This document shows, piece after piece, positions 1 to 64,000 of a stretch of DNA of 64,000 bases; positions within the stretch are counted from its first letter, which is position 1; every line of letters begins with the position of its first letter. This DNA comes from a bacterium (GTDB lineage Bacteria > Actinomycetota > Acidimicrobiia > Acidimicrobiales > CATQHL01): contig JAPOVS010000054.1 of the NCBI GenBank assembly GCA_026708055.1, positions 61,697-125,696 on the forward strand, read 5' to 3'. Under the pieces are notes generated by a model. It did not search any database and had not been told where the DNA came from. It was given only the letters and a program-made list of their open reading frames with translations. Made by a program: the position numbers and the translations under genes.

Positions 1-1
1 C

Positions 2-421
2 CTGAACAGCGGTGCGCTGGCCGCGGGCGTGGGTCTCGAGTTGGCGTGGGCGGAGTATTTCTTCGCCGAGGTGCGCAGCAACGGCCCCCTCCTGGAGCTC
101 TGGAAGTCCAACGCCGCCGCCGTCGGCAGGCAGCCGCAACGGCCCGCCCCGGGCCGCACCGTGATCGGCAGCACCGACATGGGCAACGTCAGCCAGGCGG
201 TGCCGTCGATCCACCCCATGATCGCGGTCGGCCCGCCGGATGTGGCCATCCACACCGAGGAGTTCGCCAGATGCGCCCGGGGGCCCGATGGCGACCGCGG
301 CGTCGTCGACGGCGCCAAGACGCTGGCCGCGGTGGCGATCGACTACTGGAGCGACGCCTCGGTGCGCGCCGCGGTGACTGCCGACTTCACCGGCGGGGGC
401 AGCGCCCCGGCGTCGGGCTGA
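2..421 (+). CDS. M20-family metallopeptidase/amidohydrolase, C-terminal fragment (5' end outside window)
   Basis: The frame is open to the window edge. The C-terminal motif GSTDMGNVSQAVPSIHPMI...HTEEF is typical of M20D amidohydrolases. Confidence 0.7.
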   Translation: MNSGALAAGVGLELAWAEYFFAEVRSNGPLLELWKSNAAAVGRQPQRPAPGRTVIGSTDMGNVSQAVPSIHPMIAVGPPDVAIHTEEFARCARGPDGDRGVVDGAKTLAAVAIDYWSDASVRAAVTADFTGGGSAPASG

Positions 422-454
422 GGGCTCGGCCCCCGCAGCCGGCGACGACAGATC

Positions 455-2062
455 ATGTACGTCGCTGAGACCTTCACGGCCGCCGAGGCCGACATCCTGC
501 GCCGCTACTTCACGAACCTCGACCAGCCCGTATTCGCCCTGGTGAACTTGCCCGAGGTCGTGAAGGGAGCGCTGTTCGCCCGGTACTCGCGGTCGGCAAA
601 GAGCCTGCGTCGCCTCTTCCTGGACGAGTTCGTGGGCGAACTCGACGTCAGCGGTGACCTGGGCGTGGATGCCACGATCGGCCTGCGCCGCGCCGAGGAA
701 CTCTACGACCGGGTCTTCTTCGAGTACGGCGACGACTCGGTGGCGCAGCTCGGGGGCGTGCACCTGGCGTGCGAGCAGGCCTCCAACGTGCTGACCAAGG
801 TGCTGGAGTGGGGGAGGCTGATGTCCTACCTCGAGCAATCCACGCGCTATGTGGCCTACGACGCACGTCTCGGCGGCCGCTACCGCTACTACCGGGATCC
901 CGACATCCTGGGTTCGAGCCTCGGCGCCCGCTACATCGCCGACCTCGACGCCATGTTCGAGTCCTACAGCTCGACGCTGCCCGTGATGAACGAGCATTTC
1001 CGCCGCCGGTTCCCCATAGCCCCCGGGGACTCGGACTTCGTGCACCGTCAGGCCATCCGCGCCAAGTCCTTCGACTCGGTCCGGGGGATGCTGCCCGCCG
1101 CGGCCCTCTCGAACGTCGGGATCTACGGCAGCGGCCAGGGCTACGAGAACCTGCTCCTGCGGATGCGCGCCCACGCGCTGCCGGAGGTCCGCGCCTACGC
1201 CGACATGATGCTCGTCGAACTGCGCAAGGTCATCCCGTCGTTCCTGAAGCGGTTGGACGTCGAGGACAGGGGAGTGGCCTGGAGCCGGTACCTGCGCGCC
1301 ACCGGCGACTCGATGCAGGCCCTTGCCCTCGAACTCTTCAGCGATGCCGAGAAGCCCTACGAGGAGGTCCCCGCAGTCCGGCTCGTGGACTTCGACCCCG
1401 ACGCCGAGGTGAAACTCGTGAGCAGCGCCCTCTATTCCCACGTCGACGTCCCCGAGGAGCAGCTGCGCGCCCGCGTCGAGGACATGAGCGCGGAGGATCG
1501 CCTGCGCGTGCTGCTCGCCTACACCGGCGACCGCCGCAACAGGCGTCACAAGCCTGGGCGCGCCCTCGAGACGCCCTGCTACCGCTTCGACGTGCTGTGC
1601 GACTACGGGGCCTTCCGCGACCTGCAGCGTCACCGGATGCTGACGATCGAATGGCAGCGGCTGTCACCCGGCCACGGCTACAGCATGCCTGAGGCGGTCG
1701 CGGCGGCCGGCCTCGAAGGCCTGTTCACCGAGACGATGGCCCGGAGCGCCGAGCTGCACGACACGTTGCTGGAGCACTTCCCCGAGCAGGCCGCCTACGC
1801 GGTCGCCCTGGCCTACCGCATCCGTTTCGTCATGCAGATGAACGCCCGGGAGGCGATGCACCTCATCGAGCTGCGCAGCAGCACCCAGGGTCATCCCGCC
1901 TACCGCCACGTGGCTCAGGAGATGCACCGCCTCATCGAGACCACCGCAGGACACCGGGCGATCGCCGGAATGATGTCCTTCGCCGACCGCTCCCGCGGAC
2001 CCGAGCTCGAACGACTCGCCTCCGAGCGTCGGGCCGCGACGCGCCGCCGCGACGCGGTCTAG
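455..2062 (+). CDS. ThyX-like (Thy1 family) FAD-dependent thymidylate synthase-related protein, long divergent form
   Basis: 535-aa ORF with an ATG start. It contains an RHR motif (QRHRMLTIEWQR) and ELRSSTQGHPAYR, resembling the ThyX signature region. Confidence 0.65.
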   Translation: MYVAETFTAAEADILRRYFTNLDQPVFALVNLPEVVKGALFARYSRSAKSLRRLFLDEFVGELDVSGDLGVDATIGLRRAEELYDRVFFEYGDDSVAQLGGVHLACEQASNVLTKVLEWGRLMSYLEQSTRYVAYDARLGGRYRYYRDPDILGSSLGARYIADLDAMFESYSSTLPVMNEHFRRRFPIAPGDSDFVHRQAIRAKSFDSVRGMLPAAALSNVGIYGSGQGYENLLLRMRAHALPEVRAYADMMLVELRKVIPSFLKRLDVEDRGVAWSRYLRATGDSMQALALELFSDAEKPYEEVPAVRLVDFDPDAEVKLVSSALYSHVDVPEEQLRARVEDMSAEDRLRVLLAYTGDRRNRRHKPGRALETPCYRFDVLCDYGAFRDLQRHRMLTIEWQRLSPGHGYSMPEAVAAAGLEGLFTETMARSAELHDTLLEHFPEQAAYAVALAYRIRFVMQMNAREAMHLIELRSSTQGHPAYRHVAQEMHRLIETTAGHRAIAGMMSFADRSRGPELERLASERRAATRRRDAV

Positions 2063-2169
2063 CGCCGGAGGCTCCCCGGCCGCACCGCAGCACTACCGCA
2101 TTTTGTGACGGCGTGTGTCTATGATCCGCCTCTCAGGTGATCGGTGCCCGCACGAGGCCGGAGAGACGC

Positions 2170-2658
2170 ATGTCCGACGATGACAACTTGTTGGACCTCG
2201 ACATCGAGGAAGAGGACGACGAGGCGTTCGACCCCGAATTCGACGAGGACATCGAGGAGGACGACGACGACGACCATCTCGCCGACGACGACGACGATGA
2301 CCTCGAGGAGGACGATGAGGAGGAGGAGGTCCCCGAGCGCAACGCCAAGCGGCCGCCTCAGGCCGAGGGAGAGTTCGACGACGAGGTGGACCCGGACAAT
2401 CTCGAGGCGGATCTCAACACCATCCTGCGAGACCGCATCGCCGCGGGCGACGACGTCGAGGACGACGAGGAGACCGGTGAGGTCGAGACCGGCCAGCCGG
2501 CGGAGTTGCTCGGCTCGGTGACACCCCGCCGCGACGACGAATGGCTCTGCGAGGGATGCTTCCTGCTGGTGTCGAAGAGCCAACTCGGCAGCCGGACGGA
2601 GCCTCGCTGCCCGTCAGGCGAGGAGATCTGCCCGTCGCTCGACAGGCTGGGCCCCTGA
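2170..2658 (+). CDS. DUF4193-family protein (acidic N-terminus, C-terminal Cys-cluster)
   Basis: Strongly acidic D/E-rich N-terminus followed by DEWLCEGCFLLVSKSQLG...CPSGEEICP. The ATG at 2170 is preferred over the GTG at 2137. Confidence 0.7.
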   Translation: MSDDDNLLDLDIEEEDDEAFDPEFDEDIEEDDDDDHLADDDDDDLEEDDEEEEVPERNAKRPPQAEGEFDDEVDPDNLEADLNTILRDRIAAGDDVEDDEETGEVETGQPAELLGSVTPRRDDEWLCEGCFLLVSKSQLGSRTEPRCPSGEEICPSLDRLGP

Positions 2659-3149
2659 GAGTCGGCGTCGCCGCGGCCACAGCCGCCGACTGCACCGCCC
2701 TGGAGGCCCTCACCGGGACCGCACGGGAGGAAGCGGCGGGCCAGCGGGGCGGCGCCATGCTGCTGGCGATCCGCTACCCGGAGGCTCTCGATGCCGCCGG
2801 ATTTCAGCGCCTCCTGGAGACGGGCGGCGTGCGGGCCTGGGTCGGCGACCTCGACGGTTCCACGGTCGGCTTCGCCGCGGCGCGGCTGGTGGAACTGGCG
2901 GACGGCACCTCGCTGGCCGAGATCGATGCGCTCTACGTCCTGCCCGAGGCTCGAGGGGTGGGTCTGGGCGAGGCGCTCATGGACGAGGTTCTGGCGTGGG
3001 CCGCCGGCGCAGGTGCCGCCGCGGTCGACGCGGTGGCCCTTCCCGGCGACCGGGTGACGAAGAACTTCTTCGAGCGCTACGGGATGACCGCCCGCGCTCT
3101 GCAGGTCCACCGACGGCTGGACCCTCCGCCCGCGGCAAGCGCCAGCTGA
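2541..3149 (+). CDS. GNAT family N-acetyltransferase (start uncertain)
   Basis: Acetyl-CoA binding region LYVLPEARGVGLGEALMDEVLAWA...FFERYGM. There is no canonical start between 2556 and the conserved core, so the 5' end overlaps the DUF4193 gene. Confidence 0.7.
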   Translation: MALRGMLPAGVEEPTRQPDGASLPVRRGDLPVARQAGPLRVGVAAATAADCTALEALTGTAREEAAGQRGGAMLLAIRYPEALDAAGFQRLLETGGVRAWVGDLDGSTVGFAAARLVELADGTSLAEIDALYVLPEARGVGLGEALMDEVLAWAAGAGAAAVDAVALPGDRVTKNFFERYGMTARALQVHRRLDPPPAASAS

Positions 3150-3550
3150 TGCGTCCCGAGGTGTGCGTCGGCGCGATCGCCGTGCGCGACGGCTGCGTGC
3201 TGCTGGTGCGCCGGGGCCACGGGCCGGCGGCCGGCCAGTGGTCCGTGCCTGGGGGACGGGTGGAGTGGGGCGAGACGCTGGCCGCGGCCGTCGTCCGGGA
3301 GGTGGCCGAGGAGACGGGCCTGGAGGTCCTCTGTGAGGAGTTCGCCGACTGGGTGGAGCGGATCGGCGATCAGCACCACTACGTGATCGCCGACTTCTGG
3401 GTCACCGTGCTGAGCGATCACCCTCCGGTGGCCGGCGACGACGCCGCCGAAGCTCGCTGGGTGCCCCTGGAAGGCCTAGACGTCCTCGACCTCACCGCCG
3501 GGCTCAGAGACTTCTTCGCCCGCATCGGCGTCCTGGACCGGCTGGCCTGA
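3149..3550 (+). CDS. NUDIX hydrolase
   Basis: Nudix box GGRVEWGETLAAAVVREVAEETGL. The ATG at 3149 overlaps the TGA of the GNAT gene (ATGA-type coupling). Confidence 0.85.
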   Translation: MRPEVCVGAIAVRDGCVLLVRRGHGPAAGQWSVPGGRVEWGETLAAAVVREVAEETGLEVLCEEFADWVERIGDQHHYVIADFWVTVLSDHPPVAGDDAAEARWVPLEGLDVLDLTAGLRDFFARIGVLDRLA

Positions 3551-4831
3551 GGCCTCGGCCGCCTCGTCGGCTGCCTCCTCCGACACCGGCTCCTCCACAG
3601 CTTCCAGCTCGGCGGTCTCCTCGCTGAGGTCCTCAGGCACCGGCTCCGCGGCTGAGTCCGGCTCGGCGACCTGCGCCGGAACATCGAAGTATTCCCCGAA
3701 CTGTGCGCGCAGCGCCGGGAGGCGCTCCCCGAAGCGGCGCACCGTGCGGAGAAGACGCTCCGAGGGCTCCGGCGGCAAATCCTGCGCCACCAATACCAGG
3801 CGAATGGGGGACTGTGCAGCCGCTTCCAGCATCCTCACCCACAAATCGTCCTCGGTGCCGGCGTTCAACTGGGACGCGACGCCCTCCTGCAGGCTCGCGG
3901 CCAAGCTCTCCGGCAACGGGGTCCCCGCCTTGGGAGGACGCTGGCTGACGCGCAGGGCGGTCACCAGGCGACCCTTGCGGAGCAGCGAACCCAGGTCGGC
4001 GATCCAGGCCGAGTGTTCACGGTCGACCCGGGCGTCCAGCTTGCCGCGCAGTTCATCCGCCAGGGCGCGAGCCTCGTCGTCGGGGTACTTCTCGGGGATG
4101 CCGGCCACGACCGACCGCAGGTCGCGCAGATCCACCTCGTCGGTCACCTTGCGGGCTGCTTCGGCGCGGTCCCGCCAGTCCACGACGCGGTAGGCCGAGA
4201 ACAACCTCTCCACGACCGCCAGGCGTGCGTCCCCGGCGTCGCCGGAGCGGCTCGCTTCCTGCCCCTCGCCCGGCTGGCCCTCGGATTGCAGGGCCTGGCG
4301 CACCGCCCGGATGCCCTCGTTGGCAAGTCTCTCCGCAATGGCTCTGTCGTCGGCGGACAGCGTTGCCAGCCAAGCGTCGCGGTGGCGGTTCTCCGGGCGC
4401 AGTCGCGGGGCGCGCGGGGGCCTGTCGCGCCCGCCGCGGTGCCCGGTGCCGTCTCGTCCGGACCGCCCACCCTCCCGGGCGCGGCCGCCGCCTCCCTTGC
4501 GTCGTCGCCCGTCACGGGGGGAGTCGATCTGGTCGGCCGACTTGCGTGCCAGGTTCGGAGCCATCGTCACACCCTCGGTGAAGCGCTTCGAGCCGAGATG
4601 CTCCAGGCGCGGCGAGGGCGGACGCTCGGTCTTTGTCGGCAGCACCTGGCGCACCGCGATGCCGTCCACGCTCACCTCGGCCTCCACCCGCAGCACATCA
4701 CCCACCGCCGCGCCGGCGGGGACGAGACCCTCGGAGAGCACGCCCTTCGGCTGGCGAGCCCCTGCTGCCCGCCAGGTCCAGGTACCGTCGGGGCGCCGGC
4801 TGGTCAGCATGACCTCGAGGCGGTGCGACAT
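3476..4831 (-). CDS. conserved hypothetical protein (Arg/Gly-rich centre, acidic C-terminal tail)
   Basis: ATG at 4831 (MSHRLEVMLTSRRPDGTWTW...). The longer 691-aa ORF upstream is antisense to the thiamine-binding protein gene and was rejected. Confidence 0.55.
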   Translation of the reverse strand: MSHRLEVMLTSRRPDGTWTWRAAGARQPKGVLSEGLVPAGAAVGDVLRVEAEVSVDGIAVRQVLPTKTERPPSPRLEHLGSKRFTEGVTMAPNLARKSADQIDSPRDGRRRKGGGGRAREGGRSGRDGTGHRGGRDRPPRAPRLRPENRHRDAWLATLSADDRAIAERLANEGIRAVRQALQSEGQPGEGQEASRSGDAGDARLAVVERLFSAYRVVDWRDRAEAARKVTDEVDLRDLRSVVAGIPEKYPDDEARALADELRGKLDARVDREHSAWIADLGSLLRKGRLVTALRVSQRPPKAGTPLPESLAASLQEGVASQLNAGTEDDLWVRMLEAAAQSPIRLVLVAQDLPPEPSERLLRTVRRFGERLPALRAQFGEYFDVPAQVAEPDSAAEPVPEDLSEETAELEAVEEPVSEEAADEAAEASGQPVQDADAGEEVSEPGGEVEDV

Positions 4832-4922
4832 GGCGTCAACGCTACCGGCGTGCCCGGACAAGGGGGAGCCGGCCAGAACCTTGCGGCCCGGTGGCGACAC
4901 GTCGTACAGTGGACGGTGAAAT

Positions 4923-5008
4923 CGGGGAGCTCGAATTCTCGGGCTGAGAGGGCGGGGCGACTCGCCGACCCGCAGAACCTGATCTGGGTAATTCCAGCGG
5001 AGGGAAGC
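4923..5008 (+). promoter_or_regulatory. TPP (THI-box) riboswitch
   Basis: GGGGAGC..GGCTGAGAG..ACCC..GAACCTGATCTGGGTAATTCCAGCGGAGGGAAG matches the TPP riboswitch core (CUGAGA and ACCUGAUCUGGAUAAUGCCAGCG boxes). Its 3' strand contains the SD (GGAGGGAAG) just before the ATG at 5010. Confidence 0.85.
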
Positions 5009-5009
5009 A

Positions 5010-6203
5010 ATGCGCATTTTCGCGAAGTCTCGTTTTCTTGTCGTCTTGGTGGGCTCAGTTGCGCTGGCGGCGCTCGTCATCGCCGGCTGCGGTGAGGACG
5101 GCGGCACGCCGACCGCACCGGCAGCCGAGACTGCGCCCGCTCCCGAACCGCCGCCGCCGGAGCCGCAACCGCCGGCAGCCCCCGAACCGCAGCCGGCTCC
5201 CGCCCCGGAGCCGCCGCCGGAACCCGCGCCCGAGCCACCACCGCCGCCCGAGCCGGCGGAGATCACGGTGGTCACCCATGACTCCTTCGCCGTCTCGGAG
5301 GGGATCATCGAGTCGTTCGAGGAGAGCACGGGTGTCACGGTGAACCTGCTCACCGGCGAGGACACGGGTTCGATGCTCAGCCAGGTCATCCTTACGAAGG
5401 ACAATCCCATCGCGGATGTCGTATTCGGCATCGACAACACGTTCCTGCAGCGGGCGCTGGACGAGGACCTCTTCCTCCCGTACCGCTCACCGGCCGTCGA
5501 GTCCGTGTCCACTGAGCTGCAGCTCGATGCACAGGACCGGGTCACGCCCATCGACTACGGCGACGTCTGCGTCAACTACTGGATCGACGCCACCGACGGT
5601 GCCCCGCCGGAGACCCTCGAGGACCTGGCAGATCCCCGCCACGCCGGGTCGTTCGTGACCCAGAACCCGGAGACCTCCTCGCCGGGCCTGGCATTCCTGC
5701 TCGCCACGGTGGCGGCGTTCGGCGTCGACGGCTGGGAGGACTACTGGAGCGACTTGCGGGACGGGGGCGTGTCGGTGACCGCCGGCTGGAGCGAGGCGTA
5801 CTTCGGGGAGTTCGTGGCCGGGGGAGGGGAGCGCGCTCTCGTGACCTCCTACGCCACCAGCCCGGTTGCGGAGGTGATCTTCGCCGATCCGCCCACGGAC
5901 ACTCCGCCCACCGGCGTGCTGACCGACGGCTGCTTCCGCCAGATCGAGTTCGCCGGCATCCTGGCGGGCACCGAGAACCTCCCCGGCGCGCAGGCTTTCA
6001 TCGACTTCATGCTCTCCGACACCTTCCAGGAGGACATCCCGCTGAACATGTTCGTCTTCCCCGCCAGCAGCAGTGCGCAGGTGCCGGAGGTGTTCGCCAC
6101 CCATGCGGTCGCGGTTCCCGAACCGCTGAGCCTCGATCCGGCACTCATCGCCGCCGAGCGCGACAACTGGACACGCCGCTGGGTCGAGATCGTCCTGCGC
6201 TAG
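5010..6203 (+). CDS. thiB: thiamine ABC transporter substrate-binding lipoprotein
   Basis: Lipobox LVIAGCG, a Pro-rich linker, then a ThiB/FbpA-type binding fold (ITVVTHDSFAVSEG...). Sits directly downstream of the TPP riboswitch. Confidence 0.8.
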   Translation: MRIFAKSRFLVVLVGSVALAALVIAGCGEDGGTPTAPAAETAPAPEPPPPEPQPPAAPEPQPAPAPEPPPEPAPEPPPPPEPAEITVVTHDSFAVSEGIIESFEESTGVTVNLLTGEDTGSMLSQVILTKDNPIADVVFGIDNTFLQRALDEDLFLPYRSPAVESVSTELQLDAQDRVTPIDYGDVCVNYWIDATDGAPPETLEDLADPRHAGSFVTQNPETSSPGLAFLLATVAAFGVDGWEDYWSDLRDGGVSVTAGWSEAYFGEFVAGGGERALVTSYATSPVAEVIFADPPTDTPPTGVLTDGCFRQIEFAGILAGTENLPGAQAFIDFMLSDTFQEDIPLNMFVFPASSSAQVPEVFATHAVAVPEPLSLDPALIAAERDNWTRRWVEIVLR

Positions 6204-6232
6204 GGGAGCGGCGCATGCCTCCGACACCGGTC

Positions 6233-6310
6233 GCGCACCTCATCCCAGCGAGGGCGCACCTCATTCCGGCACCGGCCGCGCACGTCTTTCCGGCGAAGGC
6301 CGGAATCCAG
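6233..6310 (-). repeat. REP/MITE-like palindromic element (short form, preceded by two degenerate half copies)
   Basis: GTCTTTCCGGCGAAGGCCGGAATCCAG is the reverse complement of the CTGGATTCCGGC..GCCGGAA family. GCGCACCTCAT(C/T)CC half units lie upstream. Confidence 0.8.
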
Positions 6311-6420
6311 AGCCCGCTGACATCCTGATCTCCGCCACGCGGTCCGCTCGTCGGCTCGGCCCGATCGCCCTCGCGGCGGCGCCGGCGGCCTTCATCGGTG
6401 TCTTCTTCCTCTATCCCCTC

Positions 6421-7947
6421 GTGGGGGTGTTGACCCGCAGCTTCGACGCCGGAACCCTGCTGGAGACCTGGCGCAACCCGGTCACGACCGACGTCCTGTG
6501 GTTCACGACCTGGCAGGCACTGGCCTCCACCGGAGCGTGCCTGGCGGTGGCCCTGCCAACCGCGGCGGTCCTGGCGCGCCTGCGCTTCCGGGGCCGCAGG
6601 CTCGTGCACGCCCTGCTGGTGGTGCCGTTCGTGCTTCCCACGGTGGTGGTCGCCGCGGCCTTCCTTTCGCTGATGGATCGCTTCGGCCTGACCGACCGGT
6701 TCCACCACACCGTGTGGGCGATCCTGGCGGCGCATGTGTTCTTCAACTACGCGGTCATCGCCCGCTCGGTGGCGGCCTACTGGTCCCAACTCGATCCCGC
6801 TCCCGAACAGGCCGCCGCGGTCCTCGGAGCGAGTCCCCTTCGCGTCTTCGGAGCGGTCACGCTGCCGCGCCTGGCCCCGGCTATCGGTGCCGTGAGCGCC
6901 ATCGTGCTCCTGTTCAACTTCACATCGTTCGGCGCGATCCTCATTCTCGGCGGGCCGCGCCGGGCGACGCTCGACACCGAGATCTGGCGCTTCGCCGTGC
7001 AGCGCCTGGAGTTCGACACGGCGGCGGCGCTGGCGCTGCTGCAGTTGTTGTGCGTGCTGATGCTCGTCGTGGGGGCGACGCTCTGGCAACGCCGCCGACA
7101 CGTCGCCGAGCGTCTCCGCACCGACACCGCCCGGCGTGTGCGCGCCAGCGCCGACCGGGCGCTCTTGGCCGGAGCGCTCAGCGTGGCCGCTGTGGTCGTG
7201 GGATTGCCGCTGGCGATGCTGGTGGAGCGCTCGTTGCGCAGCGGGGGGGACTACACGCTCGAGAACTACCGGCGCCTGGGGCAGAGCGGTGAGCGCCTGC
7301 AGGCCCTGTTCGTGTCGCCGCTTGCGGCGATCCGTCACTCCCTGGAGTTCGCCGCGACCGCCACCGGCATCGCCACGATCGGCGGCCTGCTGGTCGCCCT
7401 GGCGGTCAGCGGCCGCCGCCGGCGGGGCGCGGCGACTCTGGAGGGCGCCTTCCTGATGCCGCTGGGCACTTCGGCGGTGATCCTGGGCTTCGGGATGCTG
7501 CTGGTGCTGGACCGCCCCCCGCTCGATCTGCGCCTGTCCTGGTGGCTGGTGCCGATCGCGCACGCGCTGATCGGCATGCCGTTCGTGATCCGCTCGGTCA
7601 CGCCGGCCCTGGCCGCGGTGAGCCCGCGGCTGCGCGAGGCGGCCGCCACGCTGGGCGCCCGGCCGGCACGGGTGCGACGCGAGGTGGACCTGCCCCTGGC
7701 CCTGCGCGGTCTCGCCGTCGGCGCCGGGTTCGCCTTCGCGGTGTCGCTGGGTGAGTTCGGCGCCACCGCCTTCGTGGTCCGCCCGGAGCGACCCACGGTC
7801 CCGGTCGCCATCTTCCGCCTCCTGGGACGACCCGGTGAGACGGCGTTCGGGCAGGCCATGGCCATGAGCGTGATACTGCTGGCCATGACCGCCGCGGCCG
7901 TGCTGTTGATCGACCGGCTCCGCCCCGCCGGGGCGGCGGACTTCTGA
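6421..7947 (+). CDS. thiP: thiamine/iron-type ABC transporter permease, two fused permease domains (true start probably upstream)
   Basis: Duplicated ABC permease domains. The in-frame upstream sequence (about 6340-6420, RRLGPIALAAAPAAFIGVFFLYPL) looks like TM1 but has no ATG/GTG/TTG. Confidence 0.8.
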   Translation: MGVLTRSFDAGTLLETWRNPVTTDVLWFTTWQALASTGACLAVALPTAAVLARLRFRGRRLVHALLVVPFVLPTVVVAAAFLSLMDRFGLTDRFHHTVWAILAAHVFFNYAVIARSVAAYWSQLDPAPEQAAAVLGASPLRVFGAVTLPRLAPAIGAVSAIVLLFNFTSFGAILILGGPRRATLDTEIWRFAVQRLEFDTAAALALLQLLCVLMLVVGATLWQRRRHVAERLRTDTARRVRASADRALLAGALSVAAVVVGLPLAMLVERSLRSGGDYTLENYRRLGQSGERLQALFVSPLAAIRHSLEFAATATGIATIGGLLVALAVSGRRRRGAATLEGAFLMPLGTSAVILGFGMLLVLDRPPLDLRLSWWLVPIAHALIGMPFVIRSVTPALAAVSPRLREAAATLGARPARVRREVDLPLALRGLAVGAGFAFAVSLGEFGATAFVVRPERPTVPVAIFRLLGRPGETAFGQAMAMSVILLAMTAAAVLLIDRLRPAGAADF

Positions 7948-8109
7948 GACGGGGACTTCTGAGATGGCTGGGCCCGACTCCGGCGCCGCGCGGCACAACG
8001 CCGGCGGGCGGCTGCCTCGCGGACAGGACGGCGGGGGGGGAGAGGGAGAGGCGGCTTACGATCGGACGGCGAATCCCGCAGCATCATCCCCGGAGCCTGC
8101 CCCTCCATC

Positions 8110-8166
8110 GTCTTTCCGGCGAAGGCCGGAATCCACCCCCAGACTCGATCCGGGGCCGGAATCCAC
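8110..8166 (-). repeat. REP/MITE-like palindromic element (long form)
   Basis: GTCTTTCCGGCGAAGGCCGGAATCCACCCCCAGACTCGATCCGGGGCCGGAATCCAC, located between the permease and ATPase genes. Confidence 0.8.
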
Positions 8167-8179
8167 TCCCGGAGAGGGA

Positions 8180-9241
8180 CTGACGATCGGCGGCCTGACG
8201 GTGAGTCTCGAAGGCCACGAGATCCTGCGCGGCCTCGAACTCTCGGTGCGCCGTGGCGAGATCCTGGCCCTGCTGGGGCCGAGCGGCTGCGGCAAGACGA
8301 CGCTGTTGCGCACGATCGCCGGCCTGCAGGCGCCCGACGGCGGCTCGGTCTCCTGGGCGGGGGAGGACCAGCGGTCGGTCCCCGCCCACCGCCGGCGCTT
8401 CGGGATGGTCTTCCAGGACCATGCCCTGCTGCCGCACCGCAACGTGGGCGCCAACGTGGCCTTCGGGCTCCGCATGCAGAAGGTCCCGGTGCCCGAGCGC
8501 CGCCGCCGCGTGGCCGGGATGCTGCACATGGTCGGGCTTCAGGGGTACGAGCGGCGCAGTGTGGCGACTCTCTCGGGCGGGGAGGCCCAGCGCGTCGCCC
8601 TGGCACGCGCCCTGGTGACCGAGCCCAAGCTGCTGCTGGCCGACGAACCGTTCGCGGCCCTGGACCGCCCCCTCCACGATCGCATCCTCGTCGACGTCAG
8701 GCGCATACTCACCGAACTGCACCAGACCGCGATCCACGTCACCCACGACCACACCGAAGCGTTCGCGCTCGCCGACACAGTGGCCCTCATGCGTGAAGGC
8801 CGCATCCACCGCACCGCCACCCCGCAGCAGTTCCGAGACGACCCCCAGGACGCCTGGACCGCCACGTTCCTCGGACTCGGAACCATATGGCACCCCCCGC
8901 CGGGAACACCAGCAATCGCCGACGCGACGATCCAGACCCCCTGGGGGCCGCTGCGTCCCGCCGCGGGCACGCCGGGACGGCTGCCGACAGGGCCGGACCC
9001 GCAGGTGGCCGGCGAGGGATCCTGCCTGCTGATCCGCCCCGAAGCGGTCCGCCCAGCCGGCGCTTGCGGCGTCACCGCCGCCGTCAGCGACGTCCGTGTC
9101 GTCGGCGACCGCACCGTCGCCACCTTCGAGGTCCCCGGCGCGCCACCCCTCGACGGCTACCTCCCCGCCGGGGCTGCTCCCGGCCGGGCCTGCACGATCA
9201 GCCTTGACCCCGCCGAGGTCGCACTGCTGCGGGGCGAGTAG
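8180..9241 (+). CDS. thiQ: ABC transporter ATP-binding protein (ThiQ/FbpC-like, with C-terminal extension)
   Basis: Walker A GPSGCGKTT, signature LSGGEAQRV, Walker B LLLADEP. The ORF opens at 7964, but its first about 70 codons are REP-derived. The start is likely CTG 8180 or GTG 8201. Confidence 0.8.
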   Translation: MTIGGLTVSLEGHEILRGLELSVRRGEILALLGPSGCGKTTLLRTIAGLQAPDGGSVSWAGEDQRSVPAHRRRFGMVFQDHALLPHRNVGANVAFGLRMQKVPVPERRRRVAGMLHMVGLQGYERRSVATLSGGEAQRVALARALVTEPKLLLADEPFAALDRPLHDRILVDVRRILTELHQTAIHVTHDHTEAFALADTVALMREGRIHRTATPQQFRDDPQDAWTATFLGLGTIWHPPPGTPAIADATIQTPWGPLRPAAGTPGRLPTGPDPQVAGEGSCLLIRPEAVRPAGACGVTAAVSDVRVVGDRTVATFEVPGAPPLDGYLPAGAAPGRACTISLDPAEVALLRGE

Positions 9242-9349
9242 CCGTCGCGCGAAGTCAGACGCAACACAGTGGCGCGCCGCGGGCGTCGTGTACTAGTGTG
9301 GCGAACGTGGCGAGGCTCGCTGGTTTCATCCGTCGGCTCCGCCCTGTCC

Positions 9350-9361
9350 GGGGGGGGGGGG
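9350..9361. repeat. G12 homopolymer tract
   Basis: Twelve consecutive G, 27 nt upstream of ATG 9388 and inside the alternative GTG-9298 reading frame (GGG codons). Confidence 0.9.
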
Positions 9362-9387
9362 TGTTGTGTTGGTTGCCGGGCGGGTCG

Positions 9388-10419
9388 ATGCTGCGCGATC
9401 TGCTGTGGGAGCACCGGTGGTGGAACCGTCAGGCGCCGCGGCGTGACCGAATTTGGTGCGCTGTGCGCCAGGCCGTCGTGCTGGCAGCTCTGGGGGTGGG
9501 GCTTACGGCGGGCATCGCCGCTGCCAGCGACGACGAGGGCGGCACCGCGGATATCGGAATCAAGGTTGGCTGCGCCGACCAGCTGCGGCCCCCCGTTGAC
9601 GTTGAGACGCGCTTCGGGGGGTCTGACATCGGTGCCGATTGGTACCTGATCTGCGCGCTCCGCAACACCGAGACCCGGTCCCGGTGGGTGTCGGTGGTCA
9701 CATCGGGCAACATCACAGCGGACTCGGAGACGGTGGAGGGGGTCAGCCTCGGAACCGAGGCCGACGATTGCACCGTCTATGTGCCCACGGGCGCCAAGGC
9801 GGGACCCCCGCCGGTTCAGTGCGCCAACGTTCAGCTGCCCGCCGCCAAGCCGGGGGTTGTTTCAAAATTCCGCACCGCCGTCTACGTGGGCCTGCCCGAA
9901 CTCCGCCGAGTGAGCCCATCGTTCCCCGCCGACAGTGCCTTTGCCTGCACCCATGCGCTCATCGACGAGCACTTCAAGGGCTGGAATGTGGGATGCGGAT
10001 TCGACTTCGACGACGAAGCGGGCACCGTCGACGGGCGTTTCTACGTCCGCTGCGACACCCGCACCCTTGAGGCTTTCGACCCCGGTATCTGGACTTGCGG
10101 CACCGACGGGCTCGTGTATGGAACGCCGCTTCCGCAGGCTGCGCTAGTCCATATCCCGCTGTACTGCGACGCTGCGGTGCAGGGGACTTTCACCCTTTCG
10201 GTCACTGCCCACTCCCCTGTGCAGCGCACCGACTACAACGCGGCGTACAGCGTCACCAGCGACGTATGCCGCGTGGCGAAGGACACCAAGCGGGCCGCCG
10301 AGTTGAACGTCGCCAACGCCGTGCTCGACGCGCGGATCGACGGGCTCGAGGCCGAACTCCGAAGCAACTGCTCCGAGATCAAGCGTCTGGGCCACACTCC
10401 CGACAGCGGCCGCTGCTGA
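9388..10419 (+). CDS. orphan membrane-anchored/secreted Cys-rich protein with C-terminal coiled coil
   Basis: N-terminal hydrophobic segment AVVLAALGVGLTAGIAAA, 14 Cys by my count, and C-terminal heptad-like AELNVANAVLDARIDGLEAELRS. No family recognised. Confidence 0.55.
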   Translation: MLRDLLWEHRWWNRQAPRRDRIWCAVRQAVVLAALGVGLTAGIAAASDDEGGTADIGIKVGCADQLRPPVDVETRFGGSDIGADWYLICALRNTETRSRWVSVVTSGNITADSETVEGVSLGTEADDCTVYVPTGAKAGPPPVQCANVQLPAAKPGVVSKFRTAVYVGLPELRRVSPSFPADSAFACTHALIDEHFKGWNVGCGFDFDDEAGTVDGRFYVRCDTRTLEAFDPGIWTCGTDGLVYGTPLPQAALVHIPLYCDAAVQGTFTLSVTAHSPVQRTDYNAAYSVTSDVCRVAKDTKRAAELNVANAVLDARIDGLEAELRSNCSEIKRLGHTPDSGRC

Positions 10420-10504
10420 GGGCCACGGAGCCGGTTCACAGACGCCTGCGCCTCCGCGAGGCGACAGATTGTCCACCTAGCCTCGGTGGATTATCATTTG
10501 CGAC

Positions 10505-11725
10505 ATGCTGGATTGTCCACTGCAGCGTCTCGTAGGCCCGAGCCTGCGGTCTCGCCTCTCGGTGATGCCCGCGGTGGTGGTAACCGGCGCGCGGCAGACG
10601 GGCAAGAGCACCCTGGTTCAGGAACTCATGCCCGGGCCGCGCCGCTACTTCTCCTTCGACGACTTGGATGTGGTCGACGCGGCCCGCCGCGACCCTGAGG
10701 TCCTAGTGGGGGGAAGCGAGCCGGTGACGCTCGACGAGGTGCAGCGCGAACCCGGCGTCCTGAGCGCGGTGAAGCGGGCCATCGACCGTGAGCGCACACC
10801 GGGGCGGTTCCTGCTGACGGGGTCGGCCAACCTGCTGTTGATGCGGCGCGTCTCGGAGTCGCTCGCTGGCCGGGCGAGCTATCTCCTGCTCTCTCCGATG
10901 ACCAGGCGCGAGCAGCGGGGGAGGGGACGGGGCGGCATCTGGAGTGAACTTCTGGACGCCGACGAGCGGCATTGGTCCGAGATCGTGGCGATGCAGCCTG
11001 AGGAACCCGAGGATTGGAAAGAACTCGCGGTCCGGGGTGGATTCCCAGTGCCAGCGTTGGAACTCGGGACGCCGGATCAGCGGGCGATCTGGTTCGGCGG
11101 CTACGTGACGACGTACCTGGAGCGCGATCTGCAGAACCTCTCGGCCGTCTCAGCGCTCCCGGACTTCCGGCGGTTGATGCGGGCCGTGTGCCTGCGACTG
11201 GGCGGGTTGGTCAACAAGACCGAGTTGGGGCGCGACGTCGCGCTGCCGCAGACGACGGTGCATCGCTACCTCAACCTGCTCGAGACGTCGCTGCTCCTAG
11301 TACGCGTCCCCGCCTACGCGGTCAACCGCACCAAGCGTCTCATCAAGTCGCCGAAGCTCTACTGTGCCGACATCGGCCTGGCGTTGCATCTGGCGCAGGT
11401 CGCCCCCAATGGCGCGCACTTGGAGAACCTCGTTCTGGCTGACCTGCTGGCCTGGCGCGCCACCCGCACCGATCACGCAGAGGTCTGCTACTGGCGCACC
11501 ACGGCTGGAGAAGAGGTCGACTTCGTCGTGGAGGTGGGCGGCCGCCTGCTCCCGATCGAGGTCAAGACGACGCAACGTCCCACCCTTCGCGACATCAGGC
11601 ACCTTCGGTCCTTCCGGGCGGAATACCCCGAAGCGGCGCGACCCGGCTTGCTGCTCCACACCGGCACCGCAGTCGAGTGGCTGGCCCCCGACGTCCTCGC
11701 CGCACCCTGGTGGCGGATTCTGTAG
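10505..11725 (+). CDS. AAA+ ATPase (AAA_14 + DUF4143 type)
   Basis: Walker A VTGARQTGKST. The overall architecture is typical of DUF4143 ATP-binding proteins. Confidence 0.75.
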   Translation: MLDCPLQRLVGPSLRSRLSVMPAVVVTGARQTGKSTLVQELMPGPRRYFSFDDLDVVDAARRDPEVLVGGSEPVTLDEVQREPGVLSAVKRAIDRERTPGRFLLTGSANLLLMRRVSESLAGRASYLLLSPMTRREQRGRGRGGIWSELLDADERHWSEIVAMQPEEPEDWKELAVRGGFPVPALELGTPDQRAIWFGGYVTTYLERDLQNLSAVSALPDFRRLMRAVCLRLGGLVNKTELGRDVALPQTTVHRYLNLLETSLLLVRVPAYAVNRTKRLIKSPKLYCADIGLALHLAQVAPNGAHLENLVLADLLAWRATRTDHAEVCYWRTTAGEEVDFVVEVGGRLLPIEVKTTQRPTLRDIRHLRSFRAEYPEAARPGLLLHTGTAVEWLAPDVLAAPWWRIL

Positions 11726-11802
11726 CCCGCCACCTGTGAGGTCGAGCCCCGAAGGGCCCTCCTCCCTTGGCAATTCTTGCCAACGCACTACAATCGGCGC
11801 GC

Positions 11803-12036
11803 ATGACGACGATGAACGTCTCACTTCCCGACGAACTCAAGACATTCGTCGACTCCCAAGTCAACCTTGGCCACTACGGCTCGACGAGTGAGTATGTGCG
11901 TGATCTGATCCGACGGGACCACGACCGCCGCCGGCTCCGAGCCGCGCTCCTCGAAGGAGTTCGCACCCTCGTCGTCGGCACCGCAGACGCCGCCTACTTC
12001 GAGTCACTCCGACACCAAGCCCAGGTCGAGGCCTGA
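11803..12036 (+). CDS. parD: type II antitoxin, ParD/CopG ribbon-helix-helix family
   Basis: MNVSLPDELKTFVDSQV..GHYGSTSEYVRDLIRRD is a ParD-type RHH motif. Confidence 0.8.
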   Translation: MTTMNVSLPDELKTFVDSQVNLGHYGSTSEYVRDLIRRDHDRRRLRAALLEGVRTLVVGTADAAYFESLRHQAQVEA

Positions 12037-12045
12037 ACTCAATCG

Positions 12046-12354
12046 GTGCAGGTCGACCTTCGCGCCCTCGCCGCCGCCGACATTGAGGCCGCGGTCGATC
12101 ACTACCGAGACGAAGCCGGCCCGCAGGTAGCTCTCGACTTCGTGGACGCGCTCGCGGCCGCCATCAACCATCTCCGCAACCATCCGAACAGCGGCTCCCT
12201 CCGGTTTGCGTTCGAACTCGAGATCCCGGAGTTGCGGAGTTGGCCTCTCCCGAAGTTTCCCTACCTCATCTTCTACGTGCCTGAGGACGGCCGCGTCGAC
12301 ATCTGGCGCGTCCTGCATGCCAGGCGAGACATCCCGGGCCTACCTGTCGTCTGA
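12046..12354 (+). CDS. parE: type II toxin, ParE/RelE family
   Basis: Lies 10 nt downstream of parD. Contains FPYLIFYVPEDGRVDIWRVLHARRDIP. Confidence 0.8.
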   Translation: MQVDLRALAAADIEAAVDHYRDEAGPQVALDFVDALAAAINHLRNHPNSGSLRFAFELEIPELRSWPLPKFPYLIFYVPEDGRVDIWRVLHARRDIPGLPVV

Positions 12355-12434
12355 TCCTCTCCGATGAACCGGGTGCCGACAGGGGCTGGAGGCGCATGCG
12401 CCAAGGCGTGTCCCTCAGAGTGTACGATTCGTAC

Positions 12435-12686
12435 ATGAATGAGGTGGCGGTAAGCGAGGCGCGAAACCGGCTGGCCGAGGTGATCGAGGAGACCCGCCGC
12501 TCAGGCGAGCCGATCTCGGTGACGCGGCGCGGTCGGCGGGTCGCCGTGATCCTGGACTCCGACGCATTCGACCGGCTCGTCGACAGTGCGGACGACGCCG
12601 CTGATCGCCGCGAGCTCGAGGCCGCGCGGCGCGACGACGACTACGTGCCCTGGGATGAGGTGAAGGCTGCGCTGGGACTCGAGTGA
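12435..12686 (+). CDS. type II antitoxin, Phd/YefM family
   Basis: VAVSEARNRLAEVIEETRRSGEPISVTRRGRRVAVILDSDAFDRL. Confidence 0.8.
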   Translation: MNEVAVSEARNRLAEVIEETRRSGEPISVTRRGRRVAVILDSDAFDRLVDSADDAADRRELEAARRDDDYVPWDEVKAALGLE

Positions 12687-12949
12687 GCCGCTACACCGTC
12701 GAGATCGCCCGCCGGGCGGTCAAGGCGATCGCCCAGCTTCCGCGCGTCGAGCAGCAGCGGGTTCGAGCAGCGATTGACCTGCTGGCCGACGAGCCGCGGC
12801 CTTCGGGCTGCGTCGCGCTGGCAGGCGAGGAGTCCGTGTACCGGGTACGCGTCGGCGACTACCGGATCCTCTACGAGGTCATCGACGCCCGCCTGCTGAT
12901 TCACGTCGTCCGCGTCGCCCATCGCCGCGAGGCCTACCGGCGCCGCTGA
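12683..12949 (+). CDS. type II toxin, RelE/ParE family
   Basis: GTGA overlap with the antitoxin stop. Contains YRVRVGDYRILYEVIDARLLIHVVRVAHRREAY. Confidence 0.8.
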   Translation: MSRYTVEIARRAVKAIAQLPRVEQQRVRAAIDLLADEPRPSGCVALAGEESVYRVRVGDYRILYEVIDARLLIHVVRVAHRREAYRRR

Positions 12950-13360
12950 ACCCAATCAGAAGGCCGACGACGACTCCGAGGCCGGAGGTGCAGCCGATCG
13001 CTTCGGCCCTCAGTGTCCGGCGCAGTCGCTGGACGAGAGTTCTCCACCACGGTGGGGAACGATTCTGCGGACCGCTGGACGGGTTCAAGATCTCGCTGCT
13101 CGCGTCGGCCTGGGCGACTGCGCGGAAATCCGGCGAGGCCGCGGCCAGGCATTTCAGCACCGGCCCGAACGAGCCGTGACCCGCTTTCCGGTCACCCTTG
13201 CCGATGATGTTGGAAACGCCAGTCAGCTTCCCCTGCCGTGCAGTGGGGGAGAGGTGAGGCCCGTGTCGGCGGTTCCTGCCTCGGCGGCGGTGGAGCCCGG
13301 TCCGCACCGTCGCAGCCGCCTCTCCGCGGGCGGGGTCCTGCGGGGGCGTAGAGTGGGGTT

Positions 13361-14404
13361 GTGACAGTTGTAGCGCCACCGGTCGGGGGGCCTTCGCTGC
13401 GGGACGCGGGGAGGGCGGCTGAGGTGTTGGCGGACGCGGGGGTCGCGGTGGTGTTGCTGTACGGGTCGGTGGCCCGCGGCGATCAGCACGCCGACAGCGA
13501 CATCGACTTGGTGGCGGTGCTCGACGATCTGGACTACTCCACGCGTTGGCAGCGGCGGTGCGAGCTGGAGGGGTTGGCGACCGGGGCCGCGGGGCGGCGG
13601 GTGGAGGTGTTCGTCACCGACCGCCCGGAGTGGGAGCACCGAACGAGCCGGGTGGCCACCTCGTTCGAGGCGGGCATCGCGGACGACGCCGTCGTGTTGT
13701 GCGACCGCCCGCCCGACGGCGTGAGGTGGACCAAGGAGATCGGCATGCCGGCCAGCGACTTCGACGAGGCCGTGGCCTCACTGCGCAACACGAACCAGGC
13801 CCTGGGCGAACTTCGCGACGACCTTGAGCCCGGTGGGAACGAACGGGATGAGCGCGCCGCCGGCGACGCGTTCGAGTATTCGGTTGCCGTGGCCATTCGC
13901 CTCCGGGGCGTGTGTTCCCGTTCGCAGTCGGCGTTGGAGAACGCTTTGAAGGCGCTGATCCACCTCTTCGGAGACGATGCGCCGGGGAAACTCCACGCCC
14001 TTGACGAACTGTTGGCGAAACTGCCCGATCCCCCCCAGCGGGCCGCCGCGGCCATCCTGGAGGGGCTGGACCTGCCGGTGGTCTCCGAGTGGCGCAAGCG
14101 GGGCACCTACCCGGCCGACTACCCGGAGATCAGCCTGCCGGACCTGGTGCTCGCCGCCGGTGCCTTCGCCTCGGTGGCCTGCGCCCTCAGCAGGCTGACT
14201 GCTCGGCACGTAGCCGAGACGGCCCCCGCCGCCGAGGCCGGCGCGTTGCCCGCTCCCGGTACCCCGGCCCGAGAGGCCGCGAGGGCGGCGAGGCGTTGCG
14301 CGGGCATCGAGCAGATCCTGGCGGGCTGGGACTTCACACGGGAGACGCCGACCGCGCAGATGGGCATCCCCGAGCCGCCCGAACTGCCTGATCCGCGGGG
14401 CTGA
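13361..14404 (+). CDS. fused minimal nucleotidyltransferase (MNT) + HEPN-like domain protein
   Basis: NTase motif LLYGSVARGDQHADSDIDLVAVLDD. The C-terminal helical region ENALKALIHLFGDDAPGKLHALDELLAKL resembles HEPN. Confidence 0.7.
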   Translation: MTVVAPPVGGPSLRDAGRAAEVLADAGVAVVLLYGSVARGDQHADSDIDLVAVLDDLDYSTRWQRRCELEGLATGAAGRRVEVFVTDRPEWEHRTSRVATSFEAGIADDAVVLCDRPPDGVRWTKEIGMPASDFDEAVASLRNTNQALGELRDDLEPGGNERDERAAGDAFEYSVAVAIRLRGVCSRSQSALENALKALIHLFGDDAPGKLHALDELLAKLPDPPQRAAAAILEGLDLPVVSEWRKRGTYPADYPEISLPDLVLAAGAFASVACALSRLTARHVAETAPAAEAGALPAPGTPAREAARAARRCAGIEQILAGWDFTRETPTAQMGIPEPPELPDPRG

Positions 14405-14683
14405 TCCCCGCCCCCGGAGTCGACGCCGGAACTCTGACGCCGCGGGCGGCAGCCACCTCGGCGGCGACCGTGATGGCGGCCACCCGCTCCTATCGCCGGA
14501 AATGTCCGTTATGTAAACTAGGGGGCGGAAACACACACGCCGCCGGCCGGCACGTGCGGCAGCTAGTGGCCGGTAGCCGGCGGCGGGGGGAGGCCCGGAC
14601 CCTGCCGCACCGCCCGCAGCGCCCGCGGCGTGCCGCGGCGTGCCCCTTTCTCACGCACATCGAGGCGGCCCTAGACTGACGCC

Positions 14684-15676
14684 ATGGCAGTCGTTGCGCC
14701 GGTCGCCGCGCCGACGAGGGCTGATGCTGCCGTGGCGGCGGCGGTCCTGGTCGACAAGGGGGTAGCCGAGGTGCTGCTGTTCGGGTCGGTGGCCCGCGGC
14801 GTCGCCGCCGCCGACAGCGACATCGACCTGGTGGCGATCTTCGCGGATCTGGACTACTCCGAACGCGCCGCCCGCCGCCGCGAGTTGGAGGCAGCGGCCC
14901 GGGCGGTGGTCCCCTGGCCCGTGCAGGTGCATGTGACGGATCGCCCGGAGTGGCGTGCACGCGTCGAACAGGTGTCGACGTCCTTCGAGCGCCACGCCTC
15001 CAGCGAGTCGGTTTGGGTGGCGGGCGCGACCAGCGAGGGCCCTGTGGATTGGGGCAAGGAGATGGTGTTGCCCATGAGTGACCACCAAGAAGCGCTCCGC
15101 TACTTCGATGCCAGCGTCTTGCCGTGCTTGCAGGGAGTGGCAACAGCGTGCATCCGCCCCGCCATCGAGGACGTCCCGCATGAGTCGTCGGTTCCGGTGG
15201 AAAAACGCCGGCTCAATCGGATGGTGAAACTCTGCGCCGACGCCGCTCTCGCTGCGGAGACGTCGGTGAAGACCATGGCGAAGCTCTACAGCAGCCCGAC
15301 GCCGACCGACAAGGAGCTAAAGCGCAACGGGCACACCATCGGCGAGGTCCTCCAGCGCCACGTTCCTGAGCCACACTGCGGCGAGATGCAGGCGGCGTTC
15401 GAGCGCCTCGGCGTCGATCTGGAGGAACTGTCGTCGTGGCGCAGCAAGGCGGCCTATGCCGACGACGCCGACGTGGTGCGCGCCGAAGCGGACCGTTTCG
15501 CCCCCTCCTACGCGTCCATGGCGTCAGAGATCACCGGCCTGGTCGCTGCGCACCTGCGCCGCTCGCTCGGCCGCGCCGCCGAGGCGGCCGTGACTGAACG
15601 AGACTCCCTGGCCGAGGTGATCGCAGGCCACGATGTACGTCTCGGCCTCCCGGCCCCAGTCGGTCTCGACATCTAG
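14684..15676 (+). CDS. fused minimal nucleotidyltransferase + HEPN-like domain protein (paralog of 13361-14404)
   Basis: LLFGSVARGVAAADSDIDLVAIFADLDY. Shares the VTDRPEW..R...V.TSFE block and the N-terminus M(T/A)VVAP with the upstream gene. Confidence 0.7.
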   Translation: MAVVAPVAAPTRADAAVAAAVLVDKGVAEVLLFGSVARGVAAADSDIDLVAIFADLDYSERAARRRELEAAARAVVPWPVQVHVTDRPEWRARVEQVSTSFERHASSESVWVAGATSEGPVDWGKEMVLPMSDHQEALRYFDASVLPCLQGVATACIRPAIEDVPHESSVPVEKRRLNRMVKLCADAALAAETSVKTMAKLYSSPTPTDKELKRNGHTIGEVLQRHVPEPHCGEMQAAFERLGVDLEELSSWRSKAAYADDADVVRAEADRFAPSYASMASEITGLVAAHLRRSLGRAAEAAVTERDSLAEVIAGHDVRLGLPAPVGLDI

Positions 15677-15688
15677 TGGGGCTCTGTC

Positions 15689-17458
15689 TCAACAGCCGCC
15701 GTCGGCGAACGGATTGGAGTTTCTGGGCGGCGTGAGGCTCGGATTCATGAGGAAGTCGCTCCGGCACAGGCCGCCGAACTCTCCCATCAGATTCGACATG
15801 AGTGTGAGATTCCCCACGTTGAACAGCAGATGCCAAAGCGACGCCCCGTCGGTGACGTTGTCGGTGTACCAGGCGGGCACCTCCCCGGCCAGCCCACTGC
15901 GCAGGATGCTCTTCTCCTGCTCGGTGGGCGCATCGGGAGTGCCCGCGCAGGAGGACCCCGGTCCGTAGTACGTCAAAGGGGCTTCGGGAAAACGAGGTGC
16001 ATCATCGTGTCGGCGATGACCTCCTCGCCGCCTGCCCGGCAGCCGGGATAGTTGACGGCGAAGTACAGCTGAGTCGCCCCCCAGGCCCTGTTCGGTGTTA
16101 ATGCGGTGGCCTGGTCGTACACGTGAGCCAACTCGTGGACGCCGACGTGCAGCAACTGTTGCATGGTGCGCTCGCCCAGGTCGGTACCGAGTGCTACCTG
16201 CGATGTCCGGCACTCGAACGTACCCGCATCGAAGAACCCACAACTGACACTGGCGACCCCACCGGATGCCGCCTCGAAAAGTCGGACATCGTCGCGGACG
16301 TGGTCCCAGGCGATGCGCAACCACGGGAACTCCCCCTCGTTCCGGCGCACGACATCATCCATGGCCTCGCGGAACGGACCGGGGTCGATCCTCCATTCCT
16401 CGCTGCTCCAGTCGGGCACGGTGAGAGTGGGGATCACCGTCGGCCGGCCATCCAGCCCCTTCGCTCCCGGTGCCAGGACTTCCGCAGGCGTCAAACGTTG
16501 CTCGGTGTCGCCGACGCCGAGTTGCCCGTAACGATTGTCGCCCCAGCACAGAACCTCGCGCTCCGCCGTGACTGCGCAGGCATGCGAGCCGTCCCAGAAA
16601 GTGCGGCTGCCGACGCTGATCGCGACCACATCGCTGACGTTTCGCAGCTGCTCAGCCCGCGATCTCTGCTCCCTCGTGCCGATGCCCAGTTCGCCCGCGG
16701 CGTTCGCTCCCCAGCAGGAGACCGTCCCGTCCCGGTGCAGCGCGCAGGAGCTGTAGTGGCCCGTGTCCACGGCCACCGCGTCGGTGATGCCGAGCACCGC
16801 GGTTGGCGAGAGTCCTCGTGCCGTCCGCCTTCCTGCACCGAGCAGTCCACTCCGGGAGACCACCGTGGCGCCCCCGTGGAAGTACGCCCTGTCGCTCCCC
16901 CAGCAGGAAATCCCGCCCGACCTCTGCACAGCACAAGTGAAAGTACTGCTCGGTGACACCGAGACCGCATCGTCGATACGGCGCACCTTCACCGGCGAGA
17001 GACGCTCCGACCTCGTTCCGTCGCCGAGTTGTCCGTCGTCGTTGTAACCCCAGCAGGAGGTGGAAGCTGCCCGCCGCGACCAGAGCAGCGCCGGGTTCCG
17101 GCGGAGGTACCTGCGGCGTCTCGGACGGACTCGCGGCGGGCGCAGGGACGGTCACCGTCAGGGTTGAACTCGCCAGCCAGGGCCCCACGCCGGCGGTGGC
17201 GGGGAAGAACCGGCGCGACGGCAACAGCCGCTCGCCCCACGAGCCGTCGGCGTCGCGCTGCTGCAAGCCGAACTCGACGCGACCATCATCCAGGCGCCGC
17301 GCCACGATGCGCACGTCCACCTCCGACGCCCCGCCGGCCGACTCCTCAACGCCCTCCTGCGCCGAACCAGCCGAAGGGATCGCACTGACGGTCAGCACGG
17401 CGATCAACACCGCGGCCGCCGGGCGGACGAACCGCTGAGCGATTGACGACCTCCGCAT
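15689..17458 (-). pseudogene. secreted N-module + RCC1 propeller + HExxH C-terminal domain protein, disrupted by two 1-nt frameshifts
   Basis: Three ORF pieces (16652-17458, 15973-16992, 15689-16324) together are colinear with the 23287-25890 product. The frameshifts are near 17060 (ttccacCtcctgctgg) and near 15998 (gttttccc). Confidence 0.75.
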
Positions 17459-17537
17459 GCTCAGTAACCCCCTCTCGGTGCTGCAGGCAAGGGCATCGCC
17501 TGATCGACGATTGCTTCCGTGACCTCCGCCGGCTTGC

Positions 17538-18740
17538 CTATTGACCCTTCCGGCGGTTGGTCCAGTAGTGCTTGCGGATGTGTACGGCGACGTTGCGGGG
17601 GTTGTCGCGCCAGCACTGCAGCGGGTCGTAGCCGTCGTGCGCCAGGCACATGTTGCACGAGACGCACGCGACTCCTCCGGTGCGGCCGGCCTCCAGCTTG
17701 CGCACCAGGTCCGGTTCCCTGATGAAAGGCCGTGCTATCGCCAGGAAGTCGGCGTCGCCTGAGGCGAGGATGTCCGTCATCGTCTCTGTCGTCCGCACGC
17801 CTCCCACGAGAATTACCGGCAGCCCCGACGCCTCCTTGACGGCGCGGGCGAACGGTCGGTAGTAGGCCTCGGCGCCCGCCGGCTGCCTGGCGCGCTGGAC
17901 CAGCAGGTTGCGCCACGCCTGGGCGCGGTCCACCGCCACATAGGGACGGATGTTCTCGAAGTAGCTGCGCATCACGCCGTAGGTGGTCTCGAAGCCGTCG
18001 ATGCCTCGCTCGGCCAGGCCGCGGGCCCGCGCGAGCGACTCGTCGCGCTGCAGGCCCCCTGCCACCGAGTCCTCCACGCTCAGGCGGGCGGTCACGGGGA
18101 GGTCGCTGCCGACCGCGGAACGCACCGCTTCGGCCACCTCGAAGAAGAACCGGCTGCGCCGCTCGGCGTCGCCGCCCCAGCGGTCGTCGCGGGTGTTGGC
18201 GTGCGGCGAGCAGAACTCCGAGATGAGGTAGCCGTTGCCGCCGTGGATGTGGATGCCGTCGAATCCCGCCTCCGCGGCCCGACGGGCGGCCGCCCCGAAC
18301 GCCTCCACGAGACTGCGGATCTCCCCGTCGCTCAACTCTTCGGGCTGGATGGTGTACATGGCGTTGGGCACCGGCGACGGCGCCACCGGCACAATGGCCG
18401 ACATCATCGTCTGGCTCCCGCAGTGGCCGATCTGGGCGAAGATCCGCCCGCCGGCCTCGTGGACCGCCTCGGTCGCCCGCCGGAGGGCGGGGATGACCCG
18501 ATCGTCGTGGATCCCCGTCTGGTTGGCGCTGGCCTGCCCGCGGGGGTCCACGTACATGTGCCCGGTCAGCGCCAGCCCCGCTCCCCCCTCGGCCAAGCGC
18601 CGGTACAACTCCACGAAGGAGTCGTAGATCACCCCGCTCGGCGAGGCCATCGTCTCCGAGGTGGCCCCGCGCACGATCCGGTTGGGAATATCCAAGGACC
18701 CGATCCGGCCCGGTCGGAGGTAAAGGGGCGCGGAGGTCAA
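17538..18740 (-). CDS. NADH:flavin oxidoreductase, Old Yellow Enzyme family
   Basis: OYE/2,4-dienoyl-CoA reductase-like TIM barrel (IHIHGGNGYLISEF) with a C-terminal Cys cluster ACVSCNMCLAHD. Confidence 0.8.
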   Translation of the reverse strand: MTSAPLYLRPGRIGSLDIPNRIVRGATSETMASPSGVIYDSFVELYRRLAEGGAGLALTGHMYVDPRGQASANQTGIHDDRVIPALRRATEAVHEAGGRIFAQIGHCGSQTMMSAIVPVAPSPVPNAMYTIQPEELSDGEIRSLVEAFGAAARRAAEAGFDGIHIHGGNGYLISEFCSPHANTRDDRWGGDAERRSRFFFEVAEAVRSAVGSDLPVTARLSVEDSVAGGLQRDESLARARGLAERGIDGFETTYGVMRSYFENIRPYVAVDRAQAWRNLLVQRARQPAGAEAYYRPFARAVKEASGLPVILVGGVRTTETMTDILASGDADFLAIARPFIREPDLVRKLEAGRTGGVACVSCNMCLAHDGYDPLQCWRDNPRNVAVHIRKHYWTNRRKGQ

Positions 18741-19522
18741 CGCCGTCTCAGGAGTGTGAGAAGCTTGGCATGAAGGCTGTCTATCAGTTCGTCCAGCGCC
18801 GGGCTGTTCGGGGCGATGAGCTGAGTTCGACGCATGTTCGCCCAGTCGCCGCTCAGCACATCGAGGTGGGTGTAAGTGCTGTCCAACAGGGATTCCAAGA
18901 GGTTCTCAGGCTGCGAGGCAATATCCGGAAGGTCTGAATCCGATGCCAGGAAGGAACCAAGGGCTGCCATGCAGTCGACGTCGGGTGAGTCCAATAGCCG
19001 GTCGAGGTCGTAGAGGTCGCGGGCCGCGAGCCTGCTGGGGTGGGCCAGACATGCCAGTTTGGCGGCGGTGATCGCCTCCAGGGTGATTCCCGTAACCCGG
19101 ATGTCATCGCCGAGTCCGGGATACCGAGGCTGAAGCCTCCAGAGCCGGACGCCATCCCCCGGCGGAGCGTCGGGCACAGTGATGTCGATGCGCAGGCGGT
19201 GGCGCGTGTCTGCGGGCGCTTCCCACAGAATGTCCAGACGGCCAGAGCGGTCGCGGGCCCGCAGTGACCGCCCCGAGGCTCGCGACGCCTCGTCCAGGAC
19301 GTTCTCAATGGTGTGGACAATCTCGTGGCGCTCCGCGGACGAGTGCCCCGACCAGTCGAAATCCAGGTCCTCCGAGTAGCGATAATCCATCTTCCAGCAG
19401 GTGCGCAACAGCGTGCCGCCTTTCAGGACAAGGCGATGCCGTCGGCGCTCCCGGGCCGCCAGAGCGGCGAGGAGAAAATGCTGAATGCGGTCGCGTTCGA
19501 CCGCGCACGTTGGCGAGTCCAT
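18737..19522 (-). CDS. abiEii: AbiEii/AbiGii-family nucleotidyltransferase toxin (type IV TA)
   Basis: LVLKGGTLLRTCW..YRYSEDLDFDW and RDLYDLDRLL motifs. The ATG at 19522 lies 7 nt after the upstream gene's stop. Confidence 0.75.
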   Translation of the reverse strand: MDSPTCAVERDRIQHFLLAALAARERRRHRLVLKGGTLLRTCWKMDYRYSEDLDFDWSGHSSAERHEIVHTIENVLDEASRASGRSLRARDRSGRLDILWEAPADTRHRLRIDITVPDAPPGDGVRLWRLQPRYPGLGDDIRVTGITLEAITAAKLACLAHPSRLAARDLYDLDRLLDSPDVDCMAALGSFLASDSDLPDIASQPENLLESLLDSTYTHLDVLSGDWANMRRTQLIAPNSPALDELIDSLHAKLLTLLRRR

Positions 19523-19529
19523 CCGCGGG

Positions 19530-20267
19530 CTAGGTAAGCAGTTCCGACGCCAACGCGTCAGGACCGTACGGCCACACGACTCTCCGGGCCGTGTCGTACC
19601 ACGCCCAGCGATTCGCCCGGCGGGGACGGAAGCCGCTGAGCTGGATCCATCGATCGCCGCGGCCGGCGCGGGGTACGAGTTCGGCCCACTGCGGCGGCGG
19701 GCTGCCTTCGAGCTGTCCGCGCACGCTGCTGGCCGCCAGCCCCGCCGCAACCGAAGCCACCCTGCGCAACCCGGCCCGCAGACACAGCTCCTCGGACAGC
19801 GCAGCCACCGAATCGGGGTCGAATTCTGGAGCGCCCAGCAGGACCGCATCAGCGATGTACTCCACGGCACGGGGGACCCGGTGAGGGAACTGCGCGCACT
19901 CCAACAGCGCACGCGCCGGACTCGACATCCAGGTCCGTCGGGTGATCCGCCGCGAGCCCGCCTCGACGACATGCTCCGGTTCTGTGATCACCCGAAGCCC
20001 CGTCGGCAGCGGCCCCTTCAGTACCCGCTTCGACGACGCCACGGTGGTGCCGTGGATCAGCGCGACGCCTGCCTCACACAAGGCCGTGTCGTAGGAGATT
20101 CGCCTCGATCCCGGCCCGAGCAGGTTGTCGAGTCGCTCCTCGAGCGCCGGGCTCCAATGCATGGACGACACCTGCCGGGCCGCATCCGGAGGGCCGCCCG
20201 CAACGGGCAGGGCCGCTGCCCGCATGGTAGCCAGCGGGGCGACCGAGACCGGAACGACACTCCCCAC
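19530..20267 (-). CDS. abiEi: AbiEi-family antitoxin/transcriptional regulator
   Basis: Called from its position immediately upstream of abiEii, its size, and a C-terminal region similar to AbiEi proteins. Confidence 0.6.
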   Translation of the reverse strand: MGSVVPVSVAPLATMRAAALPVAGGPPDAARQVSSMHWSPALEERLDNLLGPGSRRISYDTALCEAGVALIHGTTVASSKRVLKGPLPTGLRVITEPEHVVEAGSRRITRRTWMSSPARALLECAQFPHRVPRAVEYIADAVLLGAPEFDPDSVAALSEELCLRAGLRRVASVAAGLAASSVRGQLEGSPPPQWAELVPRAGRGDRWIQLSGFRPRRANRWAWYDTARRVVWPYGPDALASELLT

Positions 20268-20530
20268 AGTCCAAGGCTAACCCAATCCCGCCGCCGCACT
20301 CCGAACCCGGGGCACCCTGCGAGGCTCACCCCCGCGGGCAGCGACCCGTAGTCCGCGGCCAGCCACCGCGCCCGAACGGCTCGGAGGATTTTACTCTGGA
20401 CGCTCGTCCTGTGTTAGCCTGCCTGGCCGCTGCGCTGCTTCTTGCGTCTTGCAGCGCTCCCCGACACTTATGGAGGATTCGATGTTCGATAAGACGAGGC
20501 GCGCGGTGACCGCGCCTGGATCGGCGGCTG

Positions 20531-20544
20531 CCCCCCCCCCCCCC
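20531..20544. repeat. C14 homopolymer tract
   Basis: Fourteen consecutive C between an SD+ATG (20472-20484) and the signal-peptide coding region of the 20606-22999 ORF. Confidence 0.9.
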
Positions 20545-20605
20545 GTTAGCTGAACGAGCGCGGCGGCGCCGTGGGGGCGTTGCTGCTGCAATCGCGCTCG
20601 CGGCG

Positions 20606-22999
20606 TTGATCGGCGGGCTGATCGTCCTCACTTCGCCCGCGGCGGCACAGGAGCCGACGACCGCCGAGGAGGGTTCCGAGGTCCGCATCGCGGCGCGCCG
20701 ACTGGACGACGGTCGAATCGAGTTCGCGCTGCAGCAACGCCAGGGCTCATCCTGGGGACAGCGAGAGTTGCCGCGCTCGCGGTTCTTCCCCACCGACGCC
20801 GCTGCGGGCCGCTGGCTGTCCAGCACGCCGCTGGAGGTCGGCGGCACCGAGGTCCGCATCGCGGCGCGCCGACTGGACGACGGTCGAATCGAGTTCGCGC
20901 TGCAGCAACGCCAGGGCTCATCCTGGGGACAGCGAGAGTTGCCGCGCTCGCGGTTCTTCCCCACCGACGCCGCTGCGGGCCGCTGGCTGTCCAGCACGCC
21001 GCTGCGCCTCGGTGCTGCCAGCGCCGCCGACGCCCGCTTCACCGCCATCAGCATCGGCGCGCATTATTCGTGCGGGTTGCGCTCCGACGGCGCCGTCGTC
21101 TGCGTCGATGATCGCGGCTTCAAGATCGACGTGCCCGACGGGCGCTACACCGCCGTCGAGGTCCACCGCGAACTCGATGCGATGTGCGCGCTCGCCGCCG
21201 ACGGCACCGCCACCTGCTGGGACCACCTCGGCGAACAGGTCGACGCGCCCGCGCCAGAGGGGGGGTTCACCGACATCAGCCTGAGCGAGGCGGTCGGCTT
21301 GTGGTCCTTCGATGACTTCGCGTGCGGACTCCGCGCCGACGGTACCGCTACCTGCTGGGAACTCGGAGAGCACGGCCAATACCACGGCCAATACGACGTC
21401 TCTGGCGGCCCGTACACGTCCATCGACGCAACTGGAAGCTGCGGGCTGGAACGCGAGGGCGCGATCTCCTGCTGGACCCCCAGCGGGGAAGTCGACTACA
21501 CGGTCGAAGGGCCGTTCACCGAAGGGCCGTTCACGGTTCGCGCCGGCGAGGGCTGCGGGCTCCGCAGCGACGGCACGCTCGCCTGCTGGTCGCAAGCCTA
21601 CGGCGACGGCAGGCTACCGGGCGACGACACGGAACCGCCTGAAGGATCTGAAGGGCGCTTCAGCGCCGTCAGCAGCGGTGAGGGCAGTTCCTGCGGCCTA
21701 CGCCTCGACGGCACAGTCAGGTGCTGGGGCCGCTCCCGAATGGCACCCTCGGGGCGGTTCAGCGCCGTGGACGTGGGCTACCAGAACTCCTGCGGACTGC
21801 GGACCGACGGCTCAGTGGCCTGCTGGGGCTCTGACGCGGGCGGCCTCGTGAGCGACGCGCCCGAGGGCCGGTTCACCGCCATAGCCGTACACGGCGACGA
21901 GCCGAATCCTCGCGACGTCCACGGACACGGAGAGGAACACAGGGACGACCGTGCCTGCGCGCTGGCGACCAACGGCACCATCTCCTGCTGGGGCCGCATC
22001 GACAGGGGGCCATCGGACGCCGTGACCGGCCAATTCACCGAACTCGTGACTCTTGCATTCGCTAGCTGCGCTCTGAGCGTCGACGGCGAAATCGGCTGCT
22101 GGGGAACGCGCCCTGCATTATGGGCCGGGGGCGACACGCCCGTTCATGCACCTGCCGGGCGGTTCGTCGCAATCAGCATCTCAGGCGGGTTCAACGTGGA
22201 CGTTCCACGGGGGCTCGGCGGCGGATCGCGCGGGATAATTGAGATTTGCGGCGTGCGCGTCGACGGGACCATCGCCTGCGAGCACGGGTTGCCTCTGGGG
22301 CTCACCAGCGACCCGCCCGACCGCAGATTCACCGACATCAACGGCGATTGCGGCCTGCGCGCCGACGGCACCGTCACCTGCTGGAACTACGGGAGCGTGA
22401 AGTCCGAGTTCGACCTGAGCGACGTCCGGCTCACGACCATCGACGGCGACTGCGGCCTGCGCGCCGACGGCACCATCATCTGCTGGGACTCCACCGGCGT
22501 GCAGCGCGACGGGCCCGCCGAAGGGCGCTTCACCGCCATCGATGGCAGCTGCGGCCTGCGCGCCGACGGCGCCATCATCTGCTGGCGATACGACGACGAG
22601 GAGACCTACGGACCGGAAGGGCGCTTCACCGCCATCGATGGCAGCTGCGGCCTGCGCGCCGACGGCGCCATCATCTGCTGGCGATACGACGACGAGGAGA
22701 CCTACGGACCGGAAGGGCGCTTCACCGCCATCGATGGCAGCTGCGGCCTGCGCGCCGACGGCGCCATCATCTGCTGGCGATACGACGACGAGGAGACCTA
22801 CGGACCGGAAGGGCGCTTCACCGCCATAAGCGGTAGCTGCGGCCTGCGCGCCGACGGCACCGTATCCTGCTACGACCTCGAGGCGCCCGACGGGCTGTAC
22901 AGCAGCCTGACCGGTTATGGTTCCCAGGCGTGCGCCATTCGATCCGACGGGGGTGTCAGGTGCTGGGGAAGCGTCCAGGTGCTCGTCCCGGGGAGATGA
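20606..22999 (+). CDS. secreted N-module (x2) + CGLRxDG/RCC1-like repeat propeller protein
   Basis: Two EVRIAARRLDDGRIEFALQQR..WGQRELPRSRFFP..GRWLSSTPL units, then at least 20 C(G/A)LRxDG..CW repeats. The frame is open back to 20510 and encodes an RRRR-hydrophobic signal peptide with no canonical start. Confidence 0.75.
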   Translation: MIGGLIVLTSPAAAQEPTTAEEGSEVRIAARRLDDGRIEFALQQRQGSSWGQRELPRSRFFPTDAAAGRWLSSTPLEVGGTEVRIAARRLDDGRIEFALQQRQGSSWGQRELPRSRFFPTDAAAGRWLSSTPLRLGAASAADARFTAISIGAHYSCGLRSDGAVVCVDDRGFKIDVPDGRYTAVEVHRELDAMCALAADGTATCWDHLGEQVDAPAPEGGFTDISLSEAVGLWSFDDFACGLRADGTATCWELGEHGQYHGQYDVSGGPYTSIDATGSCGLEREGAISCWTPSGEVDYTVEGPFTEGPFTVRAGEGCGLRSDGTLACWSQAYGDGRLPGDDTEPPEGSEGRFSAVSSGEGSSCGLRLDGTVRCWGRSRMAPSGRFSAVDVGYQNSCGLRTDGSVACWGSDAGGLVSDAPEGRFTAIAVHGDEPNPRDVHGHGEEHRDDRACALATNGTISCWGRIDRGPSDAVTGQFTELVTLAFASCALSVDGEIGCWGTRPALWAGGDTPVHAPAGRFVAISISGGFNVDVPRGLGGGSRGIIEICGVRVDGTIACEHGLPLGLTSDPPDRRFTDINGDCGLRADGTVTCWNYGSVKSEFDLSDVRLTTIDGDCGLRADGTIICWDSTGVQRDGPAEGRFTAIDGSCGLRADGAIICWRYDDEETYGPEGRFTAIDGSCGLRADGAIICWRYDDEETYGPEGRFTAIDGSCGLRADGAIICWRYDDEETYGPEGRFTAISGSCGLRADGTVSCYDLEAPDGLYSSLTGYGSQACAIRSDGGVRCWGSVQVLVPGR
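20678..21004 (+). repeat. tandem duplication, 171-bp unit x2 (N-module)
   Basis: 20678-20833 and 20849-21004 appear identical at the DNA level. Confidence 0.85.
22523..22810 (+). repeat. perfect tandem repeat, 96-bp unit x3
   Basis: GGGCGCTTCACCGCCATCGATGGCAGCTGCGGCCTGCGCGCCGACGGCGCCATCATCTGCTGGCGATACGACGACGAGGAGACCTACGGACCGGAA starts at 22523, 22619 and 22715. Diverged units lie on both flanks. Confidence 0.9.
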
Positions 23000-23286
23000 C
23001 AGGGAACCGGCCGGCCCGCCACCGCACTCCGACGCCGAGACCGCTCACCGAGCCGGCCGGCGTGTGCTGACGGTGGCTGAGCGTTCCCGGCCGCCGGCGA
23101 CGTGCCACAGCCGCTGGCGGCGACGCGGGGCCCGCCCTGATCTGCGGCCCGCTCCCCCCTCGGCCAGCCGCCGGTACAACTCCACGTACGAGTCGTAGAC
23201 CGCGCCGCTCGGCGAGCAACCGGCCCCGACACTGCCACGCCAGAGCCACTCAACAAGGTAAAGGGGTCGAATTGCGAAACGAGCGC

Positions 23287-25890
23287 TCAGCAGCCCCCGT
23301 CTCTGAACGGGTTGGACCTCCGCTGGGGCACCAGGGTCCAGTTCATGAGGAAGTCCGTGCGGCACAGGCCGCCGAACTCGCCCATCAGGTTCGCCAGCAG
23401 GGAAAGATTCGTCGGCAGGCCCCGGAACGTCCACCAGAACGCGGCGCCGTCGGTGAAGGTGCGCGTGTACCAGGCCGGCACCTCGCCCGCCAGGCCGCTG
23501 CGGAGGACCTCCAGGTCCTCCTCGGCCGGCGTCGGCGGTGTCCCCAGGCACGCCGATGCGGATCCGTAGTACGTCAAAGGAGCATCGGGCAACACCAAGT
23601 GCAGCATCGCGTCGGCGATGGCCTCCTCGCCGCCGGCCAGGCAGTCCGGGTAGTTCACCGCGAAGTACATCTGGGTCGCGCCCCACGGCCGATTCGGCGT
23701 CAAGGCCGTCGCTTGATCGTACACATGGGCCAACTCGTGGACCCCGACGTGCAGAAGCTCCTGCATGCTCCTCTCGCCCAGGCCGGTGCCGATCGCCATG
23801 CTGGACGTGTCGCAGCCGTATTCGCCCGGCGCTGTGAACCCGCAGCTCACGGTCGCGGTGCCTCCATCGGCCAGGTCGAACACTCGAACGTCGTCGCGTG
23901 CATGGTTCCAGGCGATCCGCAACCAGGGGAAGGCAGCCTCGTTGGCCGCGACGAGCTCGTCCATGGCGGCGCGGAACGGGCCGGCGTCTACCTGCGCATC
24001 CTCGTCGTTCCAATCGGGCACGCCGATGGCGGGAATCACCGTTCGGGGATCGTCGTCGGTGGCGGCCGGCGCGACTCGCGTCGGCTCCAAGCGCGCCTCG
24101 GTGTCGCCGACGCCCAGCTGCCCGTAGCGGTTGTCGCCCCAGCAGGCGACCTCGCTGGTCACCGTGAGGACACAGGCGTGCGAGCGCTGATAGGGGTTCT
24201 GACTGCTGACCGTCAGCGCCACCACGTCGCTCACCCCCCGGAGCCTGCGGGGTTCCCGCCGGTGCTCGGTCGTGCCGATCCCGACTTCGCCCGCCGGGTT
24301 CGCACCCCAGCAGGAGACGTCCCCGTCACGGTGCAACGCGCAGGAGCTCCATGCGCCCGTCGCGACGGCCACCGCATCGGTGATGCCGACGACCGGGGTG
24401 GGACGCGACAACGTCGAATCGCGCTTTCCGGCGCCCAGAGTGCCGAAGACGAACACCGTGTCGCCGGCCTCGTAGAAGGCGGCGTAGTTGGACCCCCAGC
24501 ACGAGACTGCGCCAGAGCGCCGCACGGCGCACGAGAAACTGTGCCCGGCCGACACCGAAGCGGCGTCTTCGAGTCCGCGCACACGGACGGGCGCAAGCCG
24601 CTCGGTGCTCGTGCCGTCGCCGAGTTCCCGGTGGTCGTTGTTCCCCCAGCACGACACCGCGCCGTCGGCGTGCACGGCGCACGTGTGCCAGGCGCCGGCG
24701 CCTATCGACGTCACGTCGCCCAATCCGGAGACCCGCGCGGCTCGGGGGCGGGACTCTCCGGTGCCGTCGCCGAGCTGCCCGACCTCGTTGTCGCCCCAGC
24801 AGGAGGCGCCGCCGTCGGCATGCACCGCGCAGGCGTGCCGCGCCCCGACCGAGACGTCGACGGCATCGTTCACGCCCCGCACCCTCACCGGCGACGGGCG
24901 ATCGGTCCACGTTCCGTCACCGATTCCTCCGAAGTAGTTGTCACCCCAGCACGACACGGTCCGATCACTGTGAAGGACGCACGTCGGGCCGTCCGCGGAG
25001 CCGGCGGCGGAGTCGCCGACGCTGATGGCCACGACATCGTCGAGGCCTTGCACCGGTACCGGTACGAGAGCCCGGTGCAAGGACGGATCGCCCAGCCGCA
25101 GCGACGCGCTGTTGTCGCCCCAGCAGTCCACGCCGCCGTCGGCGTTGACCGCACAAGTGTGGTAGCCGCCGGCCGCGATCAGGGCGGCGCCTCGTTCGGC
25201 CGCAATGGGCGCGTCGCCGCGTCGGGGGGCCTCGCCCGCCGAGTCGCCCCCGGCCTGCAGCCGCAGGGCCGAACTGGAAAGCCAGCGCCCCTCGGCGGCG
25301 TCGGCCGGGAAGTACCGCCGCGACGGCAACAGGCGCTCGCCCCAGTCGCTGCCGGAGCCCCGCTGCTGCAACCCGAACTCCACCCGCCCGTCGCCCAGGC
25401 GCCGAGCCACGACCCGCACCACAGTGTCCGCCGGGAGCCCTGACACCCGCAGGGCCGAACTGGAGAGCCAGCGCCCCTCGGCGGCGTCGGCCGGGAAGTA
25501 CCGCCGCGACGGCAACAGGCGCTCGCCCCAGTCGCTGCCGGAGCCCCGCTGCTGCAACCCGAACTCCACCCGCCCGTCGCCCAGGCGCCGAGCCACGACC
25601 CGCACCACAGTGTCCGCCGGGAGCCCTGACACCCGCAGGGCCGAACTGGAGAGCCAGCGCCCCTCGGCGGCGTCGGCCGGGAAGTACCGCCGCGACGGCA
25701 ACAGGCGCTCGCCCCAGTCGCTGCCGGAGCCCCGCTGCTGCAACCCGAACTCCACCCGCCCGTCGCCCAGGCGCCGAGCCACGACCCGCACCACAGCGTC
25801 CGCCTCCTGGCCGACCGCCGCCGAGGGAACTGCCGCGCCCAACACCGCGACGACCGACGCCGCGACCAGAGCCTTGCCGATCCGCCTCAC
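23287..25890 (-). CDS. secreted N-module (x3) + 7-blade RCC1 propeller + Cys-rich HExxH (zincin-like) C-terminal domain protein
   Basis: Signal peptide, three 62-aa units, seven (C/S)WG.N..GQLGDG blades, HELAH encoded at 23725-23739, and a C-terminal NPFRDGGC. Confidence 0.85.
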   Translation of the reverse strand: MRRIGKALVAASVVAVLGAAVPSAAVGQEADAVVRVVARRLGDGRVEFGLQQRGSGSDWGERLLPSRRYFPADAAEGRWLSSSALRVSGLPADTVVRVVARRLGDGRVEFGLQQRGSGSDWGERLLPSRRYFPADAAEGRWLSSSALRVSGLPADTVVRVVARRLGDGRVEFGLQQRGSGSDWGERLLPSRRYFPADAAEGRWLSSSALRLQAGGDSAGEAPRRGDAPIAAERGAALIAAGGYHTCAVNADGGVDCWGDNSASLRLGDPSLHRALVPVPVQGLDDVVAISVGDSAAGSADGPTCVLHSDRTVSCWGDNYFGGIGDGTWTDRPSPVRVRGVNDAVDVSVGARHACAVHADGGASCWGDNEVGQLGDGTGESRPRAARVSGLGDVTSIGAGAWHTCAVHADGAVSCWGNNDHRELGDGTSTERLAPVRVRGLEDAASVSAGHSFSCAVRRSGAVSCWGSNYAAFYEAGDTVFVFGTLGAGKRDSTLSRPTPVVGITDAVAVATGAWSSCALHRDGDVSCWGANPAGEVGIGTTEHRREPRRLRGVSDVVALTVSSQNPYQRSHACVLTVTSEVACWGDNRYGQLGVGDTEARLEPTRVAPAATDDDPRTVIPAIGVPDWNDEDAQVDAGPFRAAMDELVAANEAAFPWLRIAWNHARDDVRVFDLADGGTATVSCGFTAPGEYGCDTSSMAIGTGLGERSMQELLHVGVHELAHVYDQATALTPNRPWGATQMYFAVNYPDCLAGGEEAIADAMLHLVLPDAPLTYYGSASACLGTPPTPAEEDLEVLRSGLAGEVPAWYTRTFTDGAAFWWTFRGLPTNLSLLANLMGEFGGLCRTDFLMNWTLVPQRRSNPFRDGGC
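25262..25800 (-). repeat. tandem repeat, 186-bp unit x3 (N-module)
   Basis: Unit landmarks CGCAGGGCCGAACTGGA at 25262, 25448 and 25634. The copies are nearly identical at the DNA level. Confidence 0.85.
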
Positions 25891-25993
25891 GGCGATGGTC
25901 GCCTCCGGGTGTCACGCCGCCGGTGATCCTCACCGGGGACCGACATTGTCCGAGGACACAGGGACGCAGTGCTCACCGCTGCGAAGCTAGCGC

Positions 25994-35650: not shown

Positions 35651-36655
35651 CTACTCGCCGGCCAGGAGGGCGGCGAAGCGGCGGCGCCACTCCACCGACG
35701 GCTTGTCGGACTGCACGCTGACGGTTCCGGCCAGTTCGAGCGGCAGCACGCCGTCGAGTCTCTCCAGCATCGTCTTGTCCTCGGCCCCGATGGCCAGATC
35801 GAAGCGGATCACCTCGTCGGACGGCACCGAGAAGTCGTCGTTGCGCCACACCACGAAGATGAAGTACGAGGTGACGTCGTCGATCGGCGTCGACAGCAGC
35901 AGCAGGATGTGCTCGAGACCTGTCTCGTACGCGATGGTGCTCCGGCAGGCGAACGGCAGGGCGAACCCGCTGGACATCCTGCGGGTGACCGCCCCGGTGC
36001 CCGGCACGCCCGAGGTGGCGGCGGCGATCTCGGGATTGCTGACGGTCACGTCGTAGGCGTAGCCGAAGAAGCTGTCGTCCAGCTGCTCCAACTCCAGCCG
36101 CGGCACCACCTCGTCGGTCTCGCCGCCGATCGTGCCGGCGTGCACGAACGGGAAATGGGTGATGTCCAGGAAGTTGTCGACCATGCGCGTGGCCGACGTC
36201 GTCCAGATCTCCACGTCGGGGTTGATTCGGCGGAACGCCGGGTCGTCCTCCTGGACGATCTTCGGGACGTCCTCGCGCGGGACTCCCGGGCACAGCCACA
36301 CGAGGCCGTAGCGCTCCTGCACCCCCACCGGGTCCAGGTGGGCTCGGGGAGGGACGGGCACGCCCGGCTGCGCGGAGGGCACCAGCACGCAGCGGCCCCC
36401 GACGCCGAAGCGCCAGCCGTGATAGCAGCACTGCAGGCAGCCGTCGATGACCGTGCCCGCCGAGAGGGGCGCCTCGCGGTGGGGGCAGCGGTCGGCCGAC
36501 GCCACCGGCACCCCGTCCGGGTCTCGCCAGACGACGTAGGACCTTCCCAGAACGCGGACCCCCAGGGGCCCCGGGGCGACGTCACCGCTGCGGGCCACCG
36601 CATACCAGGCGTCCGCCAGGACGGGATTCTCCGAGAAGACGTGCGTCGTGCTCAT
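35651..36655 (-). CDS. Rieske [2Fe-2S] non-heme iron oxygenase (PaO/KshA-like)
   Basis: Rieske motif CPHREAPLS...CCYHGWRF. ATG at 36655. Confidence 0.8.
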   Translation of the reverse strand: MSTTHVFSENPVLADAWYAVARSGDVAPGPLGVRVLGRSYVVWRDPDGVPVASADRCPHREAPLSAGTVIDGCLQCCYHGWRFGVGGRCVLVPSAQPGVPVPPRAHLDPVGVQERYGLVWLCPGVPREDVPKIVQEDDPAFRRINPDVEIWTTSATRMVDNFLDITHFPFVHAGTIGGETDEVVPRLELEQLDDSFFGYAYDVTVSNPEIAAATSGVPGTGAVTRRMSSGFALPFACRSTIAYETGLEHILLLLSTPIDDVTSYFIFVVWRNDDFSVPSDEVIRFDLAIGAEDKTMLERLDGVLPLELAGTVSVQSDKPSVEWRRRFAALLAGE

Positions 36656-36708
36656 GGTGCCGGCGAGACCGCGCCGCCGCTCGCACACGCCGGCCGGCGT
36701 GCCTGATG

Positions 36709-36735
36709 CTGGATTCCGGCCTGCGCCGGAATGGC
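36709..36735 (+). repeat. REP/MITE-like palindromic element (short form)
   Basis: CTGGATTCCGGCCTGCGCCGGAATGGC. Confidence 0.8.
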
Positions 36736-36957
36736 GATACGGGTGATCCCCAGCACAGTTCAGCAGTCTCCCAGGGTGCGCCGGTGCTGTCCTGGTGGAA
36801 CCTTACGACATGAGCGGCCCAGAGCGAAGCCCACCGCTCCGCTCACCTGCCGGTTTCCCACACCGGAGAACCGTCGGGGAAACGTCGCGAGGGCCATCCT
36901 GCTAGCTTGGCGGCGGCGCGGCCGAGCCGCGAACCCGAAGACCTGGAAGGTGCTCCA

Positions 36958-37446
36958 ATGGGATACCCGAACACGCTGATCTTCGTCGACTTCCCCAGTG
37001 ACGACCCCGAGGCTTCGGCCCGTTTCTACGAGCAGGTCTTCGGCTGGGAGGTCGAGGGGCGACCCGCGGGTACCTTCCACCGCATCGTGCCGGGCAACGA
37101 GTTCCTGAAGGACGGCGAGCCCTCCGGGGTCGGCAACCTGCACATGGGCATCCACAACATCGCCAACGCCCGCCCGCACCCGGATCCCGCCGGTGTCGAG
37201 CCCCGGACCCTGCGCACCGAGGGCCGCTGCCAGCGCATGTGGATCCTGGTCAGCCCCGACGACAGCGCCGACCGCATTCTCGACACGGCCCTGAGCCTCG
37301 GCGCCACCGAGCTGTGGCGCAACCATTACTGGGCGGAGTTCAACGGCTTCAACTGCGCCTTCGAGGATCCGTGGGGCAACACGTTCGTCCTCTGGACCCA
37401 GGGGGGCGACGACCCGCAGATCCCCGAGGGCTGGACCAGCGAGTAG
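36958..37446 (+). CDS. VOC (glyoxalase/bleomycin-resistance/dioxygenase) family protein
   Basis: ATG at 36958. Contains LIFVDFPSDDPEASARFYEQVFGWEV...FEDPWGNTFVLW. Confidence 0.7.
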   Translation: MGYPNTLIFVDFPSDDPEASARFYEQVFGWEVEGRPAGTFHRIVPGNEFLKDGEPSGVGNLHMGIHNIANARPHPDPAGVEPRTLRTEGRCQRMWILVSPDDSADRILDTALSLGATELWRNHYWAEFNGFNCAFEDPWGNTFVLWTQGGDDPQIPEGWTSE

Positions 37447-37475
37447 CCGCCGGAGCACACAAGGGAGGACAATCC

Positions 37476-38033
37476 ATGAGCGAAGAGCAGTCCGGGTTCG
37501 CCCGCGGCGCCGCCGAGACCCGCGCGGCGGTCGGGATGACCGGCGCCGTGGACGCGGCGAGCCGCCCGGACGTCTATTCCGACCATCCCACCACGGCGCG
37601 CTGGACCCACGTGGCCCTGCCGTGCGCCGACATCGACGCCTCCATCGACTTCTACACGAAGTTCACGCCGATGGAGCTGTTGGACAAGCGCACCGACGCC
37701 CTGGGCCACGGCGCCTGGCTGGGCCATTCCGACGCCGCCGAGCGGCCCTTCATCCTGGTGCTCATCGAGTTCTTCGCCAGCAGCGGCCAGGAGGGGCTCG
37801 GCCTGCTGAAGCCGTTCGCCCACCTCGGCATCGAGCTCCCCACCCTCGAAGCCGTCGACGAGATCGCCGCCCGCGGCGAGGCCGCTGGCTGCCTGAACAT
37901 GGCCCCCACCGAGATGCCCCCGCCCGTCGGCTACATCTGCGCCCTCAACGACCCCGACGGCAACGTCATCGAGTACTCCTACGACCAGGGCGTCTACTCC
38001 ACCGCCAAGACCGTCTGGGGCAACGGCGACTGA
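37476..38033 (+). CDS. VOC family protein, copy 1
   Basis: ATG at 37476. Contains WTHVALPCADIDASIDFYTKFTPM...LNDPDGNVIEYSY. Confidence 0.75.
   Translation: MSEEQSGFARGAAETRAAVGMTGAVDAASRPDVYSDHPTTARWTHVALPCADIDASIDFYTKFTPMELLDKRTDALGHGAWLGHSDAAERPFILVLIEFFASSGQEGLGLLKPFAHLGIELPTLEAVDEIAARGEAAGCLNMAPTEMPPPVGYICALNDPDGNVIEYSYDQGVYSTAKTVWGNGD
37498..38033 (+). repeat. 536-bp direct repeat, left copy
   Basis: Matches 40083-40618. I saw only 3 mismatches, all within the first about 70 bp. The encoded proteins and the antisense ORFs are otherwise identical. Confidence 0.9.
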
Positions 38034-38092
38034 AGCGATCGGCGGCGATGTCGGACGGGATAGTCCTTGTGGCTGGTGAGAGATACGTCGAT

Positions 38093-38120
38093 TTACTCAT
38101 GTAGTTCTTGATCTATACTG
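38093..38120 (+). promoter_or_regulatory. candidate sigma-70-type promoter (TTTACT-16 nt-TATACT), possibly leaderless transcript
   Basis: The only AT-rich patch upstream of the ankyrin gene. The -10 element ends 9 nt before GTG 38130. Confidence 0.3.
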
Positions 38121-38129
38121 CTCGGCCGC

Positions 38130-39422
38130 GTGGACGGGGATGCTGTCTTGCGGACGTTTGTGGCCGGTTCGACGGGAGGGGTTCTGATGATCGCGCGGTT
38201 CGTTCGGGTCCTGTGGAGTAGGTCGGTATGGGCGGTCGGGTCGCCTCGGGGGACGAGGAGTTCTGGTCCGCAGGCAGTCTCGATCCGGCGCGGATTGTCC
38301 TTGGCGGCGGCATGCGTGTTGGTGCTGGCCGTTGTGGTGGGTTCGGTGACGGTCGCCGCAGCCGATCCGGTCGGGGCGCAGGACGGTACCGGTGAGGTAC
38401 GGATCGTGGCTCGACGCCTGACCGATGGTCGGGTGGAGTTCGGTTTGCAGGCGCGCACCGCGGGCGATTCATGGGGTGAGCGGTTGCTGCCGTCGCAGCG
38501 GTTCTTCCCGACCTCGGCGTCGGTCGGTCGCTGGTTGGTCTCCTCGCCGCTGGATGTGGCGCCCGGAGAGGTGCGCATCGTGGCGCGCCGCTTGGCGGAT
38601 GGTCGGGTGGAGTTCGGTTTGCAGGCGCGCACCGCGGGCGATTCGTGGGGTGAGCGGTTGTTGCCGTCGCGGCGGTTCTTCCCGACCTCGGCGTCGGTGG
38701 GTCGCTGGTTGGTCTCCTCGCCGCTGCGGCCGGGCGCGGCACCCGCGCAATGCCCCACCGGAACGACCGAGGAGACCTGGATCGGCGAGGCCTTCTGGCG
38801 TGCGGCGAACGTTGCGCGGGTACGCCTCGAGTTGCGCTGCGGTGCCGACCCCAACGCGGTGAAGGTCTACGACCCTTCGGACTATGACCCTCCGGCCGGA
38901 TGCGGCGACAATTGCGTCGAGCCCCCCTATGAGTTGGAGTACTCGGTTCTGCACTCGGCGGCGGTGTACAACGCGGATCCGGCGGTGATCCAGGTTCTAC
39001 TGGACGCCGGCGCCAACATCTGGGCGGATTCAGTCCTTGGGTCGCCTCTGCATCTTGCGGCCGCACACGGCAATCTGGTGACGGTTCGTGCGCTGCTGGA
39101 CGCCAGCGCCGATTTCGAGGAGCCGCGCGGCTTCTACCACTGGATGCCTCTGCACAGCGCGGCGGCAAGCAGTCACGATCCGGCGGTGATCCAGGTGCTG
39201 CTGGACGCCGGCGCAAATATCGAAGCGAGGGGCGTCGGCAGCTGGACGCCGCTGCACTGGGCGGCCTCATACAACCAGAATCCGGCGGTGATCCAGGTGC
39301 TGCTGGACGCCGGCGCTGACCTCGAGGCGAGGGACGCTGAAAACTGGACGCCTCTTGATCTGGCGCGGCAAAGAGGCGGCGCCGCAACCATCCGGGTGCT
39401 TGAGGAGGCGGCCGGTTCCTGA
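38130..39422 (+). CDS. secreted N-module (x2) + ankyrin-repeat protein
   Basis: Hydrophobic signal, two EVRIVARRL.DGRVEFGLQARTAGDSWGERLLPS.RFFPTSASVGRWLVSSPL units, then about 4-5 ankyrin repeats (SPLHLAAAHGN...LLDAGA...TPLHWAA). The start is uncertain (38130 or 38187). Confidence 0.8.
   Translation: MDGDAVLRTFVAGSTGGVLMIARFVRVLWSRSVWAVGSPRGTRSSGPQAVSIRRGLSLAAACVLVLAVVVGSVTVAAADPVGAQDGTGEVRIVARRLTDGRVEFGLQARTAGDSWGERLLPSQRFFPTSASVGRWLVSSPLDVAPGEVRIVARRLADGRVEFGLQARTAGDSWGERLLPSRRFFPTSASVGRWLVSSPLRPGAAPAQCPTGTTEETWIGEAFWRAANVARVRLELRCGADPNAVKVYDPSDYDPPAGCGDNCVEPPYELEYSVLHSAAVYNADPAVIQVLLDAGANIWADSVLGSPLHLAAAHGNLVTVRALLDASADFEEPRGFYHWMPLHSAAASSHDPAVIQVLLDAGANIEARGVGSWTPLHWAASYNQNPAVIQVLLDAGADLEARDAENWTPLDLARQRGGAATIRVLEEAAGS
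38394..38726 (+). repeat. tandem repeat, 174-bp unit x2 (N-module)
   Basis: 38394-38560 and 38568-38726 are highly similar at the DNA level. Confidence 0.8.
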
Positions 39423-39583
39423 GCGGCCGGCGCTGCGCGGCTACGCCGTTGCTGCCGTGCCGCAGTGGGGTTCGGGACAAAGCCTTCGCCATGGCTGTCT
39501 CCTCACATCGAACTCGAACCGCGGACTGAGCTTCCCCCCACCCCCATCATCGCGGACTCAGCCCGCTCAAGTCCGAAGAGCCA

Positions 39584-39871
39584 CTATTCCTCGATAAGTC
39601 TTCGCATCGCGTCCTTGACGCTGCGCATCTCCCGGAGACTGTGGAGACCAGTCAGCGCACCCACCATGGTGGTCCCGAACACGGACAGGCGGAGCGTTTG
39701 CAGCAGGCCGATGGAGAAAGTGGCCATCATCCCCCACGGACCGCTGGCGGCGAGATTGTCTCCCAACTCCCTGAGTCGTCTCATGACGCTGCAAGCGTCC
39801 AACATTCCCTGATCGAGGAGGCTCCAATCTCCGCCGAGATCGCCCTCCGGATCGAGCATCCGATCGATCAT
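39584..39871 (-). CDS. small hypothetical membrane protein (possibly 5'-truncated)
   Basis: First ATG at 39871. Hydrophobic C-terminal half GPWGMMATFSIGLLQTLRLSVFGTTMVGALTGL. The ORF continues upstream into the antisense strand of VOC copy 2. Lies in a lower-GC patch. Confidence 0.3.
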   Translation of the reverse strand: MIDRMLDPEGDLGGDWSLLDQGMLDACSVMRRLRELGDNLAASGPWGMMATFSIGLLQTLRLSVFGTTMVGALTGLHSLREMRSVKDAMRRLIEE

Positions 39872-40082
39872 CGGCTCGATCAGGTCGTCCTGATTCCAGC
39901 AATCCTCCAGTTCCTCCCGGAGTTGCCTCCTCAATTCCTGCCGCAGTTCCCGATCGAGGCGCTCGAACTCCGCCTCACCGTCGAACCTGCAATCGGCCGC
40001 TCCCCTGGTCTCGCAGTGTGCCTCCAGGTCTCCGACCAGGACGGCCTCACCGCAGACCTCGGCATAGCCCGAGACCGTCGCG

Positions 40083-40618
40083 TCGCCCGCGGCGCCGCCG
40101 AGACCCGCGCGGCGGTCGGGATGACCGGCACCGTGGACGCGGCGACGCGCCCGGACGTCTATTCCGACCATCCCACCACGGCGCGCTGGACCCACGTGGC
40201 CCTGCCGTGCGCCGACATCGACGCCTCCATCGACTTCTACACGAAGTTCACGCCGATGGAGCTGTTGGACAAGCGCACCGACGCCCTGGGCCACGGCGCC
40301 TGGCTGGGCCATTCCGACGCCGCCGAGCGGCCCTTCATCCTGGTGCTCATCGAGTTCTTCGCCAGCAGCGGCCAGGAGGGGCTCGGCCTGCTGAAGCCGT
40401 TCGCCCACCTCGGCATCGAGCTCCCCACCCTCGAAGCCGTCGACGAGATCGCCGCCCGCGGCGAGGCCGCTGGCTGCCTGAACATGGCCCCCACCGAGAT
40501 GCCCCCGCCCGTCGGCTACATCTGCGCCCTCAACGACCCCGACGGCAACGTCATCGAGTACTCCTACGACCAGGGCGTCTACTCCACCGCCAAGACCGTC
40601 TGGGGCAACGGCGACTGA
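40083..40618 (+). repeat. 536-bp direct repeat, right copy
   Basis: See 37498-38033. Confidence 0.9.
40121..40618 (+). CDS. VOC family protein, copy 2 (5'-truncated duplicate)
   Basis: Protein identical to copy 1 except for two substitutions. Lacks the copy-1 start; the first in-frame ATG inside the repeat is 40121. Confidence 0.6.
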   Translation: MTGTVDAATRPDVYSDHPTTARWTHVALPCADIDASIDFYTKFTPMELLDKRTDALGHGAWLGHSDAAERPFILVLIEFFASSGQEGLGLLKPFAHLGIELPTLEAVDEIAARGEAAGCLNMAPTEMPPPVGYICALNDPDGNVIEYSYDQGVYSTAKTVWGNGD

Positions 40619-40644
40619 CGGCGCCCTGCGGCTGCGCCGAGCCC

Positions 40645-43584
40645 TCAACTCGGGCCGAAGCGGGTGTTTCCCTGCCCCCAGCAGACGAGGGTCGCGTCGG
40701 TGCGCAGCGCGCACGAATGTCTCACGCCGGCGGCGATGGCGGTGTAGGAGCCGTCGGGCGCGTCGGCCTGCCCGTGGCCGTTCAGACCCCAGCAGACGAC
40801 AGAGCCGTCGGCGCGCAGAGCGCACGAATGTCGCCCACCCGCGGCGATGGCCGTGTAGGAGCCGTCAGGCGGATCGGCCTGACCCGAGTCGTTCTCCCCC
40901 CAGCAGACGGCCGAACCATCAGTCCGCAGAGCGCACGAATGAACGTCGCCAGCGGCGATGGCGGTGTAGGAACCGTCGGGTGGATCGGCCTGACCCGAAC
41001 CGTCGTCCCCCCAGCAGACGGCCGAACCATCAGTCCGCAGAGCGCACGAATGACTGCCCGAATAATCGCCGCCGGCGGCTATGGCGGTATAGGAACCGTC
41101 GGGCGCGTCGGCCGTCTGACCCGAGTAGTTGTCGCCCCAGCAGACGGCCGCACCATCGGTGCCCAACGCGCACGAATGCCGATAGCCGGCGGCGACGACG
41201 GTGTAGGCGCCCTCGGGAGCGCTGGATTGCCAAAGGTTGTCCAGGCCCCAGCAGACGATCGAGCCGTCGTCCCCCAAGGCGCACGAATGCCACCTGCCGG
41301 CGGCGATTGCGGCATAGGCGCCATCGGGAGCGTCGGTTTGTCCGCTGCTGTTCAGACCCCAGCAGACGATCGAGCCGTCGGCCCTCAAGGCGCACGAATG
41401 CCATCCGCTGGCAGCGACGGCGGTGTAGGCGCCGCTGGGCGGCAATGCCTGCCCGTACGTGTCGAGGCCCCAGCACTCGACACGGCCGTCGGTGTCCAGC
41501 GCGCACGAATGGTCAAAGCCGGCGGCAATGGCGGCGTACGTGCCGTCGGGCGGGAATTCGTGCCCGAAGGTGTATTGACCCCAGCACACGAGTGCGGCGT
41601 CGGTGCGCAGCGCGCACGAATGGTCAAAGCCGGCGGCGATAGCGGTATACGTGCCGTCGGGCGCGTCGGTCTGCCCGAACCCGCCATAGCCCCAGCAGAC
41701 AACGGAGCCGTCGGCGCCCAGCGCGCACGAGTGCGACCTGCCAGCGGCGACGGCGGTATAGGCGCCGTCGGGCGCGTCGGTCAGCCCTTCGCTGTTCTGA
41801 CCCCAGCAGACGACAGAGCCGTCGGCGCCCAATGCGCACGAATGCCACCCACCCGCGGCGACGGCGGTATAGGCGCCGCCGGGCGCGTCGGTCTGCCCGA
41901 ACCCGCCATAGCCCCAGCAGACGACAGAGCCGTCGGCGCGCAGAGCGCACGAATGTCGACCACCCGCGGCGATGGCCGTGTAGGGGCCGTCAGGCGGGTC
42001 GGCCTGACCCGAGTCGTTCTCCCCCCAGCAGACAGCCGAACCATCAGTCCGCAGCGCGCACGAATGAACGTCGCCGGCGGCGATGGCGGTGTAGGAGCCG
42101 TCGGGCGCGTCGGTCTGCCCTTCGTCGTTCTCCCCCCAGCAGACGACAGAGCCGTCGGCGCGCAACGCACAGAAGTGCCGAGCGCCGGCGATAGCTGTGT
42201 AGTAGTCGGCGGGGTCGGTGGGCTGGTCCAGGTCGGCGGATCCCGGGAGTCCGGCGGAGGCTAGATCGGCAGATGGAACACAGACCGCCAATCCCTCGGC
42301 GAGCGCTTCTGGCACAGTGGTCTCGGCACCGACGGTGTCCAGAACGGCCCAGTCGAAGTTGATCGACCAATCCAACAAGCAGGACCGGGCGCCCGCACTC
42401 AAGTCTTCTGGTGACCCGCCAGCCTCCATGAACAACATGTCCAGGAACAGGTCCGGGGCGCACTGGCCGAGACTGGAAGCCAGGGCCGCGAACGCGCCGG
42501 CGTGGGAGGAGATTGATTGGGCGGCAAGGTCGAGGCCGATGGTCCAGATGCGCAAGCAAGTCCAGTCCTCATCGGCCAGCGCGTCGGGATCCACACCGAG
42601 CACCTCGAGCAGGACAGGCAGGACGGGGTCCGGAATGCAGCCGAATATGCCGGCCAGGAAGGCCAGATACTCATCGGCGGCAGCGACGTCATCGGACATC
42701 CCGCCAGAGGGAGTCCAGCCGAGGTCAGCAAACCATTCCCGGATGCAGGCACGCTCCTCGTCTTCCACTTGTTCCCACTCGACTCCCAACAGGAAAAGCG
42801 TCGCGATCACTTCCAGGTCCGGGATGCAGTCCGTCGGGTCCGGAGTCAACGCCTCGATCGCCCCGGGCTCGTCGCCGGCGGCAGCCAAAGCAGCCCAGTC
42901 GAAACCGGCCATTCTCTCTTGCAGGCAGGTTCTCTCGTCGCTGCTCGGCTGATAACCCAGATACACCTCGAGGCTTGCAATGGAGCCGGCGAGAAGCACC
43001 GATGTCGCGACTTCAGGCTCGAAACAAGCGAACAGCGCGACATCGTCTGGCCAGAGTTCGATGCTCACAACTCTCTGTCGCAGCAGCGACTGCAACGGTC
43101 CGTCGTCCAGAACGCGCCGAACGCAGGATTGCTCCTCGAACGAAAGTTCGTCGAACACGTCCTGCCAGACGGTGTCGCCGTCTATCTCGATGCTGCCGGT
43201 CGCACCGGCCTCGGTCGTCTCCGGCACCGTGCCCGCGGGAGAGGGGAGTCGGTCCGGGGACGGAGCGGCCAGGGTCGCAGGCGTCGTCGCAGCAGCAGTC
43301 GCCGGCGGGGGCGACTCGTCCACTGACTGTGTGGGGGGCGACGCCGTAGCGGCCTGCGTTGGCGGACGGCGGGGCCGCGTGGATGGCGACTCGTCCACTG
43401 ACTGTGTGGGGGGCGACGCCGTAGCCCCACCGACGTCCTGCCGTCTGCCGTCTCCGCATGTCACAAGCACCGCGACTACTCCCAGGCACACCAGAATGAG
43501 AGTCGAGAGTCGCCGGCTCCTCGACCGGGCGCTGAACCGCCGAGAGCGGCGCGACATCCACGCGGCGCGGGGAGGGTCGCCCAC
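40645..43584 (-). CDS. large lipoprotein: Pro/Thr linker + Cys-containing helical repeats + about 14 RCC1_2-type repeats
   Basis: Lipobox LVTCG. Four to five repeats of C.(R/E).W...(D)W....C(I/A/V)PD, then Y(T/A)A(I/V)AAG..HSCAL..DGS.VCWG.N..GQ.D.PDG repeated about 14 times. Confidence 0.8.
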   Translation of the reverse strand: MGDPPRAAWMSRRSRRFSARSRSRRLSTLILVCLGVVAVLVTCGDGRRQDVGGATASPPTQSVDESPSTRPRRPPTQAATASPPTQSVDESPPPATAAATTPATLAAPSPDRLPSPAGTVPETTEAGATGSIEIDGDTVWQDVFDELSFEEQSCVRRVLDDGPLQSLLRQRVVSIELWPDDVALFACFEPEVATSVLLAGSIASLEVYLGYQPSSDERTCLQERMAGFDWAALAAAGDEPGAIEALTPDPTDCIPDLEVIATLFLLGVEWEQVEDEERACIREWFADLGWTPSGGMSDDVAAADEYLAFLAGIFGCIPDPVLPVLLEVLGVDPDALADEDWTCLRIWTIGLDLAAQSISSHAGAFAALASSLGQCAPDLFLDMLFMEAGGSPEDLSAGARSCLLDWSINFDWAVLDTVGAETTVPEALAEGLAVCVPSADLASAGLPGSADLDQPTDPADYYTAIAGARHFCALRADGSVVCWGENDEGQTDAPDGSYTAIAAGDVHSCALRTDGSAVCWGENDSGQADPPDGPYTAIAAGGRHSCALRADGSVVCWGYGGFGQTDAPGGAYTAVAAGGWHSCALGADGSVVCWGQNSEGLTDAPDGAYTAVAAGRSHSCALGADGSVVCWGYGGFGQTDAPDGTYTAIAAGFDHSCALRTDAALVCWGQYTFGHEFPPDGTYAAIAAGFDHSCALDTDGRVECWGLDTYGQALPPSGAYTAVAASGWHSCALRADGSIVCWGLNSSGQTDAPDGAYAAIAAGRWHSCALGDDGSIVCWGLDNLWQSSAPEGAYTVVAAGYRHSCALGTDGAAVCWGDNYSGQTADAPDGSYTAIAAGGDYSGSHSCALRTDGSAVCWGDDGSGQADPPDGSYTAIAAGDVHSCALRTDGSAVCWGENDSGQADPPDGSYTAIAAGGRHSCALRADGSVVCWGLNGHGQADAPDGSYTAIAAGVRHSCALRTDATLVCWGQGNTRFGPS

Positions 43585-43588
43585 AGGC

Positions 43589-44557
43589 TCAGGACAGGTG
43601 GTCCAGCAGCAGGTTGACCAGGTCGCTCTCGAACTGGACGGCGCCGAGGATGCGCCGGCCGGTGGTGTCGAGCAGCCAGAAGCTGGACCAGGCGGGCGCC
43701 GGGAAGTGGTAGTAGTTCGTCGGCACCCGGGAGTCGCTCAACAGCATCGTGAAGGTGATCCCGTAGGTGTCGACGAAGGCCTGGTTCGTCGCCAGGTCAC
43801 CGGTCGAGCCGATGCCGACGACCCGGAGCCGGTGGGAGTTCTCTCGAGCGAACTGCTCGATGGCCGGAGCATGGCTCTGGCAGGTGCCTCAATAGGGGCT
43901 CCACAGCCAGAACAGCAGCGGCGTCCGGCCGGTCACGACCGAGCGGATGTTCGCTGTCTCGCCGGTACTCACGTCGACCATGTCGAAGTCGAGCACGTCC
44001 TCGGAGACCTGCACCACGCCCAGGTCGCTTCCGGCGGTCCTCGCGGCGAGCGTCACGGTGACCGGCGCACTGGCCAGCCAGCGGCCCGCCTCCGCGTCTG
44101 CGGGGAAGAACCGCCGCGCCGGCAGGAGCCGCTCGCCCCAGGTCTCACCGGGAAGGCGTTTCTGCAGCGCGAACTCGATGCGATCATCGGCCAACCGCTG
44201 CACGACCACGCGCACCTCCCCCGCCACGTAGGCGGAGGTGGTGCCCGCGTCGGCGGTGATCGTCAACGCAGAGCCGGCTAACCAGACGTCGGCCTCTGCT
44301 CCCGGAGGCAGGAACCGCCGCGGCGGCTCCGCCGACGCGCTCCACGGCTCACCATCCTCGCGGAACTGCACGACGAACTCGACTCGGCCGTCCTCGTGGC
44401 GCTGCGCCAGGATCCGGGCCTCGAGTTCGTGCGCGGCCGGCTGCTCGGTCACCTCTTGGGCGCGGACGGCGACGGGAAGCCCGGCCACGCCCAGCCAGGC
44501 CAGCAGGCCCACCATGACGGCCCGCCAGAGTCGTCCCCGGAGCGGGCGGGACCTCAT
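43589..44557 (-). CDS. secreted N-module (x2) + TlpA/ResA-like thioredoxin-fold protein with in-frame TGA at the CxxC nucleophile (candidate selenoprotein; alternatively a pseudogene)
   Basis: The ORF stops at TGA 43889-43891 in ..PLLFWLWSPY-TGA-GTCQSHAPAIEQF... The same frame stays open for 99 more codons with a redoxin-like sequence, ending at TGA 43589-43591. Confidence 0.6.
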
Positions 44558-44787
44558 GTCGAATCCACCGACAACTGCGCCACCACCGCCGGAGCGTACG
44601 GCAGATGAGAGCCGCCGGCGCGGTTATCGCCGCTCCCGCTCGTGCTAGAGTCCAAGGCGAGCAGGAGCGGCGGTGAAGGGCCGAGTCCAGGCTAACCGCC
44701 GCCCCTGCTCTACGTCGGGCGCTACCCCGACGCCCCCGCAACGCTAACTGCCCCAGTCCTCCGGCCGCGTCGCTCTGCCGCCGGGGA

Positions 44788-44814
44788 TCGGATTCCGGGC
44801 TCGGCCGCAATGAC
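44788..44814 (+). repeat. REP/MITE-like element, degenerate
   Basis: TCGGATTCCGGGCTCGGCCGCAATGAC. Confidence 0.55.
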
Positions 44815-44857
44815 GATTCGGTGTCCCCGGCGACCGGTCACGATGGGTAGACCGGCG

Positions 44858-46279
44858 CTAGACCATCGGGAACTTGGCTTTGTCGGGCAGGCCGGAGCGG
44901 GCGCAGATGGCCTCGCCGGCGGCCTGGCAGTCCGCCCACAGCCGCTCCTCGTCGATGGTGGTCATACAGCCAGCGTCGACTACCTGGTTGCCGTCCACCC
45001 AGACGCTGTGCACGCCGCGCCCGTCTGCCGACCAGACGAGTTGGCTCATGACGTTCAGCAGCGGGCGCCACTCGGGCCGGTCGGTGTCGTGCAGCACGAT
45101 GTCGGCCTTCTTGCCGGCCTCCAGCGAGCCGATCTGCTCCTGCGCCTGCACGGCCCGGGCGCCGCCGAGGGTGGCCATCTCGTAGGCCATCTCGGCGGGG
45201 AACATCTGCGGATCGCAGCGGGCGTCCTTGAACAGTCCGGCCACGAGATAGGTGGCGCGCATCAGGTCGGAGTAGTTGGAGGCGTTGTTGCCGTCGGTGC
45301 CGATGGCCACGTTCACCCCGGCGGCCATCATCTCGGGCATCTTGCCGACCTGGGTCACGCCGTAGGCCACCTTCAGCGCCGTCGTGGGGCAGTGCGCCAC
45401 CGAGGCCCCGGTCTCGGCCAGGATCCGCACTTCACCGTCATCGACCCGCACGCAGTGGGTGATGGCCACGTCGTCGTCCAGGACGCCCAACTCGGCGAGG
45501 TGCACGATCGGGCGCTGACCGAACTCGGTCAGGAAGGCGTCGGGGTCCAGTTGCGCGGGCGACATGTGGAAGCTGAACCCGGCCCCGGCCTCGGTGGCCA
45601 GTTCCCGGGCGGCCCGCCACAGCGGGTCCGAGGCGGTGTTGTGGCCCACCAGCACGACATGGCCTCGAATGCGCCCCCCGGCCACCGAGCCGTGGCGCTC
45701 CAGCACGGCCTGCAGGTTGCCGATGGCCTCGTCGGTGTTCTGGCGGTACACGTCGGGCTCGGGCGGCAGGTCCCACACCCAGCGGCCCACCCTTCCCCGG
45801 ATACCCGCCTCGACGAGCCCGTCTACCACGTCGTCCAGGAACCGGACCGTGCCGGCCTCCAGGAAGCAGGTGGTGCCCGAGCGCAGCATCTCGGTGGCCG
45901 CCAGCTGCGCCGAGATGCGCTCGTCGGCGGCGGTGTAGCTGGCGTAGAGCGGGCAGAGCCAGCCGAAGACGTTCTCCGCGAAGTCGATGTCGTCGGGCAC
46001 GTAGCCGCGGGTGAGAGGCTCGCCGGTGATGTGGATGTGGCTGTTGACCATGCCGGGCGTGGCCACGAAGCGGTCGCCCCCAGCCTTGGTCGCCGCCTCG
46101 TACCGGGCGCGCAGGTCGGCTTCGGGGCCGACCGCCACGATCTCGCTGCCGCGCACCGCCACCGCGCCGCGGCGGACGATGTCCCGCCGCGGGTTCATGG
46201 TGACGACGTGACCGGCCCGGATCAGGAGGTCGACCGGTTCGGGACGGCCGGAGCCGTTGCTGTCGTTGGAGGATGTCAC
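44858..46279 (-). CDS. amidohydrolase family protein (aminohydrolase/deaminase-chlorohydrolase type)
   Basis: VNSHIHITGEP metal-binding motif and GTDGNN. The GTG at 46279 is preceded by GAGAGGCGGG. Confidence 0.8.
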   Translation of the reverse strand: MTSSNDSNGSGRPEPVDLLIRAGHVVTMNPRRDIVRRGAVAVRGSEIVAVGPEADLRARYEAATKAGGDRFVATPGMVNSHIHITGEPLTRGYVPDDIDFAENVFGWLCPLYASYTAADERISAQLAATEMLRSGTTCFLEAGTVRFLDDVVDGLVEAGIRGRVGRWVWDLPPEPDVYRQNTDEAIGNLQAVLERHGSVAGGRIRGHVVLVGHNTASDPLWRAARELATEAGAGFSFHMSPAQLDPDAFLTEFGQRPIVHLAELGVLDDDVAITHCVRVDDGEVRILAETGASVAHCPTTALKVAYGVTQVGKMPEMMAAGVNVAIGTDGNNASNYSDLMRATYLVAGLFKDARCDPQMFPAEMAYEMATLGGARAVQAQEQIGSLEAGKKADIVLHDTDRPEWRPLLNVMSQLVWSADGRGVHSVWVDGNQVVDAGCMTTIDEERLWADCQAAGEAICARSGLPDKAKFPMV

Positions 46280-46349
46280 GTTCCCGCCTCTCGGTCTTGT
46301 TGGGGATGCGTTCGGTCGCTCATTCGCAGCACCTGCGTCACGCCGGACT

Positions 46350-46376
46350 CTGGATTCCGGCATTCGCTGGAATGAC
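46350..46376 (+). repeat. REP/MITE-like palindromic element (short form)
   Basis: CTGGATTCCGGCATTCGCTGGAATGAC, followed by GGAGTTGTGGATCGACACTACTCAGC. Confidence 0.8.
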
Positions 46377-46446
46377 GGAGTTGTGGATCGACACTACTCA
46401 GCCGACTGGCGGGAGTTCGGCTGTGGCCTGGGCATCGCGCCGGACC

Positions 46447-46497
46447 CTGGATTCCGGCCCCGGATCGAGTCCGGGGCGGGCTCTTCGCCGGAATGTC
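46447..46497 (+). repeat. REP/MITE-like palindromic element (long form)
   Basis: CTGGATTCCGGCCCCGGATCGAGTCCGGGGCGGGCTCTTCGCCGGAATGTC, followed by GGAGCGGTGAATCGACACTACTCAGC. Confidence 0.8.
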
Positions 46498-46543
46498 GGA
46501 GCGGTGAATCGACACTACTCAGCAAAGCCCGTGCGCCGGAGCG

Positions 46544-47617
46544 TCACGTCGCCGGTTTGGTCGCCACGAAGATCTGCTGGGCCTCTATCGGCTCGATCAG
46601 GCGGATCTCGGTGAAGCCTGACTCCCGCAACCAGCTTGACATCTCCTCGTAGGTGAAGGCGGTGCCGCGCCGGGTGCAGGCCGCCATCGTGGCCGCCATG
46701 AACACCCCTTGCGGGCTGCGGCTCGGATCGTCGCTGCGGAAATAGTCCGACACCAGCACGCGCCCGCCGGGGCGCAAGCCGTCGGCGGCCCGCCCCAGCA
46801 GCGCCCGGGTACCGTCGGCCCCCTCGGTGCGGCAGACGTGCCCGAGAATCACCAGGTCGAACGCCCCGTCCTCGAGCCCGACCGTGTGATAGTCGCCGGG
46901 GCGCAGCTCGCAGCGCTCTTCCACTCCGGCCTCGGCGAGGCGCGCCCGGGCAACCTCCAGCACCTCGGGCAGGTCGTTCACGACGGCGTGACCGTCGGGG
47001 CAGGCGCGCAGCACGGCGATGCTCCAGGGCGCCCCGCCGGCGCCGAGGTCGGCTACCCGCGGCGCCGTGAGGTGGCTGTAGGAGATCCAGGCGTCGGCGC
47101 GCGTTGCGGCGCGCAGCACCGTGCCGAACGTACCCTCCACCAGCGGCACCCAGAATCCCGCCACGTCGCCGTCCACCGGGCGCGCGGGCTCGCCCCGGCG
47201 GATCGTGGCAGCCAAATCGGTCCAGTTCTCGGCCGGACCGGGGGCGACCGACACCAGGTCGGCCATCGGAGCGGGGCTCTGTTGGCAGAGGTAGCGCCGC
47301 GAGCAGTCGTTCAGGTCGAACCGTCCGCCGTGGCGGTCCAGCAAACCGAGCACGACCAACGCGTCGGCCAACGCGGCGGTGTGCGACGCCGAGGCGCCCA
47401 GGTCGTTCGCCAACTCTTCGGGCCTCCGCGGTCCGTGATCCCAGAGCGCGTCGAAGAGCCCGAGTTCGATCGCCCCGGCCAGCATCCAGTAGGCCCCGAG
47501 GCCGAAGATCACGTTCCACACCGGCGCCGACGGGGCGGGTTTCACGTCGGTCCAGGGGCGGCCCGTGCGGGCCATCGTGTGGGTCTTCTTCAGCTCCGGG
47601 TAGGGGGAGTCGGCCAC
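46544..47617 (-). CDS. SAM-dependent O-methyltransferase (family 2 with N-terminal dimerisation domain)
   Basis: VADLGAGGAPWSIAVL (SAM motif I) ... LRPGGRVLVSDYF. Confidence 0.75.
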   Translation of the reverse strand: MADSPYPELKKTHTMARTGRPWTDVKPAPSAPVWNVIFGLGAYWMLAGAIELGLFDALWDHGPRRPEELANDLGASASHTAALADALVVLGLLDRHGGRFDLNDCSRRYLCQQSPAPMADLVSVAPGPAENWTDLAATIRRGEPARPVDGDVAGFWVPLVEGTFGTVLRAATRADAWISYSHLTAPRVADLGAGGAPWSIAVLRACPDGHAVVNDLPEVLEVARARLAEAGVEERCELRPGDYHTVGLEDGAFDLVILGHVCRTEGADGTRALLGRAADGLRPGGRVLVSDYFRSDDPSRSPQGVFMAATMAACTRRGTAFTYEEMSSWLRESGFTEIRLIEPIEAQQIFVATKPAT

Positions 47618-47677
47618 GGCGCGACCCTAGGAACGCGTCCAAGGATCGGCTGCAGGTACGAGGTGAGCCGCTGGACG

Positions 47678-47728
47678 CTGGATTCCGGCCCCGGATCGAG
47701 TCCGGGGCAGGCTCTCCGCCGGACTGAC
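47678..47728 (+). repeat. REP/MITE-like palindromic element (long form)
   Basis: CTGGATTCCGGCCCCGGATCGAGTCCGGGGCAGGCTCTCCGCCGGACTGAC. Confidence 0.8.
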
Positions 47729-47763
47729 GGAGGACGCGGTCTGCCACATGACTCGGTTGTGCT

Positions 47764-48798
47764 TCAGGGCCGCAGGACGATCTTGCCGAAGAGATCGCTG
47801 GCGAGCATCCGCTCCTGGGCGGCGGCCGCCTCGGAGAGGGGCATCACCGAATCCACCGGCGCTGTGAAGTCACCCCCGCAGTACTGCGCCCAGACGGGGC
47901 CGAACTCCTCCGGGCGGTACGGGTCCGAGCCGATGATGTGCAGGCCCATGTGGAACAGGTGCCCCAGCGACGGGATCGTTACGGAGTCGCCGGTGGTGTT
48001 GCCGCAGTTCACGAGCCGGCCGCGGACGCCGAGGGAGAACATGGAGGCCTCCCACAGGGCCGGACCGACGTGTTCGAAGACCATGTCCACGCCAGCGCCA
48101 TCGGTTTGCGCACGCGCCCAGCCCGCGATGTCGGTGGTGCGGTTGTTGGCGGCCGCCGCCGCCCCCAACTCCTCGGCCCGGGCGCACTTCTCGTCGGTGC
48201 CGGCGGTCGCAAGGACCCGCGCGCCGGCATCGACAGCCAGCTGGATCCCTGCCGTGGACACGCCGCTTCCGGCCGCGTGGATGAGGACCGTCTCGCCGGC
48301 CTGCAGCTTGCCCACGTCGAACAGGGCGTGCGCCGCGGTCATCCAGCAGGTGGGGAACACGACCGCCTCGTCGAAGCTCATGCCGTCGGGAATCGGGAAG
48401 ACGTGGCTGGCGGGCGCGAGGCACAGCTCGGCGTAGCCACCGTCGGCGGTGGCGCCGATGATCCCCAGCTCGCCATAGAGGTCGCCGCGCCCGGCGAGGC
48501 GCGAGTCCTCCCGCACCCCCGCCATCGACGGGTCCACCAGGACCCGGTCGCCGACCGACACGTCGTCGACGGCCTCGCCCACGCGGGCGACCACCCCCGC
48601 CACGTCCATGCCCGAAATGTGCGGGAGCGCGAACCCCGGCATGGTGAAGTAGCCCGCCCGCTGCACGATGTCGAGACGGTTCAGGGCCGTGGCGGCGACC
48701 TGCACCACCACGTCCCCCGGCCCCGGCTCGGGGTCGGCCACGTCGGCATAGCGGAGCACCTCCGGGCCGCCGTGGCTGTCGTGGAGGACGGCCTTCAT
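47764..48798 (-). CDS. zinc-binding/MDR-family quinone oxidoreductase
   Basis: ATG at 48798 (MKAVLHDSHGGPEVLRYADV...). Contains a GAGSGV nucleotide-binding motif. Confidence 0.8.
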   Translation of the reverse strand: MKAVLHDSHGGPEVLRYADVADPEPGPGDVVVQVAATALNRLDIVQRAGYFTMPGFALPHISGMDVAGVVARVGEAVDDVSVGDRVLVDPSMAGVREDSRLAGRGDLYGELGIIGATADGGYAELCLAPASHVFPIPDGMSFDEAVVFPTCWMTAAHALFDVGKLQAGETVLIHAAGSGVSTAGIQLAVDAGARVLATAGTDEKCARAEELGAAAAANNRTTDIAGWARAQTDGAGVDMVFEHVGPALWEASMFSLGVRGRLVNCGNTTGDSVTIPSLGHLFHMGLHIIGSDPYRPEEFGPVWAQYCGGDFTAPVDSVMPLSEAAAAQERMLASDLFGKIVLRP

Positions 48799-49733
48799 CG
48801 CAGGCCCCGGATGAACGGGCGAGCCAGGGACTGCGGCTCGCGGGTGCGGTGCGCGAAGAGCGCCATGACGCAGATGGTTAGCACAAACGGCAGCGACGAC
48901 AGCAGCTCCGAGTTCAGCGGATGACCCACGACCGGCAGGCTCAATCTGAAGGAATTGGCGCTGCCGAACAGCAGGCAGCCCAGCATCGCCCCCCGCAGCG
49001 TCCAGCCGCCGAAGATCACCGCGGCGATGGCGATGAACCCCTGCCCGCCCACTATGGCGTCCTCGAACCACCCCACCTGGCCCAGCAGCAGGTAGCCGCC
49101 GCCGAGGCCCGATGTGACGCCGGCGATGTAGATGGCCTGGCGCCGCCGGGCGTTCACGTCGATGGACGACACGTCGGCCGCCTGGGGGTTCTCCCCCACC
49201 GCCCGCACCTCGAGGCCCCAACGCGTGCGGTAGACGAGCCACCAGGCCAGCGGCACCAGCGGGTACAGCAAGTACAGCGGCCAGGGCTGGCCGAACAGCG
49301 CCGGCCCCAGCAGCGGGATCTCCACCAGGCCGGGAACCTCGAAGACGTGCGCCGTGGCCGTGGTGGGCTTGAGGCTGCTGTTGAGGAAGCTGGCGAGGCC
49401 GAGCACCAGGATGTTGAGCGTCAGGCCCACCACGAACTGGTTGGCCGTGAGATTGTGGCTGAAGTGGGCCTGCACGGCGCCCACCAGCAGGCCGGCCGCC
49501 GCGCTGATCAACAGGCCGACCGCCACCGATCCGGAGGCGTCGTAACCCATGGCCGCGGCGAAGGCGCCGGCCAGCATCGCCCCCTCCACGGAGATGTTGA
49601 TGGTGCCGGCCCGCTCGGCGATCCACTCCCCCACCGCCACGAACGCCAGCGCCACCGCCAGGCGCCAGCCGCTGCTGTAGGTGGTCTCGCTGGAGAGCAC
49701 GTCCCCGACCGCGGAGAAGAAGTCGCCGACCAT
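48795..49733 (-). CDS. ABC transporter permease (BMP/nucleoside-type system)
   Basis: Multi-pass membrane protein. Its stop overlaps the downstream ATG (ATGA). Confidence 0.8.
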   Translation of the reverse strand: MVGDFFSAVGDVLSSETTYSSGWRLAVALAFVAVGEWIAERAGTINISVEGAMLAGAFAAAMGYDASGSVAVGLLISAAAGLLVGAVQAHFSHNLTANQFVVGLTLNILVLGLASFLNSSLKPTTATAHVFEVPGLVEIPLLGPALFGQPWPLYLLYPLVPLAWWLVYRTRWGLEVRAVGENPQAADVSSIDVNARRRQAIYIAGVTSGLGGGYLLLGQVGWFEDAIVGGQGFIAIAAVIFGGWTLRGAMLGCLLFGSANSFRLSLPVVGHPLNSELLSSLPFVLTICVMALFAHRTREPQSLARPFIRGLR

Positions 49734-49787
49734 GACCTAGGAGCGTGCTGAGTAGTCCATGGGCCGCGGCGGTCGGGTGGCCGGGCT

Positions 49788-49814
49788 CTGGATTCCGGCC
49801 TTCACCGGAATGAC
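49788..49814 (+). repeat. REP/MITE-like palindromic element (short form)
   Basis: CTGGATTCCGGCCTTCACCGGAATGAC, located between the two permease genes. Confidence 0.8.
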
Positions 49815-49849
49815 GTGTCGGGGTGTCGGGAGCATTGCTCAGCAGTCTC

Positions 49850-50977
49850 CTAGACCCTGTCGGCGGCCGCGGCGAGCGTTCGCCGCCGGTCCCGGACGAA
49901 CAGGATGGCGGGTGGCACCAGCAGGGCCAGCACCAGCAGTGCCTGCACGACCTTCGTGATGTCGCGGTCCACACCGGTCGCCGCCAGGAATCCCGACCCG
50001 GTGCGCAACGCGGCGAAGACGAACGCAACCGGGACCACCGCGAGCGGGTGATTCCGGCCCACGAGCGCCACGAGCAGTCCCTCCCAGCCGATGTTCACCG
50101 GGTAGTTGGGGGTGAGCCGGTAGTTCCCGAAGTCGCCGCCCGCCAGCATGAACGCCCCCGCCAGCCCGCAGAAGGCCCCGGAGACCACCAGCGCCAGGCC
50201 GCCGTAGCGCGCCTCGCTGACACCGGCCCGGTGCGCCGTGCGCGGGCCGCGGCCCAGCATTTGCAGGCGGAAACCCACGATCGTCCAGCGCAGCACGAGT
50301 GCCACGAGGATCGCCAGCAACAGCGCGACGAAAGCGGTCATGGGGAACTCGTTGCCGAACCAGTCGAGGCGGGGTATCCGTGTGTCCGGGCGCAACCGTT
50401 CACTGATCAGGTTCCGGTTGGCCTGGTCCGGAGTCGGATCCAGCAGGAGATTCTTGTTCTTCAGGCCGTAGCCCACCGCCTGCGCCGCGACGAACACCAG
50501 CAGAAGCGTGGTCAGCACCTCGGGCATGCGCCGCTGATAGCGCAGGACCGCGGCGATGCCCGCCCAGATCGCCCCGCCGGCCACGCCGGCCAACATGATG
50601 AGGAACAGCACGCCTGGACCGCCCACGCCGATGTGGGTCGCGACGTAGGTTCCGAGCGCAGCACCGACGAACAGTTGCCCCTCTTGGCCAAGGTTCACTA
50701 GCCCGGCTCTGGCGTTGATGATCGTGCCGAGGGCCACCAGCAGCAGCGGAATGGCCACGCCGATCGTGGTGCCCCAGCGCCCCGGGCCGCGCACGCTGCC
50801 GTCCAGCAGCGCCGACAGCACGCTCGTCCACGAACCCCCGGTGGCGAGCAGCACCAGCGCAGCCACCACGAGTGCGACGGCGATGCTGCCGAGATAGATG
50901 CCCAGCACCGTGGCGCCCTCACGGGCACGGTCGTAGCGCGCGTTGCCGGCACGCGCGGCGGCGTCCACGGAACTCAC
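49850..50977 (-). CDS. ABC transporter permease (BMP/nucleoside-type system)
   Basis: Multi-pass membrane protein. Overlaps the stop of the ATPase gene. Confidence 0.8.
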   Translation of the reverse strand: MSSVDAAARAGNARYDRAREGATVLGIYLGSIAVALVVAALVLLATGGSWTSVLSALLDGSVRGPGRWGTTIGVAIPLLLVALGTIINARAGLVNLGQEGQLFVGAALGTYVATHIGVGGPGVLFLIMLAGVAGGAIWAGIAAVLRYQRRMPEVLTTLLLVFVAAQAVGYGLKNKNLLLDPTPDQANRNLISERLRPDTRIPRLDWFGNEFPMTAFVALLLAILVALVLRWTIVGFRLQMLGRGPRTAHRAGVSEARYGGLALVVSGAFCGLAGAFMLAGGDFGNYRLTPNYPVNIGWEGLLVALVGRNHPLAVVPVAFVFAALRTGSGFLAATGVDRDITKVVQALLVLALLVPPAILFVRDRRRTLAAAADRV

Positions 50978-52578
50978 GAGGCCGCCTCCTCCTGTGCGCC
51001 GCTCATCAGCAGCCCGAGCCGTTCGACATCGAGGTTGGCGCGATCCATCTCACCGACGATCCGCCCCCGGAAGATCACGACGATCCGATCGGCGAGGTCC
51101 AGCACCTCCTCCAGTTCCGTGGAGATGAGGAGCACGCCCACGCCGCCTGCCGCTGCCTCCCGGAGGCGCTCGGAGACGTACTCGATGGCCCCGACGTCGA
51201 GTCCCCGCGTCGGCTGGGCCGCCACCAGGATCGCGGGGTCGCCGCTGAGCTCACGTGCCAGCACGACACGTTGTTGGTTCCCGCCCGACAGCGACCACAT
51301 CGGGGCATCCGCTCCGGGCGTCTGGATCCCGAACTGCTCGATGAGCCGCTCGGCGTGTACCTGGCGGCCGGCGCGGTCCAGCAAGGCGCGGCCGGCGCGG
51401 TCGAGCAGGGCCCGGCCCGTTCGGGCTCGCGGCGGCGAGACGAGCGTCAGGTTCTCGGCCACGGTCATGTCCAGCACGCACCCGGACTCGTGGCGATCCG
51501 CCGGCACCACCGCCACCCCGGCAGCGGCCATCGCGCCGGCACGACCGGTCGGCGGCTCGGTGTCACCAACCTGCACCGTGCCGCTCTCGAGCGGGAGCAG
51601 GCTGGACAGCAGATCGCTGAGCGCGGCCTGGCCGTTCCCCTCCACGCCGGCGACCCCCACGATCTCTCCCGGGTACACCTCGAGAGACAGTCCGTCCAGC
51701 AGCGTGCGCCCGTCGCGGCCGCGGGCCGTCGCACCGCGGACCTGTAGCACCGGCGGGGATCCGGCGGCTCCGGCCGTGCTGCCGCTCGCCGTTCCCTGCG
51801 CCGCCGCGCCGTCCTCGAAGCCCTCGATGTGACCCAGGGCCGCGCCTTCCGAGCGCAGCGACACCGGACGCCCCACCATCGCCCGCGCCAGACCCGGAGC
51901 GTCGGCGTCGGCGGTCTCCCGGCGATCCACCACGGCGCCGGCACGCATAATCGTGATTCGGTCGGTTGCGGCCAGCACCTCGTCCAGCTTGTGGCTGACC
52001 AGGGCGACCGCCTTGTTCTCCTGTTCCACAACGCGGCGAAGCACCGCGAACAACTGTTCGGACTCCCCCGGCGTGAGAACCGACGTGGGCTCGTCGAGGA
52101 TGACGATCGCCGGATCGCGCCGCAGGCACTTGATGATCTCCACGCGCTGGCGCAGGCCGGCGCTCAGGTCGCTGATTCGCTCGTCGGGGTCGATCGCCAG
52201 GCCGTAGCGCTCGCTGATCTCGCCGACTCGCCGCTTCGCCGCCGCCGAGTCGAGGCGGACGCGCTCGCCAAGGATGACGTTCTCCCAGACCGTGAGCGGC
52301 TCCACCAGGCTGAAGTGCTGGTGAACCATGCCGATGCCCAACTCGGCGGCCTCAGCGGGATCGGTGATGCGACACTGGTCGCCATTGATGCGGATCGCGC
52401 CGGCGTCGGGCAGCACGAGGCCGATCAGCACCTTCATGAGCGTCGACTTGCCGGCACCGTTCTCGCCGAGGATCCCGTGGATCTCGCCGCGCTCCAGCGC
52501 CAGATCCACGCTGTCGCAGGCAACCACCGCGCCGAAGCGCTTGGTGATGCTCTGCACCTCAGCCGCGGGTGAGGTCAT
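50974..52578 (-). CDS. ABC transporter ATP-binding protein, duplicated ATPase domains
   Basis: ATG at 52578. Walker A GENGAGKST, signature LSAGLRQRV, and a second half with LSGGNQQRV. Confidence 0.85.
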   Translation of the reverse strand: MTSPAAEVQSITKRFGAVVACDSVDLALERGEIHGILGENGAGKSTLMKVLIGLVLPDAGAIRINGDQCRITDPAEAAELGIGMVHQHFSLVEPLTVWENVILGERVRLDSAAAKRRVGEISERYGLAIDPDERISDLSAGLRQRVEIIKCLRRDPAIVILDEPTSVLTPGESEQLFAVLRRVVEQENKAVALVSHKLDEVLAATDRITIMRAGAVVDRRETADADAPGLARAMVGRPVSLRSEGAALGHIEGFEDGAAAQGTASGSTAGAAGSPPVLQVRGATARGRDGRTLLDGLSLEVYPGEIVGVAGVEGNGQAALSDLLSSLLPLESGTVQVGDTEPPTGRAGAMAAAGVAVVPADRHESGCVLDMTVAENLTLVSPPRARTGRALLDRAGRALLDRAGRQVHAERLIEQFGIQTPGADAPMWSLSGGNQQRVVLARELSGDPAILVAAQPTRGLDVGAIEYVSERLREAAAGGVGVLLISTELEEVLDLADRIVVIFRGRIVGEMDRANLDVERLGLLMSGAQEEAAS

Positions 52579-52675
52579 CGAGCGAGGAGTTTCCTGCGCG
52601 TGCGGCAGGCCCGCCTTGGGAGTCCCATCCCCCGGTGGCGGGCCTGCCGTCTCGTCTGTTCGACTGCTGCGGTGT

Positions 52676-54307
52676 CTAGAAGCCGTACGCCTCGGCCTTG
52701 ATGGCGAAGAACGCCTCGGCGTAGGTGCCAGCGGCGATCCGTGCCAACTCGGCGTCGAACTCCGCCTGCTGCTCGGGCGTGGCGTCACACATCTTGGCGC
52801 CCACGAACGGGAACGCCCCCACGCTGAACAGGAAGCTCTCGCCCTCGCCGAATGCGCCGTCGGCGATGAGTTCGAGCAGCGTGGCGATGTAGTCGCCCGC
52901 GTCGAACTGCACGGCGATGTCGTAGTGCAGGTCGGTGCGCTCGCAGACGTCGGATGCACCGGCGGACATCGTGATGATGCCCTCTTCGTTGGCCAGCGCG
53001 ACCACCGGCTCGTGCGCACCGCCGAGATACGGATAGACGGCGTCGGCACCCTCGGCAGCGGAGCTGTTGAAGGCCTCGGTCGCCCCGGCGATGTTGTCGA
53101 AGTCGAACGGGTACCTGCCGGTCGGCACGTAGGTCGCCGTGAAGCTCTCGTCCACCGCCTTGAGGCCCATCTCGAAGGTCAGGTAGGACTCCACCTCGAA
53201 GGGCAGGTCGCAGCAGCCGATGAAGTGGGCGCTGTCGCCGCCGCTATCGCGCAGCAGCAGGCCCGTGGCGTAGCCGGCGCTGTAGCCTATCTGCGCGCCG
53301 TCGTCCTGGGACTGGGCGAGGCCCGGAAGCTCCTGGTAGCCCGCGCCGCAGTTGCAGTACCAGAAGATCTCCGGGTACTCCTCGGTAAGGGTCGCAAGAG
53401 GCTCGGCAATCTCACCCGCGCCGACGGCCAGGACGTCCACATTCTGTTCGGCCAGGTTGCGGAGCTCGGTTGCGGCGTCGGCTGGCTGGATGTTGTCGAC
53501 GATGATCGGGGCGGAGAACCCGTTGGCGGCGGAGAAGTCCTCGACGGTCTCGACGAGGGCCTGGTAGTAGGCGCCGTCGTCGCGCGGCCCGGCGGTCGCC
53601 ACACCGAAGAGCACGTCACCGTCGCCGTTCATGTCGAGCGCCGCGATCATGGCGTCCCGCATGAGCATCTCGGTCTGTGCCTGCGCCTCGGCGGCTTCCG
53701 CTTGGGCGGCGGCGGCCTCAGCCTGAGCTGCTTCCGCTTCCGCTTGCGCCGCTGCGGCCTCAGCCTGGGCTGCAGCGGCATCAGCACGGGCCTCTTCGGC
53801 TTCCGCCTGCGCGGCAGCAGCCTGCTCGCGTGCGGCGTCGGCTTCGGCCTGGGCGGCGGCGGCGTCTGCCGAAGCTGCGTCGGCGGCAGCCTGGGCGGCG
53901 GCGAGAGCCTCCTCGGCAGCCGCGACGGCCGCCTGGTTGCCCTCGGCCGTGGCCTGTGCGAGGTCGGCGGCCACCTGGGACGCCTCCGCGGCCAACAGCG
54001 CCGCCTCGGCGGCAGCGGTCGCCGCGGCGGCCTCGGCGCCTGCTGCGGTGGCTTCGGCTCCGGCGGCGGCCGCGTCGGCGGCGGCTGCTGCAGCGTCGGC
54101 GGCCGTGGCTCCGAGCCCGGCTAGCGCCTCGCCGGCATCAGCGGCGGCCGCATCGGCCACGTTCATCGCCGAGTCCGCGGCCTGCGACGCCGCCGAAGCA
54201 GCGGAGGCCGCGGCGTCGGCTGTCTCAGTGTCGGCGCATGAAGCCGCCAGCAGTCCCGCGACGGCGACGGACAAGAGAAGAAGTGATGTGCGTTTTGGTT
54301 GTCTCAT
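52676..54307 (-). CDS. BMP-family ABC substrate-binding lipoprotein with about 200-aa Ala/Glu/Gln-rich spacer
   Basis: ATG at 54307, lipobox LLAASCAD, a long AAAQAEAEAA-type low-complexity region, then a BMP/Med-like binding domain. Confidence 0.8.
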   Translation of the reverse strand: MRQPKRTSLLLLSVAVAGLLAASCADTETADAAASAASAASQAADSAMNVADAAAADAGEALAGLGATAADAAAAAADAAAAGAEATAAGAEAAAATAAAEAALLAAEASQVAADLAQATAEGNQAAVAAAEEALAAAQAAADAASADAAAAQAEADAAREQAAAAQAEAEEARADAAAAQAEAAAAQAEAEAAQAEAAAAQAEAAEAQAQTEMLMRDAMIAALDMNGDGDVLFGVATAGPRDDGAYYQALVETVEDFSAANGFSAPIIVDNIQPADAATELRNLAEQNVDVLAVGAGEIAEPLATLTEEYPEIFWYCNCGAGYQELPGLAQSQDDGAQIGYSAGYATGLLLRDSGGDSAHFIGCCDLPFEVESYLTFEMGLKAVDESFTATYVPTGRYPFDFDNIAGATEAFNSSAAEGADAVYPYLGGAHEPVVALANEEGIITMSAGASDVCERTDLHYDIAVQFDAGDYIATLLELIADGAFGEGESFLFSVGAFPFVGAKMCDATPEQQAEFDAELARIAAGTYAEAFFAIKAEAYGF

Positions 54308-54442
54308 GGGTTGTTCCCCTCTGTCGGGATTGAAGGCGCCGGATTCGGGCACCTGCTTCTCTACCGGCCAATTGGTCATGCATCATGCCACACGCGCGGA
54401 GAGGCAGCGATTGGCCAGACCCTAACGGCCGGTGCCGACACC

Positions 54443-54612
54443 TCAGGCGCCGGCGGCCGCTCGCCCGGCCAGCAGGAACTTGCGGATCTTGCCGACCGAT
54501 GTGCGGGGCAACTCGTCCAGCAACCTCAGGTCGCGCGGCCTGGCGGCCTCGCCGAGGCGCTCGTCGCACCAGGCATCAGTTCGACGGTGCTGGGGGCCGC
54601 GCCGGGTGCGCC
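54443..54612 (-). pseudogene. relic of the 3' end of an acyl-CoA ligase paralog
   Basis: About 140 bp similar to 55801-55940 (CAGCAGGAACTTGCGGATCTTGCCGACCGA...), including a KFLLAGRAAAGA-stop tail. Frame-disrupting indels are present. Confidence 0.65.
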
Positions 54613-54614
54613 AG

Positions 54615-55191
54615 ATGCTCTCCAGTGGCGCGCTGGTGGGTCAGCGTGTTGGCGGTGTCTGGGTGGTCGACGAGCACGCTGTGCGGGTGGCCGCTGGTGC
54701 TCGGCGACCTGCTCATCGGCCGTGGAGCGCTGCTTCGGCGTGGGCGGTGCTCGGGTTGGCGTGCGGCGAGGAGCCCGACGGCTCGGCCACGGCGCGCCGT
54801 CGGGCCCGCGAGCGCTACGCCCGCGGACTTCCCGAGTTGCTCGACCAGCCGGTTCTACGCCCACCCGGCAGCGGTCCCGCGGATCGCGGATCGCCCTGGT
54901 GTGGTCCGCACAGGCGCCAGCGCGGCGTCCGAGCACGGCCTGGACCTCGCCGGCGCGGGCCCCCTCGACGCGTACGTTCGCGCCGGCGAGTTGGAACCCC
55001 TGCTCAAGGAAGTGCCGATGGAGGAACGTGCCGACACCTGCAACGTGCGCCTGCGCGCTGTGCAGGACGCCTGCTGGCCGTTCCCGCCCGGAACCGCGGC
55101 AGCGCCGCTTGCTGTCGTCGCCGTGGATCTCGCAGAATCCCCCAACGCTCGCGAGCGCCGCCTCGGCGTCGAACTGCTCGGACGCCTGTGA
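54615..55191 (+). pseudogene. AbiEi-like antitoxin-type gene, apparent frameshift near 54830-54860
   Basis: The N-terminal part reads in frame 3 from ATG 54615. The C-terminal part (VVRTGASAASEHGLDLAGAGPLDAYV...) reads in frame 1 and ends at TGA 55189-55191. Confidence 0.4.
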
Positions 55192-55577
55192 ACGTCCCGC
55201 GGCTGTCGGGGCCGCCGCTGGCGTTGCCCGCCTCTCGGGGGCCGGCCGGCGAGATCTGGACCACATTGTGCGAACTTGCCGCCGCCAAGCCCGACGGCTG
55301 GACCCTGATCGGCGGACAGATGGTGCTGCTGCACGCCCTCGAGCGCGACGCCGAGCCGACTCGCACCTCGACCGATCTGGACATCTTGGTCAACGCTCGG
55401 ATCGTCGTCGGCGCTGTGGGAGCCTTCGTCAGCCTCATCGAGACGCTCGGGTTCACGATCGCGTCGCCCGACCACGCCGTCTGGACCGACTTCGCGGGGC
55501 CCGCCGCGGCCCGGGCCAGGCTGGCCCTGCGCACCCTGCTCCCCGGCGCGTCGCCGGCCGCCAGTCCCACCACATGA
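55188..55577 (+). CDS. small nucleotidyltransferase-like protein (possible truncated AbiEii-like toxin)
   Basis: GTGA overlap with the upstream stop. WTLIGGQMVLLHAL...RTSTDLDILV resembles a minimal NTase GG...DxD core. Confidence 0.35.
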   Translation: MNVPRLSGPPLALPASRGPAGEIWTTLCELAAAKPDGWTLIGGQMVLLHALERDAEPTRTSTDLDILVNARIVVGAVGAFVSLIETLGFTIASPDHAVWTDFAGPAAARARLALRTLLPGASPAASPTT

Positions 55578-55773
55578 GGACGAAGACACGAATGGGCTCG
55601 AAGGCAGCCAAGATCACCCGGATGGCCGCGATCCGCAGGGGCGCGACGACCCGGGGACGGGAGACCCGGTTCCAGATACCGACCAGCCGGCGGGGACGGA
55701 CGATTCAGATGGTACGCAGCCTTCGTGGTCGCCTCATAGGCGTCCGGAAGACCGGTTAGCGGATCCGCGTCGC

Positions 55774-57363
55774 TCAGTTGTCTCGGGCGGCGCGATCGGC
55801 GAGCAGGAACTTGCGGATCTTGCCGACCGACGTGCGGGGGAGTTCGTCCAGCAACCTCAGCTCGCGGGGCATGGCCGCCTTGCCGAGGCGCTCGTCGCAC
55901 CAGGCCATCAGCTCGGCGGTGCTGGGGGGCCGCGCCGGGTCTCGGGCCACCACGAACCCCACCGGCACCTCGTCGCGGACCGGATCGGGCCGGCCCACCA
56001 CGGCGGCCTCCAGCACACCGGGATGTGCGGCCAGCACCGCCTCCACGGCGACGACCGACACGTTCTCGCCCGACACCTTCAGCACCTCGCTGCGGCGGCC
56101 GTCGAAGTAGTAGTGGCCCGCTGCATCACGGCGCGCCCGGTCGCCGGTCAGCAACCAGCCGTCGCGGAACGAGGCTTCGGTGTTCTCCGGGTCGTCCAGG
56201 TACCCCGAGAACAGGGTAATGCCGCGCTCACCGCCCACGACGAGCTCGCCGACCTGGCCGTCGGGAACCGGCCCGCCGGCAGCATCGGTGATGTCGACCA
56301 GGCAGCCCGGCGTCTGCTGCCCCATCGAGGACGGCACGGGATCGGTGCGGGGGTTGGTCAGCGCGGCCGGCAGGGTCTCGGTCATGCCCCAGAGCTGGCG
56401 GGGCAGGCAGCCGAACAGCTCGGAGAGCTGCGCGTACTGGTCGTCGTTCACGTTCTGGGCGTACCAGCAGTGATCCAGGCTGAGCTTCGGACCAGCGGCG
56501 CCGCGGGCGAGGATCATGCGCATCGGCGCGGCGAAGAGGCTGGCCGCGGTGGCCTCCCCGGCGGCGGCCTGGGCGCAGAAGCGGCTCGCCGAGAAGGCCG
56601 GCTGCAGCACCACCGCGGCGCCGCACCAGATGGCCGCGGCGAAGGAGTAGTACTGCGCGTTGCCGTGGAAGAGCGGCAGCACCACCAGCAGCCGGTGCCC
56701 CGGGCCGAAGCCCGCCCGCTCGGCCATGATCTTGCCACAGAAGGCGTAGTTGGCCTGCGTGATCTCGGTGCCCTTGGGCCGACCGGTGGTGCCGGAGGTG
56801 AACATCACCGCAGCTACATCGCGCAGGCCGTGGTCGGGACGGGCAGGCGCAGCGGCGCAGCGTCCGGTGTCGCCGATCACGCCGTCGAGGTGCGGGGCAT
56901 GCTCGTCGACCGCCACGACCTCCGTGGCGAGTCCGGGTGCCAGCTCTGCGGCCTCGGCGGTCGCCTTGCGGTATTCCCCGGCCCGGTCGGCGGCGCAGAA
57001 TCCCACCGCCGGGTTCGTCCGCGAGATGTGCCCCGCCAGTTCAGGCACCCGCCCGAACGGGTCCGAGGGCACCATGACGGCGCCCAGCCGCACCGCCGCC
57101 AGCCAGACGGCCACGAACGTCGGCCCGTTGGCCAGCGCCATGTGCACCGCACGACCGGGCCGCACCCCCGCTGCGTGCAGACGGACCGCCACGGCGTCGA
57201 CAGCGCGGTCGAAGTCCCCGTAGCTCCACTCGGCAACAGCGCCGTCCGGCGCCGCATAGCGCAGGAACAGTCCCCCGGGATCCCGCGCCACGGCGCGATC
57301 CCAGACCTCGGCGAACGTCACCGCCTCCGGCCAATGACCCGGCGTCGCCCTCCGACCCGTCAC
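55774..57363 (-). CDS. AMP-dependent acyl-CoA synthetase/ligase
   Basis: AMP-binding motif MFTSGTTGRPKG. C-terminal GKIRKFLL. Confidence 0.85.
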   Translation of the reverse strand: MTGRRATPGHWPEAVTFAEVWDRAVARDPGGLFLRYAAPDGAVAEWSYGDFDRAVDAVAVRLHAAGVRPGRAVHMALANGPTFVAVWLAAVRLGAVMVPSDPFGRVPELAGHISRTNPAVGFCAADRAGEYRKATAEAAELAPGLATEVVAVDEHAPHLDGVIGDTGRCAAAPARPDHGLRDVAAVMFTSGTTGRPKGTEITQANYAFCGKIMAERAGFGPGHRLLVVLPLFHGNAQYYSFAAAIWCGAAVVLQPAFSASRFCAQAAAGEATAASLFAAPMRMILARGAAGPKLSLDHCWYAQNVNDDQYAQLSELFGCLPRQLWGMTETLPAALTNPRTDPVPSSMGQQTPGCLVDITDAAGGPVPDGQVGELVVGGERGITLFSGYLDDPENTEASFRDGWLLTGDRARRDAAGHYYFDGRRSEVLKVSGENVSVVAVEAVLAAHPGVLEAAVVGRPDPVRDEVPVGFVVARDPARPPSTAELMAWCDERLGKAAMPRELRLLDELPRTSVGKIRKFLLADRAARDN

Positions 57364-57375
57364 CTTCGGGGAACC

Positions 57376-57819
57376 TCAGGCAGCCGTCGCGTCCGGGACG
57401 CGGTCTGGTGCGCGGAGGCGATTGCAGGCAGGCGCCCGGCCGAGTGGGGTCGAGGCGTCCGCTGCGAGCATGAACGCGTCCACGGCCATCAGCCGACCGT
57501 TTACCGGGTCGACACCCAGACCGAATATCTCCAGGGTGACGGCACCGAGGAGCGGCAGCGAGTGCTCGTCCCAGAACACGACCGGCGATATGCGCTCCCT
57601 GCGGTCGAGTCGCATCCAGGTTTGGCCGAATCCCCGCTCCACACGGCTGCCGTCGGCCAGGACGAATGTCTGTGAGTCGTGCGGCGTCACACCCAGGCGT
57701 TCGAGGATCGACGCCGGCAGCACGGTGTACGTCGCGCCCGAATCGACCATGGCCTCTACCTCCTCGTAGCGGCGGCCCTGTGGATCCGCGACCCCCAGCG
57801 TGACGGTGAACGTTCCCAT
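57376..57819 (-). CDS. retropepsin-like (clan AA) aspartic protease domain protein
   Basis: VDSGATYTVLP active-site-like motif. GGAGG lies 4 nt upstream of the ATG. Confidence 0.65.
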   Translation of the reverse strand: MGTFTVTLGVADPQGRRYEEVEAMVDSGATYTVLPASILERLGVTPHDSQTFVLADGSRVERGFGQTWMRLDRRERISPVVFWDEHSLPLLGAVTLEIFGLGVDPVNGRLMAVDAFMLAADASTPLGRAPACNRLRAPDRVPDATAA

Positions 57820-57995
57820 CAGTCCTCCAGGTTCATCTGCGACAGCCGACGAGAACCTTAGGCGTCCCCGCGTTCGATGGCAACATTGATGTTATCAAAT
57901 GTCATGTCACATCTTTTCGCCTGGCTTCTTGACCCGCACGGTGGGATGCCTGAGACGAGGAGGATCGGCGCGCTGGCAACGATGCGCCTGCGGTG

Positions 57996-59639
57996 CTACG
58001 AGCGATCCGGGTCACCTCCGATGGGTGCAGCCGGGGGGCCGTAGCCGCCTCCGCCGGGGAGGTCGAGGCGGACCACGTCGTCGGGGCCGAGGCTGAGGCG
58101 GGCCTGCGTGGTGACCGGCTCGCCGTTGACGCAGAAGCGGCCCGCCGCGCCCGGCTCGCCACCGTCGAGACCCTGGGGGGCCGCGGTGAGGCGGCTCGTG
58201 ACGGCGTTGAGCTGCCACTCCCGGTCGGTGTCGACCAGGAACTCGATGGTCTGGCCGTCGCCGCCGGGCTGCCGTCCGGCGCCGCCGGAGCCCACCCGCA
58301 ACTCCTTGCGCAGGAAACGGATGGGCGCCGAGGCCTCCACGACCTCCACCGGCACCGCGGCCACGCCCGTGGGGTACGAGCAGGCCGACAGCCCCGGCTT
58401 GGCGGCCCGCCCGCCGACGCCGCCGGCGTAGGTGAACATGGCGGTGATGAAGGGGCTGCCGTCGGGGTGGGCGCCGCTGACCTGCATGGTCCACACCGCA
58501 CCGGATCCCTCCGCCATGGCCTGGGAGGGCTTGAGGGGCGCCAGGGCCTTCAGCAGGGCGTTGGGCAGGAACATGCCGACCACGTGGCGCGCCGTGCAGG
58601 GCTGGGGCGACACCGCGTTGACGATCGACCCTTCGGGTGCCGCCAGGCGGATCGGGGCCAGGCTGCCGTGGTTGTTGGGGATCTCGGGATTCAACATAGA
58701 CCGGACGGTGAACGTGGTGTAGGCGTGCGTGTAGTTGCGCACGACGTTGATCCCCCAGCGGCTCGCCGCGGACGAGCCCTCGTAGGAGACCAAGATCTCG
58801 CCCAGTTCCGGATCGACGGTCACCTCGCAGTGGATGATCACCATCGAGCCGTCGGCGAGGTCCAGCAGCGCCTCCGCCTCGTGCGTGCCCGCCGGCAGGG
58901 CGCGGATGCTCTCGCGGGTGGCCTCCTCGGAACGCTCGATGATCTCGTCGGCCAGGTCGTCGATGTCGTCGAGGCCCCAAGCGTCGCAGAGGGTCTGCAG
59001 GCGCTCCGCCCCCACCGCGGCGGAGGCCATCTGGGCGTGGAGATCTCCGGCGACGTGGTCGGGCGTGCGGACGTTGGAGAGGATGAAGCTCCACACGTCG
59101 CTGTTCCGCTCGCCGGCTGCCATGAGCTTGCAGATGGGGATCCAGAGCCCCTCCTCGAACACGTCCCGCCCGCCGGCGCCGATGCCGTAGCCGCCCACGT
59201 CGGAGTGGTGGATGGTGGAGCAGAAGAAGGCGATGAGCCGCCCGCCGCGGAACACCGGCGTCATGACCGTCACGTCGAGCAGCTGGCCGCACGTCTTGTA
59301 GGGGTCGTTGGTGATGAGCACGTCGCCCGGCGCCAGCGTCTCGGCGGGATGCTCGGCCAGCACGGCCACGACGCCCATGGCCAGGGAGTTGATGTGGCCG
59401 GGCGTGCCGGTCACGGCCTGGGCGACCATGCGCCCCCTCGGGTCGAACAGGCCGTTGGCGAGGTCACCGGCCTCCCGCACGATGGGGCTGAACGCCGAGC
59501 GCTGCAGGGCGGTGGCCTGCTCGTTGACCGTGGAGATGATGCTCTGCCAGAGAACCTGCAGATCGACGCCGTCGAAGCGCCGCCTCGGTGCGCCGGAGGC
59601 GGACATCGTGTCTCCGGGACTCCCGGCCGCTGAACTCAT
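57996..59639 (-). CDS. hyuB: hydantoinase B/oxoprolinase family protein
   Basis: The ATG at 59639 overlaps the hyuA stop (ATGA). Conserved HyuB N-terminus DLQVLWQSIISTVNEQA..LQRSAFSPIVRE. Confidence 0.85.
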   Translation of the reverse strand: MSSAAGSPGDTMSASGAPRRRFDGVDLQVLWQSIISTVNEQATALQRSAFSPIVREAGDLANGLFDPRGRMVAQAVTGTPGHINSLAMGVVAVLAEHPAETLAPGDVLITNDPYKTCGQLLDVTVMTPVFRGGRLIAFFCSTIHHSDVGGYGIGAGGRDVFEEGLWIPICKLMAAGERNSDVWSFILSNVRTPDHVAGDLHAQMASAAVGAERLQTLCDAWGLDDIDDLADEIIERSEEATRESIRALPAGTHEAEALLDLADGSMVIIHCEVTVDPELGEILVSYEGSSAASRWGINVVRNYTHAYTTFTVRSMLNPEIPNNHGSLAPIRLAAPEGSIVNAVSPQPCTARHVVGMFLPNALLKALAPLKPSQAMAEGSGAVWTMQVSGAHPDGSPFITAMFTYAGGVGGRAAKPGLSACSYPTGVAAVPVEVVEASAPIRFLRKELRVGSGGAGRQPGGDGQTIEFLVDTDREWQLNAVTSRLTAAPQGLDGGEPGAAGRFCVNGEPVTTQARLSLGPDDVVRLDLPGGGGYGPPAAPIGGDPDRS

Positions 59640-61720
59640 GCCGCCTCCTCCCGCTGCGCCAGCATGCTGCCGTCGGCGCTGACCTCGACGGTCCAGCCGG
59701 GGCGGATCACGACGGTCGTCTCGGCCTCGGAGATGATGACCGGGCCATCGAGGCGCGTTCCCGCCGGCAGCCCGGCGCGCTCGTAGACCGCCACGTCGTC
59801 GGGTCCGCGGTCCCGACCGAAGCGCACCGTGCGCCGCTCGATCGGAGGAGCCTCGCCGCCGGCGGGCACCGCAAGGTCGGGCGCCACACCGGTGACCGGC
59901 GCCCACGCCGACAGCCGCCACGTCACGACCTCGGCGGGCACGTCGTCGATCGTGAGCCCGTAAACCCGTTTGTACTCGGCCTCGAAGGCGGCCAATGTCT
60001 CGGCGTCGTCGGTGGGCCATTCGGGTCCCTCGCCCAACCAGACGGTGATCTCGTTGCCCTGACCGCGGTAGCGGACGTCGATGCCGTAGCGGAAGCGCAC
60101 CTCGGAGGCGGGAACGCCCGCCCCCCCCAGAACGCGCCGCCCCTCGCTGCGCATGGACTCCAGGAGCTCGCTGGCGTCGTCGCTTCGCAGGTCGGTCAGG
60201 GGCCGCAGCAGGCTGCGGGCGAGGTCGATGCGCACGGGGGTGACGAGGGTCCCGAAGGCCGACAGCACGCTGGCGTGGGGCGGGAACACCACCCGCGAGG
60301 ACTCCACCAGCTCGGCCACCCGGCAGGCGTGCACGGGTCCTGCCCCGCCGAAGGCCAGCAGCGTCACGCCCCGCAGGTCCACGCCCCGCTCGACGGCGTG
60401 CATGCGCGCCGAGGCGGCCATGTTCTGGTCCACGACCTCCACGATGCCCGAGGCGAGGCTCTCGGCGGTGAGGTCGAGGCGCTCGGCGAGCGGTTCGGCG
60501 GCCGTGCGCGCCGCCTCGGTGTCCAGCGGCATCTCGCCGCCCAGGAAGGCCTCGGCGCTGAGATAGCCCACGAGCAGGTCGGCGTCGGTCACCGCGGGCG
60601 CCGTGCCGCCGCGCCCGTACGAGGCCGGCCCCGGGTCGGCGCCCGCCGAGACGGGACCGACACGCAGCAACCCCAGATCGTCGACCCGCGCCAGGCTCCC
60701 GCCCCCGGCGCCGATCTCCACGAGGTCGACCGAGGGCACCAGCACCGGGTAGCCGGACCCCTTCTTGAAGCGATACACCCGGGCGATCTCGAAGGAGGAG
60801 GTGAGCGCCGGTTCGAAGTCCTCGATGAGACAGGCCTTCGCCGTGGTGCCGCCCATGTCGAAGCACAGCAGGCGATCCTCCCCGAGCCGCTGCGAGTACC
60901 ACGTGCCGGCCAGCGCCCCGGCCGCGGGACCCGACTCCACGAGGCGGATCGGCACGCGTGCGGCCTCGGTGGCGGCGACCACCCCCCCGTTCGAGAGCAT
61001 CATCAGCACCGAGCCGCCGAATCCCTCCGCAGCGAGCCAGCGCTCTAAGTCGTTCAGATAGGTGCCCAGCACGGGCATGGCGGCGGCGTTGCAGGCCGTC
61101 GTCATCATGCGCGGGTACTCCCGGATCTGCGGCGCCACCTCCGCCGACAGGCAGACGGGCACACCGAGCGCCGCCGCCAGGCGCTCCCCCGCCGCCCGCT
61201 CGTTGGCGCCGTTCATGTAGGAGTTCACGAAACACACACCCACGGCCTCCACCTCGGCGGCGGCCAGTTTGGCGGCGATTCCGTCGAGTTCGGCGACGCC
61301 GGGGGCCCTCAGCACCTCACCCCGGGCGTTCACCCGCTCGTCGAGCTCGAGGATCCGCTCCCGCGGGATCGGCGGGTCGGGGAACTCGATCTGCAGGTCG
61401 TACATGTCGTAGCGGTGCTCGTCCCGGATCGCCAGCGTGTCGGCGAAGCCCCGCGTCACGACGAGGGCCGCACGTCCGGCGCGGCGCTGCACCAGCGCAT
61501 TGGTGACCAGCGTGGTGGCGTGCACGATCGGAGCGGTCACCTCGGCGGCCGCCACCCCGGCACGATCCAGCACGCTGGCGATGGCCGTCTGCACCGCCTC
61601 GAGCGGGTTGGCCGGCGTGGTCAGTTCCTTGCCGACGACGACGCGGCCGCTGTCGGCGTCGAGCAGGACGGTGTCGGTGAACGTGCCGCCGATGTCGACG
61701 GCGAGGCGCCAGTCAGCCAT
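59636..61720 (-). CDS. hyuA: hydantoinase A/oxoprolinase family protein
   Basis: N-terminal ATPase motif LAVDIGGTFTDTVL. Confidence 0.85.
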   Translation of the reverse strand: MADWRLAVDIGGTFTDTVLLDADSGRVVVGKELTTPANPLEAVQTAIASVLDRAGVAAAEVTAPIVHATTLVTNALVQRRAGRAALVVTRGFADTLAIRDEHRYDMYDLQIEFPDPPIPRERILELDERVNARGEVLRAPGVAELDGIAAKLAAAEVEAVGVCFVNSYMNGANERAAGERLAAALGVPVCLSAEVAPQIREYPRMMTTACNAAAMPVLGTYLNDLERWLAAEGFGGSVLMMLSNGGVVAATEAARVPIRLVESGPAAGALAGTWYSQRLGEDRLLCFDMGGTTAKACLIEDFEPALTSSFEIARVYRFKKGSGYPVLVPSVDLVEIGAGGGSLARVDDLGLLRVGPVSAGADPGPASYGRGGTAPAVTDADLLVGYLSAEAFLGGEMPLDTEAARTAAEPLAERLDLTAESLASGIVEVVDQNMAASARMHAVERGVDLRGVTLLAFGGAGPVHACRVAELVESSRVVFPPHASVLSAFGTLVTPVRIDLARSLLRPLTDLRSDDASELLESMRSEGRRVLGGAGVPASEVRFRYGIDVRYRGQGNEITVWLGEGPEWPTDDAETLAAFEAEYKRVYGLTIDDVPAEVVTWRLSAWAPVTGVAPDLAVPAGGEAPPIERRTVRFGRDRGPDDVAVYERAGLPAGTRLDGPVIISEAETTVVIRPGWTVEVSADGSMLAQREEAA

Positions 61721-62150
61721 CAGCGGCGGGTTCCCGCACAGCCTGCGTCGCGGCGGCGTAGCCCTCCAGCAGGTCGTCGCGGGGCGGGGCGAAGACGTCG
61801 AGGATCCAGCACTCGTTGTACTCCTCGTCGCCCACGAAGACGCTGTCGCCGTGCCACACGCCCTTGTAGGCCAGGTACGAGTCGCCCGGGCCCAGCACCG
61901 TCCGCTCCCGCTCGCCGGGCGGGCCCGCTTCGTCGCCGATGCGGAAGTCCAACGCGCCGCGCACGATGATGCCGAGCTGCTCGTGGTCGGGATGGTTGTG
62001 CAGGTACGACCCGGGCGTGCCCCCGGCGATGCGCCAGAAGCACAGCTGCAGGCCGTCGCCGGTGATCACCCGGCGGCGGAACCCGGGACGGGCCGTCTCA
62101 ATGAACGCCTCCTCGTCGAGGAAGAACACTGTCTGGCGGCTGAGATCCAC
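61713..62150 (-). CDS. cupin domain protein
   Basis: The GTG at 62150 is preceded by GGGGAAAGG. Cupin motif YLHNHPDHEQLGIIVRG. Confidence 0.65.
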   Translation of the reverse strand: MDLSRQTVFFLDEEAFIETARPGFRRRVITGDGLQLCFWRIAGGTPGSYLHNHPDHEQLGIIVRGALDFRIGDEAGPPGERERTVLGPGDSYLAYKGVWHGDSVFVGDEEYNECWILDVFAPPRDDLLEGYAAATQAVREPAADG

Positions 62151-62181
62151 GCGGTTGCCTTTCCCCTGCAGCGGCGCGGGC

Positions 62182-62667
62182 TCAGCTGAGGCCGACGGCG
62201 GCGAAGCGCTCGCGCTCGGCCGGAAGGTCCAGCGGTTCGACGATGGCCTGATGCTCGGCGTCGCCCCAGTGCTCGGGCGGCACCAGCCACATGACCTCGA
62301 ACTCCAGGCCGTCGGGGTCGCGGGCGTAGAGGCTCTTGTTGCATCCGTGGTCGCTCGCCCCCACCAGGGCACCGGTGGCCTGCAGGCGCCGCCGCGCCTC
62401 ATCCAGGGCCTCCAGAGTGGGCACCTCCCAGGCGATGTGGTACAGGCCGACGGTGCGCCGGCCGGCCTCCGACGCCCCCGCCTCCTCGCCGACGCTGAAG
62501 AAGGCGATGTCGTGGTGGTTCTCCGACTCGGGCGCCCGCATGAAGGCGAACGCCCCGCCGGGCCCGTCGATGACCGGCTCGAAGCCCAGCAAGTCGGCGT
62601 AGAACTCGGCGTGGCGCCGGGCGTCGCGCACGTAGAGCACGGCGTGGTTCATGCCGGTGATCCGCAT
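62182..62667 (-). CDS. VOC family protein (glyoxalase/extradiol dioxygenase-like)
   Basis: MNHAVLYVRDARRHAEFYADLLGFEPV...HIAWEV. Confidence 0.75.
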   Translation of the reverse strand: MRITGMNHAVLYVRDARRHAEFYADLLGFEPVIDGPGGAFAFMRAPESENHHDIAFFSVGEEAGASEAGRRTVGLYHIAWEVPTLEALDEARRRLQATGALVGASDHGCNKSLYARDPDGLEFEVMWLVPPEHWGDAEHQAIVEPLDLPAERERFAAVGLS

Positions 62668-62782
62668 CGTCGCTCCCCTCGTTCGGCTCCCGCACCGCGC
62701 GACGGCTCAGGATAACGCGGGCGACCGCCGGGCCTGCCGGCCCGGCTGGCCGGACGGAGGCCGGCCCGCCGTGTCAGGGGCG

Positions 62783-62833
62783 CTGGATTCTGGCCCCGGA
62801 TCAAGTCCGGGGCTGGCTCTGCGCCGGAACGAC
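62783..62833 (+). repeat. REP/MITE-like palindromic element (long form)
   Basis: CTGGATTCTGGCCCCGGATCAAGTCCGGGGCTGGCTCTGCGCCGGAACGAC. Confidence 0.8.
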
Positions 62834-62864
62834 AGGGGCGCTCCGGTCCTCGCTCGGGGTCGGC

Positions 62865-63533
62865 TCAGGAGGCCTCGGTGCGCTCGTTGAACCCCAGCAG
62901 CACCAACGCCGGAGGGACTTGCGCCACGACCGACACCGAGGCCTGGCGCAGGTACATGCGCAGGATCCCCGAGGCCGCTGTGCCCAGCGTCCACGACACG
63001 ACGGCCTTGATGGGGTTGGCGTGCGAGCACATCAGAACCGTCTGGTTCGCCGAGGCCGCCAGGATCTCCTTGGCCGCCGCCACCGAGCGTTCGTAGACCT
63101 CGGTCAGGGACTCGCCGCCTGCGGGGGCATAGCCGGGGTCGGCCGACCAGGCGTCGAACAACTCCCCGGAGGCCACAGGCACCGGGGTTCCTTCCAGTTC
63201 GCCGTAGTCCATCTCGGCCAGGCGGTCGTCTGTGGTCGCGTCGGTTCCGAACCCGGCGAGCGCCACGGTCTCCCGGGCGCGCCGGCGCGGGCTGCTGACG
63301 ACCTTGTCGATCTTCCAGTGCCGCCGCACGTAGTCGCCCGCCTCGACCGCCTGCCGGCGCCCCACGTCGTCCAGCGGCAGATCGCTGGCACCCTGCAGCA
63401 GCCGGCGCCGGTTCAGATCGGTGCGCCCGTGGCGCAGCAGCACCAGATACGTCTCCGCCCCCCGCCCCGAAGAACTCGGCAACCCCGCGGCGGCGGCCCT
63501 CTCAGTCGATCTCGGCGACGATCCGCCGGGCAT
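62865..63533 (-). CDS. histidine phosphatase (phosphoglycerate mutase-like) family protein; start uncertain
   Basis: LVLLRHGRTDLNRRRLLQGASDLPLDDVG. The annotated start overlaps the ribF 3' end by 32 nt. Confidence 0.75.
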   Translation of the reverse strand: MPGGSSPRSTERAAAAGLPSSSGRGAETYLVLLRHGRTDLNRRRLLQGASDLPLDDVGRRQAVEAGDYVRRHWKIDKVVSSPRRRARETVALAGFGTDATTDDRLAEMDYGELEGTPVPVASGELFDAWSADPGYAPAGGESLTEVYERSVAAAKEILAASANQTVLMCSHANPIKAVVSWTLGTAASGILRMYLRQASVSVVAQVPPALVLLGFNERTEAS

Positions 63534-64000
63534 TCTCCACGTCTTTCTTCAGTTGCGCCGCCAGCGCGTCGATGCCGCTGAACCGCCGCTCGCTGCGCAG
63601 GAAGCGCAGGAACTCCACCTGCACCTCGTGGCCGTAGAGGTCGTCGTCGAAGTCCAGCAGGTGCGCCTCGAGGATCGAGTGCTCGGCGTGCTCGAAGAAG
63701 GTCGGGCGGCGCCCGATGTTGATGGCGCAGCCGTAGCGGGCGCCGTCGCTGTCACAGAAGAGCCCCGCGTAGACGCCGTCGGCGGGCCACGCCCTGTCGG
63801 TGGCCACGGGGATGTTCGCCGTGGGGAACCCGACGGTGACGCCGCGGCGGTCGCCCTCGATCACAACGCCTCTGATGGCGTACGGGCGGCCCAGCATGTG
63901 GGCCACGTCGGCCACCCTGCTGCCGGCCAGCGCCCGGCGGATGGCCGTGGAGGACACCGGCTCGGGAGCGTTGGGGAACCGGTACAGATCGACGGCCTCG
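63502..64000 (-). CDS. ribF: bifunctional riboflavin kinase/FMN adenylyltransferase, C-terminal part (5' end outside window)
   Basis: Riboflavin kinase motifs GDRRG..GFPTANI, INIGRRPTF, LEAHLLDF..DLYG. The frame is open to the window edge. Confidence 0.85.
   Translation of the reverse strand, partial: EAVDLYRFPNAPEPVSSTAIRRALAGSRVADVAHMLGRPYAIRGVVIEGDRRGVTVGFPTANIPVATDRAWPADGVYAGLFCDSDGARYGCAINIGRRPTFFEHAEHSILEAHLLDFDDDLYGHEVQVEFLRFLRSERRFSGIDALAAQLKKDVENARRIVAEID

Follow-up and report, generated by a model that had tools for sequence, protein, structure and literature searches.

The 64-kb stretch of DNA analysed here (the window) carries 12 copies of a unit of about 58 residues, which is a real, previously undescribed repeat family. 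A scan of all six reading frames with an HMM of the unit placed the 12 copies in six ORFs (genes A-F), in agreement with the preliminary description, at 70-101 bits per copy (E 2e-23 to 5e-33), and since all remaining matches in the 64-kb window lay below 0 bits, chance is excluded for these copies. The computed consensus (xEVRIVARRLxDGRVEFGLQQRxxGxxWGERLLPSRRFFPxDAxxGRWLxSSxLxV) agrees with the one previously read by eye. The length of 57-62 aa given to the unit at that time fits the spacing in genes B-E but not in gene F, where the units are spaced at 68 aa.

Units and genes in the window

The carrier genes, their units (located with the unit HMM) and the associated features are as follows:

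15689..17458 (-): gene A, decayed and in three reading-frame pieces; signal peptide, one unit, truncated RCC1 propeller and HExxH C-terminal domain
17147-17317 (-): unit of gene A, 101.6 bits
20531..20544 (+): poly-C(14) tract between the GTG at 20506 and the gene B frame
20606..22999 (+): gene B; two identical units and an RCC1_2-type propeller with 96-bp repeats (ORF, Pfam, HMM)
20678-20845, 20846-21013 (+): units of gene B
23287..25890 (-): gene C; signal peptide, three near-identical units, RCC1 propeller and unannotated HExxH domain
25252-25422, 25441-25608, 25627-25794 (-): units of gene C
25994..28273 (-): gene D; signal peptide, two diverged units, RCC1 propeller and HExxH domain
27809-27979, 27992-28162 (-): units of gene D
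37498-38033 and 40083-40618: direct repeat of ~535 bp bracketing gene E
38130..39422 (+): gene E; signal peptide, two units and ankyrin repeats (Pfam Ank, 7e-23)
38394-38561, 38568-38729 (+): units of gene E
43589..44557 (-): gene F; signal peptide, two diverged units and a thioredoxin-fold (Redoxin) domain read through a TGA
43889..43891 (-): in-frame TGA within SPY-TGA-GTC, candidate selenocysteine codon in a UxxC redox motif
44048-44218, 44252-44422 (-): units of gene F

Within genes the copies are near-identical DNA (171 bp x1.9 at 100% identity in gene B, 186 bp x3.0 at 98% in gene C and 174 bp x1.9 at 92% in gene E), as would suit a reading in which the unit is no protein feature but repeated DNA, low-complexity sequence or similarity by chance. 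However, copies from different genes have diverged to about 45-70% protein identity while the alignment of the window units retains its invariant residues (Trp, Phe, Arg and Glu), the unit is conserved as protein in 1,605 clusters, the predicted fold described below is of high confidence and no viral contig matched. The alignment, the six-frame scan, the cluster count and the pair model thus refute this reading, to which we give virtually no credence.

Comparison with orthologues and Pfam models revised several of the gene boundaries and contents. The ORF at 16652-17458(-), previously listed as the one-copy carrier, represents, by this comparison, no more than the N-terminal part of a decayed gene: tblastn alignment of gene A with an intact 863-aa orthologue (L001) revealed that residues 213-401 are absent, that one unit is missing and that the frame changes twice, and gene A is, as judged from this orthologue, a pseudogene. 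The TTG at 20606 taken as the start of gene B cuts a complete signal peptide (ERARRRRGGVAAAIALAALIGGLIVLTSPAAAQE) that is encoded in frame directly upstream. The GTG at 20506 and the gene B frame are one nucleotide out of register across the poly-C(14) tract, which is one of two homopolymers of at least 12 bases in the window. By contrast, the ATG at 28273 proposed for gene D is most likely right, as the 38 residues before the first unit (MGLVSRSL...) are identical in gene D and in an orthologous ORF (L023). Pfam assigns ANK to gene E and RCC1 to genes B, C and D. The payloads had been said to differ completely, which does not hold for the "CGLRxDG propeller" of gene B: it matches RCC1_2 (1e-23) and is therefore not unrelated to the RCC1 payloads of genes C and D. 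The HExxH domain of gene C terminates in NPFRDGGC; an exact-sequence look-up returned no match for proteins C and E.

Gene F is a candidate selenoprotein gene, as judged from the conservation around its in-frame TGA. The Pfam Redoxin, AhpC-TSA and Thioredoxin alignments extend across this codon and align it with a redox Cys, the TGA and 99 downstream codons are kept in five orthologous loci, and a conserved hairpin (UCGAGC-AGUUC-GCUCGA; no covariation seen), which may be a SECIS element, follows the UGA after ~31 nt in 5/5 loci. A frameshift in a thioredoxin gene, considered as an explanation for the end of gene F, was rejected because the TGA and the downstream frame are conserved in these five loci. 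A search with the read-through domain, limited to proteins of at most about double its length, retrieved 69 clusters, almost all of which match only the portion before the TGA. No tRNA genes were found in the 64-kb window. As far as its sequence tells, gene F resembles the thioredoxin-fold bacterial selenoproteins with a UxxC motif: its TGA takes the place of the first Cys in the redox motif, the frame beyond this codon is conserved and a hairpin follows. Unlike these proteins, it joins the domain to a signal peptide and a two-unit module.

Database relatives, predicted fold and pairing of units

No Pfam-A 2025 or NCBIfam 20 model matched the unit regions of the full window proteins, and scanning 11 units singly at E<=10 returned only DUF1918 (E=0.062) in 1/11. 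Similarly, the best PHROGs match (E=0.012) was not significant, one-unit and two-unit profile alignments gave no match among PDB sequences at E<=10, and the SLH HMM (PF00395) did not match the unit; SLH domains were found elsewhere in some carriers, so this model works on these sequences. No relative of the unit was found in viral contigs, hence there is no sign of phage carriage, and neither the papers retrieved nor a literature search for the motif strings yielded any mention of such a module. Among 1.84 billion representatives, 1,605 clusters (50% identity) match the unit at E<=1e-3, and 342 do so at E<=1e-30.

AF2 modelled one unit with a pLDDT of 74.6 and a pTM of 0.46 (weak C-terminal third) and two units (the gene D pair) with a pLDDT of 94.9 and a pTM of 0.87, both models being all-beta. 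Foldseek comparison of the pair model with the PDB revealed no significant neighbour (best E=0.034, TM<=0.33, rmsd ~10 A), the best BFVD match had E=0.13, and the single-unit model, which is only moderately confident, gave no informative neighbour. UmbA4 (9oee_A) appeared in both PDB lists and was treated as noise (TM 0.33-0.46, rmsd 5.5-9.8 A). The earlier view that the unit cannot be assigned to a named domain is thus borne out by Pfam-A, NCBIfam, PHROGs, PDB sequences and Foldseek searches of PDB and BFVD, none of which gave a significant HMM or structural match to a characterised repeat.

On the basis of these models, two units packed into one compact pseudo-symmetric domain are predicted to form the entity that folds and functions, a pairing that is new here and absent from the preliminary description. 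Two units are present in 245/293 retrieved proteins and four in 12/293; 47/57 ORFs from Acidimicrobiia or unclassified MAGs carry two units, and 10/13 Dehalococcoidia/Chloroflexota ORFs carry a single one. These proportions are biased by the mode of match retrieval. Carriers range from one to five copies overall, and in one subfamily the pair is fixed as a heterotypic a-b, with one member being a-b-a-b. Because tandem copies share 92-100% DNA identity and gene A has one unit versus two in its L001 orthologue, unit number probably changes quickly through tandem duplication and loss.

Carrier proteins and their habitat

The units are strongly basic, with 14.3% Arg, 0.7% Lys, 3 Cys and a median pI of 11.1 among 489 distinct units, the high Arg partly following from the 70% GC. 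A heuristic reading (not SignalP) recognised a hydrophobic signal at the N-terminus of almost all of the 150 best matches, frequently with an end that is Ala-rich and of A-x-A-Q type, and the same reading finds such a signal in the window carriers. Most of the exceptions among these 150 begin inside or just before the unit and look N-terminally truncated, and a few long proteins have no evident signal. In most top carriers the unit directly follows the Sec-type signal peptide, and in a minority it lies at the far C-terminus, several of these carriers also having an N-terminal signal. The claimed export of the carriers is thus upheld, and a predominance of cytoplasmic proteins without signal peptides was not found among the 150 best matches.

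Domain architectures taken from the representatives search revealed 38 partner Pfam families in 91 proteins, RCC1 being the most frequent (25), ahead of LRR (6), trypsin (6), SLH (4) and ANK (3), with CAP, fn3, M10, cadherin and others in addition. Giant cadherin/Calx-beta/fn3 proteins also carry units at their far end, SLH and unit share one protein in P0052, P0135, P0141 and P0151, and a Dehalococcoidia unit protein (L043, with a near-identical ORF in L044) contains a Peripla_BP_4 ABC solute-binding domain (9e-20). With 1,605 clusters and 38 partner families among 91 matches, the unit is portable, as had been proposed. Export and portability therefore stand from the earlier notion of a "surface or host-interaction effector family", yet "effector family" is too narrow because the payloads include an ABC solute-binding protein and the thioredoxin-fold gene F, some being housekeeping envelope proteins. 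No sortase, secretion or conserved partner gene was found among the neighbours of unit genes in 55 loci and the window. The largest, unassigned group of unit-less neighbour ORFs in these 55 loci could consist of antisense shadow ORFs such as high-GC genomes produce.

All 34 genomes recovered (34/34) are MAGs of Acidimicrobiia, Dehalococcoidia/Chloroflexota or unclassified bacteria, in a scan that used a 5-sequence alignment and was limited to two peptide patterns, so that this phyletic picture is biased toward close relatives and its metadata are incomplete. At least 10 of the 34 are documented marine-sponge MAGs; PMC11706023 links MAG names of the SB06xx and APA series to sponges, and PMC9531527 does so for the jk18x series. 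A unit match was also found in the A. aerophoba metagenome MKWU01, and over 3.8 kb the window shares 96.8% identity with the MAG COS4_bin_33, which belongs to a series including documented sponge MAGs. Judged from these matches, the family seems restricted to Acidimicrobiia and Dehalococcoidia that live as sponge symbionts, and part of the best explanation is that the module, with or without its payloads, may have spread among co-resident sponge symbionts of two phyla. With its ANK and RCC1 repeats and its sponge-type genome origin, the window fits the eukaryote-like repertoire of sponge symbionts.

Possible roles of the pair domain

We propose, with a probability of roughly 45%, that the pair domain is a non-catalytic module which, by binding a polymer of negative charge, keeps exported proteins tethered to the cell surface. 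After Sec export, the pair would grip this polymer, most likely a part of the producer's own envelope, and the payload would thereby be held at the surface of a bacterium without outer membrane, in a role resembling that of tandem SLH or CWB2 wall-binding modules. Binding to the producer's own surface is suggested by the ABC solute-binding and thioredoxin-fold payloads, which must stay on the producer, by the position of the module, which usually starts the mature protein, and by the fact that no sortase, secretion or conserved partner gene adjoins it. On the other hand, SLH is an established wall anchor and its presence in the same protein makes a second anchor look redundant, the module is common to Acidimicrobiia and Dehalococcoidia, whose envelopes probably differ, and many payloads (ANK, LRR, RCC1, cadherin, proteases) are of a kind usually thought to act on hosts. 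Moreover, the recovery of the module only from sponge-type MAGs and from two phyla fits a host-supplied ligand at least equally well.

Like SLH (PF00395), the unit forms tandem repeats (~55 residues in SLH) that are predicted to fold together into one pseudo-symmetric domain and that, in bacteria lacking an outer membrane, often follow immediately on the signal peptide in exported proteins that are otherwise unrelated; a non-catalytic tether would be a further likeness. The ligand of SLH is a pyruvylated secondary cell-wall polymer. By contrast, SLH is helical and forms triplets or pseudo-trimers, whereas the unit is all-beta according to AF2 and usually paired, and SLH has no sequence match to the unit, beside which it sits in some proteins. 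CWB2, LysM, GW and SH3b are likewise basic tandem modules for the non-covalent surface retention of diverse enzymes and adhesins, the role that the unit may share, but they gave no HMM or Foldseek match and are unlike the unit in repeat length, motif and pairing. Carbohydrate-binding modules and lectins resemble it in being small and all-beta, in conserving Trp, Phe, Arg and Glu and in their varied payloads, yet the best PDB matches of the pair are as poor as E>=0.03 (TM<=0.33, rmsd ~10 A), and no resemblance to any known sugar-binding site could be demonstrated. Most carriers have payloads that fall into the classes of eukaryote-like proteins of sponge symbionts (ANK, LRR, RCC1/WD40-like, cadherin, fn3), and the carrier genomes appear to be sponge-symbiont MAGs; these classes are, however, defined by their payload repeats, with eukaryote-like domains being identified with Pfam models (PMC11706023), and the shared unit is not in Pfam.

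A lectin-like pair, basic and aromatic-rich, might instead bind the sponge mesohyl (sulfated glycans, extracellular matrix) or host cell surfaces and dock ANK/LRR/RCC1 payloads, adhesin domains and proteases onto the host, which we regard as possible but doubtful. Such adhesion would account for the range of the genome matches, including the documented sponge MAGs, the A. aerophoba metagenome and the relative of the window in COS4_bin_33, and the sharing of the module by two phyla suggests a habitat-wide ligand. The co-occurrence with SLH anchors, ANK, LRR and RCC1 and the far-end location in giant cadherin/Calx-beta/fn3 proteins also argue for it. However, solute-binding and thioredoxin-fold payloads make little sense on a host matrix, the habitat restriction derives from a narrow DNA-pattern scan with incomplete metadata, and Foldseek against the PDB gave no fold match to a known lectin or carbohydrate-binding module. 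A further-reaching and rather improbable version holds that the pair is a new fold that arose in sponge symbionts and passed horizontally between members of two phyla as a shared lectin-like handle for host targeting, which would grip sponge matrix or glycans of the cell surface and thus dock eukaryote-like repeat proteins, adhesins and proteases on the host; if true, it would amount to a shared molecular address system for symbiont-host contact.

Units could also pair within and between chains, yielding dimers or a surface lattice with no external ligand. They are indeed predicted with high confidence to pack on one another, and the single-unit Dehalococcoidia/Chloroflexota ORFs (10/13) as well as gene C with its three units would need a partner chain, but in-chain pairing satisfies the fold in most proteins and pairing alone would not hold a cleaved secreted protein on a cell without outer membrane, rendering such a scaffold unlikely. 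Very diverse cargo and a usually terminal position are features that the unit would share with a tag that directs proteins to a dedicated pathway of export or attachment, like T9SS C-terminal domains or LPXTG/PEP-CTERM. We consider this very improbable, as the unit is found at either end in one to five copies, is predicted to form a stable folded domain and accompanies ordinary Sec signal peptides, with no conserved machinery gene found nearby in the 55 loci and the window. Tethering to the producer's envelope, as proposed above, remains our preferred reading.

Sponge symbionts possess large repertoires of eukaryote-like repeat proteins, and the published surveys we know of count only Pfam-annotated domains. 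Here, one undescribed module, with a predicted fold without detectable relative, is found in more than 1,600 clusters, mostly of exported proteins, in two dominant symbiont phyla. The family deserves a database entry because this would annotate thousands of proteins now labelled hypothetical. As a small domain, it offers a concrete experimental handle in the form of binding to bacterial envelope versus sponge glycans, the outcome of which would tell display on the symbiont surface from planting on the host.

Recurrence and novelty of the unit

An HMM search of all six frames recovered exactly 12 copies of the ~58-residue unit at 70-101 bits, the number given in the preliminary description, and because no further copy in the 64-kb window scored above 0 bits, chance similarity is excluded. 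The six ORFs named there were all present in the ORF listing of the window (GC ~70%), and the earlier consensus agrees with that of an alignment of the 11 distinct unit sequences (alignment A1), in which R4, R9, E16, F17, R22, W28, P34, R37, P40, A43, W48 and L49 (n = 12) are invariant. The unit contains 14.3% Arg and 0.7% Lys, is nearly Cys-free, has a median pI of 11.1 and a mean net charge of +2, and holds no catalytic motif. Unit copies inside one gene are recent DNA duplications; the two units of gene D have diverged from each other, as have those of gene F.

Unit-bearing genes (window positions) and their repeats as measured with Tandem Repeats Finder
15689-17458 (-), gene A
20606-22999 (+), gene B; tandem units, 171-bp period, 100% identical DNA
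23287-25890 (-), gene C; tandem units, 186 bp x3, 98% identical DNA
25994-28273 (-), gene D
38130-39422 (+), gene E; tandem units, 174-bp period, 92% identical DNA
43589-44557 (-), gene F

That the unit had gone unrecognised was borne out, as neither Pfam-A (2025 copy) nor NCBIfam 20 contains a family that matches the unit region. When the 11 units were scanned singly at E<=10, the sole match was DUF1918 (E=0.062, one of 11 units). PHROGs gave no significant match, PDB sequence profiles gave zero matches at E<=10 with one-unit and two-unit queries, and neither the unit motif nor the module concept was found in the literature. Where sources name unit homologues, they call them 'hypothetical protein'.

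Predicted pair fold, architectures and carriers

Modelled alone (29-sequence alignment; pLDDT 74.6, pTM 0.46), the unit is predicted to form a three-stranded beta meander with an ill-defined C-terminal third after it; the two-unit model of gene D (35-sequence alignment; pLDDT 94.9, pTM 0.87) is all-beta, with C-terminal segments that gain confidence in the pair. We take these models to mean that each unit packs its RFFP...GRWLxSS segment against the other, which would make the pair the folding domain. Unit counts agree with this: two units occur in 245 and four in 12 of the 293 retrieved proteins, a set in which retrieval favours multi-unit proteins, and two units occur in 47 of 57 ORFs from Acidimicrobiia or unclassified MAGs. 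One subfamily with a fixed heterotypic a-b pair, including one a-b-a-b protein, agrees as well. A single unit is present in 10 of 13 Dehalococcoidia/Chloroflexota ORFs, and these proteins may pair between chains. Foldseek found no neighbour of the pair model in the PDB (best E 0.034, TM<=0.33) or in BFVD (best E 0.13).

A search of 1.84 billion cluster representatives with a 29-unit profile matched 1,605 clusters at E 1e-3, 1,243 at E 1e-10 and 342 at E 1e-30, with 1-5 matched stretches per carrier protein. In most of the best 150 matches the first unit starts ~10-60 residues past a hydrophobic signal sequence, commonly ending in an Ala-rich A-x-A-Q-type stretch; among the same 150, signal-less carriers mostly begin within a unit or immediately ahead of one and appear to be truncated at the N-terminus, and a few long carriers have no evident signal. 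A minority of carriers, including giant cadherin, Calx-beta and fn3 proteins, bear units at the extreme C-terminus, and several of these also have an N-terminal signal. Pfam scans (91 matches) identified 38 partner families.

Partner domains of the unit
RCC1-like, 25 proteins
LRR, 6 proteins
Trypsin_2, 6 proteins
SLH, 4 proteins
ANK, 3 proteins
CAP, 2 proteins
fn3, 2 proteins
Peptidase_M10, 2 proteins
PD40, cadherin, Calx-beta and others, 1 protein each

A Dehalococcoidia protein in L043 (L numbers denote related loci in other genomes) joins one unit through an acidic linker to an ABC solute-binding domain (Peripla_BP_4), and L044 holds a near-identical ORF. A single unit is typical of Dehalococcoidia carriers (L009, L030, L035, L037, L041, L043, L044). 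In L016, L018, L019, L020, L026, L027, L028, L032, L033 and L036 we observed a ~600-aa subfamily with two C-terminal units and a conserved unannotated N-terminal domain (motif TLTW...FDFEFDIxCGG), often encoded by two or three adjoining paralogous genes.

The phyletic scan, a search with only two peptide patterns of one genome per GTDB species followed by tblastn confirmation, yielded 55 module loci in 34 assemblies, every one a MAG: 18 are labelled Acidimicrobiia or Acidimicrobiales (including Ca. Aldehydirespirator), 13 Dehalococcoidia or Chloroflexota, and 3 unclassified 'bacterium'. Several genomes hold 4-5 loci, and none of the viral contigs scanned carried the module. At least 10 of the 34 MAGs come from sponge MAG sets. 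The host of the SB06xx series is Ircinia ramosa and that of the APA series Aplysina aerophoba (PMC11706023), and a paper on the microbiomes of Ircinia sponges includes the jk18x series (PMC9531527); the IRC and COS MAGs, named in the same style, may have sponge hosts too. The window is 96.8% identical to COS4_bin_33 across 3.8 kb, the A. aerophoba metagenome MKWU01 contributes a further match, and one homologue carries the name Ca. Poriferisocius. The strong impression is that the module is sponge-restricted, the UUID-labelled MAGs in the scan being without host metadata.

Corrected gene models and family turnover

On sequence comparison, gene A (15689-17458, -) is a pseudogene: its intact orthologue (863 aa, two units; L001 5617-8208) adjoins the same OYE-type flavin oxidoreductase, and relative to it gene A lacks one unit and residues 213-401 and has two frame changes. 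The listed TTG start of gene B removes a complete signal peptide encoded in frame upstream, and a poly-C(14) tract at 20531-20544 sets the gene B frame one nucleotide out of register with a GTG at 20506. The only homopolymers of at least 12 bases in the window, this C14 and a G12 (9350-9361), both lie in the 5' ends of putative exported-protein genes (B and the Cys-rich ORF 9298-10419), and G11 or C10 tracts occur at the start of module-bearing ORFs in L013 (5831-5841) and L034 (5121-5130); such tracts could reflect phase variation or homopolymer sequencing error. The payload of gene B, formerly described as a 'CGLRxDG propeller' unlike RCC1, proved to be RCC1-like and matches Pfam RCC1_2.

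The gene F ORF reaches SPY-TGA-GTC, with the in-frame TGA at 43889-43891 (-) and 99 more codons open beyond it. With Cys placed at the TGA, the product aligns to Redoxin, AhpC-TSA and Thioredoxin over this position. Five orthologous loci (L056-L060) preserve the TGA, the protein sequence after it and the common stop, together with a hairpin ~31 nt past the TGA; this conservation and the Cys-substituted matches make F a candidate exported UxxC selenoprotein. A search with the read-through domain retrieved 69 clusters, nearly all of which are called only up to the TGA and match just the portion before it. We rejected the reading of F as a broken gene because all five loci retain the TGA and the downstream frame.

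Ankyrin gene E is flanked by a ~535-bp, ~99% identical direct repeat (37498-38033 and 40083-40618), the duplicated 3' part of a glyoxalase gene. The syntenic MAG locus L056 lacks both gene E and the adjacent 979-aa RCC1_2 gene, which therefore look like recent insertions. The COS4_bin_33 locus L023, collinear elsewhere, lacks a 2.85-kb segment (~29437-32289); this segment holds a 662-aa paralogue without the unit (29507-31495, -) that has a signal peptide, RCC1 repeats and the HExxH domain. Taken together, the repeat around E, these absences, pseudogene A and the fresh unit duplications show that the family turns over rapidly.

Four paralogues carry, after the RCC1 propeller, a C-terminal domain of ~250 aa that contains the HExxH motif HELAHVYD and closes with a conserved ...NPFRDGGC. 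It has no Pfam match and no PDB sequence match, and may be a new metallopeptidase-like family.

Further features of the window
15689-16400, 23287-24050, 25994-26760 and 29507-30250 (all -), HExxH C-terminal domain, unannotated
40645-43584 (-), 979-aa protein without the unit; 14 RCC1_2 repeats (111-bp DNA period); different, Cys-containing N-terminal region with short PPTQSVDESP repeats
18737-19972 (-), AbiEii type IV toxin-antitoxin toxin gene between pseudogene A and gene B
19530-20267 (-), ORF overlapping the AbiEii gene, without Pfam match
4913-5022 (+), TPP riboswitch RF00059, 61.5 bits

Mode of action of the module

We propose that the module would act as a non-covalent tether, with a polyanion as putative ligand, keeping Sec-exported proteins on the surface of cells that lack an outer membrane. 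It would thereby work like the tandem modules SLH and CWB2, although it is unrelated to them. No sortase or secretion machinery lies beside the window genes, whose neighbours are ordinary metabolic or toxin-antitoxin genes, and neighbour clustering across the 55 loci revealed no conserved partner gene. We tentatively place the ligand on the producer's own envelope (probability roughly 45%), counting for this that the producer must retain its solute-binding and thioredoxin-fold payloads and that the module usually stands at the start of the mature protein. Binding to a host or matrix ligand is the less probable alternative; the sponge-type habitat of the carriers, the occurrence of the module in two phyla, the presence of SLH anchors in some of the same proteins and the host-directed character of many payloads favour it. 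Oligomerisation, a sorting tag or something else share the probability that is left.

Our analysis confirms the earlier observation and, in outline, its interpretation: exported proteins share a portable module that had gone unrecognised. Its mode of action as given above is a proposal. New here are a predicted pair fold that has no relative in either the PDB or BFVD, the family's size, corrected gene models, and a distribution among sponge symbionts of two phyla.

Follow-up and report, generated by a model that had tools for sequence, protein, structure and literature searches.

A candidate slipped-strand phase-variation tract in the signal-peptide region of a secreted RCC1-repeat protein gene from a sponge-associated Acidimicrobiia

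Homopolymer switches in described systems and a putative one in the window

Genic phase-variation tracts of Neisseria consist of runs of 9-21 G or 9-16 C (PMC5953494). In pilC1/pilC2, pglA, lgtA, lgtG and nalP, G or C homopolymers of approximately 9-20 nt lie in the 5' coding region of genes for secreted or surface-related products, and a length change of +/-1 toggles translation between ON and OFF. Jonsson et al. reportedly located the pilC tract, in 1991, in the part of the gene that codes for the signal peptide. The locus described here resembles these genes: a C14 homopolymer at 20531-20544 (plus strand) of the 64 kb stretch of DNA that was analysed (hereafter the window), the proposed slipped-strand switch, lies in the 5' coding region of a gene for a putatively secreted protein. 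Its length falls inside the range of the Neisseria genic tracts, which by analogy supports phase variation. Nevertheless, ON and OFF alleles and their switching rates have been experimentally demonstrated in Neisseria, whereas only consensus alleles of OFF length (C14 and C12) were retrieved here. Two further differences concern the organism, an uncultured Acidimicrobiia of Gram-positive type that is associated with sponges, and the gene product, in which an uncharacterised N-terminal domain precedes an RCC1-like propeller.

In Listeria monocytogenes, the 5' poly(A) tract of inlA works as a switch, and its frameshifts revert at a rate approximately 1000-fold that of point mutation (Orsi et al. 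2010, PMC2831843). As at our locus, the homopolymer sits a few codons past the start of a gene for a secreted surface protein, and the frameshift leads to a very short peptide; however, the inlA tract is of the A7 type in a low-GC organism, and its OFF and ON alleles coexist in strain collections. Homopolymer phase variation is also documented within the Actinomycetota, in Mycobacterium tuberculosis (PMC10334774), where tract variants affect glpK (7C), ESX-1-associated loci and the frd operon (PMC10334774; bioRxiv 10.1101/717272; PMC11898584). The likeness here lies in the shared phylum and in reversible frameshifts, proposed for our locus, in coding G/C homopolymers, but the M. tuberculosis tracts measure approximately 7-9 nt and are mostly found in housekeeping or regulatory genes, whereas C14 is twice as long and lies in a signal peptide, a position closer to the mucosal-pathogen loci.

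The literature searched yielded no account of phase variation in symbionts of sponges. If the tract does switch, an uncultured Acidimicrobiia lineage associated with sponges would possess a contingency locus, and the large secreted RCC1-repeat family, with its several paralogs in 64 kb, its varying repeat numbers and its nonsynonymous excess, would offer a variable face toward the host or phages.

Anatomy of the tract and of the predicted protein

A Shine-Dalgarno-like (SD) GGAGGA (20472-20477, plus strand) is found 4 nt 5' of ATG 20482, which shares its frame with another ATG at 20470. From ATG 20482, a short frame of 23 codons (20482-20553, plus strand) reads MFDKTRRAVTAPGSAAAPPPPVS through the tract and ends at TGA 20551-20553; its first 21 codons (MFDKTRRAVTAPGSAAAPPPP) would, in the ON state, form the beginning of the signal peptide n-region. 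The frame of the main ORF is offset from it by 1 nt. This main frame is closed 5' by a TGA (20507-20509, plus strand), which bars any start further upstream, and is open from 20510 to 22999; between 20510 and TTG 20606 it contains no ATG, GTG or TTG, only CTG 20516, CTG 20528 and ATC 20591. A homopolymer of the length class regarded as hypermutable (approx. 8-9 nt or more) thus separates the SD-ATG, in frame 1, from the signal peptide and ORF, in frame 2. One C fewer or two C more would fuse ATG 20482 to PPPPLAERARRRRGGVAAAIALAALIGGLIVLTSPAAAQE, and the tract lengths that place the SD-ATG, signal peptide and ORF in a single frame are C13, C16 and C10. An earlier sequence-only reading of the window had described this geometry, and its positions for GGAGGA, both ATG codons, the C14 tract and the 20606-22999 ORF were all reproduced on recheck, as were the one-nucleotide offset, C13 and C16 as fusing lengths, and the lack of ATG or GTG ahead of TTG 20606. 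Its statement that this assembly has the gene in the OFF state holds for the SD-ATG frame.

Both the tract and the SD-ATG exceed chance expectation. Indeed, C or G runs of at least 12 nt occur at two loci (four overlapping matches) versus 0.08 matches expected from dinucleotide-preserving shuffles, an approximately 50-fold excess, and a zero-order estimate gives 0.04 runs of at least 14 nt per 64 kb. Shuffled sequence contains the pattern GGAGG-N3-8-ATG approximately 14 times in 128 kb, i.e. approximately 0.007 times in a given 60-nt stretch of one strand.

As publicly annotated, the ORF starts at TTG, spans 20606-22999 (plus strand) and encodes 797 aa identical to MCY4103948.1 (OXG55_11935). 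This TTG sits in the middle of the h-region and would halve the signal peptide typical of the family, in agreement with the sequence-only reading. In the main frame, the signal peptide continues (20546-20647, plus strand) with n-region residues (LAERARRRRGG), the h-region VAAAIALAALIGGLIVLTS and PAAA, after which comes QE. The same architecture of signal peptide and AxxQE is displayed by the paralogs of the window and by four homologs, and all homologs possess a complete signal peptide before the same domain. Since MCY4103948.1, MCY3807565.1 and the ENA gene calls begin at the internal TTG, they describe a protein deprived of its signal peptide.

Two tandem all-beta domains of approximately 57 aa follow (20676-21004, plus strand), with a period of 171 nt and 100% identity between copies; the L002 allele holds one copy versus two in the window. 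This domain had no sequence match in Pfam, NCBIfam or PDB, and its AlphaFold2 model (pLDDT 80.6) had no significant Foldseek match. The rest of the protein is an RCC1-like (RCC1_2) repeat region, presumed to form a beta-propeller (21030-22996, plus strand, the 5' boundary being approximate), with a score of 81.9 bits for PF13540 RCC1_2 against a cut-off of 22, which places it in the RCC1-like family; the window paralogs also score above the cut-off for PF00415 and PF25390. Inside this region, 96-nt tandem repeats (22329-22858) vary in copy number among assemblies. The gene, which comes from the metagenome-assembled genome (MAG) of an uncultured sponge-associated Acidimicrobiia, belongs to a paralog family: at least four other intact paralogs occur within the same 64 kb, and it lacks the C-terminal NPFRDGGC module found in those that neighbour it. 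As predicted from these domains, its product is a secreted protein made of a signal peptide, two 57-aa beta domains and RCC1-like repeats.

We give even chances to the locus being a genuine contingency locus of the slipped-strand type, with OFF, perhaps in a leaky form, as its consensus state. C14 would then be a real, hypermutable homopolymer located where the gene of a secreted RCC1-repeat protein codes for the n-region of its signal peptide; translation would start at the SD-ATG (20472-20484), and tract length would decide whether the ribosome continues into the signal peptide and the body of 800 codons. Tracts of C13, C16 or C10 would yield the complete pre-protein, while C14 (as in the window) and C12 would yield a peptide of approximately 21-23 aa and no secreted product. 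Slipped-strand mispairing in replication would alter the tract, so that a clonal population would steadily produce ON and OFF cells in the fashion of a contingency locus. The sampled sponge populations would accordingly be OFF in majority, a single step from ON, and OFF alleles might still provide a little product whenever ribosomes slip by +1 or -1 on the CCC run. Switching, an ON subpopulation and a role in host or phage interaction are what we infer from the locus, for which phase variation appears as the best-fitting rather than a demonstrated model.

Tract alleles across assemblies

The tract is C14 at the same locus in six assemblies (the window, L002, L004/L098, L005/L097, L099 and L100) and C12 in L001, the only non-C14 assembly among the seven. 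The C14 assemblies go back to four or more samples and were built with several different pipelines (NCBI MAG, ENA ROBB21 and SHAF22 scaffolds, an ENA k141 contig and a Logan contig); L003, in which a 100-N scaffold gap lies over the tract, was left out of tract scoring, and the seven assemblies amount to approximately three independent lineages. In this small sample (six C14, one C12), tract length varies between close strains: L001 and L002, which the strain comparison suggested in the sequence-only reading brings together, differ by C12 versus C14 at a divergence of 0.34% (99.66% flank identity, with five mismatches in 2 kb besides the 2-nt tract gap). C14 is in turn common to two clades approximately 1.4% apart, which is steadier than a free-running switch might predict and thereby counts against phase variation.

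C12 and C14 are each one step from the in-frame C13. Among the seven assemblies, only OFF lengths were found and no in-frame allele (C13, C16 or C10), and no 838-aa full-length product appeared among the homologs or cluster members in a collection of 15 billion proteins. Hence the phase-variation mechanism advanced in the sequence-only reading fares unevenly: its anatomy and the length difference between strains stand, but an in-frame allele was not retrieved and the substitutions in the ORF look neutral.

Two SNPs distinguish the leaders of these alleles, GAT>GAC in L001 and GCT>GCG in L004, and both are synonymous in the ATG frame; together with the full signal peptides of the homologs, this supports phase variation, as far as sequence comparison can tell. 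L001 presents a further particularity. In this assembly only, a TTG without SD (20442-20444, plus strand) shares its frame with the entire signal peptide and the ORF, its reach requiring both C12 and a SNP, TAA>CAA, at the window-equivalent positions 20490-20492. This TTG may serve as an alternative start, and L001 might thus be ON.

Synteny (OYE, AbiEii, AbiEi, the gene, RCC1 paralogs) is the same at all loci. A chimeric assembly junction at the tract, named in the sequence-only reading as a finding that would refute a switch, is ruled out by these identical flanks. A length difference in AbiEii (217 versus 261 aa) was rejected as a mutation and corresponds to a difference in gene calling. 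In a sigma-70 promoter scan near the gene, no plus-strand site was detected; the lone match, on the minus strand (20417-20388), is probably the promoter of the divergent AbiE operon.

Beyond the species, no orthologs were found in our scans: the exact flank pattern with a variable gap gave 0 matches in JGI metagenome contigs, a protein-guided scan gave no relatives in GTDB representative genomes, and the same type of scan in JGI metagenomes gave only relatives of at most 30% identity, none with long homopolymers.

Frame preservation and competing explanations

Substitution and indel patterns bear on a first alternative, in which slippage at a mutation-prone poly-Pro/poly-C stretch recently inactivated the gene, leaving a young pseudogene that drifts within a redundant paralog family and does not switch. 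Between alleles, the pN/pS of the ORF ranges from 1.1 to 3.3, versus 0.11-0.37 for neighbouring genes. The window and L001 differ by 19 nonsynonymous and five synonymous changes against a neutral expectation of 18:6 (pN/pS approx. 1), and the ratio is higher against L002. The substitutions therefore look neutral or diversifying; a decaying gene would show the same pN/pS, which weakens the case for phase variation, and values of 1 or more are compatible with relaxed constraint. The out-of-frame state relative to the SD-ATG in seven of seven assemblies, the intact paralogs nearby and the missing NPFRDGGC module also suit a gene in decay.

Indels tell another story. Among six alleles, five small events are in frame on balance (3, 6, 9, 15 and 18 nt), three others change the number of whole repeats, and one +1 is compensated by a -1, yet neither a stop codon nor a frameshift is retained over approximately 2.4 kb, i.e. 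no further disabling mutation. The five small events would have a probability of approximately 0.004 under neutrality, but, of the in-frame indels, many are located within internal repeats or next to them and could be products of gene conversion. That every indel keeps the frame argues against a dead pseudogene. Moreover, the out-of-frame state occurs in clades 1.4% apart, a divergence that the death of the gene would have to span, both leader SNPs are synonymous, and the stop-loss SNP of L001, which reopens the frame to a TTG, resembles rescue rather than decay. On balance, we regard recent gene death as unlikely.

Frame preservation also suits a second alternative, in which the protein is made solely through recoding: either peptidyl-tRNA-Pro would slip on CCC codons, by +1 in C14 and by -1 in C12, or RNA polymerase would slip, with an expression that would be constitutively low or dependent on EF-P or tRNA modification. 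The tract is off by exactly one step in every assembly, tRNA-Pro can re-pair perfectly in any frame on a CCC run, and CCC_N sequences are known +1 shift sites. A precedent exists in the G7 run of HSV thymidine kinase, described as a 'savior indel plus low-level compensatory frameshifting', where an out-of-frame homopolymer may still yield some full-length product by slippage (PMC5009743); a similar likeness holds for CCC_UGA +1 sites and for endosymbiont poly(A) slippage (PMC3017870). In contrast to those systems, the alleles of our locus, all from one species, need opposite shifts, six of them being displaced by +1 and one by -1, and no stimulatory element was found. Indeed, folding of 20465-20620 gave z = -0.06, with only a weak local hairpin (20561-20612, z = -2.06) that begins 17 nt past the tract, and the 0-frame stop of the C14 allele does not adjoin the shift site, lying two codons past the tract. 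As for RNA polymerase, slippage insertions are found transcriptome-wide in A/T runs only, G/C runs not being slippage-prone in Escherichia coli and Buchnera (PMC5574713). Obligate recoding hence seems quite improbable. We are slightly more doubtful still that the tract is deliberately held one nucleotide out of frame, the RCC1-repeat protein being made only upon ribosome slippage on the CCC/poly-proline run and its synthesis reading out EF-P or tRNA-Pro status; if true, a host-interaction protein of a sponge symbiont would be under recoding-based control instead of a DNA-level switch.

Homopolymers of such length are error-prone: a true C13 might have gained a base by Illumina or assembler error, all data appear to be short-read assemblies, one of them gives C12, and the L003 scaffold shows a gap over the region. 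This is very improbable, however, as the same C14 was recovered from at least four samples and through pipelines that include Logan and MEGAHIT-style k141 contigs, PCR or sequencing stutter tends to contraction rather than to a reproducible +1, other homopolymers (G12, G8 and C7) are the same between assemblies, and the syntenic flanks leave no chimeric junction. Likewise, over 9161 nt, G12 and G8 included, L016 matches the window at 100% identity. The artefact caveat attached to the sequence-only reading is thereby largely, if not entirely, removed.

Lastly, that the gene is simply ON from a non-canonical main-frame start (CTG 20516, CTG 20528 or ATC 20591), the ATG mini-ORF being an unrelated leader, is scarcely credible: the CTG codons do lie within the open part of the main frame and CTG 20528 would give MPPPPPLAERARRRR... 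with a complete h-region, but neither CTG has an SD, neither public gene call at the locus uses such a start, and this reading would not account for the strong SD-ATG located 40-50 nt upstream. CTG initiation is very rare in bacteria, and CTG 20528 was rejected as a conserved alternative start because the leader SNP of L004 turns it into CGG.

Start region of the secreted RCC1-repeat gene

The product of the ORF at 20510-22999(+) has a Sec-type signal peptide and a ~57-aa domain (VRIAARRLDDGRIEFALQQR...WGQRELPRSRFFP...GRWLSS) that is present twice, the two copies being 100% identical and encoded by a 171-nt tandem repeat (20676-21004). The ORF also carries a long RCC1_2 repeat array (Pfam PF13540, scoring 81.9 bits) and 96-nt tandem repeats (22329-22858, +), and matches the NCBI MAG protein MCY4103948.1 (OXG55_11935), encoded on a 126-kb contig. 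The ORF frame is closed upstream by a TGA (20507-20509) and open from 20510 on, the only conceivable starts 5' of TTG 20606 being CTG 20516, CTG 20528 and ATC 20591. Every public gene call at the locus (MCY4103948.1, MCY3807565.1, ENA) uses the internal TTG 20606 (MIGGLIVL...); the public records thus hold a protein without its signal peptide, and the frameshift carries no flag. Indeed, as the sequence-only reading had argued, this start leaves only MIGGLIVLTSPAAAQE, i.e. half an h-region and no n-region, unlike the layout of distant homologs (P0005, P0019, P0042, P0060 and others: a signal peptide cleaved near QE and followed by the ~57-aa domain), so that translation has to begin 5' of the tract. 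A complete N-terminal signal peptide is also present in the RCC1-family paralogs at 23287-25890(-), 25994-28339(-), 29507-31495(-), 40645-43584(-) and around 38130-39422(+).

A Shine-Dalgarno (SD)-like GGAGGA (20472-20477, +) lies upstream, with ATG 20470 and ATG 20482 (+) sharing one frame; from ATG 20482 this frame reads MFDKTRRAVTAPGSAAAPPPPVS-stop, ending at TGA 20551-20553. It crosses a run of exactly 14 C (20531-20544, +; ...ATGGAGGATTCGATGTTCGATAAGACGAGGCGCGCGGTGACCGCGCCTGGATCGGCGGCTG-C14-GTTAGCTGA...), and one C fewer or two more would fuse ATG 20482 to ...PPPPLAERARRRRGGVAAAIALAALIGGLIVLTSPAAAQE. The proposed one-nucleotide offset between SD-ATG and signal peptide was thereby confirmed in coordinates, frames and tract length, as were C13 and C16 as fusing lengths. 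The window has C/G runs of at least 12 nt at two sites (four overlapping matches, versus 0.08 predicted from dinucleotide-preserving shuffles), and for any one stretch of 60 nt the expected number of comparable SD-plus-ATG pairs is ~0.007.

Tract length and leader variation among assemblies

By their flanks, the assemblies form clade A (window, L005, L004, L099 and L100; 99.9-100% mutual identity) and clade B (L001, L002 and L003; ~99.5%), diverging by ~1.4%. C14 is found in the window (NCBI MAG, OXG55), L005/L097 (ENA ROBB21, SAMN13943205), L004/L098 (ENA SHAF22, SAMEA7723695; a GCT>GCG SNP touches the tract), L099 (Logan, SRR10996905), L100 (ENA ERZ27276915) and L002 (ROBB21, SAMN13943206). 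A length difference between related strains, which the sequence-only reading had proposed to look for, was recovered in a single case, L001 (GCA_026706585.1) carrying C12, while all other scored assemblies carry C14; L003 (SHAF22, SAMEA7723698), where a 100-N gap covers the tract, was left out of scoring. No ortholog beyond the source species was found in JGI metagenomes or GTDB representatives, and no protein starting MFDKTRR and running into this family in a 15-billion-sequence collection. The ThyX gene (455-2062) shows 90-94% identity to sponge-type Acidimicrobiia/Acidimicrobiales MAGs.

Only two SNPs separate alleles between ATG and tract, GAT>GAC (L001) and GCT>GCG (L004), both synonymous in the ATG frame. 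The latter turns CTG 20528 into CGG, which argues against this codon as the true start. The former (T>C) changes a third-frame TAA (window 20490-20492) into CAA and, with C12, leaves the main frame open as far upstream as a TTG without SD (L001 4003, window 20442), giving (M)RLAALPDTYGGFDVRQDEARGDRAWIGGCPPPPLAERARRRR... (L001 4003-4110, window-equivalent 20442-20550). L001 could accordingly be weakly ON from a different start, in parallel with the alternative-frame starts at the lic loci of H. influenzae; just as well, the SNP could be a coincidence rather than a rescue. Gene callers leave this TTG unused.

Frame conservation and competing readings

Between alleles, the ORF has a pN/pS of 1.1-3.3 (window versus L001: 19 nonsynonymous and five synonymous changes, neutral expectation ~18:6), as against 0.11 for the adjacent OYE reductase and 0.26-0.37 for AbiEi/AbiEii. 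Its substitutions show no sign of purifying selection between alleles, a pattern compatible with relaxed constraint or, alternatively, with diversifying selection and intragenic recombination. Nevertheless, the differences between the six alleles comprise five small indels, each in frame in net terms (3, 6, 9, 15 and 18 nt; the chance that five neutral indels are all multiples of three is ~0.004), one compensated +1/-1 stretch (TPS>DHL, possibly converted from an internal CWDHLGE repeat) and whole-unit changes in the 171-nt and 96-nt repeats, with no frame-breaking indel or new stop among them. Since the tract puts both clades out of frame, this conservation built up while the consensus state was 'OFF', which implies at least occasional reading of the frame.

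A slipped-strand translational switch inside the signal-peptide-coding region is the reading with the best support, the sampled populations being predominantly OFF (C14 would be +1, and C12 -1, relative to in-frame C13). MutS/MutL is generally missing from Actinomycetota, whose NucS pathway leaves indels uncorrected, so that great instability would be expected of a 14-nt run. For M. tuberculosis, phase variation at homopolymers is on record (PMC10334774), and the design is that of genic poly-G/C loci such as Neisseria pilC (PMC5953494 gives tract ranges) and of the 5' poly(A) tract of L. monocytogenes inlA (PMC2831843). The proposed phase variation agrees with such loci in repeat length, repeat position and between-strain length variation, but not in the presence of ON alleles, none occurring in the small sample of scored assemblies. 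The locus is probably a further example of such a switch, with a host and a protein family that are unusual for it; we found no report linking phase variation with sponge symbionts.

Taken as a whole, the data fit such an OFF-biased DNA switch, obligate recoding at the tract and a young pseudogene alike. Both rivals are mildly favoured by the C14 common to the two clades. Ribosomes slipping on CCC codons offer a plausible mechanism for leaky expression from OFF alleles, and both CCC_N +1 sites and compensation by a 'savior indel' have been reviewed (PMC5009743), but no stimulatory RNA structure was found at the tract; slippage of RNA polymerase has been observed at A/T runs only, in E. coli and Buchnera (PMC5574713). 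Decay, for its part, is opposed by the intact frames of all six alleles. The C12/C14 split in near-identical strains, together with frame conservation, favours a live, length-dependent gene. A sequencing artefact (a true C13 read six times as C14), against which the sequence-only reading had cautioned, is very unlikely, since several assemblers recovered C14 from several samples and other homopolymers are steady: L016 agrees with the window at every one of 9161 nt, G12 and G8 included, and outside repeats L001 differs by indels only at 17058 (1 nt), at the tract (2 nt) and by an in-frame 6-nt deletion. A chimeric junction is ruled out, all loci sharing one gene order (OYE, AbiEii, AbiEi, the C14-bearing gene and, after it, convergent RCC1 paralogs).

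Repeats, shared domains and neighbouring genes

Copy number of in-gene tandem repeats varies among assemblies of near-identical strains (20676-21004 and 22329-22858, also 25254-25804; two or one 171-nt units, three, two or one 96-nt units), reflecting either true variation of a surface protein or the collapse of repeats from short reads; the 171-nt repeat is where contigs L099 and L100 end. The ~57-aa domain (VRIVARRLxDGRVEFGLQQR...WGERxLPxRRFFP...GRWLxSS) has ten copies in the window, ahead of RCC1 repeats in secreted proteins (17165-17314(-), 20681-20998(+), 25270-25791(-), 27827-28159(-) and 38397-38720(+)). Its sequence matches nothing in Pfam or PDB, and its all-beta AlphaFold2 model (pLDDT 80.6) has no significant Foldseek match in PDB; it appears to be an uncharacterised family widespread among Acidimicrobiia homologs. 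The three neighbouring paralogs (23287-25890(-), 25994-28339(-), 29507-31495(-)) share a conserved C-terminal module of ~80 aa (...EFGGLC...NPFRDGGC-stop), which the C14-bearing gene lacks.

This gene adjoins a dense toxin-antitoxin/defence-type block (~10500-20200; AAA_14/DUF4143 ATPase, ParD, Phd/YefM-ParE, two NTP_transf_2/Polbeta genes and AbiEi-AbiEii, after the L005 gene list) that looks like a variable genomic island. The sole other long homopolymer in the window, a G12 run (9350-9361) of the same length in L016, from a different sample, lies 26 nt 5' of ATG 9388, which opens a protein of 343 aa whose N-terminus resembles a signal peptide and which matches nothing in Pfam or NCBIfam. 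Possible GTG starts further upstream, at 9298 and 9307, are in frame with the run as well, and the run could be a second switch on a secreted protein, of promoter/UTR or coding type.

What the first reader, a model, noticed from the sequence alone, without database searches (positions are those of the whole stretch)
43589..44557. In-frame TGA exactly at the nucleophilic Cys position of a thioredoxin-fold CxxC motif: candidate selenoprotein fused to the N-module
The minus-strand ORF stops at TGA (43889-43891) in the context ..RTPLLFWLWSPY-TGA-GTCQSHAPAIEQFARENSHRLRVVGIGSTGDLATNQAFVDTYGITFTMLLSDSRVPTNYYHFPAPAWSSFWLLDTTGRRILG... The same frame then continues without a stop for 99 codons to 43589.

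The joined sequence aligns by eye with TlpA/ResA-type redoxins (..NFWGTWCEPC..VAVNV....FM..YG..FPV..D......P.PTTFLI...G). The TGA falls on the first Cys of W-C-x-x-C, giving U-G-T-C.

Sec replacing the redox Cys is the established hallmark of bacterial selenoproteins. It requires a SECIS hairpin just 3' of the UGA. Two hairpins can be drawn on the mRNA:
- GCC-A-GAGC/CAU/GCUC-C-GGC at 43863-43881
- UCGAGC/AGUUC/GCUCGA at 43844-43860, with GU in its apical loop about 36 nt after the UGA. That spacing is at the far edge of what I recall for bacterial SECIS elements.

No selA, selB, selC or selD is present in this window. The alternative explanation is a TGC-to-TGA nonsense mutation, making this a pseudogene. 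The gene ends 4 nt before the start of the 40645-43584 lipoprotein gene, so the two probably form an operon.
Basis: partly seen in the sequence, partly recalled or inferred. Interest (0 to 1): 0.8.

Follow-up and report, generated by a model that had tools for sequence, protein, structure and literature searches.

The report
Secreted selenocysteine thiol-disulfide oxidoreductase gene
The "stop" codon in the middle of this gene is almost certainly read as selenocysteine, giving an exported redox enzyme that public annotation currently splits into two "hypothetical proteins"; this type of selenoprotein is already known.

Summary
The minus-strand gene 43589-44557 has an in-frame TGA (43889-43891) at the first Cys of a thioredoxin-fold CxxC motif (U-G-T-C).

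- **Conserved codon.** Among relatives found by protein motif, 154 have TGA at this column, never TAA or TAG. More distant relatives have TGC or TGT (29).
- **Downstream coding.** The frame always continues for about 98 codons. It is strongly conserved and has coding-type GC periodicity. There is no start codon for 46 codons after the TGA.
- **Not a code change.** TGA is also this genome's commonest true stop, so the codon is not reassigned.
- **SECIS.** It is frozen at synonymous sites and shows one compensatory C-G to U-A change. It is present in 17/18 TGA forms against 1/29 Cys forms.
- **Accessory helix.** The first hairpin is probably an accessory helix.

The closest solved relatives are M. 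tuberculosis MPT53/DsbE and DsbF. The pseudogene reading is refuted.

Not shown: selA/B/C/D in the same genome. They are absent from the window and could not be tested with these tools.

UxxC TlpA-like selenoproteins have been known since 2005, so this is a new member of a known kind. It is widespread in Acidimicrobiia and unannotated there.

The parts
43589..44557 (-). Complete selenoprotein gene: 322 codons including Sec-UGA, plus the terminal TGA stop at 43589-43591
   Evidence: Searches show the ORF and the read-through frame. Redoxin domain spans the TGA; orthologs have the same geometry. NCBI splits it into OXG55_12020 (222 aa) and OXG55_12015 (50 aa).
44459..44557 (-). Predicted N-terminal signal peptide (residues 1-33: Arg-rich n-region, hydrophobic core AVMVGLLAWLGVAGLPVAV, then VRA|QE)
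   Evidence: Read directly from the translation. pLDDT is below 50 for residues 1-39. No signal-peptide predictor was available, so this is an inference.
44243..44428 (-). N-module repeat 1 (residues ~44-105), all-beta
   Evidence: self-alignment of the two repeats scores 136. AF2 pLDDT 88-97; no Pfam or NCBIfam family; no PDB fold match.
44036..44221 (-). N-module repeat 2 (residues ~113-174), all-beta
   Evidence: the same module is fused to RCC1, LRR, trypsin, DsbA and CAP domains in other proteins (P0069-P0120).
43592..44002 (-). Thioredoxin-fold (TlpA-like, MPT53/DsbE-type) redoxin domain, residues ~186-322
   Evidence: Pfam Redoxin, AhpC-TSA and Thioredoxin hits; 1LU4 at E 1.9e-10 and 3IOS at 5.1e-09; only sub-threshold NCBIfam ResA/DsbE/TlpA hits.
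43880..43891 (-). Redox motif U223-G-T-C226. The Sec codon TGA is at 43889-43891. C226 is the only Cys in the protein.
43863..43881 (-). Hairpin H1 (GCC-A-GAGC / CAU / GCUC-C-GGC), an accessory or spacer helix between the UGA and the SECIS
   Evidence: -9.5 kcal/mol, loop CAU, and it fails the bSECIS loop-G and spacing criteria here; the region folds better than synonymous resamples in TGA forms (z -1.97) but not in Cys forms (z -0.18); it forms from different sequences and in different registers across subfamilies.
43844..43860 (-). Hairpin H2, the predicted bacterial SECIS element (UCGAGC / AGUUC / GCUCGA); the apical loop starts 34 nt after the UGA
   Evidence: meets all 4 bSECIS criteria; synonymous sites are frozen; z -3.85; 17/18 TGA forms against 1/29 Cys forms, p 1.1e-10; compensatory C-G to U-A change; all 157 occurrences of the core lie 33 nt after an in-frame TGA.
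40645..43584 (-). Context only: the downstream gene for a 979-aa exported RCC1-repeat protein with 40 Cys (two per repeat), a possible substrate
   Evidence: RCC1_2 x14; 4.1% Cys against 1.4% in neighbouring genes; not adjacent in L001, L003 or L004.

Best explanation
This is one intact gene for an exported selenoprotein.

**Architecture.** Signal peptide, then a tandem all-beta N-module, then a TlpA-like (MPT53/DsbE-type) thioredoxin-fold domain. The redox centre of that domain is U223-G-T-C226.

**Decoding.** When the ribosome reaches UGA 43889-43891, Sec-tRNA(Sec) is delivered by SelB. SelB is bound to the mRNA hairpin UCGAGC/AGUUC/GCUCGA (43844-43860), whose loop lies 34 nt downstream of the UGA. 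Selenocysteine is inserted and translation runs on for 99 codons to the true stop, also a TGA, at 43589-43591. A second helix (43863-43881) sits between the UGA and the SECIS. It probably sets the geometry or slows the ribosome.

**Function.** Outside the cytoplasm, the selenolate attacks substrate disulfides and forms a selenenylsulfide with C226. The protein would then act as a fast thiol-disulfide oxidoreductase or isomerase for envelope or secreted proteins. The N-module probably holds it at the cell surface. The Cys-rich RCC1-repeat proteins of these bacteria are candidate clients.

**Shown.** The conserved in-frame TGA, the Sec/Cys pair, downstream coding, the hairpin specific to TGA forms that fits the bSECIS model, and the use of TGA as a normal stop elsewhere in the genome.

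**Inferred.** SelB/Sec machinery in this genome, export, direction of redox chemistry, the role of the N-module, and substrate identity.
For: 1. **TGA conserved.** About 50 homologs with 64-100% identity are all called at 222 aa (or 207/208 aa), so they are truncated at the same residue. Among family members found by protein motif alone, the codon is TGA in 154, TGC in 28, TGT in 1, and never TAA or TAG.
2. **Sec/Cys pair.** P0070/L005 and 28 others have Cys at this column.
3. **Downstream part is coding.**
   - The frame stays open for a median of 98 codons in 150 loci.
   - There are no stops or frameshifts in 8 orthologs, and the protein is conserved at least as well as the upstream part.
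   - GC3 is 0.95 in frame.
   - There is no ATG, GTG or TTG in the first 46 codons after the TGA.
4. **No codon reassignment.** 22 of 35 confident ORFs in the window end in TGA, and this gene's own terminator is TGA.
5. **SECIS (H2).**
   - H2 meets the loop, stem, loop-G, spacing and energy criteria of the bSECIS model (PMC13188914) in 15/16 independently found TGA forms.
   - Its codons are frozen (xTC GAG CAG TTY GCT CGR), while the Ala codon at +7 varies freely.
   - Its z-score against synonymous resamples is -3.85, compared with -0.63 in Cys forms.
   - The stem is fully paired in 17/18 TGA forms and 1/29 Cys forms, p = 1.1e-10.
   - One stem pair changes C-G to U-A in 5 distinct paralog sequences, with no one-sided intermediates.
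   - The Cys form L005 encodes the same LEQFAR peptide with hairpin-breaking synonymous codons.
6. **Multiple copies.** Several genomes carry 2-3 TGA-form paralogs.
7. **Sec decoding in the class.** It is documented in Actinomarinales, which belong to the class Acidimicrobiia (10.64898/2026.04.03.716425).
8. **Fold and family.**
Against: - No selA, selB, selD or tRNA-Sec was found in the window or in about 1.16 Mb of related loci.
- Rfam finds no SECIS family here. Rfam is known to cover bacterial SECIS elements poorly.
- The 76-nt region as a whole folds no better than dinucleotide shuffles (z = 0.23).
- Four of the six H2 stem pairs never vary. In loci L045-L164 that invariance was imposed by my search pattern.
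- The loop is 34 nt from the UGA, near the upper limit of the model's range.
- There is no experimental evidence for selenium incorporation.
Confidence: 0.88

Rival explanations
1. Non-selenocysteine recoding. The conserved UGA is read through with another amino acid. This could be Cys delivered by a tRNA(Sec)-like or SelB-like 'recoding with cysteine' system, or near-cognate Trp or Cys read-through stimulated by the downstream hairpins. The product would be a full-length CxxC or WxxC protein without selenium.
For: Sec machinery was not found in any sequence I could read. All comparative evidence shows that the UGA is decoded and that a hairpin is needed. It does not show which amino acid is inserted. 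That Cys-inserting tRNA(Sec)-like systems have been reported in bacteria is my own recollection and was not checked here.
Against: - The UGA sits on the catalytic Cys of CxxC, the classic Sec position.
- H2 fits the SelB-type bSECIS model, including a G-U in a small apical loop at 16-37 nt.
- If Cys were wanted, TGC would do without the hairpin, as in the 29 Cys forms. Once TGC is present the hairpin decays (L005).
- Sec machinery is universal in another order of the same class.
Confidence: 0.06
2. Two separate products. The TGA is a genuine, conserved stop, so the 222-aa N-module protein is the functional product. The downstream 99 codons are translated independently, by re-initiation or as a small ORF, or not at all.
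For: Gene callers and NCBI annotate the region this way. A 52-aa ATG ORF exists at 43589-43747.
Against: - This would cut a thioredoxin fold between strand beta1 and the active-site helix, removing both the redox residue position and the resolving Cys.
- The first 46 codons after the TGA have no start codon, yet they are the most conserved part of the protein.
- The two parts are in the same frame in 154/154 cases.
- Cys homologs are single continuous proteins.
Confidence: 0.02
3. Pseudogene or error. A TGC-to-TGA nonsense mutation, or a sequencing or assembly error, in this one genome.
For: It takes a single-base change from TGC. The window comes from a MAG.
Against: The same TGA is present in 154 family members from more than 100 Acidimicrobiia assemblies, including long-read complete chromosomes. 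The downstream frame is intact and conserved, and the hairpin is under selection.
Confidence: 0.01

Closest known systems
[quoted passage not shown]
   Same: - Thioredoxin or Redoxin fold, with Sec replacing the N-terminal Cys of CxxC.
- Widespread Cys homologs.
- A small hairpin with a loop G after the UGA.
- Aquatic or marine bacteria.
- Some members carry fused domains of unknown function.
   Different: I could not compare sequences with the published representatives (for example MGB1650493.1), so identity with one of those families is untested. This clade is confined almost entirely to Acidimicrobiia. It has a nearly invariant SECIS sequence encoded by [ILV]-E-Q-F-A-R. In this subclade it also carries a tandem N-module with no known relatives. 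No NCBIfam model reaches its cutoff, and NCBI annotates the gene as two hypothetical proteins.
Mycobacterium tuberculosis MPT53 (DsbE, PDB 1LU4) and DsbF (PDB 3IOS), secreted actinobacterial thiol-disulfide oxidoreductases
   Same: These are the best sequence matches among solved structures (E 1.9e-10 and 5.1e-09). They share the active-site context (L/V)WFW(T/A)PWCxxC..EAP. They are actinobacterial, exported, single-domain TlpA-like folds.
   Different: They use Cys, not Sec. They lack the N-module. Identity is only about 30-35% over about 90 residues. Their reported oxidase-like behaviour is my recollection and was not checked here, so it cannot simply be transferred.
ResA (B. subtilis), TlpA (Bradyrhizobium) and CcmG/DsbE (E. 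coli), extracytoplasmic reductases of cytochrome c or CuA maturation
   Same: Same superfamily, exported, with a CxxC motif at the same structural position.
   Different: The matches are much weaker: ResA E about 0.008 in the PDB search, and NCBIfam ResA, DsbE and TlpA far below their cutoffs. No ccdA, resB or resC genes were seen next to the gene in the loci inspected.
Canonical bacterial SECIS (E. coli fdhF type; consensus model of Zhang and Gladyshev as summarised in PMC13188914)
   Same: A stem-loop within the coding region just 3' of the UGA. It has a 5-nt apical loop with G-U at positions 2-3, a 6-7 bp upper stem, -8.8 kcal/mol, and the loop 34 nt from the UGA. All four model criteria are met.
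   Different: The spacing is near the upper limit. A separate, independently selected helix (H1) fills the space between the UGA and the SECIS, rather than one continuous extended stem. The sequence is almost invariant across a whole bacterial class.

Membership tests
Bacterial selenoprotein gene (SelB/SECIS-dependent UGA recoding) | In-frame UGA at a position occupied by Cys in homologs (Sec/Cys pair) | tested here: met
   154 TGA, 28 TGC and 1 TGT at the same column. The column is the first Cys of CxxC in MPT53.
Bacterial selenoprotein gene (SelB/SECIS-dependent UGA recoding) | Reading frame conserved and under coding constraint downstream of the UGA | tested here: met
   Median 98 codons open in 150 loci. 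No stops or frameshifts in orthologs. GC3 is 0.95 in frame. No start codon for 46 codons after the TGA.
Bacterial selenoprotein gene (SelB/SECIS-dependent UGA recoding) | bSECIS hairpin: 3-9 nt loop, 4-16 bp stem, G in the first two loop positions, 16-37 nt from the UGA, MFE <= -7.5 kcal/mol | tested here: met
   For H2 in the window: loop AGUUC, 6 bp, 34 nt, -8.8 kcal/mol. The criteria are met in 15/16 protein-found TGA forms. H2 is specific to TGA forms. One compensatory pair was found.
Bacterial selenoprotein gene (SelB/SECIS-dependent UGA recoding) | selA, selB, selD and tRNA-Sec present in the same genome | not testable with these tools
   Absent from the 64-kb window and from about 1.16 Mb of related loci. 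Sec machinery is reported in Actinomarinales of the same class.
Bacterial selenoprotein gene (SelB/SECIS-dependent UGA recoding) | UGA is otherwise a stop codon in the organism (no code reassignment) | tested here: met
   TGA ends 22 of 35 confident ORFs in the window, and TAG ends 13. The gene itself terminates at a TGA.
Bacterial selenoprotein gene (SelB/SECIS-dependent UGA recoding) | Selenium shown in the protein (75Se labelling or mass spectrometry) | not testable with these tools
   This requires an experiment.
TlpA-like thioredoxin-fold family (cd02966; Pfam Redoxin/AhpC-TSA clan) | Sequence match to the family model across the active site | tested here: met
   Pfam Redoxin scores 27.7 bits against a cutoff of 26.6, over residues 190-275. 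PDB matches 1LU4 and 3IOS have E <= 5e-09.
TlpA-like thioredoxin-fold family (cd02966; Pfam Redoxin/AhpC-TSA clan) | C/U-x-x-C redox motif following the W-x-P/W context at the start of helix 1 | tested here: met
   WLWSPY-U-GTC aligns with WFWTPW-C-PFC.
TlpA-like thioredoxin-fold family (cd02966; Pfam Redoxin/AhpC-TSA clan) | Thioredoxin fold confirmed by a 3-D model of the whole domain | not tested
   Only the N-terminal 222 aa were modelled, because the joined sequence is not accepted as a window protein. The fold is inferred from sequence homology.
ResA / CcmG / TlpA cytochrome-maturation reductases (functional subfamily) | Passes the curated equivalog or subfamily model | tested here: not met
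   NCBIfam scores against cutoffs: ResA 23.9 bits (170), DsbE 20.2 (359), TlpA 17.7 (230).
ResA / CcmG / TlpA cytochrome-maturation reductases (functional subfamily) | Genomic linkage to ccdA/dsbD and resBC/ccm genes | tested here: not met
   Neighbours are ADH, methyltransferase, amidohydrolase, glyoxalase, Rieske and RCC1 genes. Other loci show amidohydrolase, HIT, gyrase A, GcvT and LysM. Only a few loci were inspected.
Published 'Thiol-disulfide isomerase-like' / 'Trx-like 1' / 'Prx-like 3' selenoprotein families | Sequence similarity to the published representatives | not tested
   The representative sequences (for example MGB1650493.1) were not available to the tools. Only the domain assignment (cd02966, PF08534, COG0526) and the UxxC motif agree.

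The most novel reading that the evidence does not exclude
The UGA is decoded, but not by the canonical Sec pathway. These Acidimicrobiia would use the invariant UCGAGC/AGUUY/GCUCGA hairpin, plus the upstream helix, with a non-standard factor or tRNA. The inserted residue would be Cys or another amino acid, or Sec insertion would be switchable with selenium supply. My evidence proves hairpin-dependent decoding of the UGA. It does not identify the inserted residue or show that selA/B/C/D are present in these genomes.
Probability: 0.05. Interest if true: 0.75.

Novelty: new member of a known kind. Interest (0 to 1): 0.4.

Why it matters
**Annotation.** The gene is recorded in NCBI and in every sibling MAG as two "hypothetical proteins". 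The same error affects more than 100 Acidimicrobiia species. A simple DNA signature, TGA-N28-TCGAGCAGTTYGCTCG, recovers the family with 149 true hits out of 150 and could be used to correct it.

**Biology.** The result implies that selenocysteine decoding is widespread in Acidimicrobiales, Ilumatobacteraceae, Iamiaceae and sponge-associated lineages. In the literature I could search, Sec use in this class is described only for Actinomarina.

**Coding constraint.** An RNA element visibly constrains the protein sequence. The peptide [ILV]EQFAR is held fixed by the SECIS, and the hairpin decays once Sec is replaced by Cys.

**Limits.** The enzyme type itself, a UxxC thioredoxin-fold selenoprotein, is the commonest kind of bacterial selenoprotein, so a specialist would not be surprised.

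Tried and rejected
- **Rfam.** Gathering thresholds on the whole window and E-value mode on 43500-44100 gave no SECIS family, only chance hits with E > 1. This is uninformative, because Rfam covers bacterial SECIS elements poorly.
- **Folding 43820-43895 against dinucleotide shuffles.** z = 0.23. This test is too blunt for GC-rich coding sequence. I replaced it with synonymous-codon resampling.
- **RNAalifold on 143 TGA forms.** It recovers H2 but not H1, because H1 pairs in different registers. I therefore do not claim column-wise covariation for H1.
- **Search for Sec machinery.** I ran ARAGORN on the window and all loci. Neither found anything in about 1.16 Mb. I considered seeding the large protein search with E. 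coli Sel proteins and matching contig lengths. I rejected that because the top-120 limit would return only enterobacterial hits.
- **Other selenoprotein genes in the window.** The two other TGA sites with coding periodicity on both sides (15691 minus strand, 48922 plus strand) are out-of-frame or antisense artefacts.
- **H2 core outside this family.** No occurrences.
- **N-module.** No Pfam or NCBIfam family, and no Foldseek match in the PDB.
- **Conserved operon partners (ccdA, resBC, VKOR).** None were seen.
- **Literature on Sec in Acidimicrobiales, Ilumatobacter, Poriferisocius.** Nothing found.
Full report
**1. The observation.**

On the minus strand an ORF runs from ATG 44557 to TGA 43889-43891 (222 aa). 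The same frame then continues for 99 codons to a second TGA at 43589-43591. Joined, the 322-aa protein passes Pfam Redoxin (27.7 bits, cutoff 26.6) over residues 190-275, so the match spans the TGA.

The best solved relatives are M. tuberculosis MPT53/DsbE (1LU4, E 1.9e-10) and DsbF (3IOS, 5.1e-09). In those alignments 'WFWTPW-C-PFC' lies over 'WLWSPY-TGA-GTC'.

Both hairpins exist at the stated coordinates. The window contains no tRNA and no recognisable sel gene.

**2. Is the TGA an accident?**

No. A protein search returned about 50 homologs of 64-100% identity. All are called at 222 aa (or 207/208 aa from a later start) and cover 69% of the joined query. Every one ends at ...LLFWLWSPY.

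I fetched DNA for orthologs from 3.2-3.8 Mb contigs. In each, the codon is TGA and the frame continues for 98-99 codons of highly conserved sequence.

A metagenome scan and a genome-collection scan widened the picture. Among all family members recognised by protein motif alone, the active-site codon is TGA in 154, TGC in 28 and TGT in 1. It is never TAA or TAG. About 38 different U-x-x-C variants occur. Some genomes carry two or three TGA-form paralogs, sometimes in tandem (L004, L010, OZ244832.1).

The Cys forms include P0070/L005 (CSVC), a close relative of the TGA forms. This is the classic Sec/Cys pair.

**3. Is the downstream part translated?**

- It has GC1/2/3 = 0.60/0.46/0.95 in the frame of the TGA.
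- It has no stops or frameshifts in eight orthologs.
- Its median length is 98 codons in 150 loci.
- It contains no ATG, GTG or TTG in the first 46 codons after the TGA. Those codons hold the resolving Cys and the most conserved residues.
- Upstream and downstream parts are in the same frame in 154 of 154 cases.
- A product stopping at residue 222 would cut the thioredoxin fold at its active site.

**4. Is TGA reassigned?**

No. Of 35 confident ORFs in the window, 22 end in TGA and 13 in TAG. This gene itself terminates at a TGA.

**5. The recoding signal.**

All TGA forms carry NTCGAGCAGTTYGCTCGR starting 28 nt after the TGA.

*Frozen synonymous sites.* In the 16 distinct TGA-form sequences found by protein similarity alone, the six codons are xTC GAG CAG TTY GCT CGR. 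The only variable positions are one loop base and the closing U-A/U-G pair. An Ala codon seven codons after the TGA varies freely.

*Published criteria.* H2 meets every criterion of the published bSECIS model (PMC13188914). Those criteria are a 3-9 nt loop, a 4-16 bp stem, G in the first two loop positions, 16-37 nt from the UGA, and an energy of -7.5 kcal/mol or lower. It does so in 15 of the 16 sequences. In the window copy the loop is AGUUC, the stem 6 bp, the spacing 34 nt and the energy -8.8 kcal/mol.

*Synonymous resampling.* Against resamples that encode the same peptide, H2 scores z = -3.85 in TGA forms and -0.63 in Cys forms.

*Specificity to TGA forms.* In the unbiased set, a fully paired stem is present in 17/18 TGA forms and 1/29 Cys forms (Fisher p = 1.1e-10).

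*Compensatory change.* Paralogs that my DNA pattern could not have selected show UUGAGC...GCUCA(A/G). This is a C-G to U-A double change with no one-sided intermediates. It is accepted even though it turns Arg into Gln.

*Natural control.* The Cys form L005 encodes the identical peptide LEQFAR, but with CTG...GCC codons that break the stem.

*Exclusive association.* All 157 occurrences of the 13-nt core in 1.16 Mb lie exactly 33 nt after an in-frame TGA.

*Caveats.*
- In loci L045-L164 the inner five pairs were imposed by my search pattern.
- The sequences are related by descent.
- Four of the six pairs never vary.

**6. Hairpin 1 (43863-43881).**

H1 fails the SECIS criteria in this copy: its loop is CAU and its spacing 15 nt. 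It meets them in only 2/16 sequences.

The region still folds better than synonymous resamples in TGA forms (z = -1.97, with 59% in the top 5%). Cys forms do not show this (z = -0.18), nor does a control stretch. H1 forms from different sequences and registers in different subfamilies. I read it as an accessory or spacer helix. This is an inference.

**7. What the protein is.**

*Signal peptide.* Residues 1-33 look like a signal peptide: an Arg-rich start, a hydrophobic core, then VRA|QE. This is read from the sequence and was not run through a predictor.

*N-module.* Residues ~44-174 are a tandem duplication of an all-beta unit of about 62 aa. AlphaFold2 models it with pLDDT 88-97. It has no Pfam, NCBIfam or PDB relative. 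The same module is fused to RCC1, LRR, trypsin-like, DsbA and CAP domains in other proteins of these bacteria. In another family member (L062) an SLH cell-wall-binding domain takes its place. This suggests the module has an envelope-anchoring or targeting role.

*Redoxin domain.* It belongs to the TlpA-like superfamily. It is nearest to MPT53/DsbE and DsbF. It fails the curated ResA, DsbE and TlpA models and is not linked to ccdA or resBC. U223 and C226 are the protein's only selenol or thiol residues.

**8. Context.**

The upstream genes (zinc-ADH, methyltransferase, amidohydrolase) are syntenic with L003 and L004. The downstream RCC1-repeat gene (40645-43584) is not: orthologous loci have glyoxalase genes there. 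The proposed operon is therefore specific to this genome.

That neighbour is an exported protein with 40 Cys, two per RCC1 repeat (4.1%, against 1.4% in nearby genes). RCC1-repeat genes recur within 10 kb in the orthologous loci. A client relationship is plausible but unproven.

**9. Organisms.**

NCBI records the window's gene as OXG55_12020 plus OXG55_12015 in a MAG labelled 'bacterium'. Nearly all are in Acidimicrobiia MAGs: Ilumatobacteraceae, Iamiaceae, Ca. Aldehydirespiratoraceae, Ca. Poriferisocius, and bins whose names suggest a sponge origin. One is in Jiangellaceae.

**10. What is not shown.**

The Sec machinery was not found, because I could only read about 1.2 Mb around the genes. 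No sel-gene seed close to Acidimicrobiia was available for the protein search.

Sec machinery is reported as universal in Actinomarinales, another order of the class. I found no paper on Sec use in the orders that carry this gene. A non-Sec decoding of the UGA therefore cannot be formally excluded. I give it about 6%.

**11. Comparison with what is known.**

UxxC thioredoxin-fold selenoproteins have been described since 2005-2008. They include a 'thiol-disulfide isomerase-like' TlpA-type family (cd02966) and Redoxin-type 'Prx-like 3'. Some have fused unknown domains.

This gene works like those and is very probably one of them or a sister clade. I could not compare sequences with the published representatives.

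New here:
- the breadth of the family within Acidimicrobiia;
- the nearly invariant SECIS that fixes the peptide [ILV]EQFAR;
- the two-helix arrangement;
- the N-module fusion;
- the systematic mis-annotation in public records.

**12. Verdict.**

Confidence is 0.88 that this is a Sec-decoded gene. It is a new member of a known kind, and its interest is moderate (0.4).

Noticed in passing
window 44036-44428 (minus strand): The N-terminal module is a tandem all-beta repeat of about 62 aa. AlphaFold2 models it with high confidence, but it has no Pfam, NCBIfam or PDB relative. The same module is fused to RCC1, LRR, trypsin-like, DsbA and CAP domains in many other Acidimicrobiia proteins (P0069-P0120). 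It may be an uncharacterised surface-targeting domain.
   Followed up: partly
window 40645-43584 (minus strand): This gene encodes a 979-aa exported RCC1-repeat protein: 14 RCC1_2 repeats, a lipobox-like LVTC, and 40 Cys arranged as HSCAL...VCWG twice per repeat. Its N-terminal region also contains a duplicated ASPPTQSVDESP stretch. It is a possible client of the adjacent Sec-oxidoreductase. A second RCC1-like ORF lies at 15973-16992 (minus strand).
   Followed up: partly
window 4913-5022 (plus strand): A TPP riboswitch (RF00059, 61.5 bits, above its gathering score). It was the only Rfam family found in the window.
   Followed up: no
L005 762-830 (Logan SRR33343637 contig; protein P0070): This Cys form (CSVC) keeps the peptide LEQFAR but has two synonymous changes (CTG, GCC) that break the SECIS stem. 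It looks like a recent Sec-to-Cys conversion followed by decay of the RNA element.
   Followed up: partly
L004 8979-11040; L010 3091 and 4075; L089, L093, L103, L117; OZ244832.1 (L047, L111): Several genomes carry two or three TGA-form paralogs, often in tandem, with different x-x residues (for example ULTC next to UGIC). The family is expanding by duplication while keeping Sec.
   Followed up: partly
L059, L081, L111, L121, L122, L146 (second copies): A paralog subgroup has the SECIS variant UUGAGC/AGUUC/GCUCA(A/G), encoding EQFAQ instead of EQFAR. A protein residue changed in step with a compensatory RNA base-pair change.
   Followed up: yes
L062 5466-6287 (minus strand; Acidimicrobiales OZ241331.1): In this family member the part upstream of the Sec codon contains an S-layer homology (SLH) domain instead of the N-module. 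The same locus holds a second TGA-form copy with a GGUUC loop (IERFAR).
   Followed up: no
window 15691 (minus strand) and 48922 (plus strand): These are the only other in-frame TGAs in the window with coding-like GC periodicity on both sides. Both are artefacts: an Arg-rich out-of-frame translation between real genes, and the antisense strand of the zinc-ADH gene.
   Followed up: yes
L110 (JBOGDS010000136.1, Jiangellaceae MAG): This is the single hit to the TGA-plus-hairpin signature outside Acidimicrobiia (UPRC form). It could reflect horizontal transfer or a mis-binned contig.
   Followed up: no
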